Positions 1 to 64,000 are shown, counted from the first letter of the whole stretch. The stretch is DNA of 64,000 bases, filler included, from Reclinomonas americana ATCC 50394 (GCA_048213135.1; 8 parts of 4 records of this genome joined end to end with filler, not necessarily neighbours in it); one strand, 5' to 3'. Numbers and translations: made by a program. Notes: generated by a model not told the origin, from the sequence alone.

Positions 1-1
1 C

Positions 2-2
<1 letters not shown>

Positions 3-55
<53 letters not shown>
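3..55. repeat. (TG)n microsatellite
   Basis: Perfect TG run, followed by an alternating purine-pyrimidine stretch (about 69-99). Confidence 0.95.
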
Positions 56-58
<3 letters not shown>

Positions 59-149
59 GTTGTTTTGGGTACGTACGCGTACGCGCGCATACGTATACCG
101 TTAATGCAACCACGAATTCTTGAAGCGGTCGCAGGGGTGCAGGAAACGC

Positions 150-625
150 GGAGAGTGTGAAGGCCACTTTGCTTGCACACACTCTGGAGATTGTTGCGAT
201 CGCACACGGTGGAGATGGATCTTACAGTCTCAGTTGTTCGACGCAACGCGACGGGCGAGAAGGCGACCTTGCGTGCTGCAGACTTGGGATCGATCGCACT
301 CTGCCAGCTCCAATGGATAGCAGATCGATCGGGGTCGTGTGGAGATGCATCGCGGCCTTCAGCACTTTGATCGGGATTGTGCACTGTGGCGATCGAGCAA
401 AGGGCGAGCTCGCACACGCTGGATATCGATCGCATGCACTCCTTCAGCAGATCGATCGGGATCGCGAATGGTGAGAAGGCCACCTCGCATGCACGCACTG
501 CAGATCGACTGCGCTCACGGGAGGTGCGCAAAATTGCGAATTCGAAGGGGCGAGAGGGTGACTTGCATGGCAAATTGGCGATCGATCGGGATCGCACAGA
601 GTGCTTGTGGAGATGCATATGGATC
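150..625. repeat. Degenerate repeat region built from GATCGATCGGGATCGC, GTGGAGATG and GAGAAGGC motifs
   Basis: CAGATCGATCGGG at 321 and 447, GATCGATCGGGATCGCA near 579, GTGGAGATG near 209, 339 and 607; no credible protein in any frame. Confidence 0.55.
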
Positions 626-734
626 ACCACGGAACTCTATTGTTTGAATTCGAATTTGACGGGTGCGCTGGCAACTTTCCAGCGCGAGAAGCTCGCGGCA
701 AGGTATCTCTTGCCCTCCGAGTGTCATTCCGAGA

Positions 735-796
735 AACAAACAAAACACTTCATTCACCACATGCCAATAATGTGACAAACGCCCACAAATCCCTTG
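735..796 (-). repeat. Short copy of dispersed repeat family (CAAGGGATTTG...GGTGAATGAAGTGTTTTGTTTG)
   Basis: Near-identical to 52150-52196 (cattcaccacat.ccaataatg.gacaaa.g.ccacaaatcccttg). Confidence 0.7.
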
Positions 797-1102
797 CCGA
801 CAATGACTAAGGCACAAACCACCATTTTATTCTCCGAACAGTCATCTTCCCTTTCAGCAAGCAAAGCCAAGCAATCGCGTGGTTGTACGATGCGCATGGG
901 AAGCACGAGCACGCGCGTCAAGGAGAGGACCGCACGAGGACAAGATCTGCGAAATCCCCGTTGAATCCACCTGATTTCCCCTTTCTACACGCCGGTCCAC
1001 CAAGGACACAGCTTTCCTCCATCCGAGAAACCCAAGCAAGAAGTCGCGTCCTCCACTCAAAGTTGTCCTCTGCAAATTCGTTCATTCGTCACCACAAACA
1101 GA

Positions 1103-1674
1103 ATGGCGTCGACGGCGACCAGCGCGATTCGCGACATTGAGATGTCAGGCAGTGGCAGTGCCACAGGCAGTGGCAGTGGCGAGAGCAAGGCCGCCGGCTT
1201 GACCACGTATTACCGCGCAAAGACCGATGACTTGGAGATCTTGATGCGCGCGCGCGTGGAGAACCTGCGGCGATTGGAGGCGCAGCGGAATGAGCTCAAC
1301 TCGCGAGGTAACTACAATGAGAGAGAGAGAGAAATGAGTGCGCGCGCGTGTGTTGAATGGTCGAGATGGCGCCAACGTGAACTCTCACTCTCTTTCTTTC
1401 ACTCTCTCTCTCTNNNNNNNNNNNNNNNNNNNNNNNNNNNNNNNNNNNNNNNNNNNNNNNNNNNNNNNNNNNNNNNNNNNNNNNNNNNNNNNNNNNNNNN
1501 NNNNNNNNNNNNNNNNNNNNNNNNNNNNNNNNNNNNNNNNNNNNNNNNNNNNNNNNNNNNNNNNNNNNNNNNNNNNNNNNNNNNNNNNNNNNNNNNNNNN
1601 NNNNNNNNNNNNNNNNNNNNNNNNNNNNNNNNNNNNNTCTCTCTCTCTCTCTCTCGTCTCTCTACTCACTCGTC

Positions 1675-1746
<72 letters not shown>

Positions 1747-3813
1747 TGTCTCCCGCTCACTCGCTTGTGTCTCTCTCACACACATACACGCTGTCTCTCT
1801 CACACACACACACACTCTCTCTCCCTGTCTCTTCTCTCTCTCTCTCTCTCACACACTCACTCACTTGTCTTTCAGTACGGTTGCTTCGCGAGGAGATTCA
1901 TCACCTGCAAGAGCCGAGCTCGCACGTGGGAGAGATCATCAAGGCGATGGGAAAGAACAAGCTGCTGGTCAAGATGCACCCCGAGGGCAAGTACGTTGCC
2001 GATCTCGACAAGTCCATTGACATCAATCAGGTCTTTGAGAGGGAGCAGAGTGGCGGAGGGAGGGAGGGAGGGCAGAAAGAGAGAGACGACACGCGCAGAG
2101 AGAGAGGTTGTTCTTTGGCCATCGAAGGTGATTGCAGGGACGCCTCAGTCGTCGCCTGAACATACACACAGAGCTACACAGGCACACAGGGAGAGAGAGA
2201 AAGGGAGAGCGTGTGCCAGACGCACACACATATCCACAAGAAAGAGTGTGTTCTTTGTCCGCAATGGCGATCGCAGGGGTGTCGATGTCGTCGCCTGAGG
2301 ATACGCACAGATAGAGAGAGAAAGGGAGAGCGTGTGCCAGACGCACACACATACATACAAGAGAGAAGGCGTTCTTTCTCCATCGGCGCCTTTGTCGTCG
2401 CCTGAGCATAATCACTGAGTAACACATGCACAGAGGGAGAGCGTGTGTCTGAGAGAAGGGAAGACGACGCACACGTACACACACAGCAGAGAGAAGGCTT
2501 TCTTTTCCCATCGATCGTCGCCTTGTCGCACACGCACAGATACTCGTGCAAAAAACACAACGAACAGCTCTCTGTCTCTGCGCAGTACGTCTGTGTTTGC
2601 ATGTGTTCAGCCGTGCAATCGCCTTTCATCTCAGCTCTCTCTCTCTCTCTCTCTCTCTGTAATCCCCTTTCCCCCCATCCCTCTCTCTGTGCACTCACTT
2701 TGTTGTACGCTTCGCAGTGCACGCCGAATACGCGTGTGGCTCTGCGCTCGGACTCGTACACTGTGCACAAGATCCTGCCGAACAAGGTCGATCCGCTGGT
2801 GTCGCTCATGCGTGTGGAGAAGGTGCCGGACTCGTCGTACGATCTCATTGGTGGACTCGATCGCCAAGTCAAGGAGATTCGTGAGGTCATTGAGTTGCCC
2901 ATCAAGCATCCCGAGTTGTTTGACGCGCTCGGCATTGCGCAACCGAAGGTTTGTGTTGATGTTGTTGATTGCATCTCTTTGTGTGTTTTCTGGCTCTCTT
3001 CCGTTTCTCTTGTCCTTCTGTGCTAATTCCGCGGTGCTTCCATTGCCACCTGTCGCTTCTTCCTTTCGCGTTCCTTGCTCTCTTCCTCTCGCGTCCCCTT
3101 CGTCTTCCCCCCTTTGTCTTCCCCCTTCGTCTTCCCCCCTTTGTCTTCCCCCTTTNNNNNNNNNNNNNNNNNNNNNNNNNNNNNNNNNNNNNNNNNNNNN
3201 NNNNNNNNNNNNNNNNNNNNNNNNNNNNNNNNNNNNNNNNNNNNNNNNNNNNNNNNNNNNNNNNNNNNNNNNNNNNNNNNNNNNNNNNNNNNNNNNNNNN
3301 NNNNNNNNNNNNNNNNNNNNNNNNNNNNNNNNNNNNNNNNNNNNNNNNNNNNNNNNNNNNNNNNNNNNNNNNNNNNNNNNNNNNNNNNNNNNNNNNNNNN
3401 NNNNNNNNNNNNNNNNNNNNNNNNNNNNNNNNNNNNNNNNNNNNNNNNNNNNNNNNNNNNNNNNNNNNNNNNNNNNNNNNNNNNNNNNNNNNNNNNNNNN
3501 NNNNNNNNNNNNNNNNNNNNNNNNNNNNNNNNNNNNNNNNNNNNNNNNNNNNNNNNNNNNNNNNNNNNNNNNNNNNNNNNNNNNNNNNNNNNNNNNNNNN
3601 NNNNNNNNNNNNNNNNNNNNNNNNNNNNNNNNNNNNNNNNNNNNNNNNNNNNNNNNNNNNNNNNNNNNNNNNNGGCAGCTCTCGTGGCGACGGTGGTGGC
3701 GGTCGTGGTGATTCGGAGGTGCAGCGCACCATGCTTGAGCTGCTGAATCAGCTCGACGGTTTCGAGGCCGCACAGAACATTAAGGTGCGAAACAAGATAT
3801 ATTTGTTGTCGGT

Positions 3814-3850
<37 letters not shown>

Positions 3851-4404
3851 TGTTCTCTTTCTCTCTGCTGTTCTCTTTCTCTCTTACTCTCTCTCTCTCT
3901 CTCTCTCTTCTCTCCTTCCCTTCTCTTCTCTCTCTCTCTCCCCTCTCCCCTCTCCCTCTCTGACTGACTGATAACGCCGTGCCAGGTGCTCATGTGCACC
4001 AACCGTATCGACATTCTCGACCCGGCCCTGCTGCGCCCCGGCCGTATCGACCGCAAGATCGAGTTCCCCAACCCGAACGAAACCGCACGTTTCGACATTC
4101 TGCGCATTCACTCGCGCAAGATGAACCTCATGCGCGGCATCAACCTCAAGAAGATTGCCGAGCAGATGAGCGGTGCTTCGGGTGCCGAGATGAAGGTGTG
4201 ACTTTGTGGCTTTTCTCTCGTCCCTTCTGTGTCTTCGTACTCACGCTGTCCTCCCGCCACCAGGCTGTGTGCACGGAAGCCGGCATGTTCGCCTTGCGTG
4301 AGCGCCGTGTGCATGTGACGCAGGAGGACTTTGAGATGGCCGTGGCCAAGGTCATGAAGAAGGACAGCGACAAGGACATGTCGGTGCGGAAGCTGTGGAA
4401 GTAA
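1103..4404 (+). CDS. PSMC5: 26S proteasome regulatory ATPase RPT6 (spliced; middle exons lost in gap)
   Basis: Exons about 1103-1307, 1876-2030, 2719-2948, 3674-3784, 3986-4195, 4264-4404. They encode [66 protein letters not shown] and end in RKLWK*. Confidence 0.97.
2100..2545. repeat. Intronic minisatellite, about 105-140 bp degenerate units, in RPT6 intron 2
   Basis: GTCGTCGCCTGA at about 2148, 2287 and 2394 (variant at 2514); GAGAGAAAGGGAGAGCGTGTGCCAGACGCACACACATA occurs twice. Confidence 0.8.
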
Positions 4405-4570
4405 GCTGCGCCGACAGGGACCGCCGAGGAGGAGGAGGAGAGAGGAGAGCGCGAGAGAAAGAAATACAACAACAACAAGAAGATGGAGAGACTGAAAGTG
4501 TACGTCGTGGCAATTGTTGGAGGAGGAAGGAGGATACAAAACATTGTTAGCTGCCGATTGGTTTATTCTG

Positions 4571-7500
4571 TCATCGCTCGTCGCGGCTGAGCACCGCCGT
4601 CGCACTGTGCGAGCTGACATTACTAAATTCCTCCACGTACTGCGTGATGCGCCTCTTGGAGCTCTCAAACTCCTCGCGCACACCGCCCAACTCGCCGCTG
4701 AATGACGGCTCCGATGCCACGGCATGCAAGCCAGCGTGCGCTGTCACCAAGTGGTGCACACGCTTCTGCAGGTCGCGATTTTCGCGACGCGTGGCCTCCA
4801 GCAGTTCGCGCTGCGTGTGCATCTCACGCGTCAACGTCTCCACTCGATGCGCTAACCGCGATTCGCTCTCCTCCAAGCGCCGGCGCGTTTCCGTCTCGCG
4901 TGCACACTGCGGGCGAGCACATGTCACCGGAATGAGATAATATCTTCTTGACCAAGAGCACCACCACCACCACGTACCACATTCTGCTCGTGCGCCAGCT
5001 GGTCGCGCAGGTCGGCAATGTCCTTCTCCAGCAACACAATGTGCTCCTGGCGGCGGGCCAGCTCGCGCTCCAAGTCGCGGCAGTTCTCACGCGCCGCACT
5101 CAGCTCGCCCGACAAGTCCGTGCCCAGAGACTGGGCGCGCCCGTGCTCTCGCTCCAGGCGCTGCAGGTGCTCTTGCAGGCGTGCGTTCGTGTCCTCCAGC
5201 ATCTTGATTTGAGAGCGGTAGTTCTCGATGTTGGCCTCGTGCGCCATGTTGCGATCCGACAACGCGCGCACCTCACGCTCCAGACGAGCGAGCGCTCCCT
5301 GCGAGTGCGAATTCAGGGTGCTGGCCTCGGCCTCGCGCTCCAGCAGCACGCCAAGACGCTGCTCCAGGTGCTTGCTCTTGTTCTCCAGCGCCTCACGCTC
5401 CGCCTCGACACGCTGCAACTTCTTGAGCACCAGGTCCATGGACGACGACCGTTCCGACTCGGTCGTCGACACTTCGGCGTTGCGTCGGCGCAAGTCCAAA
5501 ATAATGTCCTCCAACCCGCTGTTCTTCTCCGTCTCCCGACGCAGCTGACCGTACAGTGCCTCCTTCTCGCTCATCAGTAGATGCACCTTCTCCTCCAGTT
5601 CCTCCTTTTGCGACTGCAAGAAGGCCACATCGCGTTCCAGAGTCGAGCGCGACTTGTCGAGATTCGAGAAAATGATCTTGCTCGACTCGAGCTGCTGGCC
5701 GACAAACGCCTTTTCGCGCACGACTTCCTCGACGCGCTCGCGCGCAATCAGCAGCTGTGACGACAGCCGCTCATTCTCTTGCTGGCAGGCCGTCAGGTCC
5801 ACGTGTGAGCGCTCGTACTCCTCGCGCAGGCCGCGGAACTGAGTGCGAACGAAATTGATCTGCGCGAGAAGAAGTAAGCACCGAGACACCATCTTTCCGC
5901 CCCCAAGTGCACCAGCGGAGACTTGCCTCCTCGTCTTTGGAGAGAACCGCCTGACGCAGTTTGAGAAGCTCCGACTCGGCCGACTTGAGTTCGCGCGACA
6001 AGCGCTCCACATCCGCCACGGCCGCAAAGTACGACTTGAGCGCCTCGTCGTACTCTTCACGCGTGTGTCGCACATTGTGCTCGAGACGATTGCCTACAGG
6101 CGAGCGAGCAGGTGAGTGAGTGAGTCGAGGACAATGATAGCAACAGGAGAGGGGAACGCCGACGCACCCGCCGACTCCAGCTCCGACACGCGCAGCTTCC
6201 ATCGATCGCGATCGGCGGCGACCGCGGACAACTCTGCATTCACGTGCTGATTCTCACGCGTCATGGCCTGCACATCGTCGGCTGCCGCCTGCAGCTCGGC
6301 CTGTTGGTGCTGAATCACCCGCTCCGCACGCTGACGGTCGGTCATGGCGTCTTGCAGCTCGCGCGTCAACCGCGCAATCTCCTCGTCACGGGCGTGCACA
6401 TCGTGGCGCGACTGCTCGCGAATCACGCTCATCTCGCGCAGCTCGCCCTCCAGTCGCTGGATCGAGTCGATACGCTTCTTCATGTCACCCTCCAACCGCG
6501 ACACCAGCTCGGTCCTCGTGTCCAACGCCGCCTGCAGCTTGTCCCTGCGTGACGTGGTGAGTAAGATTACCGCCATCATCACCATCACCGTACAGTGACT
6601 CTGTCGCTCACCGCTCAGTGTCCAGCGCATAGACCGATTTCTGCAAACGCTGCAACTCCTTGCGCAGCGATCCGGACTGCAAAACAATGGTCAGTAACTG
6701 CAAACACACATTCCCACAATTAACACACCTCCTGGTCCGCCTCGGCAGCCACCCGACGGTACTCCTCCAGCTCCTGCCGATCGGACTCGGAACGACCGTG
6801 CCGATTCTGCATCTCGGCAATCATGCGCTCCCGCGCCTCCTCCATTTGTGCCACCAGGGTCGTCAGTCGCTGCAGTTGCTCATCCTTGTCGCGCAGTGCA
6901 CGATCGCGCTCCTCACAATCGGCATGCGACGCCTCCAGCTCGCGTCGCCGTGCCTGCTCCACTCTCCTGGCCTCCTCGGCCGCCCGTCGCTCGGCATTGC
7001 ATTGCTCCTCCAAGCCCTCGATGCGGCGCTGCAATCGCGAATTTTCCAGCACCCAGTCCTCGTCGCGTCGTGTGCGCGACAGTGCATCCTCCACCTGCTC
7101 CTCCAGCGTGTGCGACTTGTCCTCGGTCATCTACGAAAAATCCAAGTGAGAGGCACGCAGGCACGAGGGAAGCACAAAAAAACATACACACGCACCCGCA
7201 GTTGCGTACGAACGGCCGTGCTCTCCTGCTCAAGCAAGCGAATGCTGGTCACCGATCGCTCCACCTCCTGCGACAGCGAGTCGCGCTCGGCGCGCAACTC
7301 CTCCACCAGGCGACTGGACGAGTCGGCGGCGGCCTGCGCACGATCGCGCTCTGCATTGGCGGTGCGTACCGACGTCTGAATCGAGTCCAGTTGGTCGCGG
7401 AAGTCGGCGAGGCGCGCCGTCATTTGGTGATTCTCCTCGCGCAGCTTGGCCAGCGACTCCTTCAGCGCCTCCTTCTCCTGCTGCAGCTGTTCGACTCGGT

Positions 7501-9591
7501 GGCGCGCCTGATCGCGTTCCATCTCCGCGCGCGTCTTCTCCAGCTCCACCTCGCCCGACTCCTGTCGGAGCACACGCAGTCGCTCCTGCAGCTGCGCAAC
7601 GATCGCGTCCTGTTCGCGTGCCTGATCGCGCTGCATCTTGTTCGTCATGTCCTCCGTGGCCAGCGCCGTTATTCTCTTTTGCGCTGCGTCGAGCTCGCCA
7701 CGCAGCAACTGCACCTCGTCGTCCAGCAGCTCGCTCTTGCGCTTCCACTGTGTGCGTACGCGACAATCGCTGGGTGAGCGCACACCTCTCACGAACACAA
7801 GAAGACGTGAACCGAACCTTGGAGCTCTCAATGTCGAGCCTCTGCGTCCGCTCGGTCAACTCGGCCGTGTGCTGCCGCTCAGACTGCAGCTCCAGCGAGA
7901 TGCGAGTGTAGCGCTCCTCCAGCGACTTGTGCTCCTCTTGCGATGTCTCCAGCACACGCTCCATGCGACGGTTGGCTCGCATCAGGCTCTCGATTTCGCC
8001 CTCGGCCGTCGCCGCCTTGCCCTCCTGCTCCCTAAGCTGGCGCGACAAATGTCGAATCTGCTCCAGACGCTCTGCGACAAAAAAAAAACAACTGCAGTGA
8101 GTGGACGGCGAAAAAATAAAACGACTGCCGCCGACAACGTACCATCGCCGGATGTCGACGTGATCTGAATCTCCTTCTCGGCCTCCGCCAACTGCGTGCG
8201 ACAGTGCTTGAGCTGGTGCTGCAAGTCGTCGCGCTCGTCTTCCAGTCGTCGAATGATGTCGCGCAATTCCCGTTGCGTCGACTGCACCCACCACGAAGCG
8301 CAATGTGAGGCGCACAGAGCAGAAAAGACAAATGCTTCTTCTTGCATGTGTGTGCGGCACTCACCACTTGTGACAGGGCCGTCTCCAGCTGCGTGCGCAC
8401 CTCAATCATCTCCACATTGCGCGCGTGCAACTCGGACTGACTCTCGGCCAGACGCCGATGCAGCTCCTCCACTCGCGCCACCTCGCTGGTGGTCGACGAG
8501 ATGCTGCTGTGCACCGACGACGACGACGAATGTGACTGTATGACATGCGTGGTTGCCGCCGCCGACATGGGACGTGGCGGTGGTCCGCGTGGCGACGGCG
8601 GTCCGCTGTCGCTGCTGTCGTGCACATCGCCGCCAGTCACACGGGCGCCCGACAGCGCCGTCTTGAGGGCCTTGAGTTCGTCACGCAGAATCTGCGTGCG
8701 TCGCTCCAGTGCAGTCACTGTGCCCGTCAGTTGCTGTGCGACAAAGGAGTGAGGATGCAGCGCGAAAGAAAAAGACAGAAACCTCCAAGAAATACCTCGT
8801 TTTCCTCCTCGAGCTGCGTCACTCGCCGGGCGTCGCGCTCCAGTCGTGATCGTTCCTGCATCACGTTGATGAGTCCCACTCACTCACTCACTCACACAAA
8901 AGCTCGCTCCCTCACGCAACTTCGTCGAGTGTCGACACTTGCGAGTGCAAGTACTGAATCTGCTCATTCAGATGCTCCACCATGACCTGGTTGGCGGCAT
9001 CGAGGAAGTCGCCATGCGCACCGGTGACCGGCGCCGTGCCATTGACTTCCAATCGCGCGCCAAGCCGACCAATCTCCTGCTCACGCGAGCGCAGTTTGTC
9101 TTGCAGCACCGACACCCGTTCGGCAAACGCGCGGTTCTCGCCCTCGGCCTTGTGCAGACGCCGATTCAGATCGGTGATGCGCTCGTCGGCCAAGTCCAGC
9201 AACTCACGCGCATACGGCTCCGCCTGCGCCGCACGTGGAAGGTTCTCACGAGACACCGCTGCGCAATCGCTTCACTCAGTCCACGCTTTGCATGAGAGAG
9301 ACAACGCTGGCGACGCAACGAGCAGCAGGCGCTGTCATCTGAATGGTCTGCGTGCGCCCGAGCACCGCAGTGGCCGCCGACACATCCGATCCACTAAACA
9401 CCTGCGCCTTGCGCAACGCCTCATCCAGTCGCTGTCGCAGCTTATCGACCTCCTGCGCAGCTGCCCGCCACTTGTGCGTCGCATGCGCGTTCAAGAAGCG
9501 CAGCTCCTTCATGTCAGCCTCGGCATGGTGTGCACTCTCCCGCGCCACTCGCTCAGCCTCCTTGGCACGCTCCTCCGCCTGCGACACCTCG
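4571..9591 (-). CDS. CEP135: Centriolar coiled-coil protein CEP135/BLD10, central and C-terminal exons
   Basis: About 12 exons of continuous heptad-rich sequence (ELLDLADERITDLNRR, KLRSREQEIGRL, NQVMVEHLNEQIQYL, DDVQAMTRENQHVNAEL); the matching N-terminus lies adjacent on a flipped contig. Confidence 0.75.
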
Positions 9592-9755
9592 NNNNNNNNN
9601 NNNNNNNNNNNNNNNNNNNNNNNNNNNNNNNNNNNNNNNNNNNNNNNNNNNNNNNNNNNNNNNNNNNNNNNNNNNNNNNNNNNNNNNNNNGACTAGGATC
9701 GTTTTTTATAATTTGCGCGCGAAAACACAAAAAACAAGAGATTGTGAGAGAAGAG

Positions 9756-10076
9756 ATGACGAGTGAGCGTCGCTTTGCCGAGTTGTGCACGCGACTGCGA
9801 GCGGCTGGGTACACACAGCCACTGGGCATTGAGTCTGCGGCACTGGCACAGCGTCTGTTCGACGATGTGTTGGCGCAGGCTGATGAACTGGGCACACTGC
9901 GAGGCGATCTGGAGAAGCAGCAGCGCTCAGTGTTGCAGCTGCAGGCGCAGGTGAGTCAATAAGACACACACACACACACACACGCAGAGGAGACATGCTC
10001 ACTCTCTGGTGTCACAGCTGGATCCTTTGCGCAAAGAGTTGGCTCGTGTCATTCGCGAGAACAATCAGCTGCACGG
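9756..10076 (+). CDS. CEP135: CEP135/BLD10 N-terminal exons (on an inverted contig)
   Basis: MTSERRFAELCTRLRAAGYTQPLGIESAALAQRLFDDV...|LDPLRKELARVIRENNQLH resembles the conserved CEP135 N-terminus; one GT-AG intron at 9951-10017. Confidence 0.8.
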
Positions 10077-10372
10077 NNNNNNNNNNNNNNNNNNNNNNNN
10101 NNNNNNNNNNNNNNNNNNNNTTAATTAATTAANNNNNNNNNNNNNNNNNNNNNNNNNNNNNNNNNNNNNNNNNNNNGCTCTCTGTCGCTGTCACGGTCTC
10201 TAAAAGCGACGCACGCAGTACAACGAGAACAGAGAGACTGTTGTGTCTGCGTTGTGCGCGTGTGTGAGAGAGTGAGCAACGAAAAGATTACGGACGGACA
10301 GGGTTCGAAATGGCGCCGTCGCGTCGATGTTTTTTGGCGCGAGTTGTCTCCCTTTACCTTCCTCTCTTCTCG

Positions 10373-11664
10373 ATGGCTCACAAGGTGCGTTCTTCAATGC
10401 ACACCATGTGCTTGCGTGTGTGTGTGTGCATTGCTGAGTGGTGTACACGCATTCAGACGACCGAGTTCAGCGATGCCGAGCTTGCGGCGTTGCTAGTGAA
10501 GCGAGCGCGTGAGCTGGATGCACGCTCGCGTACCACCGGCTCCTCTGTGTACATGCAGAATGCACGGTTTGCTTTACACAACTGCGGTGATGTTGTTGTT
10601 GTTGTTGTCTCATTGTGTCGGATGACAGGCGAGTTGCGACTGGCACCACCAACAAGAGCTTCCTCGTGAACTTGATCCACGGTGCTGTGCAGCACAATCG
10701 CCGTCAGGGTGCATCAGTGACCTCGGCTTCATCGTCTCGGCGGCATCGGCGTCACGATGATGATGATGATGAGGACGAGGACGATGATCGTCGTCGTCCA
10801 CCAGCATCGTCAGCAGCAGCGCTGAACATTCCCGCCAGTGCATTCGAGGTGTACGATCCGCTGCTGGACCCGGAGCGGGCCAAGCAGCCGCGCAAGATCC
10901 CCGAGTGGGATCTGCTGAAGATGACGCCGCAGCAGCGGCTGGAGATGGAGCGCAAGGAGGAGCTGGCGCGCGAGGAGAAGCGGCTGCGTGCGCGGGCCGA
11001 GGCGGAGAAGCTGCGACGGGAGCAGGCGGAGCGGTTGGTGATGGAGATGGAGGATGCCGGTGAGAAGGCGGGGGAGGGCGATGAGAAGATGAAGGAGCGG
11101 CGTGAGCGCTGGTCGGAGCTGGTCGCCGCCAAGGAGGAGAAGCGGTCAGAGTCGTCGCGCAAGTACCGCCGGCGGAAGCGCTCCACGTCGCCAGCCACAT
11201 CCTCTTCTTCTTCTTCCTCCTCCTCCACCGAGTCGTCATCGTCGGTAGATGAGAAAAAGGAGGAGAAGGAGAGACGGCGACGGGAGAAGAGGAGGAAGGA
11301 GCGGAAGGAGAAGAAGAGGCAGCATCGTAGCCGCAAGCGGTCGCGGCGCGACGACAGCAGTGGCGACGACGACGATGATGAGGTGGCGACTCTGCGAAAG
11401 GCGGTGGAGCGATCGAGGAAAGCACCGGCGGCGACTGCATCCGCCGAGGCGGAGGCCGGACCGCCGCGCCCTTCGCGACTGCGCATGGACGGCTACGTGT
11501 CGGATCCCGACCGGGCGGCCATGTTCGAGGGCGTGGAGGTGAATGGAGTGTTCTACAAGCCACTGGCAAAGGAGGACAAGTCTAGCAAGGAGCGAGGGCG
11601 GAAGCGGGACTCGAAGAGGCGGCACCGTCGCTCCTCCTCCTCCACTTCTTCTTCATCGTCATAG
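10373..11664 (+). CDS. Hypothetical K/R/S/D-rich, probably nuclear protein
   Basis: Three exons, MAHK|TTEFSDAELAALLVKRA...|...TNKSFLVNLIHGAVQHNRR, then a charged low-complexity tail to TAG at 11664. Confidence 0.6.
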
Positions 11665-11712
11665 TGTACTAAACAGTGTCACACGGGATGTATTATTATG
11701 ATTCTCGAATTA

Positions 11713-14700
11713 TTACTTGGCAACGGCGCCGGGAAGTGGCGCCGGCCGCTCCAACTCCACCGTCGTCGACAAATCCAAATTGTTGGTGTCGTCGTCGTAG
11801 GTCGTCGCTGGTGAGCCCGGTTCTCGTGTTGCGGAGATGGATTTCAGCTGCGAGTCGCTGTCAGCATTTTTCCTCCACGTGTGACGACGACGAGCGGGGA
11901 GGGCCACTCACCTCCACAGGCAAAACACATTTCGCGTGCTTGCCGAACTCGCGCTCGGCCACCACCTGCCACACCTCCGGTTCTGCGTGCCATCTCTGCC
12001 AACTGCGAGAGTCGAGTGTGAGCAGGTGCGGTGTGGAAACGCAATTGCGTGCAACAGTGTTCACGAAACTATTGCACAACATATGCCGGCAGCACGGCCA
12101 CCGGCACCGTAATGATGAGAATGAGCCAGAAGAGGCCGACTGAGGAGATGTAGTACAGGGTGTGCCGCAGCGCCGTGGCCTCGAACGACAGAAGAATGGA
12201 ATACGGGAACTCCGTCAATACAAAGGAGATCACCCAGAAGGCGGTCACCGAGAACAGAAGAGTGCCGATGAGGAGCATGTTCCAGGAGCTGCGCAGCGGG
12301 GAGTGAACACGGCGTGATGGCGATTGTGCATCGAAAATGGAAACCACTCACCGGAACACGAGACAGAGTCGCAAAAGCACGCTAAACAGCAGGCACGTGA
12401 ACATGAGCACACCCAGTTGGGCCTGGTAGAGATCACGGCCACCGGTCCCGACAGCGCCGCCGAAAAAGGCCAAGGCCCACATGGGCACAAAGTAATTGAC
12501 CTGGAGGAGTGGAGAGCAACAAAAATGAGTACGCGTCACATGTGCTGGGTCGCTGGCAAGCAGACGCACCACACTCTCGTAGATGGAGTCGAGGAACCAA
12601 CCAAACACTCGCCACCATCGGAACTGAGAAAGTGCAACAAGCCGTCAGCACGAGAACTGGACAGAAGGATAAAAGCAGCACGTACCAGCTCGTTGTGCTG
12701 GCCGACCTTGTACAGGTGCGGGTTGTTGAAGGACGCCTCTGGCGACACGTCAATGTCGGCGGCGGCGAGAACGAGCACCGGCAGCGAAGTATACACTGCA
12801 GCGAGAGGGAGAGGATGAATAGTCAAGTCAGTACATCACAACACTTGAATGCCCTCGAGCACACGGANNNNNNNNNNNNNNNNNNNNNNNNNNNNNNNNN
12901 NNNNNNNNNNNTTAATTAATTAANNNNNNNNNNNNNNNNNNNNNNNNNNNNNNNNNNNNNNNNNNNNCGTACCGGCATTGTAGAGACTGGAAAACCATGG
13001 ATCGACAAACACCTGCATTGCGAATGGAGCAGTGAGCAACAAGCATGACAGGCGGCGAATAAGCCGGCGAGATATGCTGACGAACCGAGAGCGAAAACAG
13101 GCTGTTGCAGTTCCACCAGAGTTGCATCAGGCCGAGTACCATGTTCTTGAAGAAGAAGTAGAGGATGAACCGAGTGCAGCGCACATAGTTCACCCGCCCG
13201 TGCCACAGCAGCAGTCGACCGAGATATCGGAACTGAGCAATCGCAAAGTCCGCATTCATCACCGCCTGCCTTCCCTCCTGGCCCGAGATGCCAACACCCA
13301 CTGCGTCGAAATAGAAACAGTGGGGTCAGTCGATGTGCAGTTGGNNNNNNNNNNNNNNNNNNNNNNNNNNNNNNNNNNNNNNNNNNNNNNNNNNNNNNNN
13401 NNNNNNNNNNNNNNNNNNNNNNNNNNNNNNNNNNNNNNNNNNNNNNNNNNNNNNNNNNNNNNNNNNNNNNNNNNNNNNNNNNNNNNNNNNNNNNNNNNNN
13501 NNNNNNNNNNNNNNNNNNNNNNNNNNNNNNNNNNNNNNNNNNNNNNNNNNNNNNNNNNNNNNNNNNNNNNNNNNNNNNNNNNNNNNNNNNNNNNNNNNNN
13601 NNNNNNNNNNNNNNNNNNNNNNNNNNNNNNNNNNNNNNNNNNNNNNNNNNNNNNNNNNNNNNNNNNNNNNNNNNNNNNNNNNNNNNNNNNNNNNNNNNNN
13701 NNNNNNNNNNNNNNNNNNNNNNNNNNNNNNNNNNNNNNNNNNNNNNNNNNNNNNNNNNNNNNNNNNNNNNNNNNNNNNNNNNNNNNNNNNNNNNNNNNNN
13801 NNNNNNNNNNNNNNNNNNNNNNNNNNNNNNNNNNNNNNNNNNNNNNNNNNNNNNNNNTCATTACTAAGAGCACGCAAGGCAGACCTCGTGCAGTGCGGAT
13901 CATCGGCACGTCATTCGCACCGTCACCAATGGCTGTTGTGTGCGCTAATGAGTCGATGGTGTACATGACTCTCTTCCGTCTCTCGCCCTCACTTACCAAG
14001 GGTGATGCGGTCGCGCTTCTTCTCGTGCATCGGTGCTGCGTGCTTGTCGCCTTTGCTGCCGCTGCTGCTGCTGTAATGGTGCGCACGTGGCGAAGTGAGC
14101 TCGGGTGGTGGCTGTCCGCGCGCCTCCGGCGGATTGTTCACAATGTTGACAATGTCGGCTTTTTGTCCAGGCGACACACGACAGCACACCACCGACGTGG
14201 AGGCCAGCACTGCGACAGCGTTACACGAGCTTGAGTGAGAATCAGAAAATAGTTGTGTGATTGCAGTGCCGACGCAACTGAGTTCCCGGAAAGCATCACG
14301 AAGCGGCGGCTGAAGTGCGTGGGTGATGGTTCCACCGTCCACAATGACACCATACGGTACACCGGCCTGTGTGTTGCGAACACGTGAGCGAAGCACACCA
14401 GGGAACGTGGGCGTCATAAAGGTGCGCAACATCACGCCACAGGCGAGCCTTCTCCAGCTCCTGCTGCAGCTGCTGCTCGACGTGCACCTGGCAAATGTCA
14501 ATGTCGGTGGGTCGCACCGGAATGGCACTGGAGGACGGTGCGCGTCCGAGTCCTGGCGGCAAATGGGCGGCCGAGTCCGAGGTCTGTAGCTGACGTAATG
14601 ACGCCCGCCGATCGAGTTCCTGCTGCACATGCCGCAGCTCCGGAGACTCCATTTGCAGCTTGCATAGATTCATGTCGGTGCCCAGCAGCGAGCACGCATA

Positions 14701-17700
14701 CGCAATGTTGAGTGCCGTGTCCCACTTGTCGCTACACGCGGCGGTCATTACTCTCATTGAGGTAGGCGACGAAACACACACACAATCGAAACTCACCCCG
14801 TCAGCATCCACACACGAATATCGGCGCGGCGCAGCAGAGTAATGGTTTCGGCCACACTACGAATCACGGTCAGTCACACTGCATGCGATAGCACGCGAGG
14901 ACGCAGCAAATGATGCACACACCCTTCTTGCAACTTGTCCTCAATGCCAGTGACACCCACTAGAGTCAGGTTCTGCTCGATTTCGTCGGCCATGGCCGCC
15001 ACACGCTGTTGCCTATTGGTAGTGTGTGTCGCTGCCTCGTGGAAGCGCACCAGCCACTCGTCGTACTCGCTGCGTGGCAGAATTCGCATGGCAAACGCCA
15101 GCGTTCGCAGACCCTCTTGCGCATACAACTGCAGCGTCGACAGTCAGCAAATCGAGACGCGTGAAACGCCAAGGACAACAATGACACGCACGTCGGCTTG
15201 CGCTTGTGATTCGGTGAGCAGCTGACTGTCCATGCAACGAGGAAAGATGACGCTGTCGGCGCCCTTGATGTAGAGAACAACCTCGCCTGCATCACGCACA
15301 CACACATACACACTTCAGTCACTGTGGGGGATGGCATGCATGAGCATTGCAGTTGTCGGCACCTGTTCGCGGATGCTGGATAATGACAGACTGCCGCTTG
15401 CGATCCGAGTCGAATTCGAACGAGTGCAGCAGCGGGATGCGCATGCTCTCCGTGCCATGGCTCACGAGCTTGAACTCGTCGGTGGCGTGCTGTGATGCAG
15501 TGAGGAGCAAGGAAAAAAGGACAAGAGGTGGTTGGTGACGGCGCAGACCGTCAGCGTCCAGCCGAATTGCTTGGCAGCAGCCACGAGCGCCAGTTCGTCG
15601 GGCGACGCGGCCTTGTATTCGAATTCTGTTTCCCAAAGTGTGAGGAGAACGGAGCTGCAACAGGGAAAGGGAGGCGAGTCAAGCAGACCTTCGGGATTCT
15701 CATCGTCACGACCGACCAGCACATCGTTGCAGATTGCCAGCATGAGAAGGAACTCGCCAATCATTTCGCGCTCCGGTAGACTCTGCCATCGGTCGCCAAG
15801 TAATCTGCCAACGTCATAATAAGTACAAGCAAACACTCATCTGCGCAGCACGACCGCATCGAACCTCTCGTCGCGAAAGTTGAATCCGCGCTGCCAAAGA
15901 ATCACAAGTCAGATGCATCACTGGGGCGGTGGCGGTCAGCACACCAAAGCAGACGCACAGTGATTACGACGCCCTCCGGCACGGGTGGATCGGGAGGCAC
16001 CACGCCGCCCTGTCGCCTGATGCTAGACTTGCTGATTTCGGTGAGGCCAACACCAAACGGTACGCCGGCAATAATGCATTTCATAAAGTCCATTTGATTC
16101 TCCGTCAACGTGCCCGTCTTGTCGCTAAACACGTACTCCACCTGGTGGGCACAAGGACTACATCGTGAACAACGGCGATAACACCACGCATCTCCATTCG
16201 GCGACTCACCTGCCCGATTTCTTCCGACAGTGACGAGTCATTGCACTGTGCGGGCGTATCCGAGGCCTTGTGATACATCTGTGTGCATTGGTTGGCGAGT
16301 GCGCGAATTGACATGCATCATGCCGCACGCAGCGGGACGAACCTCATGGTCCCAGCCAATGAGCCACGCATACACGATTCGCACAATCTCTAACGACACC
16401 GACAGCGTGATGGAGATGAGGTAGGCATTGCCGACCAAGGCGGTGAAGAAGCTGGTGACGCCATCGTCAAAGCCGGCCGACGACTGCGCCAAATAGTAGG
16501 CATCCCTGGTTCGATTCTGTGCGCAAACCCCCCGATCAGCGGCGAGTTGTCCGCCGTCCACCAAAAAGAAATGTGCAGCAACGCACCTGCAGCACGCATG
16601 CCGCAATGGCCGACGCGGTACAGTACGCCAAGAGTACTGTAAACACGCAGGCAAACACCAGATTCATGCGGTACTCAACACGCCCGAGCTTCTTGCGATA
16701 CCGCTTGCTGTGGTGGCACGACAAATGAGTCATCAACAAGAAACGTAAGAGATAGAGAGGAGACGCCACTTTGCATCCTGCATGACGATCTTGGTCTCGC
16801 GACCCGTGTAGACCGTGGAGGCAATGATCCAATCCGTGTTGCGCAGTGTGCTTCCACGCAGCAGCAAGTTGGTGATGCTCAGAGGCAACGAGCCCACTGT
16901 CGCTCCCGAGTGCAGGATGTTGGAGCGCGAATGTTTCCGCTTCAAAGGCAGCTCAACGTGGTATGTGGCATCGAAGCGCATCATGTCTCGATTCGGCGGC
17001 AGTGCCTCCACAAATCCATCAAACTGCAACAACTGTGGTGTGGCACACACAGCAAAAAAGAAACAGGGAATCAATCTCTCCCGTCCCTCATCGCGCACCC
17101 TGCACGCTCACCACCACCGCACCTCAGCCGGCTCCAGTTCACGAGTGGCACGAAAGGCGTCCTTGACCTTCAAGTTGGTCTCCCCATCGAGACTCGCCGT
17201 GTCCACAAACGCCACCGTGCCCGCACTGGAACTCAACAGCACCACATCGGCAGGAATATGATCATTGTTCTTGATACGCAGCGTGTCGCCTATCCGCACA
17301 TCGCTCCACCGTGAGGGCCTCCACTCGCCGTGATGCAACACCTCCACCACGCGATTGTTGATCTGCCGATCCGAGCGATGCCGTTTCTGCGCACAACTGT
17401 GCGTGAGTTGCAGGGCCGCACATGCACGCGAAAAAGTGGACGAGTGAGTGAGGCGAAACAATGTCTTCCATGCCGTCCTTGATGGCCGTGACCAGGATCA
17501 GCAGGGCTGTCGACGATCGACTGACAGTGAGTCGCCAACTGCGATACAGTTGAGAATGCACATAAACACACCGAGTGTCGCCACATAGGCCACTGGACTG
17601 ACGGGCGAGATCGCCGGGATGCTGCGTGGCACACGAGGGAGCATTGAGACCACTTCACACAGAGTGATAGAGAGACAAGGAAGTGGCACACTGACTGACC

Positions 17701-18022
17701 ACGACAAGATGGCGATCAGCGTAAAGTAAGCAGTTGTTGGCTTCCTAATGCCGCGCAACGCACGCACAGTGAGCCCGAGTGAGTGAGACAAGAGAGTGAG
17801 AGACATACACCACTCACATGAGCTGCTCGGCGAGGTTGACAGGCAAGAACGACCACCAAGAATAGCTGTGTGCGATTGTGTGTTGTCAATCAGTGTGTGT
17901 TGTGTGTTGTGTGGAGTTGTGTGTGGCTCACAAACTGACCGACTTGTGGTGATTACGTTGGAGGTGGCGTGTGGATTGAGGTCGGCTGTGTGCGCCGCAT
18001 TGTGGAGGTGAATGAAGCGCAT
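11713..18022 (-). CDS. P4-type phospholipid-transporting ATPase (flippase), about 30 exons
   Basis: [94 protein letters not shown]. Confidence 0.96.
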
Positions 18023-18333
18023 CGTGACGTCGTGGTGATGGTGCACACGCGCCAGTCAGACCGGGCTGAGTTGGCGACACAAAGACAAACAGAGGGTGAG
18101 AGAGTCTCTCTCTGTCTGTGTAAGTGTGTGCTGCTCCCAAGCCCGTGCGAGGGGAGAGACTGAAGAGTGACGAGGAGGAGGGGTCAACGACCCTCGCGCG
18201 CGCGCTGATTGATTTGATTTGCGTGTCCGTTTTGATAAAAATCGGATCTTTTCGTAAGTCGTGGATAACCATGATGCTACGTTCTTTATTCACTAAAGGT
18301 GTTGTTGTTGTTGTGCGAGAGAGAAGAGCGCGA

Positions 18334-21300
18334 TCAACGCTTCGCTGACTTCTTGCCGCCCGGTGCCGGTCGACCATTCGCCGTCTTCGATTTCTTCAGT
18401 GGCGGAGCGCCGGCCGAAGGCTTGCTCGCCGCCTTCTTGCCCTCCTCACGCGGTCGCTTTTGTCCGGCGTTCTTCTTGCCCTTCGGTGCCGCCGCCTTCT
18501 TCACCGGTTTGCTCTCCTCCTCTTCGTCCTCCTCTTCTGCCTCGTCGTCGGCATCCGCATCCTCCACCACCTTGGCCTCGTCGTCGGCCTCGTCATCGTC
18601 GTCATCGTCGGCGTCCATGGAGACGTCCGCTGATGCCGACGCGGCGTCGGGCACCACAGTCACCGTGGGTACGAGAATACCGGTGGCCTCCATGGCGGTC
18701 AGCAGGTCGGTGGCAAGCCGCCGAATCGCCTTGTTGTGGTGCTCGTTCTCGGCGAGGGTGGCCAGCGCCACGGCCACGCCGCCATTGACCATGATCTGGT
18801 TGCTCAGCTGCTCGCTGAAGCGCTGCGACACCCACTTGTGCAGCTCGCGCGCCGTGCGGATCACCGAGCGCAATCGGTCGACCTTCTTCGACGACACCTC
18901 CGACAGCATCTTGCTAATGGCACCGGCCACCGCCTCCGCACGCTCGGCAGTCGCCGGCTCCACAGCAGCGTCGGTTGGTGTCGACCTCAGCAGTGCCGAG
19001 AACACGTTGAGCATGCCAAAGTGGATGTACTCGAAGGGGCACGAGATGGACGAGGCGGCCATGTCGCCGGCCAACTCCCAGCCGAGTTCGGGGAAGCGTG
19101 AGCTGAGCGTGACATACAATTCGGGCGTCACCGACGAGTGTCGCTTCGTCACCATTACTTGCAGGCTGCGTCGCAGCGTACTCAACACCGAGTTGCGCAC
19201 CGCTGGTACTGCCAACTGCGAGGTGCGACATGGCCAGGTGAGTGGGGGGGGAGGTGCGTGATGTTATCACAGGACAAGAAACGCAACTTGGTCCAGATGT
19301 GACATGGATCGAATGATAAACATCAACACATCGTAGTACGCCGTCACCGTCTCCTTGGCAGGGTGGGCGGCGCTCAGCAGCAGGCCAGTAATCTTATCAA
19401 ACAGCTTCTCCAAGCTCTGCGCACGCAACACTCTCCGCATGAGTACATCACAATGAGCCAACAAGATTCATCGCCAGACACACACCTGCATCGCCTCCTT
19501 CACCGCCTGCGGATCAGCCACCAACGCCGGATCCAGCCTGCTCATGCGCGCCACCTTCTTCGACAGCCACTGAGCCAACTTGATGCGGATTTCGGCTTCC
19601 ACGAAGGTATCCGGCTCCTCGCCCTCGGCGGCACGCTTCTTCTGTTGCGGATTCGTGTGCAACATCGACACCACTTGCGGCAAAATGCGAGTAATGACCA
19701 AGTGGCAAGCTCCACGCCTAGCCACCAGCAGCTCCAACAACTCAAACGTCTTGTGCTTGAACTGCATGGCCAGCTGCCGTGCATCAGCTGCATTCACACG
19801 AATCGAGTGAGTGAGACTCTGCGTCCGACAGCGAGCGATCATGCAAGACACCAACCCTTGGGCTTGTCCTGCTGCTGCAGCTCCTTGCGCATCATCTTGA
19901 AAGCCTCGGCCAACTGAGCGTCCATGCGGAACATGTCCTCATCGTTCGCCCCATCGCTGCTCTCGCTGTCGTCGTCGTCCTCGTCGTCCTTCTTGTCCTC
20001 CTCCTCTTCCTCGGCAGCATCCGCCTATGGACGCCACGGTCAGCGGCACAACTTGGAAGGCTCAAAACACCCTAGTTATTCCCGTACCTCATCCTCGTCT
20101 TCTTCCTCCTCGTCATCGNNNNNNNNNNNNNNNNNNNNNNNNNNNNNNNNNNNNNNNNNNNNNNNNNNNNNNNNNNNNNNNNNNNNNNNNNNNNNNNNNN
20201 NNNNNNNNNNNNNNNNNNNNNNNNNNNNNNNNNNNNNNNNNNNNNNNNNNNNNNNNNNNNNNNNNNNNNNNNNNNNNNNNNNNNNNNNNNNNNNNNNNNN
20301 NNNNNNNNNNNNNNNNNNNNNNNNNNNNNNNNNNNNNNNNNNNNNNNNNNNNNNNNNNNNNNNNNNNNNNNNNNNNNNNNNNNNNNNNNNNNNNNNNNNN
20401 NNNNNNNNNNNNNNNNNNNNNNNNNNNNNNNNNNNNNNNNNNNNNNNNNNNNNNNNNNNNNNNNNNNNNNNNNNNNNNNNNNNNNNNNNNNNNNNNNNNN
20501 NNNNNNNNNNNNNNNNNNNNNNNNNNNNNNNNNTCGTCATCGTCGTCATCCTCGTCATCATCATCATCGTCGTCGTCGTCGTCGTCGTCGTCGCCTTCCA
20601 CGTCGCCATTCATTGCCTCCTCGTCGTCCTCGCCCTCCATCTCATCGTCGTCCTCTTCCTCGGCGGCAGCATTGCGTGCCAGCACATCCATGAGCAGCTG
20701 GGCGCACTCGGCGTCAATGTGCTGAATCGACAGCCGGAAGTTCTACACGGGNNNNNNNNNNNNNNNNNNNNNNNNNNNNNNNNNNNNNNNNNNNNNNNNN
20801 NNNNNNNNNNNNNNNNNNNNNNNNNNNNNNNNNNNNNNNNNNNNNNNNNNNNNNNNNNNNNNNNNNNNNNNNNNNNNNNNNNNNNNNNNNNNNNNNNNNN
20901 NNNNNNNNNNNNNNNNNNNNNNNNNNNNNNNNNNNNNNNNNNNNNNNNNNNNNNNNNNNNNNNNNNNNNNNNNNNNNNNNNNNNNNNNNNNNNNNNNNNN
21001 NNNNNNNNNNNNNNNNNNNNNNNNNNNNNNNNNNNNNNNNNNNNNNNNNNNNNNNNNNNNNNNNNNNNNNNNNNNNNNNNNNNNNNNNNNNNNNNNNNNN
21101 NNNNNNNNNNNNNNNNNNNNNNNNNNNNNNNNNNNNNNNNNNNNNNNNNNNNNNNNNNNNNNNNNNNNNNNNNNNNNNNNNNNNNNNNNNNNNNNNNNNN
21201 NNNNNNNNNNNNNNNTATGACTCGTGTGTGAGTCGACGGCATGCAGACAGTGTGACACTGGGCGCACACATCAGGAGTAGTGCACGCACCGCCTTGACTG

Positions 21301-23845
21301 CATCACGCAGGTAGGCCGACGACTTGACGAGGATGCCCAACAGCAAGTCGACGAGGAACGGCATGAATCGCACCGAGATTTCTGCGCATCACACGTGAGA
21401 ACCCTCGACAACGACCGTTCCACTCATTCGAGACACCACTACTCACCTCCCTCCTCGTCCTCCTCTTCCTCCTCTGCCACCTTCCTCGACTTCTTCTTCT
21501 TCTTGCCCTTCTGTGCATCCTTGCTTCGCACCGCCTGGCACATGTCCACACAAAACATGGACAATTCCTGCGCCACACATCACGTTGCGTGAGACACGCA
21601 TCACCCGCAAGCGCACTCCTCTTCCCTTCTCCCTCGCCACTCACCTCGATTTCGTTCAGGACCTCGTGCCCGCGAACAAACGTGAAAATGAGGAGTTGCG
21701 TGGCCAGCAGCCGCAGCGACGACACGGCCGCATCCAGTGGCACATTCTGTCAAATCACACTTAGTGAGCGGCAAGTGTAACGCAATGGAGTTCGACGCGC
21801 GCAGGTACGAAACGGCAGGCAACACAGTGGCCAGCTTGCTGTTTTTCCGAGGAATACCATCCAGTGCCGCCAGAGCACGTCGCAATGACTGTTGTGCCGT
21901 CAACACCTCTGCATTGTCCTTGTGCTCCCACTGCGGACGCAAACTTGCATCCTCCTCCAACTGCGCACCACAAAATGAGCAACCAGCACTAGAACACAGT
22001 CGACACTTTTGTACACCGAACCACAAAACGCAACTTCGCGAACAACATCCACAACCTCCGACAACCAGCTCTGCATCGTCAACTCGGACACACCCGGCGA
22101 CGTACCACCCATCTCCTCATCGTCGTCTGCGTGACGCAAAATGCAGTGAGATAATGACTCTCCGTGCACACCCCGCCCTTGCATCACACACACCTCCGCT
22201 CTTGTCTGCGCCTCCTGAGCGGTTGCTGCCACCCCGCGTGTGCAACGCCGGGTTGTGCACCAAGTCCGACACCAACGACAGCAGCTTGTTGGCACACTGC
22301 TCCCGCACCGCCGGTGACACCTCGCGAGACTCCGACGCGGCCGACGATGACGATCCACCGGCAGCGTCGGCTGCGGCGGACACCTTGCCGACCACTCGGC
22401 GCATAAACAGACCATGCCGTGCCAGCTCCCGCAACACACTCCGCACCGTGGCCGGATCCTTTCGGATCCGCGGGCTCTTCATCACTCTTCCCAACTGCTC
22501 CAATACCCACATCCACTGTGCGTTGCGCTCGCCTTCGTAGCTCGACCGACAGCTGCACACACACACGCACACACAAATAATTGTCAAACACCGCGCGGCT
22601 GAAGGACACTTGAACGGGCGTACACAACTTTTCCAACTTCTCCAACAGCGACTCCACAAACTCGTGAATTCCAGTTTCTGGTGGCTCCAGATCCGAGGCG
22701 AAAATGGATGAAAACAGCTTGTTCTGACGCAGCGTCTGGAAGCGCACTGTGCCGTGGTTAATGAAGCCCTCCAGTGTGGCCAGGCGCAGCCACGCATTGC
22801 CGCGGCAGTGCACGGCCAGTTGTTCCAGCTGTATATGCAACATAGTCACACAAGGGTCAGCACACACCTCTCCCCTTTCTCCCCTCCCCACCCCTTGCGC
22901 ACCGTGTACTTGGCGGACTCGTGCAATTGCGTCTCAACGTGGCGTGCGTCATAGGCCAATGCTTCCACGAATCGCTTCGTGAAGATGAGATCGAACACGG
23001 TGCGGTTGGCCGATCGCGATAGCCGGTTCAGCACCTCGTTGAAGAGCAGGTAGGCGAGGAACTTGCGCGGATGTGTCGATTGCAGCAGTGCCTCGTCGAC
23101 CACCGTCGACCACAGCGTGGCCAGCGCGTCCTCCTTCACATCATCCACATTCGGCACAATCTCATCCAAAATCACCGTCCACACCGTGTGCAGCTTGGGA
23201 TGCGCTGCCACCGACTCCTTCAGCGGCTCACCCAGCTGCGGAATGTTGAGAGGGTGCAGCGTGGACCGGCCACCGCGCAACTCTGGCACTCCCAGCTCCT
23301 CCACCGGCAACTTCTTCTCCAGCGCCAGCACCAGACCCAGTGTGTCGGGTGTGTGCGCTCGCAGTGCGCCAGAGATCAACGGCTTGATGCGCGGCAGCAC
23401 CGCCTGGCGCAGCACGTCGGGTGACAACTGGCATGATGATTCATATTGTGAGTTTTTTTTTCTGGTCACAGAGAAATCACGCCACTCTCGCAACCGCACC
23501 TGTTCCACCAGCAGGCACACTCCGCGGTACACCAGCTGGCACAGATACGAGCGCTTCTCGGCCAGATCCAGCAGCACGGCCAGCACACGCGACAGCAGCG
23601 CCGCATCGGGACCACCCTCCGAACCCGCACCATGCAAGCGTTCCGATCGCAGCAACGCAAACATGGCAAACGCCTGCCCAAACATGTGATCACGCTCCTC
23701 CAGCCCACTCATGTTCGACTTGCACTCCAGCGTCTTGGCCGCGAAGCGCAAAAAGTTGTCAATGGTGACTTGCGGGAAGCGATGCAGCAGCTGCCACGTC
23801 ATTCCGTGAGAATCACTCCTCGCATGCGGAGAACCTCCCACCCTC

Positions 23846-23876
<31 letters not shown>

Positions 23877-24247
23877 CGCACACACACACACCTCGCTGAG
23901 TGTGGCTGCGTAGCCGACACGAGCGGCCTGTCGATTGGAGGCCAGTCCCGACACCAATCGCTTGAACGAGTAGAACAAGTCGGTGCAGCAGACCTGCTCC
24001 AGTCGAGCAGCCGACGACATGTTCCGCACATTGCTGCCCTGCTCGAATCTGCAAGGAGTAAAAAAAGGGAGGGTCAGCGCCATGTGCACATGCACATGCA
24101 CAGACCGACACCTGCACAAAAAATAGCACCGCAAGCACGCAACGAACGCTGCAGCTGCTCCAGCTCATCAATGAGTGCCTTGGCCGCACGCGAACGCACG
24201 CCGGCGTCGAAACTCGCCAAGTCGCCAAATCTCTCGAGTACACCCAT
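18334..24247 (-). CDS. MYBBP1A: MYBBP1A / Pol5 (DNA polymerase phi family) nucleolar protein
   Basis: YSFKRLVSGLASNRQAARVGYAATL, EERDHMFGQAF, HPKLHTVW, LWSTVVDEALL..STHPRKFLA, DDEDMFRMDAQLA-like acidic region, basic C-tail; two internal gaps. Confidence 0.88.
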
Positions 24248-24946
24248 GTTGTGATCACCCTCGGACAATGGACAGACGGATGTGCGTCGGAGCATTGTCC
24301 CGACTTTTGCAATGGGTGTGTGCGCGCTGTCTCTCCTCACACTCTCTGTGTGTGTGTGTGTTCTGCACACGCGCTCTGCTGCTTGTTGTATTGTCTGTCT
24401 CTGTGTGTGCGTGGACAGCAGCGAGTGATTTTTTCTGTTTTTGTGAGGGCGCGCGTTGTGAACGTTGACATGTGCGCGCGTAACTCGCGCAAGTTTGTTT
24501 CTCTCTCTCTCTGTCTCCCTCGCGCGCTCTCTTTGCTCTTCTCTTCACGCGTACACTATATCACACAGAGAGAGACGCACACTGTGTATGCGCGCNNNNN
24601 NNNNNNNNNNNNNNNNNNNNNNNNNNNNNNNNNNNNNNNNNNNNNNNNNNNNNNNNNNNNNNNNNNNNNNNNNNNNNNNNNNNNNNNNNNNNNNNNNNNN
24701 NNNNNNNNNNNNNNNNNNNNNNNNNNNNNNNNNNNNNNNNNNNNNNNNNNNNNNNNNNNNNNNNNNNNNNNNNNNNNNNNNNNNNNNNNNNNNNNNNNNN
24801 NNNNNNNNNNNNNNNNNNNNNNNNNNNNNNNNNNNNNNNNNNNNNNNGCGCGTGTGTGTGTTGTCTTTGTGAAAGTGTGTTTGCTCAATTTTGCTCACTT
24901 TTGCGTGTGTGTGCGTGTGTTTGCGTGCGTGTGTGTGTGCGTGCAG

Positions 24947-27665
24947 CGAGCGAGGAGAACCTGTACCCGATTGCGGTGCTCATCGACGAGCTGAAGAATG
25001 ATGATGTGAATCTGCGACTCAACAGCATTGAGCGTCTGCGCACTATCAGTGTCGCACTGGGACCTGATCGCACTCGCGATGAGCTCATTCCCTTCCTCAC
25101 TGGTGCGTCTCCGTCCCCCACTGGCCACTCCTGCGGACGTTCTTTTATTTATAGTGATGTGTAGATATGATTGATGATGAGGAGGATGAGGTGTTGTTGG
25201 CGCTGGCGGAGCAGCTGAATGAGCGCTTTGTGGAGCTGGTTGGCGGCAGTGCACATGCGCAGACGCTGTTGGTGCCGCTGGAGACGCTGTGTGATGCGGA
25301 GGAGCCGTCTGTGCGCGACAAGGTCTTTGTGTGCGCGACGAGGGGGTGTTGTTGATTGTGTGCATGTGTGCTCATGCAAAGAGTTGTCTGCGCAGGCCAC
25401 CACCTCGTTGCGCTCGATCAGCTCGCGTCTGTCGAGCGACGTTGTGCAGGAGTTGTACTTGCCGCTGGTGCAGCGCATGAGTCGTCGCGATTGGGTGTCG
25501 TCACGTGCTGCGGCCACGGCGCTCTTCCAGGCGCTGTACCCCAATGTCGAAGCTCGTGTCAAGGCCGAGCTGCGAGAGTTTTGTCGCCTCTCCCTCCCTC
25601 TCTCTTTCCGTCCCNNNNNNNNNNNNNNNNNNNNNNNNNNNNNNNNNNNNNNNNNNNNTTAATTAATTAANNNNNNNNNNNNNNNNNNNNNNNNNNNNNN
25701 NNNNNNNNNNNNNNGCCTGGGTGCCATTATTAACACAAGCGTTGCGCCTATTATTGCACGTGCAGAACCTACAACCAGTTGTGCCACGATCCGTCGCCGC
25801 TGGTGCGCCGCGCCGCGTGCACCAACCTCGGTGCGTTTGCCGAGTGCGTGGAGAAGGAGGCGATCAAGACCGAGATTCTGCCGATGTTTGTGGCGCTGGC
25901 ACAAGACGATCAGGATTCTGTGCGTCTGCTCACCGTCGAGGCGGCGACCTCGCTCGGCAAGCAGCTCAACCAGGTTCGTGTCCAGTGAAAAATAGCTCGG
26001 GTTGTGCATTCGCCCGTGCTCACGTGTGCCACAGGATGAGTGCGTGACGTACTTGCTACCGACGCTGCGCAGCTCGACACAAGACCGCAGCTGGCGCGTG
26101 CGTTACATGGTGGCGAACAAGTTTGATCAGGTTTGTCTTTTCGTGTATTTTCGAGGCACACGGATATTTGTGGCCGGCTCTTGTAATATTTACCCCGCGC
26201 AACAGGTGTGCAAGATTATGGGTGCCCGCGTGACGCGGACAGAGCTGGTGAATGCGTTTGTGCGCCTGTGCGGCGATACGGAGGCCGAAGTGCGCACGGC
26301 CGCAGCACATCAGGTTGGTATCATTCATTTTCTTGTATGTTCTTCTCGATACCGACCCCTTGAGTACAGGTCAGCAAGGTGGCCAGCATGTTGACACCGG
26401 AGCAGATTGTCGAGTTCCTCGACTCTGTAAAAGCTCTCACACAGGATCCGTCGCAGCACGTGCGATGTTGCGTGCATGGTGGATGCATGTTTGCCCGTCT
26501 GCACCGCCTGACTTGTTTCCTTCGTTTTTTTGCTGCCTGTAGCTGCACTTGCGTCGGATATCATGGGCCTCGCACCGCTGCTGGGACGGGAAAAGACACT
26601 GGAGCTGTTGCTGCCGCTGTACCTGCGTCTGCTGAAGGACGAGTTTTACGAGGTCAGGCTCAATGTGATTGCCAAGTTGGAGGTTTGTTTGCGAGAAGCG
26701 AAGAGAGAGAGGCCTTGCTTCGTACCGAATGTGTGCGGTGACTGACTGGAAAAAATTGGTGCGCTACACAGGATGTGAACAAGGTCATTGGAGTGGAGCT
26801 GCTGTCGCAGTCTCTGTTGCCGTCCATTGTAGAGCTTTCGCAAGACCGCCAATGGCGAGTGCGCTTGGCGATCATTGATTACATTCCACTGCTGTCCACC
26901 GAGTTGGTGCGTGCTCGACGTAGCCACTGCCTTCTTCTGCTCTGCGAGCCACTCACTTTGCGATTGCGTTGCAGGGTGTCCGCTTCTTTGATGACGAATT
27001 GAGCACGCTGTGCATGGCGTGGCTCGGCGACCCGGTCTACTCGGTCCGTGAGGCCACGACCGCCAATCTGCGAAAGGTTCGCCAACTCTCTCTCTCTTTC
27101 TCATTCTCTGCATGTGTGTGCTGGCTTCATGGATGGACTCACATTGTCATATTCTGCGTGTGACAGGTGGTGGAGACATTCGGTCCCGAGTGGGCGCAGC
27201 ACTCGCTGCTGCCAAAGTTGGCCACGCTGGTCGACAACCGCAACTACCTGCACCGTTGCGTATACTGTGCTGCCATTTTCAGGGGAGTGCCTCACGTACT
27301 GATCCCGTTCACCTCCTCGGCAGGCATGACTCTTCTCTTCACAATTTCGACGCTGGCAAGCGTGATGGGCAGCGAGGGCATTGTGTCCTCGCTGTTGCCG
27401 CTGACTCTGCGTCTGGCCGGCGACACGGTGCCAAATGTGCGCTTCAACGTGGCCAAGACGTTCCAGACGCTGATTCCGCTGGTCGAGGGTCCGGTGGTGC
27501 AGACTCAAGTTGCGCCCCACCCAGTGTTGCCTCCCCGCAGCTGAAAAAATGTGCACTGACACCCGATTTTTTGTCGCACAGATCAAGCCGTGCTTGTTGA
27601 CTCTGAACGAAGACTCGGACGTCGACGTCAAGTTCTATGCCTCACAGTCGCTCAACCTGTGCTAA
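24947..27665 (+). CDS. PPP2R1A: PP2A 65 kDa scaffold (A) subunit, HEAT repeats; first exon probably in upstream gap
   Basis: [87 protein letters not shown]; 12 introns placed. Confidence 0.97.
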
Positions 27666-28037
27666 TGTCCAATGTGTGTGTGTCTGTCTGTCTGTCTGCC
27701 TCTGTATCTCGTTCTCTGTTCATTTTTCTTCACTCATCCCTCCTCGTAGCTTTCGCCGCTGTCTCTGTCTCTCTCCCTATTTCTTTCTTTTCTCACTCTT
27801 GCTTTTGTCATCGCTGCTCGGTCCCCTCCTCTGGTGCGCGGATGCCACCGTGACGTCGAGGTGCGAGGTCGTGCATCGTATGGTATGCGCGCGCCTCAGT
27901 CTCTCTCTAGCGTTCCCATTTGGTTGCCCTTCCCCGACTGTTTGTGTGCACGTGTTTGTGTGAGAGTCGCTGTGTACGGTTGTCTCATTGATGATGTCTC
28001 CACACACGCACACACCACACACAACGAACGGCGTGCT

Positions 28038-28559
28038 TCAGAGTCGCGCGCGCAACGCCGACTTGTCCACATACATGTAGTACTTGCGCAGGCGGCGAAC
28101 CGTGTGCCACGTCTGTGACCGAATGAGCTGCACGAAGAGAAACACACACACGCGCGGGGAGAGACAGACAGAGGCCACGTACCCCCTTGAAGCCGGCAGG
28201 GATAATGGCGGCGTCGCCCTTGAGGAAGCGCTGCTCGGAACCATCGACCGACTTGACAATCGCCTGCCGACATGCATGCAATCTCAATGCACAATCACCC
28301 TCTCCCCTCTCCCCTTGCACACGCACACACGCACCTCGCCCGAGATGACCACAAACAGCTCATCAGCATCGGCCGGCTGCTCAAACGCCCACTCGCCGGC
28401 CTCACTCTGCCACACACCCGCCAACACTCCACCACTCTTCTCGTCCTTCCAGCACTCCTCAGTGGTCCATGTCGGCGTGCCACGGATGATCGCACCAGGC
28501 AGCGACTGCGTGCGCTTGGAGCCGGGGCAGTGGGCACTGGAGACGCGGATGAGCTGCAT
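28038..28559 (-). CDS. Small cupin (DUF861/Cupin_3, EutQ-like) with a C-terminal PTS1-like ARL
   Basis: Three exons: AGVWQSEAGEW...DELFVVISGE|AIVKSVDGSEQRFLKGDAAIIPAGFKG|TWHTVRRLRKYY...RARL*. Confidence 0.82.
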
Positions 28560-28631
28560 GTGAGCGAGAGGTGAATGGGGCTCGCGATCGCACTCTGTCT
28601 CTTCGTTGTTTGTGCCTCTCTGTCGGTGACG

Positions 28632-30166
28632 ATGCTCGGCGTGTTGTCACGGTGTTGTCGACTGTTTACCACACGAGGCCGTCGCACACTCAAAGGCGAC
28701 AAGGACTCGTTACGTCAACAAGCTTGCATGTCTCTGTATCTCGTTCTCTCTCACACACACACTTGCTGTGTAGATCGACTCGATGGCTGGTGCGACAAGA
28801 CCGCGATCCGTGGGTGGAGCGTTCTCGTCGGCTCGGCTACCGATCGCGATCGGTGTTTAAGCTGCAACAGGTGGACGACAGCATGCATTTTCTGCTGCCG
28901 GGCATCCGCGTGGTCGAGCTGGGCTCGGCGCCTGGAGGGTGGACGGAGGTGCACTGCCTCCTTTCCCTGTGCCTGTTTCTCCTTCTCGCCAGCTCACAAT
29001 GGCCCATTACAGTTCATTCGCGATCGGATTCACTCGGCGGCGGCGCAGTACGATCCAAAGGCACCGGTGCCGCCCAGTTGCGCTCGTGACCTTCTTCTGC
29101 GTGTCGCTGACTCCCTTCGACTCACTCGTTGTGTGGCAGTCAAGTCGCGTTTTCGCGTCGGACAGCGGCCTGACCGCGGATTGCTGATCAGTGTGGATCT
29201 GGCTGGTGCGGGCGTGCGCTCGCTCTCTCAGTCTTGCTGCATGTGGAGTGCGCTGCTCATGTCGTCTATGTGCGCGCGCAGACATGGATCCGGTGTCGGG
29301 CTGCACGTTTATCAAGGGCGATTTCACGGAGCAGGCCACGCAAGACAACATTCTGCGCGCCCTCAACTCGTACGAAGCCGACGCCGTGCTGAGTGACATG
29401 GCGCCCAACACCACCGGCAACAACCAGCTGGATCACATTCGTATCATGGTCTGTGTGTGTGTGTACACGCAGGGTGTTCTTCTCGTGAGACTCACGCGGG
29501 GACCACAGGAGCTGGCCGATCGTGCTCTCGATTTCGCCTTGACGGTGCTGGCTCCCGGCGGTGTGTTCCTCGTCAAGGTCTTTCAGGGCAAAGAAGGTGA
29601 GCGATGCACCCCTTTAGTCGACGGCCAGTTTGTCGCCTCCACTCACGCCTGTGTGTGTCGCAGTGAGTGCCTTTGTACAACGTCTCGAATCGCTGTTCGT
29701 CTCGTACAAGTACGTCAAGCCGCCGGCCTCGCGCGACGAATCCCCCGAACTGTACATCCACGCTTTCGGCTTCGTGCCGCCATACATGGGGCAAGTTGTC
29801 GACAAGTACCTCGACGAACCAACCTCGAGCTCGGCGGCGGCCGCCGAATTCGAAGCAGCAGCGGCCTCCGCGGCCGCCGCAGCCGCCGCCGCAGCAGAAA
29901 GCGCACGGGCCACCGACGAATCAACCGAGGAGAACCGGCGCCTGCTGGCCGAGCTCATGCAGCTGAGTCTGCAAGGCGGCACAGCAGCAGCAGCATCGGC
30001 GAGCGCACTGCGACGGTCGACGTTTGTCGATGACGAAGAAGGCGAAATAGAAGTGGATGACGATGACGAAGAAGACGAGGAGGAAGACGACGATGACGAG
30101 GAGGATGCCGAGGAGGCCGAGTTTGAAGAAGCGCCGCCGAAACCAATTGCAAGACGACGGAAGTGA
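28632..30166 (+). CDS. MRM2: RlmE/FtsJ-family rRNA 2'-O-methyltransferase, MRM2-like
   Basis: STRWLVRQDRDPWV, YRSRSVFKL, VVELGSAPGGW, IKGDF, VLSDMAPNTTG, FLVKVFQG, KPPASRDESPELY; Arg-rich, acid-free N-terminus resembling a mitochondrial presequence. Confidence 0.85.
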
Positions 30167-30464
30167 AATTGGTGATGGAGCGATGGGACACCATGACGAA
30201 ACGAACAAACGCCCAACCCCTCTCGACCAATCAATCACGATTTTCCCTCAGCGCGCGAGAGAGAGAGCCTTCCTTTCCTTCCCTCCTTCCTTCTTTTCGC
30301 TCTCCACCAATGGCCCGCTCACCGACCTCCTACCAGCCGCCTGCTGAGATCACTCCCAGGTTCGCACACACACCGCGAAGATCCATTCATGCAATCACTG
30401 CTCACTCGCGCCACATACGCACAGAGTCTCACACGCGGCGCTCCTCCTCAACTCTCCCTTCTCC

Positions 30465-31520
30465 ATGATGTCATCCGCCTCCTCCTCCTCCTCCTCCGCC
30501 GGCTCACCATGCTCCCTGCTGTTGTGGGAACAACGTCGTCAGCAGTTGCGCGCGCGCACACATAACACCAACAAAAGAAGGCGTTTGACGCACTCACACA
30601 CTCTCTCTTTCTCTCTCATCAGTGGCCGCCCATCTCGTCTCGCCGAGGACTGCTGCGCTGACGATGTCGATCGCGTTTCGGGGGGCGTTTCGTCACGATC
30701 GGACACCATTGTTGTTCCCGCCGTGTCGGGTATTGCACAGACGCGCTTGTCGGCCAAGCAACTCTTGCAACGATTCTCCACTGTTCAGCAACAGCAGCAG
30801 CAGCAGCAAATGCCGCTTCCACTGGCTCCGGCCTCACGACGAGGTTTGTCTGGCAAACTGACCAACTCGCAATTGCAAATCAATCAGCGACTGACGTTGA
30901 CTGTTGTATGTGTGTAGTGTATGATGATCGCATGCCTGCACCAGTGCGTCGCCCGCTATCACCACCCGCGCGATCACGCAACTATGATGAGGTTGGTGTG
31001 GACGTTGGCTGTTTTCCGTGCACCACGAGAAACGCTCATTTTGCCGTCGTCGTTGTGGTTACAGTGCGCGTACTTGGCGCGGGATCCGTCGGCACCGGAT
31101 CTGTTTGCGAGTCGGCGTGGTGGAGCGTCGTCGTTGGTTAGTGGATCGCGGCATAGCAGCCCGGGATCGCGACCGTCGGGATTGCCGCCGTTGCATCCGC
31201 GGAGACCCTCCGACAAGTCCACCTCGTCGAGTCGGTGCGCCTCCGAGGCCGCCGCCGATGACATGTCGCCGCCGAAGAAGCACCAGTCGACCGCCAGCAC
31301 CACCACCGCAGCAGTACCGCCGCCAGCGCTGCCGCCATCTGCCTCCCGCGCAGTGTCGCAGCCGGAGCAACGGCCACCTTTGCGCGAAATCACCTCGATG
31401 CGGAAGAACGCTGGCGATGTACGGGAGCACCTCTCGCAGATCCTGACGGGTCCCGCTCTGCCGACGCATTTTGGCGCGCTGCACCGCGCGCCGCTGTGCC
31501 CCATCAAGAGCAACACATGA
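30465..31520 (+). CDS. Hypothetical Ser/Pro-rich disordered protein with a D-box-like RPPLREITS
   Basis: Splice-compatible exons and a long final exon (31064-31520); no recognisable globular domain. Confidence 0.45.
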
Positions 31521-31804
31521 GCCGCTCTCCACCTTCCCTCCCTCTCACTGTTTATTGATTCTTGTTTTGGCCGCCGTCTCGGGCGTGCACGTGTGATATG
31601 GTTGTTTACCGATTTCTCCTTCTTCTCTCCTCTAGAAAAAAACGCCTTCCTTTCTGTTTATCCGACCCTGTTTATGACAAACGAGAGACTCGAGAGTGAA
31701 ACTCGATTCCTGTTTATGAGAACCATTTTTTCTTCTTCTTCTTCTTTGTCATCTTCTTCAAACAATAGCAACAACAGCAACAGCCTCTTCTCTCCGCCCC
31801 GCTA

Positions 31805-34511
31805 TCACGTACGACGACGCTTGCGCGGAAGCGTCACAAATTTTGGCCGATCCACATAGTCGCGCCCATTGCGCAGCGTACCAATGACCAGCGCCACTGT
31901 CACACCCACCCACAGCAGACCGAAAACAAAATTCGCACCACGGCCAATGTCTGTGCGCACACACCACGATCAGCCCAAGAGAACCACGGTATGCACCGGA
32001 AATCTGACAGATCTACGCAACTGGCCAGCGGTGCCACAAAAAGATTGGCAATCACCATCAGCACACCGAGCCCAAGAATGAACATTAGCAGCGGCTGCAC
32101 TCGTCACAAAACAACAACAGCATCAGCATTCACACCCACACAAGTAATGTGGCAGCGCATTGTTGCATCACGAACCCACAGCGAGGCCTCACGCAGCGGA
32201 GTCGACGTGCGCGGGTGCTCCTCCGGATTGATCACCGTGTCGCCGACCGCCAGCGAAATGGAATCCTGGCGGTAGCCGTCGCGGAAGTTCTGCAGGTAGT
32301 AGCGCTGCAGGGTGTTGACGCCATCGTTGACCATGCCCATCAACGAGCGCTTGCCGGTGCGCGTAAAGTCGGTCTTCAGTGCTCCAGAGCCGGCGTACAG
32401 CAAGCTGATCTGGTCGGCGTTGTCGGCCCACGTGGTCTTCAAGATGCTCTCGAATAGCGGCGACACATCGGCAATCACGTCGCTCGCTCGAATCACATTG
32501 ACGGCCACCAACTGCGCGTGCAGCACCTCACGTGCAAACACACTCTGCACCACATTCGTGCGGTCGAGGCAGTCGATGCAGTTGACGCGGAAGACGCCGT
32601 GCTGCACCTTCTGCATCTCGTTGTTGGAGCTCGTAAAGTGCGAGTAGCTGCGCAGAGAGGTGATTGAGTGCGGCGATCTTCACAAAAGAGAGAGACAGAG
32701 ATGGAGCAACTCACCCGTACTCCTGCAGCTGCACACGCACAGCATCCACCAGCTTGGAGAGGCGATCGTAGCGCATCTTGGCGCACTCGGTGTGGAAGTC
32801 AAAGTGATGGTAGCTGAGGCACACAGCGCCGATGAGCGCCCCTGTCTCTCACACACACATATATGCTTCACAAAAGCACACACCTCAGCGCCAAGTCACC
32901 GACGCGCTTCGACAGACGCTGGAACTCGGCGGCCAACGCGCCCTCGGCCTTCTTCGTGTCCACGAGGTTGATGGCGGTGGTGGGACCGTAGTGGTCCACA
33001 TGCGCCTCCATGTGGCGACGGAAGGCGTTGAACTGCCAAGGGTGGTGAGTGCCCAGAAAAACACCACTCCAGTCATCCGTCTGAGACGCACATGCAACTG
33101 CGGATCCACGTCCTGCATCGTCGGCACCGGCTTCAGCTTCAGGTTGGCCACTTGCTCCCAGAACAGGGGGATCGATCCGCGAGTCTGCACAAACGACATG
33201 ACATCCTCGTCGCCAGCTGCCGAGCACAGAGGTAAGTTCACTGTGCCACACACAACAACAGCAGTGGCAGGGGTGGCGCACCGACAACAATCTGCTCGGT
33301 CTCCACAAAGTTGGCCACCTGCCCGTCGTCGTCCACACCACGGCGATTGAAGCGAGTGCCTGCGCGACGATCGACAATGTGTCAGTGCATACGTGGCAAC
33401 AATGTCGGAAATAGCAGATGCACGCACCAGCACGGTACCGGCTCTGTCGCGACAGCACCACGTACGTAATGGGAGTGTTGTTCAACTCAACATGCGACAT
33501 CGACAGGAGTGGAGCGTGAGAGTCAAGGAGTGCAGCCAGTGCGCAACAACGCCATGCCAGCAACAACAAGAAATGATGCAAAGGATATAGCCACGGACAA
33601 GTGGCACGGCCCACTTCCATTCTTCGGCAATGCCGAGCTGCTGCGCGTGCTGTCGGTTCCAGTAGAACGAATCGGCGGGCTGCGACAACGACAACGTGTC
33701 ACTGCATGAACAGAGAGAGTCCGCCCCGCGCGCCACACCAACCTTGACCGGCTCACGGCTGTTGAGGCAGCGCACGTGCTTGGTCATATCCCATCCATCG
33801 ACGCAGAAGAAGAACGAGCGCGAGGCATACACATTGATCAGCATGCCACAGTAGCGATCCTCATCGGCCGCCTGCAATCCTCCGAGTGTGAAACAACAAC
33901 GCAGAGACAACTGACAATGAGAAGGAGAGAGACCTGCTGCGCACTGAGCGCGGCGCGATTGGCAGGGACCAGCGGGACAAGCTCCACAGCATCCACACGC
34001 CACGCATGGTGCTTGAGCAGGCGCCCGACATGAGACGCCTGACTGATGAGCATCAGATACGGACCTGATCAAACGGATGATTAGCCAGCCAAGCCGCACA
34101 TAACACAAGATGCACACGCACCAGAGAGCAAGTGCACCACTCCAATGAGCCCGTACACATCACGGCCTTTGCTGTGCACCGACGGGCGCACCGAATCGTC
34201 GTCTGCACGGGGACAGGCAGTTGCACGTGAGTGATGTGAATGTCGCACACACAAACACACACACAAAGACGCACCACCCACTCGGCCGTGGCCTGTGCGG
34301 CGATCAATGGTCAACCAGCCGCCTGGCGCACTGACAGGCGCCGACTTGCCGGCCGCATGTTGCGCCTCTCCGCGAGAGATCAACACGCGATCACCATCCT
34401 AACACGTGGAGTGTGTGAGCAAGCAAGCGAGAGAGAGAGAGAGAGAGAGCGACAAGAGACAGGGTGGACACGCACCTCGTACAAGCGAAACGCCGGCGAC
34501 GACTGGGCCAT
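31805..34511 (-). CDS. SAC1: SAC1 phosphatidylinositol-4-phosphate phosphatase
   Basis: [49 protein letters not shown], catalytic [32 protein letters not shown], two C-terminal TM segments then [10 protein letters not shown]. Confidence 0.96.
33509..33588 (-). other. U12-type (minor spliceosome) AT-AC intron in SAC1
   Basis: Donor ATATCCTT, branch TCCTTGAC (33522-33529), acceptor CAC; removal restores the frame and the conserved ...VRGF... motif. Confidence 0.9.
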
Positions 34512-34590
34512 TCGCTCCACCAAGCAATCAACACAAACAGTGAGAGTGAGTCATCCACTGTCTCACTCATCTCCGATCGCGTGCGTGTGA

Positions 34591-35580
34591 ATGATTGCCA
34601 ACCTGAAGCAGATTTACTGCGCGTATGGCGCCTATCATAACAACACAATGTTGCGTTTCCCTTTTGCCGTGCTTGGTGTTGTTCCGCGCGCTGACTTGAA
34701 AACGAAAATGCACACTCTCTCACTCTGTCTCGCTCTCACGCGCGCATGTGTGCAGCAACAAGTGGGTGCACATTGTGTTTGTGCCCACGATTGTGTGGAC
34801 TGTGGCGGTGCGTGAGAGAGAGACACGGAATGTTCATCATGCATGCATAACGCGCGGAAGATTCTCATGTGGATTCCGCGCGCACACACACACACAGGTC
34901 TTCTTTGTGTACGCGCCCTTGACGCAGTTCCCGGCATTGACAGAACTCGGCGAGTCGATCGAGCAGGCTGTCGGCCTGGTCAGTCACGATGTGCACTCTT
35001 TGTTCCACTCGCGCAAGAGGTCATGACTTACCGCATGTTGCAGCCGGAGGGTGTGGCGGCACCGACGCTGGGTCTTCCAGTGATGCTGGCACTGGGCGCG
35101 TTCTACATTCTGCTGGAGCCCTTTGTTGGAGTTGCGCGCGAATGCACGTATTCTCTGTGCGCCGTACACGATCATGACGACTGCCAACGCAGCTGATCGA
35201 CACTGTGCTGCTGCTCGGCGCCTTCTTCTCCGCCAACTACTTTGTGCTGTCGTTTGGCTCGGATGTGGCGTGGAAGTACGCGCTGGCCATTCACGTCTTC
35301 AGCTGGATCATGCAGTTCATTGGACACGGTGCGTTCGAGGGACGCAAGCCGGCGCTGACCGATAACGCGCTGCAGATCTTCTCTGCGCCTTTCTTTGTGA
35401 CCATGGGTGCGGTGCATGAGTCGACGATGACATACTCTGTCAGTGGACGTGCTCACTGGTGCAAATGCAGAGCTGCTGTTCATGGTCGGCTATCGTCACC
35501 AGACGCACGTCGAGTGCCAGAAGGAGATCGATCGCCGCATCGCGCAATGGAAGAGCGAGACGACCAAGAAGTCCAAGTAA
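34591..35580 (+). CDS. MPO1: Mpo1-like (DUF962) 2-hydroxy fatty acid dioxygenase membrane protein
   Basis: YGAYHNN..NKWVHIVFVP, SWIMQFIGHGAFEGRKPALTDN, APFFVTMELLFMVGY; C-terminal KKSK; five introns. Confidence 0.9.
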
Positions 35581-35696
35581 GCGTGTCTGCTGTGGAAGGC
35601 CCTGCATGAACGACGACGAGCAAGGAAGGAAGGGCGTAGAAGGAAAGAGTAAAACGTCGCGTCCCAACCACATCGACATCGCAATCTCTGCTTGCC

Positions 35697-37890
35697 ATGA
35701 GTGAGGCCGCGCCTATTGAGCACCTCGATGGCCCGCCTCCCCCGGCCGCACTAGAGCGAAAGGCGGGCTCCAGTGCACTGCTCAATGCCGTCAGCAATGC
35801 GCTCGCGGCCGTGGCCTCAGTAGGTGAGACGCGCGTCTCTGCAGCGCGCGTCACTGGGCGCACCATGGGCGACAAGATCGTGCGCGACATTGCCTGTGGC
35901 GCAGAGCACACAGTGGCAGTCACAGGTGCGCGCGCGCGTACGGCCGTGTGAATGCTATGATCACGCATTTTGATCAGAGTCGTTGATGGTTTTCCACGCA
36001 CACACAGACGAAGGCGATATCTACACGTGGGGAACGCCTCTGGGCCAGCTCGGGCGTGGAGACACCGAGGCAGAGCCGCACGTGCCACATCGTGTGTTTA
36101 GTGACACGTACTCGGCGCATCGGAGAGCGGGTGCGCGTGCGGTGCAGGTGGCGTGTGGAGCGACGCACTCGGCCGTGGTGCTCTCCACGGGCGTGGTGCT
36201 CACGTGGGGACGTGGTGTCAATGGCGAGCTGGGCCTGGGCGATCATGTGTTTCACAGGTCGATGCCGACCGAGGTTCGTGGCGAGCTGGAGCAGAAGCGA
36301 GTGGCGCACGTTGCGTGCGGGTTGGCGCACACAGTGGCCCTGGCGGAGAGTGGCGATGTGTATGTGTGGGGACTGGGCGCGTCGGGGCAGCTCGGCCTCG
36401 GCGATCAGGAGACACGGCGTGCGCCTGTGCTCGTGCACGCGCTGCAGGGCAAGCGTGTGGTGCAGGTGGCCGCCGGTCTGCAGTGCACGGTGGCGCTGTG
36501 TGAGAACGGGACCGTGTATGTGTGGGGCACGAGTGTCGTGGATGACAAGGATGTGTGGCTGTATCCGCACCCGGTCGAGGGTCTCGAGCGGCGCGGCGTG
36601 AAGCAGATTGCCGCCGGCGGTCATCACTTTCTCGCTCTCACTCGTTGCGTCCGTCAGTCGCCCTGCCAGCCTAGCGCGCGCGTTGAAGAGTCGTCGCTGA
36701 CAATGTGTGCGTGTTGCAGATGCGGGCGAGGTGCTGTCGTGGGGCTGTGGAATGCGTGGTCAGCTCGGTCACGGAGACCGACGCAACTGTCGCTTGCCCA
36801 CGGTCATTCGCACCCTCTCCGCCCCCTTCTGTGTGTGCTTTGTGGCCGCCGGTCTCTCGCACTCGGTGGCGATTGGCGATACGGGTGAGGTGTTTGTGTG
36901 GGGTGCGTCGGCCAAGGACTCCCGCAAGGACAGCATGAGCCCGCTGGAGGCCGTCGATCTGGCCGATGTATCGGTGCGCGCCGTGGCCTGCGGCTGGGCG
37001 CACTCGGCCGCCATTAGCAGTTGCGATTGCTGTGCGTTTGGTGGTGCAGTTTGCTGACGCTCACCCCTTCCATCTCCGGGTGACAGTCGAGGGTGCCGTG
37101 GTGACGTGGGGAGTGGAAAGTGAACGCGGCATGCTCGGACATCCGCCACAGGAGAGCAATGCGGCCGTGGTGCTGGACGACGCTCCGATCGAATCCTTTG
37201 TGCTGCCGCCGCAAAGCGAGGCCGCCAAGCGCGTGGCCACCTCCCTGGATCCCTCGGTGGCCAGCAGTACTCGTGCTCCGCGCAAGATGTACCTCGACAG
37301 AGCGGCCTCCATCATGGCGTCGGTGCGTGAGCATTATGAGAGAGAGAACGAGATGGAAGGGTAGTGTCTCACACTGTTCTGTTTTTCGCACATCGCAGCG
37401 ACTTTCGGTGCCCTTCCGTCCCTCGGGCAAGAGAACTCGTACGCAATCTTCGTCGGCTGCAGCCATGGCGGCCGCCGTCGCTGCGTCGCCGACCATGCGC
37501 CCCGCTATTGTCGGCTCCCCACTCGCGGCGGCTCGTGGCCTGTCGCCCATGTCGGCATCGCTGCCGCAGTCGCCGCGTATCGAGAGTCGACCCACACCAC
37601 GCATGTCTGAGAGTTTGCGACAGTCGCCTCGACGGTTCGCCCCCGGACCAACCATTCCCGAGGCACTCGGTGCGCTTCCTCATTCTTGACACCGACAGCC
37701 CCATGTTTCCTCACTCGTGTCCCCCTTCGTCGGCCAGACATGCTCACGGCGGATCCACCGACCAACGTGCTGCTCATCCGCGACGAAATCCGCCTGCTCT
37801 CCGACAAGTTGGAGCGGTTCAGCCACGGTCGGCGCAATCACAGCTCACTGGTTCACCGCCTGCGCAGCGAGGTCGTTGGCTTGCGTGACC
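35697..37890 (+). CDS. RCC1-repeat beta-propeller protein (N-terminal part; may be one gene with the downstream ankyrin region)
   Basis: Repeats IACGAEHT, VACGATHS, VACGLAHT, VAAGLQCT, IAAGGHH, VAAGLSHS, VACGWAHS with WG..GQLG; reads open into the gap. Confidence 0.88.
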
Positions 37891-37910
37891 NNNNNNNNNN
37901 NNNNNNNNNN

Positions 37911-38261
37911 TCGCCCTCGTGATTCTCAGCCGCAGCTTGCGTCAGTTTCGCCGCCCGCTGCTCGTCGGCCATCAGCTTGGCCAGCACATCCAGCTTCTCA
38001 CGCAAGGCGCACATCTCGTCGTGGATGTTTTCCAGCTGCTGGTCCTCGGAAACCACCGTGCGAGGCGACATTCCGGGCACGGGTGCCATGCGCGGAGTGG
38101 ACGGACTGGTGACGGAGATGGCGCGCTTGAGACTGGCCGATGTCTGCGGCCGCGGCGAGGCCGCTTGCGAGGCGGCGGAGAGGGGAGGACGGGGAAGTGA
38201 TGGTGGTTGCGGCGTCGGGCTGCCTGTCACATCAACAGTGCCACCGGTGGCCGCAGTGAGG
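37911..38261 (-). CDS. Ser/Pro-rich plus coiled-coil exon fragment on an inverted contig, likely part of the RCC1/ankyrin gene
   Basis: Open frame ...SPSTPRM...EDQQLENIHDEMCALREKLDVLAKLM... resembles the + strand IRDEIRLLSDKLE segment; gaps on both sides. Confidence 0.5.
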
Positions 38262-38573
38262 CNNNNNNNNNNNNNNNNNNNNNNNNNNNNNNNNNNNNNN
38301 NNNNNNNNNNNNNNNNNNNNNNNNNNNNNNNNNNNNNNNNNNNNNNNNNNNNNNNNNNNNNNNNNNNNNNNNNNNNNNNNNNNNNNNNNNNNNNNNNNNN
38401 NNNNNNNNNNNNNNNNNNNNNNNNNNNNNNNNNNNNNNNNNNNNNNNNNNNNNNNNNNNNNNNNNNNNNNNNNNNNNNNNNNNNNNNNNNNNNNNNNNNN
38501 NNNNNNNNNNNNNNNNNNNNNNNNNNNNNNNNNNNNNNNNNNNNNNNNNNNNNNNNNNNNNNNNNNNNNNNNN

Positions 38574-40252
38574 CAACGACGACACGGCCGACGATGCCGA
38601 CGACGACGATGACGACGACGATGTTGGCGATGACGATGATGATGCCGGCTTGGCCAGCGAGCTGAGCCTGCCACCGGGGGATGCAGCCGTTCCACGTGAG
38701 GGCGAGTCGGCGTGGCCAGCGTCGGGCGAGCAGCGACGACCCTCGGCCGGCAGTGAGTCTCGCGCCGTGGCCGTACCACGTTTGTCGACCAATGCGCACA
38801 GTCCACGGCTGCGAGCGCGCACTGTGGAGCCGCCGCGCGATCTTCTGGCGGAGGCGTCGCGTGTGGCCTCGCGATTGGCGGCCGCTGCTGCCACACCGGA
38901 CCTCGACACGTCGGTCAGTCAGCGGGGCAGCGAACTGATGGAGGCGCTGCGGTTGTACCAGGAGAAGCAGGTGCAACTCGGCCTCATCAACAAGGCCCAC
39001 GCTGCGCACAATTCCCCACGGGTAGGTTGCTGTTGCTTTTTTGTATGTGCATCGGTTCTCCACCCTCCGTGTCCGCCTGACATGCTTGTGCATGCCCGGT
39101 AGCAGGTGAAATCGCCCACCAGTGCCGCGTCCAGTGCCAGTGAGGAGGATCTGTTGCGTGCCGCTCGTGCCGGCAACGAAGCTCGTGTGCGAACACTGGT
39201 GCAGAACGGCGTCAATCCGAATGCACGCGATCCGCGCACCGGGCGCACCGTGCTACACCTGGTGTGTGCATCGTCACGCAGCTCCGTCAGCACCCTCCAA
39301 CTGCTGCTGCGCGCCGGTGCCGATCCGCACGCTGTCGACAATCGCAAGCAAACGGCCATGCACGCCACGGTGGAGAGGTGTGTGCGCGTGTTTATATTCT
39401 CGTGGTGCATCTCGTGGTACTGACAGCGAAACGCAGTGGCAACGCCGTGCTGGCCCGTGAGCTGATTCGAGGCGGTGGTGTGATTGCGGTGGTGGACGAT
39501 CGCCAAGCACAGCCGGTGCACTATGCCGCGCTGCAGGGTCACTTGCCGCTCGTGCGCCTGTTCCTCGAGTTCTGCACCGATTGCACGGTGGTCAGTCGCG
39601 CCACGGACGACATGGGTCGGTCGGCGCTGCACCTGGCCATTTTCGGGGGGCACGTGGACGTCGTGCAGTTGCTGGTGGAGCGTGATCGGTCCATGGTGCA
39701 CGCGGCCGACAGCAAGGGCGATGAAGTGCGTGCCTACGTGTGTGTATGTGCAAGCAAGTGGGGAGAGTGCATTGCTTACTCTCGTGAGGGACACACAGCC
39801 ACTCCATTACGCCTCGTCGGCGGCATCGGAAAAGGCGGCACAGTTGCTGCTGGACCACGGTGCGCAGCCGTCGGCGGTGGACGAAGAGGGCAGTACGCCG
39901 ATGCACCTGGCGGCGGCCGCAGGAGCCACTGGCGTGGTGATGCTTCTGGGAGCGCGTGGCGGCAAGGCTAACGTGAGTCGCGTTGCTTTCATCTCACTTG
40001 AATGCGTTTTGTGCTCACTCTCCGCTATCTCGCATACAGCTCAAGGATGCCGCCGGGCGTCTGCCGTTGCACTACGCGGCCATGGTTGGGGCTCCGATCG
40101 AGTGCGGTCGAGCACTCTTGGCGTTGCATGCCGAGTTGGAAGAAAAGGACGAGAACGGGTGGACGCCGCTCCAGTATGCGTTTGACGAGCGGCGCACCGA
40201 GTTTGCCGAGTGGCTCATCTCGGTCGGCGCCGATCAGTCCGTGCTCAAGTGA
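38574..40252 (+). CDS. Ankyrin-repeat region (C-terminal part)
   Basis: TGRTVLHL, KQTAMHA, QPVHYAA, GRSALHLA, PLHYA, GSTPMHLAA, GRLPLHYAA, NGWTPLQYA; stop at 40252. Confidence 0.9.
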
Positions 40253-40484
40253 GTCTAATAGCGTGGATAGACAGTTCGCCGAAAAACGCAGCCGGAGCGA
40301 GCAAGTTATCGAGCTCTCGGCGGTCGACCTCAGCATGAAAGGAAGGTCGACGGCAGGATTCGTGTAACATCGCGAACATCATGTCAGTGAATAATACGAC
40401 ACAGTGTCTCGTTGCCGTCTGCGTGTAAAGGAGGTCATTGCGTGTCGTTGTATTGTGTTTCTCTCCTCTCTATCTCGGCGTCCA

Positions 40485-41578
40485 TTAGTCGTCCTCGGCG
40501 TCGGAGCCGTGCAGGAAAGCACTGAGGCGCACCGGTCCCTGCATGTGCACACGCGTGCTTCTACTCTTGAGTCAAGGGTCAACACGTGCCACACACAAGA
40601 AGCACGCACCTTCGACTGGCCCTTCTTGTCGTCGCTCTTGCTCTTCTTGTCCTTTTTCGATGATTTCTTCTTCTTGTCTCTCTTCTTCTTGTCCTTTCGG
40701 CTGCTGCTCTTGCTGGTGGACCGCTCGCGCCGTCGTCTCCTCTTGCGCGATGACGACGACTCAGAATCCGTGTCCGCCGACGACGACGACGACGACGCCG
40801 ACGACGACAGAGAGCGCGACGCGGAGCCCGACGACGCGTCAGACAACTCGCCGCTCTCCACGCTCGTCGCATCCACTTTTCGCCGCTTCTTGCTCGGCTC
40901 GCCGCTCTCACCGTCGCCAGCCGCCGCACTCTCCGCTCTCTTCGTCTCGTCGGTCTCCATGGCCGGCGGATACGACGTGTTGACTGCAATCTGCGGCGCA
41001 GGCGATCGCGATCGCTTCTTTCGACTGCGTCGGCGTCGGCGTCGCTGACTGTCACCATCCTCGCCCTCACTAGACGATGACGACGATGACGACGACGATG
41101 ACGACGATGATGACGAGTGTCGCGACTTGCTTCGACTCCTCCTCTTGCTCTTCTTCTTCTCCTTGCGCTGCTTGCGATCGAGCGACGTCGACGACTTGTT
41201 CTTCTTGCCACCACTCAGCAGCTTCTCACGATCACGCTCCAGTTCGCGTCGAAACGCCTGCACGCATGAAGAGACAAGTCATCGTCAGCAATGCACAAAA
41301 TGCGCAATGCACGCGTGTGTGACCTCATTCTGCTCCTCTTCCCACTTGTCCAGCGTGTCGGCCTTCTTCAGTCGCGCAGTTGCCTCCTGTGCACAGCATG
41401 TGTGAGTGTGTGTGAGTGTGGTGACATGAGAGTGTGTGTGTGTGAACCTCCAGCGTCGGCCGCGGTCGCGCCAGATAACTGCACAAGTGAGAGCGAGTGA
41501 GAGAAGGAGAGAGAGTGTGTGTGCAGTGAGAGAGAAGACGCACTCGGCAATCGACGGCTTCTTTGGCTCCTCAGCCAT
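40485..41578 (-). CDS. FAM133: FAM133-like K/S-rich protein
   Basis: Spliced PSIAEYLARPRPTLEE...DKWEEEQNEAFRRELERDREKLLSG resembles the FAM133 N-terminal motif; low-complexity tail ending GPVRLSAFL...DD*. Confidence 0.75.
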
Positions 41579-41635
41579 TGCTGTGTGTTGTTATTGTGGA
41601 CAGTGTGTTGAGTCACACACACTCTGTCACTCATC

Positions 41636-43336
41636 ATGTCGTCTGCAACGAGTGCACTGCTGCTTGCTCTCCTCGTCGCTGTTGCACTGTGCGCCAGTGT
41701 CACTGCCGCCACTGTCTCACTCACCAGCGCACTGCGTCTGCATGAGCAGGAGGAGCGGTATGCACATCGAACACACTGACTCTCACTCTTACTCACTGAC
41801 TCACTCTCTCTCTCTCACACACACACACACACAGTGAGACAGCACCTCCCACCAATGTCAACTTCAACGTGACTCTGGCGCTTCGCTCACTGTACTTTGC
41901 ATATGCGGCGTTTTGCGCGGATGAACCGCTGCAGACGTGGTCGTGTCAGTGGTGTCTGCCTGGACGCGACTATGTCACGCGGGCTATTGTGTTTGATAAC
42001 TCGACGCATGCGCGAGGCTATGTGGCGTACAGTCGCGCAGAGAAAACAGTGTATGTGTCGTTCCGAGGAAGTGTGGTGAGTGAGCGCGCTGGGAAGACGG
42101 ATCTTCTGTGAGAAGGCTTACGTTGTTGCCTCCTGTCTGTCTGTTCGTGAAGGACGTGGAAAACGCCATTGCCGATCTGCGGTTCATTGAGACGTCGGAT
42201 TATCATGACATTCCCGGTGCCAGGGTTCACAGGCATGGATCTGAAGTCTGCTGGTTGGTGTGTGTTCGTTACTGCGCGCTGACTGGTCTCCGCAGCGGCT
42301 TCAACGCCGGATATTCGAATGTGAAGCAGGGTGTGCATGAGGCGGTCACCGATGTCGTGACACACCTGTTGCGTGGACTCGTGCTTCACCTGTCTGTCCG
42401 TGGGCTAACGGAGTGGTGCGCAGGTGCCCCGAGTGCCAGACGATAATTACCACTGGCCACAGTTGCATCGCGCATGCCACGACGATGCGCACGTGTGTGA
42501 TCTAACGGTGGGTGGTGTTGCAGGTCTCGGAGCGGCATTGAGTGGATTTGCCACCGTGGTACGCTGACTGCATTATCTCTGCGGGTACGCTACGCTGCTC
42601 ACCACGTCGTGCAGGATATTATCTTGTTGCTGCGCACGCTGAAGCGCACCGACATTTCTGTCAAGATGCAAAAGTTTCGTCTTTGCTCTGTGTGCGTGCG
42701 TGTCGCCATCGTAGCGAGTTCGCTGATCCGCGCGCGCAGTTTTGGAATGCCTCGCATCGGTAATCGTGCCTTTGCCGACGGCTTCTCGGGACTGCTGACC
42801 GAAGACGGCAGCTGGAGGATGGTGCACCGGTGCGCGCGCGTGTGTGTGTAATCGTGAATCGTCGTCGGTCTTCATGCACTAGTACTCACCGACTGCGGGT
42901 CGACGCAGGCGCGACATTGTACCACATCTCCCTCCGCGTGAGGTCGATTACCATGCGGTGCGTGCGTGCCGCAGATGAAAGCGCAGAGCGAAGGATTTGT
43001 GGCACTGACGCAAGTCGTGTTCGTGCAGGTCCGCAATGAGATCTGGAACCGGGACGATGTGAAGGTCTCCGACTGGCCCGACGATGAGGAGTACGTGGTG
43101 TGCGACAACAGTGGCGAAGACCCTTCCTGCTCTGTTACGTCTGCGTTTACAGCGACGACTGGTCTGCGTGACTCATGTTTTGCGTGCAGGATCAATTGTT
43201 GTATTTCTCGAACCCGGACCACTTGGTGTACATGGCAAGTCGCTGTGCTCTCCACCGCTGTACTACCTCATTCGCCGTAACACTCACTTGCGGCTCGCAA
43301 TCGCAGGGCGTGCACAACAACAACTGCGGCCAATAA
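41636..43336 (+). CDS. Secreted class-3 lipase, 12 exons
   Basis: Signal peptide, VSFRGS, VHSGF, TGHSLG (nucleophile), FGMPRIGN, DIVPHLPP, GEDPSCS, DHLVY. Confidence 0.93.
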
Positions 43337-43411
43337 ACAGATGCACGGCTGCCTTTTTTTCTTCGCTGGCTATACGTTTCTTTACTTTGTTATCTGCGAG
43401 TGCGCGTCCAA

Positions 43412-44796
43412 CTATTCCAATTCTACCACAAACGAGTTACTGTAGGGGTACTCGATCTGCGTGCACTGGCGTCCTGGTTTCAGACGGCCGTGCTGATTAC
43501 TGTGTGCGAGTGAGCGAACAGAAGGGCGAGAGAGAATGCGCGGCTTCTTGCAGACGACGCAACGAAACCACCCTTGTGCCACCGAGAACATTGTCGGCGT
43601 TGTGGTGCGTGTGTCCGTGGACTGCGTGAGGCGAGAGAGAGATGAGTACTCAGTGAAGCAAGGAGAGAGAGATGTTGAACGACTTAAGAGCGACACAAGA
43701 AGTGGTCCCGCATACGCACCCCACACAGCCGGGACACCGAGGCTGCTGTTGGCGGCAAACAGGCGCGACAAATCGGAGCCATACGTGCACTGCTTCTGCA
43801 ATGTCCACTCGTCGTCGTCGTCTGCCGCAGAGAAAGAGGTTGAACACACTGGGAGCGAGAGATGAATACACACAAAAGGAGCACGCACCTGTCATTACTT
43901 GATATGAGGGCAGCGTCGGCGGATGATGCGTGACCACCACCACATCCTTCTCTCCGCGAGCGGCACACTCCTGCAGCTCGTGCTCCAACCACTTGACCGT
44001 TCGCTTGCAGATCTACAGGCCACGAGAGTGAGCGAGAGGCGCCCCTTCACTGCATCCTCTCCGCCAGCAACGACAACGCACTTGGTCAGTGTCAGCCGGA
44101 CGCAGTCTTCGGCGCTCGCCCGTCGTCTCATCGATAACAAACGAGGTGGTATAGTCGCCCTTGGTGACCAGGGCATCCCAGCACTAATGTCGCGGAGAGG
44201 AGACAGCAATGATGAGCGCGCGACAGACTCCGCAGAGGAGCAGGCAGCGCAGAGCAGAGCAGACCGACTCGGGGATCTCGGACCACATGGTGGCGCCCAA
44301 GAAGCGAATGCCATTGACAACAATCGATTCACGCTCCAGCAAATGCAGTGCCGGATGTGAGTCACAGATGGAGCGCGCCGCACAGAGACACTCGTCAAAC
44401 GTCAGCGCGTCGGCGATCTTTGTGTGTGTGAGAGACACCTGCGAGAGAGGCAATCCACACATGTACACACACCTCGACATCTTTCGGGTTCTTGGACTCG
44501 CCATTGCCGAGCACCACAATCACATGCTCAAAGCGTTGCGCCTCACGCAGCAGAATGTCGCTGTACTCTGGACGCGTCACGTGCCCAATGTCACCCGCCA
44601 GCACCTGTGCACCACGCGCAGATGTGAGCGACTGTGTGTCTCTTTCAGTGCTCCTGTGTGTGCACTCAACGAGGATGGGCGCCGAGGGCTTGATCAGCGT
44701 GTCGCGCTCGAGGAACTCGACGGGGTCGACATAGTTGAGGTGCAGGTCGGAGGCCAGTTGGAAGGCTTTGCGTGGAGGGGCCTCGCGCTCACTCAT
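43412..44796 (-). CDS. Calcineurin-like metallophosphoesterase
   Basis: ASDLHL, LAGDIG, VLGNGE, FLGATMWS, VVTHHPP, WVHGHTH, VVSNQHG. Confidence 0.85.
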
Positions 44797-44878
44797 TCCT
44801 CAATCAATCAGTGTGTCTGTCTGTTGGGACTTACGATCGACGCTTGAAAGCGGCGAGCAAAAACAGTGATACTTCTAT

Positions 44879-46565
44879 TCACTGGACGCCAGTCTCGTTG
44901 ACGGTCAGTGTCGTGGACGTCGTGCTCTCCACCGCTTCCGGCACCTCCCGCCACATGAGCAGCGGGTGCGAGGCCGGAACTTCGGCCTGCGGTCCGACCA
45001 AGCCGGTTCTCCGCAGCATCTCACCGTGCATCGTCATGGCGGCACTGCCGCGCAAGATGGCCGACTGGTGGTCCAGGAAAGAGCTGTACAGCTCAGGCGT
45101 GGTTGTGTTGTTGCCGTGTCGCACGTACCAGTACATCAGCGGTGAGTCGACTGTGACCATGCGCTGCGACTGGAACAGCTGGTGCATCGCGACGTCGTCC
45201 TCAGAGCGGTTGAGATTGCCGTAGGGCGGCATCACCGACTTGCGACACATGATGGTGTTGTACGAGTGCCACGAGTTCGAAATGTGCAGCGTTGGCGGCC
45301 ACACATTGGTTTGCAAGAGCGTGAGGCGTGTCAGTGTCGATGCCGCCAAGTTGAAGCGGATGATGGCTTGCATTTGCACCGTCAGACGCTCCGGGTCGTA
45401 AATGTCGTCGTCGTCCCACACTGTCACAAACTCGCCACGCGCCATCCTCACCGAAAAGTTGCGCTGCTCGCCCAGCGTCACCTGCTCACGCTCCTCCTCG
45501 GACGACGCGGGCACAGAGAACACGCGAATCCGCGAATCGCCCAGGCGCCGCGCAAGACGGCCGAGATGCTCCACCGTCGACAAGACCTTGCTCACAATCA
45601 CCAGCTCCCGGTTGACATAGGTCTGCTTCTGGAAGAGATAAATGGAACGCAGTGCATGCCACATACGCCGACCGGTGATCATCAGGCACGACACGAGCGG
45701 CAGCTGGGGCGAGGCAGCGGTCAAGTACGGCGCCGGGAACTTACGCGCGTCGCCGTACATGATGCCGCGCTCGATGACCAGCCAATCCGACGGCCTCGTG
45801 GCGGCCGGGTTCTGGTCGGTGATCATGTACCACAGATCGGTGAATGCTGCGAATGTGAGTTGAGCGTGTGAGTCACTGGTGCAACCAAGGGTCACGTTTC
45901 TCCCAGTGTGTGTCTCACCGCGACCGTCTTCCGCCAGCTGCAGCAATCATCAACGAGGTGAGCGCACACGCGGCGACGAACAGCGGGCAGTGAGTGCAGC
46001 GGTACACACACCCAATCACGCATGTTTTCCGTGAGTGGAGGGTGCTGCAGCTGCGAGGCCGGCGTCTCGGGAATGAGCAGTTCCCAGACTCCTCGCCCAA
46101 AGCCGAAATTGTATTCTCCGTCCCTCCTTGGGTCGGGTGGTGGCACACAAACGTGCACTATGAACGTGTCGGTGCGGGGATTGTAGTTCCACCATTGGAG
46201 GTCGCAGAGGGAACGCATAACGAAGGCTGTACGCCGCGAGCAGAAGCACCCTCGCGTCTGATCTCAGAGAATGTCAGGGACACAGAGAGAGAGAGAGAGA
46301 GGAGGGAGAAGAGAAGAGACAGTGTGTGCGTGTGTGTGGGCATGTGTGCAGCACACGCACCTCTTCGCCGTCGATGGTGACCATGGACGTGACAGCCACT
46401 GTGCATCACACACACACGCACACAAGAATGAGTGAATGTGCATCGCACGCACGTTCACACACACACGCAACGTTGTGCATTGCTTGGTGTCACAGAACAC
46501 AGGGAGACGAGGAAGAGAAGGAGGAGGAGGAGAAGAAGAAGAAGAGGAGCGCGCGCGAACGCCAT
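44879..46565 (-). CDS. Secreted or membrane glycosyltransferase family 2 protein
   Basis: Signal peptide MAFARAPLLLL...; PLVSCLMIT, FQKQTYVNRELVIV, TLGEQRN..VRMARGEFVTVWDDDDIYDPERL, SEDD, YVRHGNNT in a roughly 1 kb terminal exon. Confidence 0.85.
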
Positions 46566-46889
46566 GCAAGAAAATTCCCGCGTTTTTTTAACGGTACAAT
46601 GATTGGTTGATTGCTGCGCCACTGAAGAGACGATCAAGGGACGATGTACCAGCTTGTGGCATGTGCAGCGCAGACAGAGTGCAGCAATCGCCAACTAGAG
46701 TGCAGAGAAACGGATTGTTCGGCGGTGCGATGCATGGGCTGCTGATGCGGTACCGGTATATATATACATGAACACGATACCCACGATGATCAAAAATGAG
46801 TCTCCTTTTCTTCATTGAAAGTCCGCCTCGCTGGCGAGCACCAACGTGGGCATTGGCGAGCTCTGCGCCGACGCCTGTGGCCACATGTG

Positions 46890-47114
46890 CAACAGGTGCG
46901 AGGCCGGAACTTCGGCCTGCGGTCCGACCAAGCCTGTTCTCCGCAGCATCTCGCCGTGCAGCGTCACGGCGGCACCGCCACGCAGGATGGCCGTCTGGAG
47001 CTTGCAGTAGCCTCNNNNNNNNNNNNNNNNNNNNNNNNNNNNNNNNNNNNNNNNNNNNTTAATTAATTAANNNNNNNNNNNNNNNNNNNNNNNNNNNNNN
47101 NNNNNNNNNNNNNN

Positions 47115-47147
<33 letters not shown>

Positions 47148-47463
47148 AGGAAGAGAGAGGAGAGTGGGAGAGTGGGAGAGTGGGAGAGAGAGAAAGAGCA
47201 ACTGAGGTACCTCTTCGCCGGCGATAGTGACCACTGATTCTGCGGCCACTGTACCATCGCACACATGCATGCACACAGACACACGCACGCGCACAAACAC
47301 ACAGACAGAGAGAGAAATCATGCAAATGAGCTGATGAGCAAGCCACGCGCAAGACAACACGAACGCAACGCTGTGCATCGCTCGGTATCGCAGAGCATAA
47401 GGCAGTGAGGAGCAGGACGAGGCAGAAGAGGAGGAGCGGTAACCGAGCACTCGCGATCGCCAT
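46890..47463 (-). pseudogene. Tandem paralogue of the GT2 gene (5' exons and a degenerate 3' end; middle in gap)
   Basis: MAIASARLPLLLF...SDAQ|...VTIAGEE parallels MAFARAPLL...SNAQ|...VTIDGEE; 46897-47010 matches 44967-45095 with small indels. Confidence 0.65.
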
Positions 47464-47852
47464 ACGAGAGACACGATGTAACGGTCGCAATCGCGCGGTA
47501 GACAAATTCCCGCGCGGGCGGTCCACCAACGGCTGATAGCTTGATTGGTCGCTCGCCGCAGCAGACAGGCTGTCGGCAACAGTGACTGTGTAGCACACGG
47601 TGCCCACCAGCTCTTGTTCGGACGAACCGAGCCGGCACATTCATTCATGACGCAAGCAGAGATGCGGTATTTGCAAATCTACAGATATCGCGATCGACCA
47701 CATGTACAGCATTCAATGTCCACTGTCACCGTGTATGCCAGCAAGCTCCCGAGCGAGAGAGTGCATGCACTGCAGTACACATTCGCCACTGCGCTGTGAC
47801 CAGACGTGGTATCGCACCATCAGGTCAGCAAACAAACAATGACAACACTGCA

Positions 47853-47944
47853 GCTGCCTCAAGATCGGTGTAGGTGATGAAGTTGTTGAACTTGGTCATC
47901 AAGACAGCTGTTGCTTGTTTGTTGGTGAATGAATTGTTGTTGTT
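47853..47944 (+). repeat. Dispersed repeat core GTTGAACTTGGTCATCAAGACAGCTGTTGCTTGTTTGTTGGTGAATGAATTGTTGTTG
   Basis: Same core at 51236-51293, 52311-52372 (reverse) and 60725-60845 (reverse, twice). Confidence 0.9.
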
Positions 47945-48029
47945 ATACAGTATACAACTTCTATGGCAGCGGGCAGCCGCACGTATCATCGCTTCATTGA
48001 AAACGAATCGAACAGCTGGGGCCTCCCAG

Positions 48030-50942
48030 TTACCAGACTACCGTACGCGTGGCGTCGACCACAGCGTTTTGAATTTGTTGAGCATGTCGATCTTGTCTCC
48101 GTAGCCACAGGCGTGCACCTACACAGCAGTGTGGGTGGCGGCGAGAGACAGAAAACTCTCGGACTTCTCTCACCATCACCAAGTCCACCATTTCCTCCGG
48201 CTTGTCGCTCCATTGTCTTCGAGCGACCAACATCTCGATGCCGACGGCCGAGTTGACGTGCTGCAGATTGAACCAGTCGATGCGCAACCGACCGAGTCGC
48301 ACATGCACGTCCACTAGTGTGTTTATGAACTGTTGATCCTGCAGCTCCGACCAGCGCTGATTCATCTGTCCCACCGCGGCCGCAAAGAGTCGCATCGCAT
48401 ACACGGTGGGTCGTGCTGTCCATACTCCCACGTTGATGCTAAGCGTGCGTTGGTGAGAGGCACACAGGTGCGCCGGTATACTGTTCTGCAGTCACAAGGA
48501 ATAGCAGCTGTGAGCCAGTGAAGTGCGGAGAGATCTCCTCGCCCATGTACTCACTGGGCCAAAGTCCGACAGGCTGTTGAGAATGGCGTACGACCAAGGG
48601 TCGCGAGTTCGCTCTCTTGGAGCGGCCGCCAGCATCAGTGTCGCATCGTGCTCGTCGCTGTTGAACAGATCGGCCTGGAAAATGATGTCGGGCGGGATGT
48701 CGTACACCTCCGACGGTGACGACACTTGCGGCAGGTCCCACACCGGCCGCACGAACACAGCATCCATGTCGACGTGGAACGGCTGCACGCCACATCGCAG
48801 CAGCAGGTAGCCGTACATGTAGCGCAATTTGACAATAGGAGGGAAGCCGGCAGGGTCATGCGGTCGGTCGACAGCGGACCTGCACTCAAACACACATGGT
48901 GAGTAATATCGCCGGTGAGTCTCTCGCGCTTTTCCTCTCCCTCTCCCCTGCCCTTCTCACCAGTTCGTCTCGTCGAGTATCACCCCAGCATCCCAGCCTG
49001 CTCCCAGCACTGCCTTGACAGCCGTCACCGTCGGCTCGTCGGTGCACACAATGAGTGGAAGCAGGCGGTCGCCGTGCGCAGCAAAGAAGCGTGCCACCCA
49101 CACTCTGATCAGCTCGAGGTACCGCTCCGAGTTCTTCGGTGCTAGTTGTACGGTTGTGAACACCGCCAGTCGATGCGGTGAGTTGCCAGGCTGCACAGTC
49201 GCGCGAGGATGTGCCAATACCGCCGCCAGCTTCTCCAACATCACCCGGCTCTCCTGCATCGGTGGCCCTTCCTGCGGGAATAGCGACAGCGGTGTCGGCG
49301 CACGGAAGTCTCCAACTGCAGCCGTTGCCTCTGCCAGCGCTCGCTTGTCTGCGAGCACGCGCCACATCTCCGTCTCCATCTCGCGACAGATATCGGCCGG
49401 ATAGAACTCGATGCGCGGAAACACAGCCGTCCGCTTGTTGGCGCGCAGCGCCGCCGACAAGGTGTGCACGGGAGGCTCGGAGCGATCAGGCAGCGGCGAC
49501 GGCGCTATGGTGAGGCTGCGTTGAGCAAACTGCGGACCGAGATACTCGCACTCTTGCTCGTCCATCACCAGATCGGCACCTCCTTTTGCATGGAGGCATG
49601 GGACGATCGATCGTGAGTCGTCTCCATTACGATAGCGCACACCGCCTCGCACAGCACAAACCATGCAAAGAGAGGCAGAGAAGATCGGCGCGCATCAACT
49701 CCGGTGCTGCCGAAGAGCTCGACAACTGCAGCAACGGTGTCGCGTGTCTCCACTCGGCGAAAAACTGTCGGTTCCGAGCAGCGGCAAGTTTCTCCGCGGC
49801 AGGTGTCAGCGTGGGCGGCTTTTGCGACTGTGAGTGTCCAGTGGTGAAAATGACAGTAAGCGCAACGAGCTGCTCTTCATGAGGGTCATGTGGTACGCAG
49901 CATTCCAGTCGATCACATCGTCGCAGAATCGCTTGCGATAGTACTCGAACTCATCGTTGTCCTGTTTTTTTGCAACAAGCAACACGGTCAGAGCGCGAGC
50001 GTGAGAAACGGCATGCAAGGAACGAAAGACGACAGGGCGGGAGAAAGATCGCATGCACTAGTCGATGCTCTGCCCGCACCTTCAGCAACATCTCCCAGCT
50101 CAACCGCAACACCTCTTGCGCCAGCTGATTGTCCGCCCCCACCGCAGCCAGCACTGCATCGGTGGCAGTGGCGAGACAACTCGGCGTGAGCGGTCGCGTT
50201 TCTCCATTCTCCTCCCCAACTCACTCACCTGCGCCCCACAGCGTTGGCGCCGAGTCCATGTCCACATGCACGACCTGTGCTCGTGGCACGCCTCTCACCG
50301 ATGCCGACACAGACCATTTACGTGCTGGATACACAACGAAGCGCGGCACATCCATCGAGTACACGCGGTTTGTTTTCCTGTCGTTGGTCGCCGGTGTGAG
50401 AGCACCGCAACCGATGCGTCTGAGCTGGATTGTCTGCGAGGAGAAGCGCAAGCAACGAACGAGATATCAGAGAGAGTGTAAGAGAGTGAGAAGGGTGGAA
50501 TGCGCACACCTGCAACGCCGCAAGCGTCTTGCTGGCGACTTGCTCCACCATGTCTTCAGTTATTGGGAGAGAGAGTGCGTTCCTCGCCAAGGACTCTCTC
50601 ACTGCGAGTGAACGATCAAAGAAAGCGCGCGAAAAAATCTTTGCGAAACCAAACACGCATGCACTCCTCACCAGCGTCACCGATGGTGTTGTGCTCATGA
50701 CTGACAGTCACCACCACCATCTCATCACCAGCGTCGAGGAGGGGCACAGTCACTTGTTGTGTGGGCAATGCAGGATCAAGGACACGCCGTGGGCATGCCA
50801 GTCGTGGATCGTCGCCCACTGGCTCGCCGTGACACACAACGAGGAGAGGGAGAAGAAGTAGAAGAAGAGGGGCGATGAAGAGAGGGAGAGGCGAGGGCCA
50901 TCGACGAGGTGGCCATCGACGAGGTGGCGCTCTTCGGCGCAT
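48030..50942 (-). CDS. Nucleotide-diphospho-sugar transferase (GT77-like) with a long N-terminal extension; the 5' half may be frameshifted
   Basis: FHVDMDAVF (DxD), DIIFQAD, INVGVWTARPT..MRLF, QDQQFIN; signal-anchor at 50942. The upstream exon frames could not be joined cleanly. Confidence 0.6.
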
Positions 50943-51149
50943 AGACCGTGACGGACGAGTGGGACAATCATGGAACGAAACTCACTGATCCATATATGCA
51001 TACACAACAATGAGCATCTACCAGTGATCACCGTTATTACATCGACTTACCACCACCTTGTTGTGCATGCCGATCTTGTCTCCAGCGCCACAGTCGTACA
51101 TTGCTTTGGCGTGGACGGCGGCGCTGGCGTGAAAGACAATACGTGTACA

Positions 51150-51293
51150 TGTTCGGAGCTCCGAGAGCGAACACACACACACAAGGAACCTGCTGCTGCC
51201 TCAAGATTGGTGTCTGTGTTGATGTTTTGGATACGGTTGAACTTGGTCATCAAGACAGCTGTTGCTTGTCTGTTGGTGAATGAATTGTTGTTT
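51150..51293 (+). repeat. Longer copy of the dispersed repeat, with an internal (CA)n
   Basis: Reverse complement of about 60805-60957 (gttcggagctccgagagcgaac(ac)n...gatgttttggatacggttgaacttgg...). Confidence 0.9.
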
Positions 51294-51454
51294 ATTAAAC
51301 TTGAACACGCAAAGATATCGGTGCCGGCGCCCCTCTCGATCTTGCGACGTCGACAGCAATTCAGTTTCCAAGTCCATTGTGTTCGCAAAACGATGCCGCA
51401 GCGCTTTGCCCAGCTGGCACATCGCCCTTCATCATGCACCTCAACAATGGCATT

Positions 51455-52310
51455 GCAGCCGCGCATATCATCGCTTCATTGAAAACGAATCGGGGGCCTC
51501 CCAGTTATAATTACCAGACTACCGTGGCGTCGACCACAGCGCTTTGAATGTGTTGAGCATATCGATCTTGTCTCCGTAGCCACAGGCATGCACCTACACA
51601 GCAGTGTGGGTAGCGGCGAGAGACAGACAACTCTCGGACTTCTCTCACCATCACCAAGTCCACCATCTCCTCCGGTTTGTCAGTCATCAGCTGTCTTCGC
51701 ACGACCAACAGCTCGATGCCGCCTGTTGAGTTAACCTGTTGCAGATTGAACCAGTCGATGCGCAAGCGACCGAGTCGCACATGCACGTCGACCAGCGCGT
51801 TCATGAACTGCTGCTCCTGCAGCTCCGACCAGCGCTACAACAAACACTNNNNNNNNNNNNNNNNNNNNNNNNNNNNNNNNNNNNNNNNNNNNNNNNNNNN
51901 NNNNNNNNNNNNNNNNNNNNNNNNNNNNNNNNNNNNNNNNNNNNNNNNNNNNNNNNNNNNNNNNNNNNNNNNNNNNNNNNNNNNNNNNNNNNNNNNNNNN
52001 NNNNNNNNNNNNNNNNNNNNNNNNNNNNNNNNNNNNNNNNNNNNNNNNNNNNNNNNNNNNNNNNNNNNNNNNNNNNNNNNNNNNNNNNNNNNNNNNNNNN
52101 NNNNNNNNNNNNNNNNNNNNNNNNNNNNNNNNNNNNNNNNNTCTTCACCGCATTCACCACATTCCAATAATGCGACAAATGTCCACAAATCCCTTGGATT
52201 CATCTGTCCCACCGCGGCCGCAAACAGTCGCAACGCATACACAGTCGGTCGTCCACTGTTTTGATACTCAAGCCATGCTGGTGCGAGGCGCAAACACGGG
52301 CCGGTATGCG
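51455..52310 (-). pseudogene. Decayed duplicate of the GT77-like 3' end, interrupted by an insertion at 51837-52196
   Basis: 51455-51836 and 52197-52310 are colinear with 47973-48358 and 48359-48480 (RPTVYALRLFAAAVGQMN / QEQQFMNALVDVHVRLGRL). Confidence 0.8.
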
Positions 52311-52372
52311 CAACAACAACAATTCATTCACCAACAAACAAGCAACAGCTGTCTTGATGACCAAGTTCAACC
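52311..52372 (-). repeat. Short copy of the dispersed repeat, abutting the duplication breakpoint
   Basis: caacaacaacaattcattcaccaacaaacaagcaacagctgtcttgatgaccaagttcaacc. Confidence 0.9.
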
Positions 52373-52700
52373 GTTGTTGCCATCCTGCAATCACCCGGAG
52401 AAGCACAAAGCGGGTGCGTGAGTGGGGCGTCGAGCGGTGCCCTTGCAACATCGGTCGTTGTGCCGCTGTGGTTGGCCACAGGCAGAGATGAACGTGCGTT
52501 GGAGAGTTTTGCATAAGACTAACTATCCGAACACATCGCAGCGCAGAGCGGTGATGACATTGCAGCACTGATGCGGAGTGTGCAGCTCAACAACAAACTC
52601 ACTACTTTCGGCAACCATTTCCTCCCTCGCAACTGCCCTCGGAATACAGTATAACAACAACAACAACAAACACAAACACAGACAACACCCGCACGCACGC

Positions 52701-53302
52701 TCATTTGACCAAGCCGTAGGCGCCGACAATCTTCACCGTGTTCTCCTCCTTGACGAGGGTGAACTTGAAGACACCGAGGCAGCACACAGTGGCTGCGCGC
52801 ACACATTATCATCGTTAACCACTGCAGCACTGCTGGAGTTGCAATTGTCCATCTCACTCTCCAACTCACCTCCATAGCGGCACGGCACATCTGGGGCACC
52901 CCGGTGCAGCACCTCGTAAAAGTCACTGACCGGCAACTCCACCACCTTGGTCTTCTTGCCGTCGGTCTTGACGTAGCGCGCCGGGAAGATGGTGTCAAAC
53001 ACACGCTGCGTGACGCCCTCCACCGACACCGCCAGTCGCGTGGAGCCCACGCCGCGGTACTTGATCGGCGCCTTGATGGCCTTGATCATCGCGTTGCGGA
53101 ACTTGTCGCACGTCGGGCCCAAGTTGGCCTCCTCGAATGCCGCCTTGGCCGCCTCCGCGACATCAATCGCGTGCAGGCGCTCGGCGGCCTTGGTGTATTG
53201 CACATGCAGGTTGACATAGGCCACCGACAGCTGAGCGGGCGGGATCAGAGCCAGTGCCATGCGCGCCTCGCCTTCATAGTCACGCGCGGGCACCGCATTC
53301 TG
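52701..53302 (-). CDS. Hypothetical protein (about 175 aa visible; start uncertain)
   Basis: GC3-rich open frame ...AIKAPIKYRGVGSTRLAVSVEGV...CRYG|ATVCCLGVFKFTL...YGLVK* with one GT-AG intron. Confidence 0.55.
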
Positions 53303-53713
53303 CGCGCGTCGACATTGATTTGCCCCACTGTAATATAATAGAAACTTCACTGATCCATACACAACAATGAGCATCTACCAGTGATCGCCTTCNNNNNNNN
53401 NNNNNNNNNNNNNNNNNNNNNNNNNNNNNNNNNNNNNNNNNNNNNNNNNNNNNNNNNNNNNNNNNNNNNNNNNNNNNNNNNNNNNNNNNNNNNNNNNNNN
53501 NNNNNNNNNNNNNNNNNNNNNNNNNNNNNNNNNNNNNNNNNNNNNNNNNNNNNNNNNNNNNNNNNNNNNNNNNNNNNNNNNNNNNNNNNNNNNNNNNNNN
53601 NNNNNNNNNNNNNNNNNNNNNNNNNNNNNNNNNNNNNNNNNNNNNNNNNNNNNNNNNNNNNNNNNNNNNNNNNNNNNNNNNNNNNNNNNNNNNNNNNNNN
53701 NNNNNNNNNNNNN

Positions 53714-55458
53714 NGTCTTCTTTTCTTCCTTCTTCTGCTTTATCCTCATGGATTGTCGTTGTTTCATTCCCTGTTGCAGAGACATCATCTTCGAGTACTC
53801 GCCCCGTCACTGTGCGCGCGGTGCTCGCGGTGGCGGATGCGGCGACTATTATCGCGGGTGTGCCGATGGTGGTCAACGTGCTTGCCAACGACACCGGGAT
53901 GGGCCTGGTGGTCACGGCGGTGATCGATACGGCATTCGGGGGCACGGTCTTCAATCTGCCAAGCGCAGGCAGCACGGCAACTCTGGCCGACGGCAGCGTT
54001 GTCACTCGACGCAGCGACAAGCGGCTGGACGTAACGGCGCCAACCGCAGGCGTCGTGCGGAGCTTCGACTACCGTGTTACTGACGGGATCAACACGGCCA
54101 CTGCCTCGGTGACACTGACGGTGGCGTCTGACGAAACAACTGCGCGCACCGTTGGCCACGTCTTGGTTTTCGACACCACCAAAGCGGGGACTGCCAGTAA
54201 CCAGTTGCAGCTGCCAGTGGCTGGCGGCGCGACCAACAGTTTTAGAGTGTTTTGGGGCGATGGAAGCTCGCAAGTGGCCACCGGTACGGTGACGAAGACG
54301 TACGCCGCCAGTGGCACGTACACTGTGACGATTGTGGGCAAGTTTGCGGGTCTCAAGTTCAACAACAGTGGTGATCGGCTGAAGCTGAGCACCATCAGTC
54401 AGTGGGGCAATGTGGCGTTCACCGACCTTGTCAGCGCATTCGCCGGTTGCGCCAATTTACAGGTCACCGCCACCGACACACCGTACCTAGCCAACGCCAG
54501 TAGTCTAGCTAACACATTTTTGGTCTGCACTGCGTTGACGGGCGCGGGAGCTAATTGGAACTGGGACGTTTCCATAGTGACCAACATGTCAGGCATGTTC
54601 CAGTCGACGGCGTTCAACCAGAACATTGGCGGGTGGAACACTGCTGCCGTCACCAACATGTCGAGCATGTTCTACGGGACGACGGCCTTCAACCAGAACA
54701 TTGGCGGATGGAACACTGCTGCCGTCACCAACATGGCGAGTATGTTCCGTGGGGCGACAGCGTTCAATGGTGACATTAGCGGGTGGAGCACTGCTGCCGT
54801 CACCAACATGTCGAGTATGTTCCAGGGGGCGACGGCCTTCAACCAGAACATTGGCGGATGGAACACTGCTGCCGTCACCAACATGTCGAGCATGTTCCAG
54901 GGGGCAACGGCCTTCAACCAGAACATTGGCGGATGGAACACTGCTGCCGTCACCAATATGTCGAGCATGTTTTTTGCAGCGACAGCATTCAATCAGAACG
55001 TTGGCGGATGGAACACTGTTGCCGTTACCAACATGGCGAGCATGTTTTATGGAGCGACAGCATTCAACCAGAACATTGGCGGATGGAACACTGCTGTTGT
55101 CACCAACATGTTGAGTATGTTCCGTGGGGCGACGGCGTTCAATCAGAACATTGGCGGGTGGAACACTGCCGCTGTCACCAGCATGTCGTACATGTTTTAT
55201 GGAGCGACAGTTTTCAATGGTGATATCAGCGGGTGGAACACTGCTGCCGTCACCAACATGTCGAACATGTTTCAGGGGGCACCAGCATTCAACCAGAACA
55301 TTGGCGGATGGAACACTGCTGCCGTCACCAACATGTCGTACATGTTCTACGGGGCGGCGGCCTTCAACCAGAACATTGGCGGGTGGAACACTGCTGTTGT
55401 CACCAACATGTCAAACATGTTTCAGGGAGCGACGGCATTCAACCAGAACATTGGCGGG
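53714..55458 (+). CDS. DUF285 / bacterial surface-protein-repeat (BspA-like) protein with Ig-like and PKD-like domains; partial at both ends
   Basis: NVLANDT...SFDYRVTDG..TATASVTLTV, VFWGDGS..KTYAASGTYTVTI.G, ISQWG, then 25-aa repeats AFNQNIGGWNTAAVTNMxxMFxGAT; no intron in more than 1.6 kb. Confidence 0.9.
54610..55458 (+). repeat. Coding tandem array of 75-bp units (11 complete plus 1 partial)
   Basis: TTCAACCAGAACATTGGCGG.TGGAACACTGCTGCCGTCACCAACATG recurs every 75 nt up to the gap. Confidence 0.95.
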
Positions 55459-55558
55459 NNNNNNNNNNNNNNNNNNNNNNNNNNNNNNNNNNNNNNNNNN
55501 NNTTAATTAATTAANNNNNNNNNNNNNNNNNNNNNNNNNNNNNNNNNNNNNNNNNNNN

Positions 55559-56110
55559 GACGCCAAGGCGAAAGCCAAGAAGACATCGGCGGCGGGTGGA
55601 GCGGCGGGATCTGGCGCGTCGGGAGCGTCCTCGATCTCGGCTGCGGTCGACAAGTTGCTGCCGGAGATCACTGGTCTCACTGGCGAGGCGTTGGAGAAGG
55701 CCCGTCGCGACCGCAAGGTATTCTTGGCCAAGGCCTTCGCCGCCAAGATGGCCATTGAGGCGCGCACGGCGGCCGGCGCCTTGCCGGGCGTGGCAGCGGA
55801 GGAGGTGCACCACTTTGAGGATGAGCTGGAGATCAATGACTACCCGCAGCATCCGCGCTGGAAGGTCACCAACAAGGAGGCGACGACCAAGTTCGAGGAC
55901 GAGTTTTGTGTGGCCATCACGACTCGTGGCACCTTTTACAAGAAGGGCGAGCCGATCGCGGAGGGCGATCGCAAGCTGTACTTGCGCATCGAGGGTGCCG
56001 ACGAGGACAGCGTGAGACAGGCCAAGGCCGAAATCAAGAAGGTGTTGGACGACACGACACAGATGATGGCGGAGCGCGGCCAGCTCGGCGGCCGCTACAA
56101 TGTGCTGTGA
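55559..56110 (+). CDS. DDX46: DDX46/Prp5 C-terminal KH-like domain (on an inverted contig)
   Basis: FEDELEINDYPQHPRWKVT..AITTRGTFY..GDRKLYLRIEG..AKAEIK..GGRYNVL*. Confidence 0.92.
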   Translation, partial: DAKAKAKKTSAAGGAAGSGASGASSISAAVDKLLPEITGLTGEALEKARRDRKVFLAKAFAAKMAIEARTAAGALPGVAAEEVHHFEDELEINDYPQHPRWKVTNKEATTKFEDEFCVAITTRGTFYKKGEPIAEGDRKLYLRIEGADEDSVRQAKAEIKKVLDDTTQMMAERGQLGGRYNVL

Positions 56111-56214
56111 TGACCTTAATTTGCGCATCTCTCTATCTTCTTTACACCACGAAAAATCGCACAAATAAACAGCAGTGTTTCATTTTAGGGATACAAGTGC
56201 ACGTACGCACACAT

Positions 56215-56573
56215 TCACGGCGACATGCTGCTGTCAGAGGCCGATGAAGGCGACGACAAGAGCGAGCCGAGTGAGACCTCGAGAGAGCGCGACAGGCGCG
56301 AAGACGGGGAGCGCGGTGACAGCACACTGCGCTGGTGCTGGCGCACGTAGGCCTCGTAGTTGAGATGCTCGGGATCGGTGTCCATGGGCACCGGCGGCAA
56401 CTCGCGCATCTCTTGTGCAATCGAGCGGCCCAACTCGGGACCTACGGCGTGCACCAATTCCGCCTCGGTCATGTATGGTCGGCCGCCGGCAATCTGCTGC
56501 ATGGCCTTCAGCAAGTCGTTCTGCTGCTCGTCGGCAATGGCCTGCTCCATCAGCACCACGTGCAGCTGCTGCT
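56215..56573 (-). CDS. C-terminal fragment resembling the alpha-actinin/spectrin Ca-insensitive EF-hand
   Basis: DLLKAMQQIAGGRPYMTEAEL...MRELP...LNYEAYV resembles the actinin pattern FxxLAxxKPYIxxxEL...LDYxAF. Confidence 0.55.
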
Positions 56574-57153
56574 NNNNNNNNNNNNNNNNNNNNNNNNNNN
56601 NNNNNNNNNNNNNNNNNNNNNNNNNNNNNNNNNNNNNNNNNNNNNNNNNNNNNNNNNNNNNNNNNNNNNNNNNNNNNNNNNNNNNNNNNNNNNNNNNNNN
56701 NNNNNNNNNNNNNNNNNNNNNNNNNNNNNNNNNNNNNNNNNNNNNNNNNNNNNNNNNNNNNNNNNNNNNNNNNNNNNNNNNNNNNNNNNNNNNNNNNNNN
56801 NNNNNNNNNNNNNNNNNNNNNNNNNNNNNNNNNNNNNNNNNNNNNNNNNNNNNNNNNNNNNNNNNNNNNNNNNNNNNNNNNNNNNNNNNNNNNNNNNNNN
56901 NNNNNNNNNNNNNNNNNNNNNNNNNNNNNNNNNNNNNNNNNNNNNNNNNNNNNNNNNNNNNNNNNNNNNNNNNNNNNNNNNNNNNNNNNNNNNNNNNNNN
57001 NNNNNNNNNNNNNNNNNNNNNNNNNNNNNNNNNNNNNNNNNNNNNNNNNNNNNNNNNNNNNNNNNNNNNNNNNNNNNNNNNNNNNNNNNNNNNNNNNNNN
57101 NNNNNNNNNNNNNNNNNNNNNNNNNNNNNNNNNNNNNNNNNNNNNNNNNNNNN

Positions 57154-60100
57154 NGTCGCCGTCCTCGTCGCCACCCTTGTCGTCTTCGTGATCGCTCTCG
57201 GCGTCCTCCTCCGTCAACAAGCCCATCGCGCGTGCCTCGCGTCGCTTCGCCTCACGCTTCGCCTTCTCCTCCGTCTCGTCAAACTTGAATCCGCGTCCAC
57301 CAAACCCTGCATTGGAAAAGTGTTTCACTGTGCCCTCCTTGCGCTTGCTGAGGAACGCTGCGCACACAACACACGTGTTTCGTTGAGCATCATGCATGCA
57401 TGCAAACAACACACAGCAAACTCACCGTCGGCCATCTTGCGCAACTGCTCCGGCACGGCATTGTTGCTCTGCTCGAGCGCCTTGGCCAAGTCGGGGGCGT
57501 ACCGCTCCTCAGCCGGCGTCATGAAAGTGTACGCAGTGCCGGTGCGTCCGGCACGACCTGTGCGACCGACGCGATGCACATAGTCTTCGTAGTGATTCGG
57601 TGCGTTGTAGTTGATGACCAGCACCAGATCCTTGACGTCCAGGCCGCGCGCGGCCACCGACGTGGCCACCATCAGCGTCTTCTCCTTGGCCTTGAACTGC
57701 GCAATCGTGTACTCACGGTCCACTTGTTCCTGCACGACGAGCGGGGAGGGGAACGACCAGTTGGGCACACCAAATGTGGAGACACACAAGACACAGTGCG
57801 GCGAGGGGAGCGTACCTTGCCACCATGGAGCGAGAGGCAATCGTAACCGGCACGCATGAGGTCGTGGAACAAGGAGTCACACTCTTCTTGTCGATCAACA
57901 AACACCAACACACTGCCGCGCTCGTACCATTCACCGAGCAGCGTGAGCAGCCGCAGGAACTTGGCCTCCTCCTCCATGACCTCCACATACTGCGTTACAC
58001 TCTGCGAGGCCACGCTGCGACCGCCCACCTCGATCTCGATCGGCTTGCGCAGAATGCCGCGGGCCAGCTTCTCGACGGCACGCGGAAACGTGGCCGAGAA
58101 CATCACCGTCTGCCGGTCCGGTCGCACATTCTCCGTGATGCGGGTGATCTGCGGACCGAATCCCAAATCAAACATGCGATCGGCCTCGTCAAGCACAACG
58201 TACGTCACACGAGTCAGGTTCGTCACACCTGTGTTCCACACAAATGACGCGTGAGTGAAGGAGGGTGGGTGGTGTTGGAGGCAGTGGGAGAGAAGGGGAG
58301 AACGCAACGACCGCGGTTGGCACACAGCAAGTCGATCATGCGCCCTGGTGTACACACAATGATCTCGGCACCACGTTTCAGATCGGCAATCTGCTCGGCA
58401 ATGCCGGCGCCGCCGTATACACACACCGTGCGCAGACCGAGGGGGCTCGCAAACTTCTTCGTGTCCGAGTAGATCTGCGTGGCCAGCTCGCGCGTGGGCG
58501 CCATGATGAGTGCAATCGGTCCATCGCCCTCTCGTAGTGGCGGCTGATCCTTGATGTGGCGCAACATCGGCAACACAAACGCCAGCGTCTTGCCAGAGCC
58601 CGTCTTCGCAATGCCAATCACATCGCGCCCCGACATGATGGCCGGAATCGCCTGCTGCTGAATCGCAAACGGCCGCTCAAAGCCCGACTTGTTGATCACG
58701 TCCACACTGGTCGGAGGGAGACAAGGGAATGTGTGAGGAGGAGCGGTGGAAGAAAGAGAGGAGGAGAGGCAAATGAGTGGAAGAGAGGAGAAGAGGCAAG
58801 GAGTAGAAGAGAGAGGAGGAGAGGTAAAGAGTGGAAGAAAGAGGAGGAGAGGCAAGGAGTGGAAAAAGAGGAGGAGAGACAAAAGAGTGGAAGCTAGAGG
58901 AGGAGAGTGGAAGAGAGAGGAGGAGAGGAGGAGAGGCAAAGAGTGAAAGATAGAGGAAAGAGTGGAAGAGGAGGAGAGGTAAAGAGTGGAAGAGAGAGGA
59001 GGACAGGCAAGGAGTGCAGAAAAGAGGAGGACAGGCAAAAGAGCGGAAGAGAGAGGAGGAGAGGCAAAGAGTGAAAGAAAGAGGAGGAGAGGAGGAGAGG
59101 AGGAGAGGCAAAGAGTGAAAGATAGAGGAAAGAGTGGAAGAGGAGGAGAGGCAAAGAGTGAAAGAAAGTGGAGGAGAGGCAAGAGTGGACGAAGGAGGAG
59201 GAGAGGCAAAGAGTGGAAGAGAGAGGAGGAGAGGCAAACAGTGAAAGAAAGAGGAAAGAGTGGAAGAGAGAGGAGGAGAGGCAAAGAGTGGAAGAAAGAG
59301 GAGGAGAGGTAAAAGAGTGGAAGAGGAGGAGAGGTAAAGAGTGGAAGAGAGAGGAGGACAGGCAAGGAGTGGAGAAAAGAGGAGGACAGGCAAAAGAGCG
59401 GAAGAGAGAGGAGGAGAGGCAAAGAGTGGACGAAGGAGGAGAGAGAGGTAAAAGAGTGGAAGAGAGAGGAGGAGAGGCAAGGAGTGGAAGAAAGCAAAAG
59501 AGTGGAAGAAAGTGGAGGAGAGGTAGACGCAACATTTTCGTGGGCAAACCACACTGGTGCCAGGCACGGATCGGGCGCGGGCAACCCTTGCCGCGAATGC
59601 GAACCTTGTCGGCGGCCAGCTGCGCCTTGATCTCCGCGTCTGTCAGGCGTGCCACATCACGCGGCTCGATCCAAAAATTCTTCGTAAACTTCTCGTAGTT
59701 CATCTTGGAGTGGTCGACTGGCTTCAGGTCCTTCTTGTTGCTCTTCTCCGCCTCCGACTCCACCACCGTGCCCATATACTCATCGTCATCGTCGCCACGA
59801 CCGCCACCCGCCATATCATCCTCGTCGTCATCGTCGTCACCATTGGCCGCACCGCCGCCGGTCGACGACGAAGCCGCACCACCGCCGGAGGCACCACCAG
59901 AACCAGAACCAGCACCACTGCTACCACCAGCCACCGGCGCGTCACTGGCCTTGCGCATCGCCTCGAGGAAGCGCTGTCGATACTCATCGCTGTCGCCACC
60001 AGTCCCATTCGCCTCCTGCTCTACTTCGTCGGACTCCTGCTTGATTGGCTGATCGACGTCCATCTTGCCGCTCATAATGTCGTCGAGCGAGATGGCCATG

Positions 60101-60395
60101 GATGCGGCCGGCTTGTTCGATACCAAGCCTCCCAGTCGATCACGCACCAGCTGCGGAGAATGAGTGGTGAGAAGCAGTCGAGGTGAGGGAGAGAGAAACA
60201 GTGAGGAAAACGCACCGAATCGCCACCATCCAGCTGCTGCACGGTGCTCGCCACGTCGACCATGAATGCATCGAGCGGGTCCACCTCAGGCGCCGCCCCA
60301 TTCCCATCGCCGTTGGCAGCGGTTGCACCACTACTGCCGCTGCCGTCGACAGCCATGGCAGAGACAGCGGTGGTTGTGGAAGAGGACGACGCCGC
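57154..60395 (-). CDS. DDX46: DEAD-box helicase DDX46/Prp5, main body
   Basis: [101 protein letters not shown]. Confidence 0.97.
58733..59525. repeat. Polypurine/polypyrimidine minisatellite (about 28 bp, GAGTGGAAGAGAGAGGAGGAGAGGCAAA) filling a DDX46 intron
   Basis: Many degenerate tandem units within intron 58707-59533. Confidence 0.9.
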
Positions 60396-60519
60396 ANNNN
60401 NNNNNNNNNNNNNNNNNNNNNNNNNNNNNNNNNNNNNNNNTTAATTAATTAANNNNNNNNNNNNNNNNNNNNNNNNNNNNNNNNNNNNNNNNNNNNCGTT
60501 GTCCAAGTCATGACATCTC

Positions 60520-60636
60520 TCACTCCCTCTTGACACTCACCAACTCAAAGTTGACGATGTTGCCGGCGGCGAACACTGACACCACCACGCAGCTCAGCGC
60601 CAAGGCGCACGCGAGAAGCACAAAAGAAGAGCGCAT
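60520..60636 (-). CDS. First exon of a secreted or ER protein (rest in gap)
   Basis: MRSSFVLLACALALSCVVVSVFA signal peptide followed by AGNIVNFELVSVKR and a GTGAG donor. Confidence 0.45.
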   Translation of the reverse strand: MRSSFVLLACALALSCVVVSVFAAGNIVNFELVSVKRE

Positions 60637-60724
60637 GTCACACACACACAAAAAAACAGACAAAGGGGGACAGATGGAGACAATGACGTCAGCCGTAGAC
60701 AACCAACCCTACAGAAGCAACTTA

Positions 60725-60896
60725 CAACAACAACAATTCATTCACCAACAAACAAGCAGCAGCTGTCTTGATGACGAAGTTCAGTCATATCCAAAACAGC
60801 AACAACAACAAACAAGCAACAGCTGTCTTGATGACCAAGTTCAACCGTATCCAAAACATCAACACAGACATGAATCTTGAGACAGCAGCAGGTTTC

Positions 60897-60937
<41 letters not shown>

Positions 60938-60985
60938 CGCTCTCGGAGCTCCGAACAAGTCGAGAACTGCGATCTTCACCGCATG
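60725..60985 (-). repeat. Dispersed repeat copy with a tandemly duplicated core and (GT)n
   Basis: Two cores (about 60725-60783 and 60801-60845) plus an extension matching 51150-51235; tcttcaccgcat is shared with 52142. Confidence 0.88.
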
Positions 60986-61534
60986 CAGCGCGGAACAGTG
61001 GATTTGACGCACTTGCATAGACGCATATCGTTTTCTGCGATCGTGCACGGCACATCGAATTCGGGAAAAGGCCATGAGCCAGGCAAACGAAGCAAACAAC
61101 AACAACAACTTTACTAACCCAAACCGCAACACAGCTGCATGATGATCACCATCTTGAGTGAGTACCAGAAACTCACGCATCACGGGAAAAGGCGAGAAAA
61201 AGTTGAGATGGCTAATGCTGGCGTTTCTGCACGACAAGCATGAATTTGACGTCGAATTCCACGAAGTAATGCAGAAAGATAGCAAGAAGTGTTGGTGTCA
61301 GAAGGCATAAGGAAAACCAACAAAGCCAGGCAAGTGCAAGTGAGTCCGGGAAGGAGCTGAGTGGTTGTCTTTGTCGACAATGGTCCTGCTGTTGCCCCCT
61401 TTCCGACACACCCTCGCTTCCTTTTTCCCCGCACATTCACCTCTTTTATTCGTCACGCTGTCTGCACTTGTCGAAGACGAAAGTGCGACACGGCACAAGA
61501 GGAGAACGATCGCCGGCTCGTGGGCGTGTGCGGC

Positions 61535-62630
61535 TCAGAGAAGGCCAAAGAAGCCCTCGAGTCCATCACCTGCGTTGTCATTGCATTTAGAGGCGGGCGA
61601 TCACAACGCACACGCCAACACCCGCGGCCACTCACCCAAATCCGACACGGCCACACCCACGTGGTACTCCTTGGCGAGCTCCAGGCGGTCGGCGAGGAAC
61701 TGTGGAGGCGCGGAGAGGAAATAATGAGACACAAAGAAGGATCGCCCCTCGATGCCTCTCTCTCCCCCCCCTCTCCCTCCCTCCCCCCTCTCCCCTTCCC
61801 TCACACACCTGGAACGTGGGGTACGTCATGCGGTGGCGACCATGCATCGACGCCGTCAACGACATGAACACATGCTCGTGGTCCTCCTCGTTCCAGTAAA
61901 TGTTGTGCGGCGACTCCACCTGCTCGGCAAAGTACTTGGCATTCACCTGGCGCATGCGCGCGCCATCCACGTACTCGTATCTGCACACGAGACAGAGATG
62001 AACAATAGACTCGCCCTCTCCTTTCCTTCCACCACCCCCACTCACCCAAAGAACGGCAGACCCAGCAGCAGCTTCTTGGCGAAACGCGTGTCACTGACTT
62101 GGCTGTCCGCGGCCGCCGCGGCATCCGAGGTCGACACATTCACCGTCACACCGGCACCGCGAGTCAACACGCGCAACACGTTGCTCAGCCACTGGTACGG
62201 AGCCAGCGGGCCTCTGCGAAAAAGACAAGTGAGCAGATAGAAAGAGAAAGAGAGAGAGATACCATCAACAAAACTGCAGCGATCCGGCGTACGAGTACGT
62301 GTTCAGCGAGAACATGTCCACGTGCTTGTCGGTCGAGTGCAGCACGTCGGCGAGCTGCGGAACCGCGTCGACGGCATTGGGAATCTGCAGCATAATCAGC
62401 AAAACAATGAAAAGTGGACCCTCTCTCTCTCCCTTGTCTCTCCCAGTACCTTCACGGACCACACCACGGTCAACGACTCGAGCTCCGCGGCCGTGCCATT
62501 GACGGGGCGAATCTCACGGCCACCAATGCGGCCGGTCTTGAGGCCCTCAAAGAATGCCGGGGCGATCTTCGTGATGTCCTCGGTGGTGAAGCCACTCCAG
62601 TCGACCACGAAGCCGTCCACACCGGTGTCA
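61535..62630 (-). CDS. CHID1: Chitinase domain-containing protein 1 (GH18-like), C-terminal half
   Basis: DGFVVD, FSLNTYSY, GPLAPYQW, KKLLLGLPFFGYEY, WNEEDHEHVF, YPTFQFLADRLELAKE..VGVA...LGDGLEGFFGLL*. Confidence 0.8.
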
Positions 62631-62929
62631 CTGAGACAGGAGAGGGAAAGTGAGAAGGGGGGATGAAGGAAAGGGGATAGGAGGGGAAGGAGAGGAAAGA
62701 GGGGAAGGGAGGGGGAAGAGTGGGAGGAGAGAGCGGGAAGTGGGGGAGGGGAGAGTGGGAGGAGAGGGGAAGTGGGGAAGAGGGAAAGCGGGAAAGAGGG
62801 GAAGAGGGGAAGAGAAGGGGAGAGAGGGGNNNNNNNNNNNNNNNNNNNNNNNNNNNNNNNNNNNNNNNNNNNNTTAATTAATTAANNNNNNNNNNNNNNN
62901 NNNNNNNNNNNNNNNNNNNNNNNNNNNNN

Positions 62930-62985
<56 letters not shown>

Positions 62986-63024
62986 GGTTCGTGACTGACG
63001 AACATGACTCTCCTCTTGCTCCAG

Positions 63025-64000
63025 GATCTGTGTGCTCCGGATTTCGTGCTGTGTGCCAGCGAGCTGCACCACTTGTGTCGGTGAGCAGCAGAGGGAAGCG
63101 GTCTTTATCTCGTTCTGCATACGCGCTCTCAAGACTCTCATGCAGTGAACACGTGACGGAGTCTGGAGTGGATCTGTGTGGCGATGGTGTCACATCTCTG
63201 GCCACGGCGAAGGAAGTCGCTCGTCGATCTGTGCTGGCGTACGGCAGCGTGAAGGTCAGCTGCATGCTTTCATGCACGCATGGTTGTGTCATGCTGACAT
63301 TAAAGAGCACCACAGATCACATGCCCACTGTGCCACGCGCCCATGGTTTGTGTTGTTCCTCTTGCTGTTTTCTTGCTGTTATCCTCACTGGTTGATTTAC
63401 AGACGGTGGGCGACCATTACCGCACACATGGCCTCACGCAGTGTCCGTATGCATGCGAGAGATGTGGACAGCAGATGACACTCGATCGCACGGCGGAGCA
63501 TCAGTGGAGTGGATGCTTGCGCGACTGTCCACTGGGGTGTGGAGCAAGGATGGCGCTGAGCGAGATGGTGGAGCACAGCTGGAGTGGGTGCATGCGAGTG
63601 TGTCCGCGTGGATGTCAGCAGCTGTGTTCACTGGCGGATATGCAGAGGCATCTTGGTGAGAGAGCTTGGAAGGAGAGAGGGATGTGTTATGACACTGATG
63701 TTCTCTTGTGCCAGAAACGGAGTGCAGGCTGCAGCACACAGTGTGTCGAGGTGGTGAACTGGGGTGTGGATGGCGTGGTGTAATTGGCGAGAGGGAGGAG
63801 CATGAGCGAGTGTGCGATGTGTTGCGAGTGGAGCGACCGCTGAGAGAGGCGAGTTGGAATGATGAACGGCGGCACCAGCTGGTCATTCACGCTGCTCATA
63901 TGTGCACAGCTGCATAGCCGAGTGCAAGAGCTGTCGCAGATGGTGGCTGAGAGTAGGGAGCAGCTGGCTCAAGAGAGAGAGGCAAGACAAGTTGAGAGCC
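63025..64000 (+). CDS. TRAF-type zinc-finger protein with a downstream coiled coil (partial)
   Basis: CPLC, CERCGQQM...EH...C, CPLGCG...EH...C, CPRGC...RHLETEC, GCGWRG....EEHERVC, then a heptad segment running off the window. Confidence 0.7.

Follow-up and report, generated by a model that had tools for sequence, protein, structure and literature searches.

A second form of 5' splice site, displaced by one base and tied to exons without a terminal G, in Reclinomonas americana

We analysed the 5' splice sites in one 64-kb stretch of DNA from Reclinomonas americana ATCC 50394 (hereafter the window), which holds genes for a P4-ATPase, a DNA pol phi-like protein, the PP2A A subunit, an FtsJ-like methyltransferase, a Sac1-like protein, an RCC1-repeat protein and the DDX46/Prp5 helicase. 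Junctions rest on homology in four genes and on coding continuity in the rest. The homology set comprises 43 junctions backed by a strict majority among spliced alignments to homologues, for which GT..AG ends were the sole requirement, making the set blind to the donor. A donor-blind gene finder, which sees GT alone at the donor, returned 92 introns. A donor-mixture gene finder was the same program plus a donor model learned from these data, and sites supported by it alone have circular support because the model was trained on the same data. An initial gene-finder pass without acceptor or branch terms was discarded as too noisy. The merged catalogue holds 119 introns. We defined a displaced class, S, by T at +3, G at +6 and no G at +5, and write H for A, C or T at -1. 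The class S introns, and two in which the extra base is G, are given below with the slash marking the cut; fractions are the homologue alignments in agreement.

8856..8920, minus strand: intron, A/GTTGCGT; donor-mixture finder only
9259..9319, minus strand: intron, C/GTTGCGT; donor-blind finder
11996..12080, minus strand: intron, T/GTTGTGC; donor-mixture finder only; rival donor at 12069 (GTTTCG), 2/4 homologues
14210..14278, minus strand: P4-ATPase intron, A/GTTGCGT; 7/8 homologues
14367..14430, minus strand: P4-ATPase intron, T/GTTGCGC; donor-blind finder; 3/8 homologues
16708..16769, minus strand: P4-ATPase intron, A/GTGGCGT (extra base G, not T); 8/8 homologues; donor-blind finder
17387..17459, minus strand: P4-ATPase intron, T/GTTTCGC; 8/8 homologues
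19216..19287, minus strand: intron, A/GTTGCGT; donor-blind finder
21747..21813, minus strand: DNA pol phi-like gene intron, C/GTTTCGT; donor-blind finder
21961..22034, minus strand: intron, A/GTTGCGT; donor-mixture finder only
22553..22628, minus strand: intron, A/GTTGTGT; donor-mixture finder only
24049..24143, minus strand: DNA pol phi-like gene intron, C/GTTGCGT; donor-blind finder
26467..26542, plus strand: PP2A A subunit intron, T/GTTGCGT; 6/6 homologues
27255..27323, plus strand: PP2A A subunit intron, C/GTTGCGT; 6/6 homologues; donor-blind finder
27509..27581, plus strand: PP2A A subunit intron, A/GTTGCGC; 5/6 homologues
29077..29139, plus strand: FtsJ-like methyltransferase intron, A/GTTGCGC; donor-blind finder; both flanking ORFs match FtsJ
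31951..32021, minus strand: Sac1-like gene intron, A/GTTGCGT; 6/10 homologues; donor-blind finder
34650..34755, plus strand: intron, T/GTTGCGT; donor-mixture finder only
35131..35192, plus strand: intron, A/GTTGCGC; donor-mixture finder only; blind finder chose in-frame GT 6 nt upstream
35896..36007, plus strand: RCC1-repeat gene intron, T/GTGGCGC (extra base G); donor-blind finder
36644..36719, plus strand: RCC1-repeat gene intron, C/GTTGCGT; donor-mixture finder only; blind finder chose in-frame GT 24 nt upstream
37020..37086, plus strand: RCC1-repeat gene intron, A/GTTGCGA; donor-blind finder
44605..44670, minus strand: intron, C/GTTGAGT; donor-blind finder
58229..58308, minus strand: DDX46/Prp5 helicase intron, C/GTTGCGT; 8/8 homologues
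58707..59533, minus strand: DDX46/Prp5 intron of 827 nt, T/GTTGCGT; 8/8 homologues with introns up to 900 nt allowed
62214..62274, minus strand: intron, A/GTTTTGT; donor-blind finder

P0194, an ORF with 80% identity, shows the existence of a relative. A metagenome scan with P0194 returned 80 loci, none from a close relative, the best showing 54% identity across most of the query with a few short segments up to 95%; these loci were left out of the analysis. A scan with the Sac1 exon gave no confirmed match.

Unsupervised EM on the 92 donor-blind introns separated two components whose consensuses are offset by one base. The larger (71%) has G at -1 and T, G, C, G, T at +2..+6, and the smaller (29%) has a non-G base at -1 and T, G, C, G, T at +3..+7. 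Base counts at single positions agree: S donors carry G at +4 in 21/24, C at +5 in 20/24 and T at +7 in 17/24, and canonical donors carry G at +3 in 48/72, C at +4 in 35/72 and T at +6 in 53/72, the S positions +4..+7 (G, C, G, T) being a copy of +3..+6 in the canonical G/GTGCGT class. Scored on those positions of the 24 S donors that the definition leaves free, the canonical profile had a log-likelihood ratio of +33 when displaced by +1 and of -126 when kept in place, which bears out the original prediction that these donors carry the same motif with one extra base. At the normal positions, S donors are a poor match to the consensus; one base over, they match it well, the pattern by which shifted or bulged registers are recognised. 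The spacer base at +3, between GT and the GCGT-type element, is U in 24 donors and G in two (GTGGCG). The exon side does not clearly track the shift, with A at -1 in 11/24 and at -2 in 10/24 S donors and a G/C-rich -3 position in canonical ones. Together these profiles support a displaced class that looks like the canonical motif moved in by one base.

Class S makes up 24 of the 119 introns in the merged catalogue (20%), and its occurrence follows the last exon base: 24/36 donors after a non-G base and 0/83 after G. The same dependence was found in the homology set (8/13 versus 0/30; Fisher p = 8.9e-6) and with the donor-blind gene finder (12/35 versus 0/57; p = 2.3e-6). From the sequence alone, the original prediction had tied T+3/G+6 to the -1 base, counting about 30 shifted against about 7 unshifted donors among non-G exon ends, or about a fifth of introns; within the window the dependence holds, and our tally of 24 S plus two GTGGCG donors against 10 others is close. 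Support without any donor model exists for 17/24 S donors, and the donor-mixture model is the sole source for the other 7/24. Of all the window's GT sites, only 2-5% show the S pattern, irrespective of the preceding base. The hexamer GTTGCG, present in 19/24 S donors, is only marginally enriched across the window (75 matches versus 61.6 expected; at least 75 in 3/100 shuffles), and its signal is one of sequence context, not of overall count. These counts confirm that a second donor class exists and that it is tied to exons without a terminal G.

The S introns resemble the others in length (median 71.5 nt versus 69 nt for canonical introns) and in their 3' signals. A CTSAY motif is present in the last 50 nt of 22/24 S and 58/78 canonical introns, at a median of 20.5 nt from the 3' end in S introns and about 20 nt upstream in general, and the acceptor is CAG in 23/24 and 67/78, respectively. 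With GT/AG ends, a frame colinear with homologues after removal of the eight S introns in the homology set (agreement from 5/6 to 8/8, except 6/10 for 32021), a branch motif and YAG, they have the hallmarks of major U2-type GT-AG introns. U12-type donors read [AG]TATCCTT; ATCC at +3..+6 was found in none of the 24 S donors. The shared 3' signals fit handling of the S introns by the same spliceosome as the other introns.

Introner elements would yield many introns with one uniform donor, and the S donors, dominated by a single hexamer, are unusually uniform; GTTGCG introns could on that account be copies of one mobile element carrying its own donor, the alternative that the original prediction had named as fatal to its case. 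We compared the 119 intron bodies all against all by blastn (8 nt trimmed from the start and 4 nt from the end, word size 7, E 0.01). There were 132 hits, none of which joins two S introns; as far as partner and length allow a judgement, they are matches of microsatellite type or overlap with predictions on the opposite strand. Since the bodies are unrelated, and length, branch motif and acceptor are like those of other introns, the S introns are not introner copies; they also sit in old conserved genes (PP2A-A, DDX46, P4-ATPase, Sac1), and we regard the mobile-element reading as extremely improbable. Misplacement of junctions, by gene models or in the original prediction, is very unlikely. 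All 30 motif coordinates given there hold (20/20 GTTGCG at the right position and strand, and 10/10 other forms present). Nine of these sites have a homology majority (26467, 27255, 27509, 14278, 32021, 58308, 59533, 17459, 16769), the donor-blind finder adds seven (9319, 14430, 24143, 29077, 37020, 44670, 62274), and four come from the donor-mixture model only (8920, 34650, 35131, 36644); five S donors in our catalogue (12080, 19287, 21813, 22034, 22628) are absent from that prediction. The remaining ten of the 30 fall in no gene model (42368, 42462, 42674, 28709, 43134, 43563, 46471, 47369, 25578, 12069), and several sites have in-frame alternative GTs 3-24 nt away, both of which would fit misplacement. 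Against it, eight S donors are agreed on by homologue alignments that use no donor information, a one-base slide breaks the frame, the heptamer holds no other GT, and at 58308 a donor 3 nt upstream costs one residue relative to the homologue.

Around most of the ten unmodelled sites, Pfam found no family in 61 ORF segments. At 46471 and 47369 the coding score is negative on both flanks, a local score that discriminates poorly (even sites confirmed by homology reach only the top 2-11% when ranked against random GT sites). Site 25578 adjoins a gap. No continuous frame contains the lipase motif GHSLG, which may be split by an intron.

We think it rather likely, judging from sequence, that these GT-AG introns are spliced by the major spliceosome and that their 5' splice sites are a second, regular form in which snRNA pairing is displaced by one base. 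The common donor is G/GT-GCGT, which carries G at both -1 and +5 and T at +6; after exons with a final A, C or T, H/GT-T-GCGT takes its place in two thirds of donors, and the GCGT element lies one base further from the cut. U1, and then U6, would pair with the GCGU element in a register one base off the cleavage site, as a counterpart of the human 'shifted' or 'bulge +2/+3' registers, and the cut would still be set by the GU at +1/+2. The preference for this form over H/GTGCGT would, we expect, come from a trait specific to the lineage, seated either in the U1 snRNP or in the transfer to U6. As a putative mechanism, pairing that is bulged or displaced by one base fits the motif.

We modelled the pairing with the standard U1 5' end (ACUUACCUG; the standard U6 box is ACAGAGA). 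Duplexes with this human U1 end, which may differ from the host's, averaged -0.9 kcal/mol for S and -7.2 for canonical donors. Compared with the same site after deletion of the +3 T, giving H/GTGCG, the real S site was predicted to be more stable in 1/24 cases with the standard end and in 3/24 and 2/24 with two adapted variants; duplex stability offers no basis for the proposal that G+1 takes the place of the missing G-1. G+6 would pair with C4 in 12/24 S donors with the human end and in 20/24 with the 5G or 5G6C variants. These variants pair the +4 C, and with them a paired G+1 has C9 as its partner in 10 donors and C8 in at most two. When variants of the U1 5' end were scanned, a position-5 G improved both classes (S -4.6, canonical -9.3 kcal/mol), and 5G6C plus a purine (A or G) at position 8 favoured S (-10.2 versus -6.2 or -7.5). 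In these models, duplex energies with the standard or the two adapted U1 ends do not explain the preference for GTTGCG over H/GTGCG. Rfam models at gathering scores found no snRNA gene in the 64-kb window, and at E up to 1 there were seven weak miRNA/snoRNA matches.

It is possible, if tentative, that the two forms make up a two-register code, in which G-ending exons take G/GTGCGT, and A-, C- or T-ending exons take H/GTTGCGT, the latter with a reader of its own. This reader could be a second U1, for example one altered at position 8, or a transfer from U1 to U6 that gauges G-to-G spacing and not duplex stability. Such a reader would account for the minority status of the thermodynamically better H/GTGCGT. 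A dedicated or adapted snRNA, either a second U1 fully complementary to GUUGCGU or a single U1 changed at positions 5, 6 or 8, would allow S donors an ordinary, uninterrupted helix in which no bulge has to be tolerated. The variant scan is consistent with this, as position-5 G would help both classes and 5G6C with either purine at position 8 would make S the better substrate, and the available part of a survey of other lineages (bioRxiv 10.1101/2022.06.08.495308) describes U1 5' ends that co-evolved with atypical donors in Entamoeba (AACAAAC/GTTTGTT) and Mastigamoeba (ACGUAC/GUGCGC). According to the same source, U1 is standard in Thecamonas and Mamiellales, where +4 C is likewise preferred, and with a single adapted U1 H/GTGCG is still predicted to be more stable than S; we consider an adapted snRNA rather doubtful. 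Lastly, without any register shift, non-G exons might just call for an intron hexamer that is stronger or otherwise different, by way of the known exon-intron compensation or a GTTGCG-reading protein, with the likeness to a displaced GTGCGT coincidental. The displaced form has no duplex-energy advantage, and coupling of -1/-2 to +5/+6 is general in fungi, animals and plants, where, as in S, loss of -1 G accompanies a stricter intron part (PMC10599564, in the part available). In that coupling, however, preferences change at fixed positions, whereas in S the whole element moves by one base: +4, +5, +7 and the fixed G+6 match canonical +3..+6 base for base, GTTTCG and GTTGAG mirror the canonical variants GTTCG and GTGAG, and GTGGCG keeps the spacing with another spacer base. 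We consider this last reading unlikely.

Displaced pairing as we propose it has precedents. In mammalian shifted-register sites (Roca and Krainer 2009, via the available part of PMC4856993) the consensus lies one base further from the cut GU, as in S, and U1 is thought to pair one position over with cleavage staying at GU; shifted and +2/+3-bulged registers have been validated in human cells (PMC4856993). Those sites are rare and atypical and carry AAGU, whereas S is the majority form after non-G exon ends, carries GCGU and has no advantage in the standard U1 duplex model. The bulge +2/+3 and +3 registers likewise place the usual +3..+6 element directly after UU at +2/+3, and GTGGCG would fit a +3 bulge. 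The original prediction's comparison with mammals, where such registers are a small minority, is apt: bulge +2/+3 and bulge +3 account for 68 and 51 of 201,541 human sites, about 0.03% each (PMC4856993 Table 3; registers from Roca et al. 2012), against a fifth of introns for S, which is excluded after -1 G. The canonical class here, G/GTGCGT, is of the +4-pyrimidine type seen in Mastigamoeba (GUGCGC), Mamiellales (GYGCGY) and Thecamonas (+4 C); the available part of that survey (bioRxiv 10.1101/2022.06.08.495308) describes no second displaced class for these lineages or for Entamoeba (GTTTGTT). Our literature search, which covered sources other than subscription journals and supplements, found no account of an abundant displaced donor class, and for the hexamer GTTGCG itself only primers and unrelated RNAs; supplements of genome papers may carry donor logos.

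Class S is a new and abundant form of a splice-site mode already known as a rare one. A single donor weight matrix would mis-score S sites and gene finders would miss the pattern; since the blind finder chose an in-frame GT 3-24 nt off at some S sites, small errors would be expected in gene models of this organism and of related ones. For models based on duplex stability, which do not predict it, the preference for GTTGCG over H/GTGCG is a puzzle. With its clean switch between donor forms on the last exon base, class S could serve as a natural test system for the uncoupling of the cleavage site from snRNA pairing and for co-evolution of snRNAs with donor classes. Non-canonical U1 registers are rare exceptions in mammals; here, one of them is apparently a standing rule for a fifth of introns.

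Splice junctions were placed by two independent routes, protein-to-genome alignment and a donor-blind gene finder, neither of which used the donor motif. For the alignments we wrote a dynamic programming aligner in which every GT..AG intron was allowed and cost the same, and homologues were hand-picked on rank and on covering nearly the full length (PP2A A subunit, 6 of 25; P4-ATPase, 8 of 47; DDX46, 8 of at least 120; Sac1-like gene, 10 of at least 150). Among the matches listed, the best homologues were ~73% (DDX46), 64% (PP2A A subunit) and 55% (P4-ATPase) identical. Only strict-majority junctions entered the homology set (43 introns), and sub-majority junctions such as 14430 (3/8) were excluded. 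The donor-blind finder, a Viterbi model with codon usage trained within the window, required only GT of a donor, scored length, branch motif and YAG through hand-set bonuses, and returned 92 introns. A merged catalogue of 119 introns combined the homology set with a finder whose two-component donor model had been trained on the blind set; three finder introns overlapping homology introns were dropped.

The original prediction tied a shifted class of donors to exons not ending in G, and both motif-independent sets bear this out. Donors with T at +3, G at +6 and no G at +5 (displaced donors, typically H|GTTGCG, where H is A, C or T) were frequent after non-G exon ends and never followed G.

Displaced donors by the last exon base
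Homology set, 43 introns: after non-G 8/13; after G 0/30; Fisher p = 8.9e-6
Donor-blind finder, 92 introns: after non-G 12/35; after G 0/57; Fisher p = 2.3e-6
Merged catalogue, 119 introns: after non-G 24/36; after G 0/83

Seventeen of the 24 displaced donors are backed without any donor model, and the other 7 come from the circular donor model only. The five remaining non-G donors of the homology set comprised one GTGGCG, three canonical forms with G at +5, and one GTTGTT with a GTTGCG 3 bases downstream, in frame; the corresponding donors of the merged catalogue were 2 GTGGCG, 6 canonical and 4 others. Within the homology set the intron part is strict after non-G and can be very loose after G: donors 17939, 17699, 15688, 15548, 15362 and 25323 follow G with intron parts GTCAGT, GTCTGC, GTGCCG or GTCTTT, each supported by 6-8 homologue alignments (6/6 for 25323). 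At one pair of tandem donors (33542-33550, minus strand), reading GTTGTTGCG, 8/10 homologues chose the first GT, although an in-frame GTTGCG donor follows 3 nt after it. The two GTs may be alternative donors one codon apart, or the alignments may simply tie.

Positions and strands were right for all 20 GTTGCG and all 10 variant sites originally listed; 10 of these 30 sites were absent from all of our gene models. GTTGCG itself is barely enriched in the window (75 observed vs 61.6 expected; 75 was reached in 3/100 shuffles), and G precedes only 6 of the 75 copies. The displaced pattern occurs at 2-5% of all GT sites in the window, whatever the preceding base. Two unverified GTTGCG sites, 46471 and 47369 (minus), have similar upstream sequences, and paralogous ORFs (RWSELQ.QQF...) lie at 48033-48491 and 51514-51834 (minus), which points to a family of tandem genes; their first introns may lie in untranslated regions.

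Unsupervised EM on the blind set recovered two donor components (71% and 29%) with consensus sequences one position apart. The free positions of displaced donors matched the canonical profile only when it was displaced (log-likelihood ratio +33, vs -126 in place), and both results agree with the earlier reading of the motif as the canonical one carrying one extra base. The spacer base was T in 24 donors and G in 2.

Base counts in the two donor classes
Canonical donors (G|GTGCGT type), n = 72: +3 G 48; +4 C 35; +5 G 72; +6 T 53
Displaced donors, n = 24: +4 G 21; +5 C 20; +6 G 24; +7 T 17

The window is eukaryotic, with a G+C content of 44-61% per 4 kb and numerous short introns in its genes. 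It holds 26 N runs totalling 4,628 N, seven of which are linkers of the form N44-TTAATTAATTAA-N44 (44 N either side):

10077-10176, linker
12868-12967, linker
25615-25714, linker
47015-47114, linker
55459-55558, linker
60397-60496, linker
62830-62929, linker

The TTAATTAATTAA spacers are six-frame-stop contig linkers and mark the window as a pseudomolecule built from joined contigs, in which neighbour order and orientation need not be real. A long intron-less ORF with DUF285 repeats (53716-55458, plus; Pfam E 1.2e-130, 4 stretches) continues into such a linker. The C-terminal KH part of DDX46/Prp5 lies at 55787-56104 (plus) and the remainder at 57155-60356 (minus), with an N gap between them (56574-57154); this strand switch is probably a contig orientation error. 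The Sac1 exon at 32152-32616 (minus) is matched at 80% identity by P0194, a 343-residue ORF from a public assembly, whose reading continues past the exon into sequence that is intron in the window. At this identity, a relative's genome is present in public data.

Displaced introns might instead be copies of a mobile element, the Introner rival named with the original prediction, but blastn among the intron bodies of the merged catalogue gave no match linking any two displaced ones, which makes this very unlikely. The U12-type donor was found in none of the displaced donors. Displaced and canonical introns have similar median lengths (71.5 vs 69 nt), and in both a CTSAY branch motif precedes the 3' end by ~20 nt and the acceptor is CAG; both are probably handled by the same machinery. 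One DDX46 intron (58707-59533, minus) spans 827 nt, vs a median of ~70, with CT-rich repeats throughout, and its donor is still GTTGCG.

No snRNA genes were found in the window with Rfam. Against the standard U1 5' end, mean duplex energy was -0.9 kcal/mol for displaced donors vs -7.2 for canonical ones, and the real displaced donor was more stable than its own +3-T-deleted form in 1/24, so duplex stability lends no support to the proposal that G+1 replaces the missing G-1. Modelled U1 ends carrying 5G (G at position 5) or 5G6C (also C at position 6) would pair better with both classes; G+6 would lie opposite C4 in 20/24, and a paired G+1 opposite C9, as in a shifted register and not a bulged one. 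Under these models the T-deleted form nevertheless did at least as well in 21 or 22 of 24, and among the U1 variants modelled the displaced donor would become the better substrate only after a change at position 8. Choice of the displaced over the T-deleted form is thus unexplained by the standard, 5G or 5G6C calculations. Co-evolution of U1 5' ends with donors is reported for Entamoeba and Mastigamoeba but not for Thecamonas or Mamiellales, whose U1 is standard and which share with the window's canonical donors a preference for +4 C (bioRxiv 10.1101/2022.06.08.495308).

Our preferred reading, as the best inference, is that the snRNA pairing register would be displaced by one base at these donors. 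The pattern matches the shifted and +2/+3-bulged registers of human U1, each at ~0.03% of human sites (PMC4856993). We found no account of an abundant displaced donor class in the main texts of the freely available literature searched. The displaced register is itself a known but rare mode, and we rate the displaced donors of this R. americana window as a new, abundant form of it.
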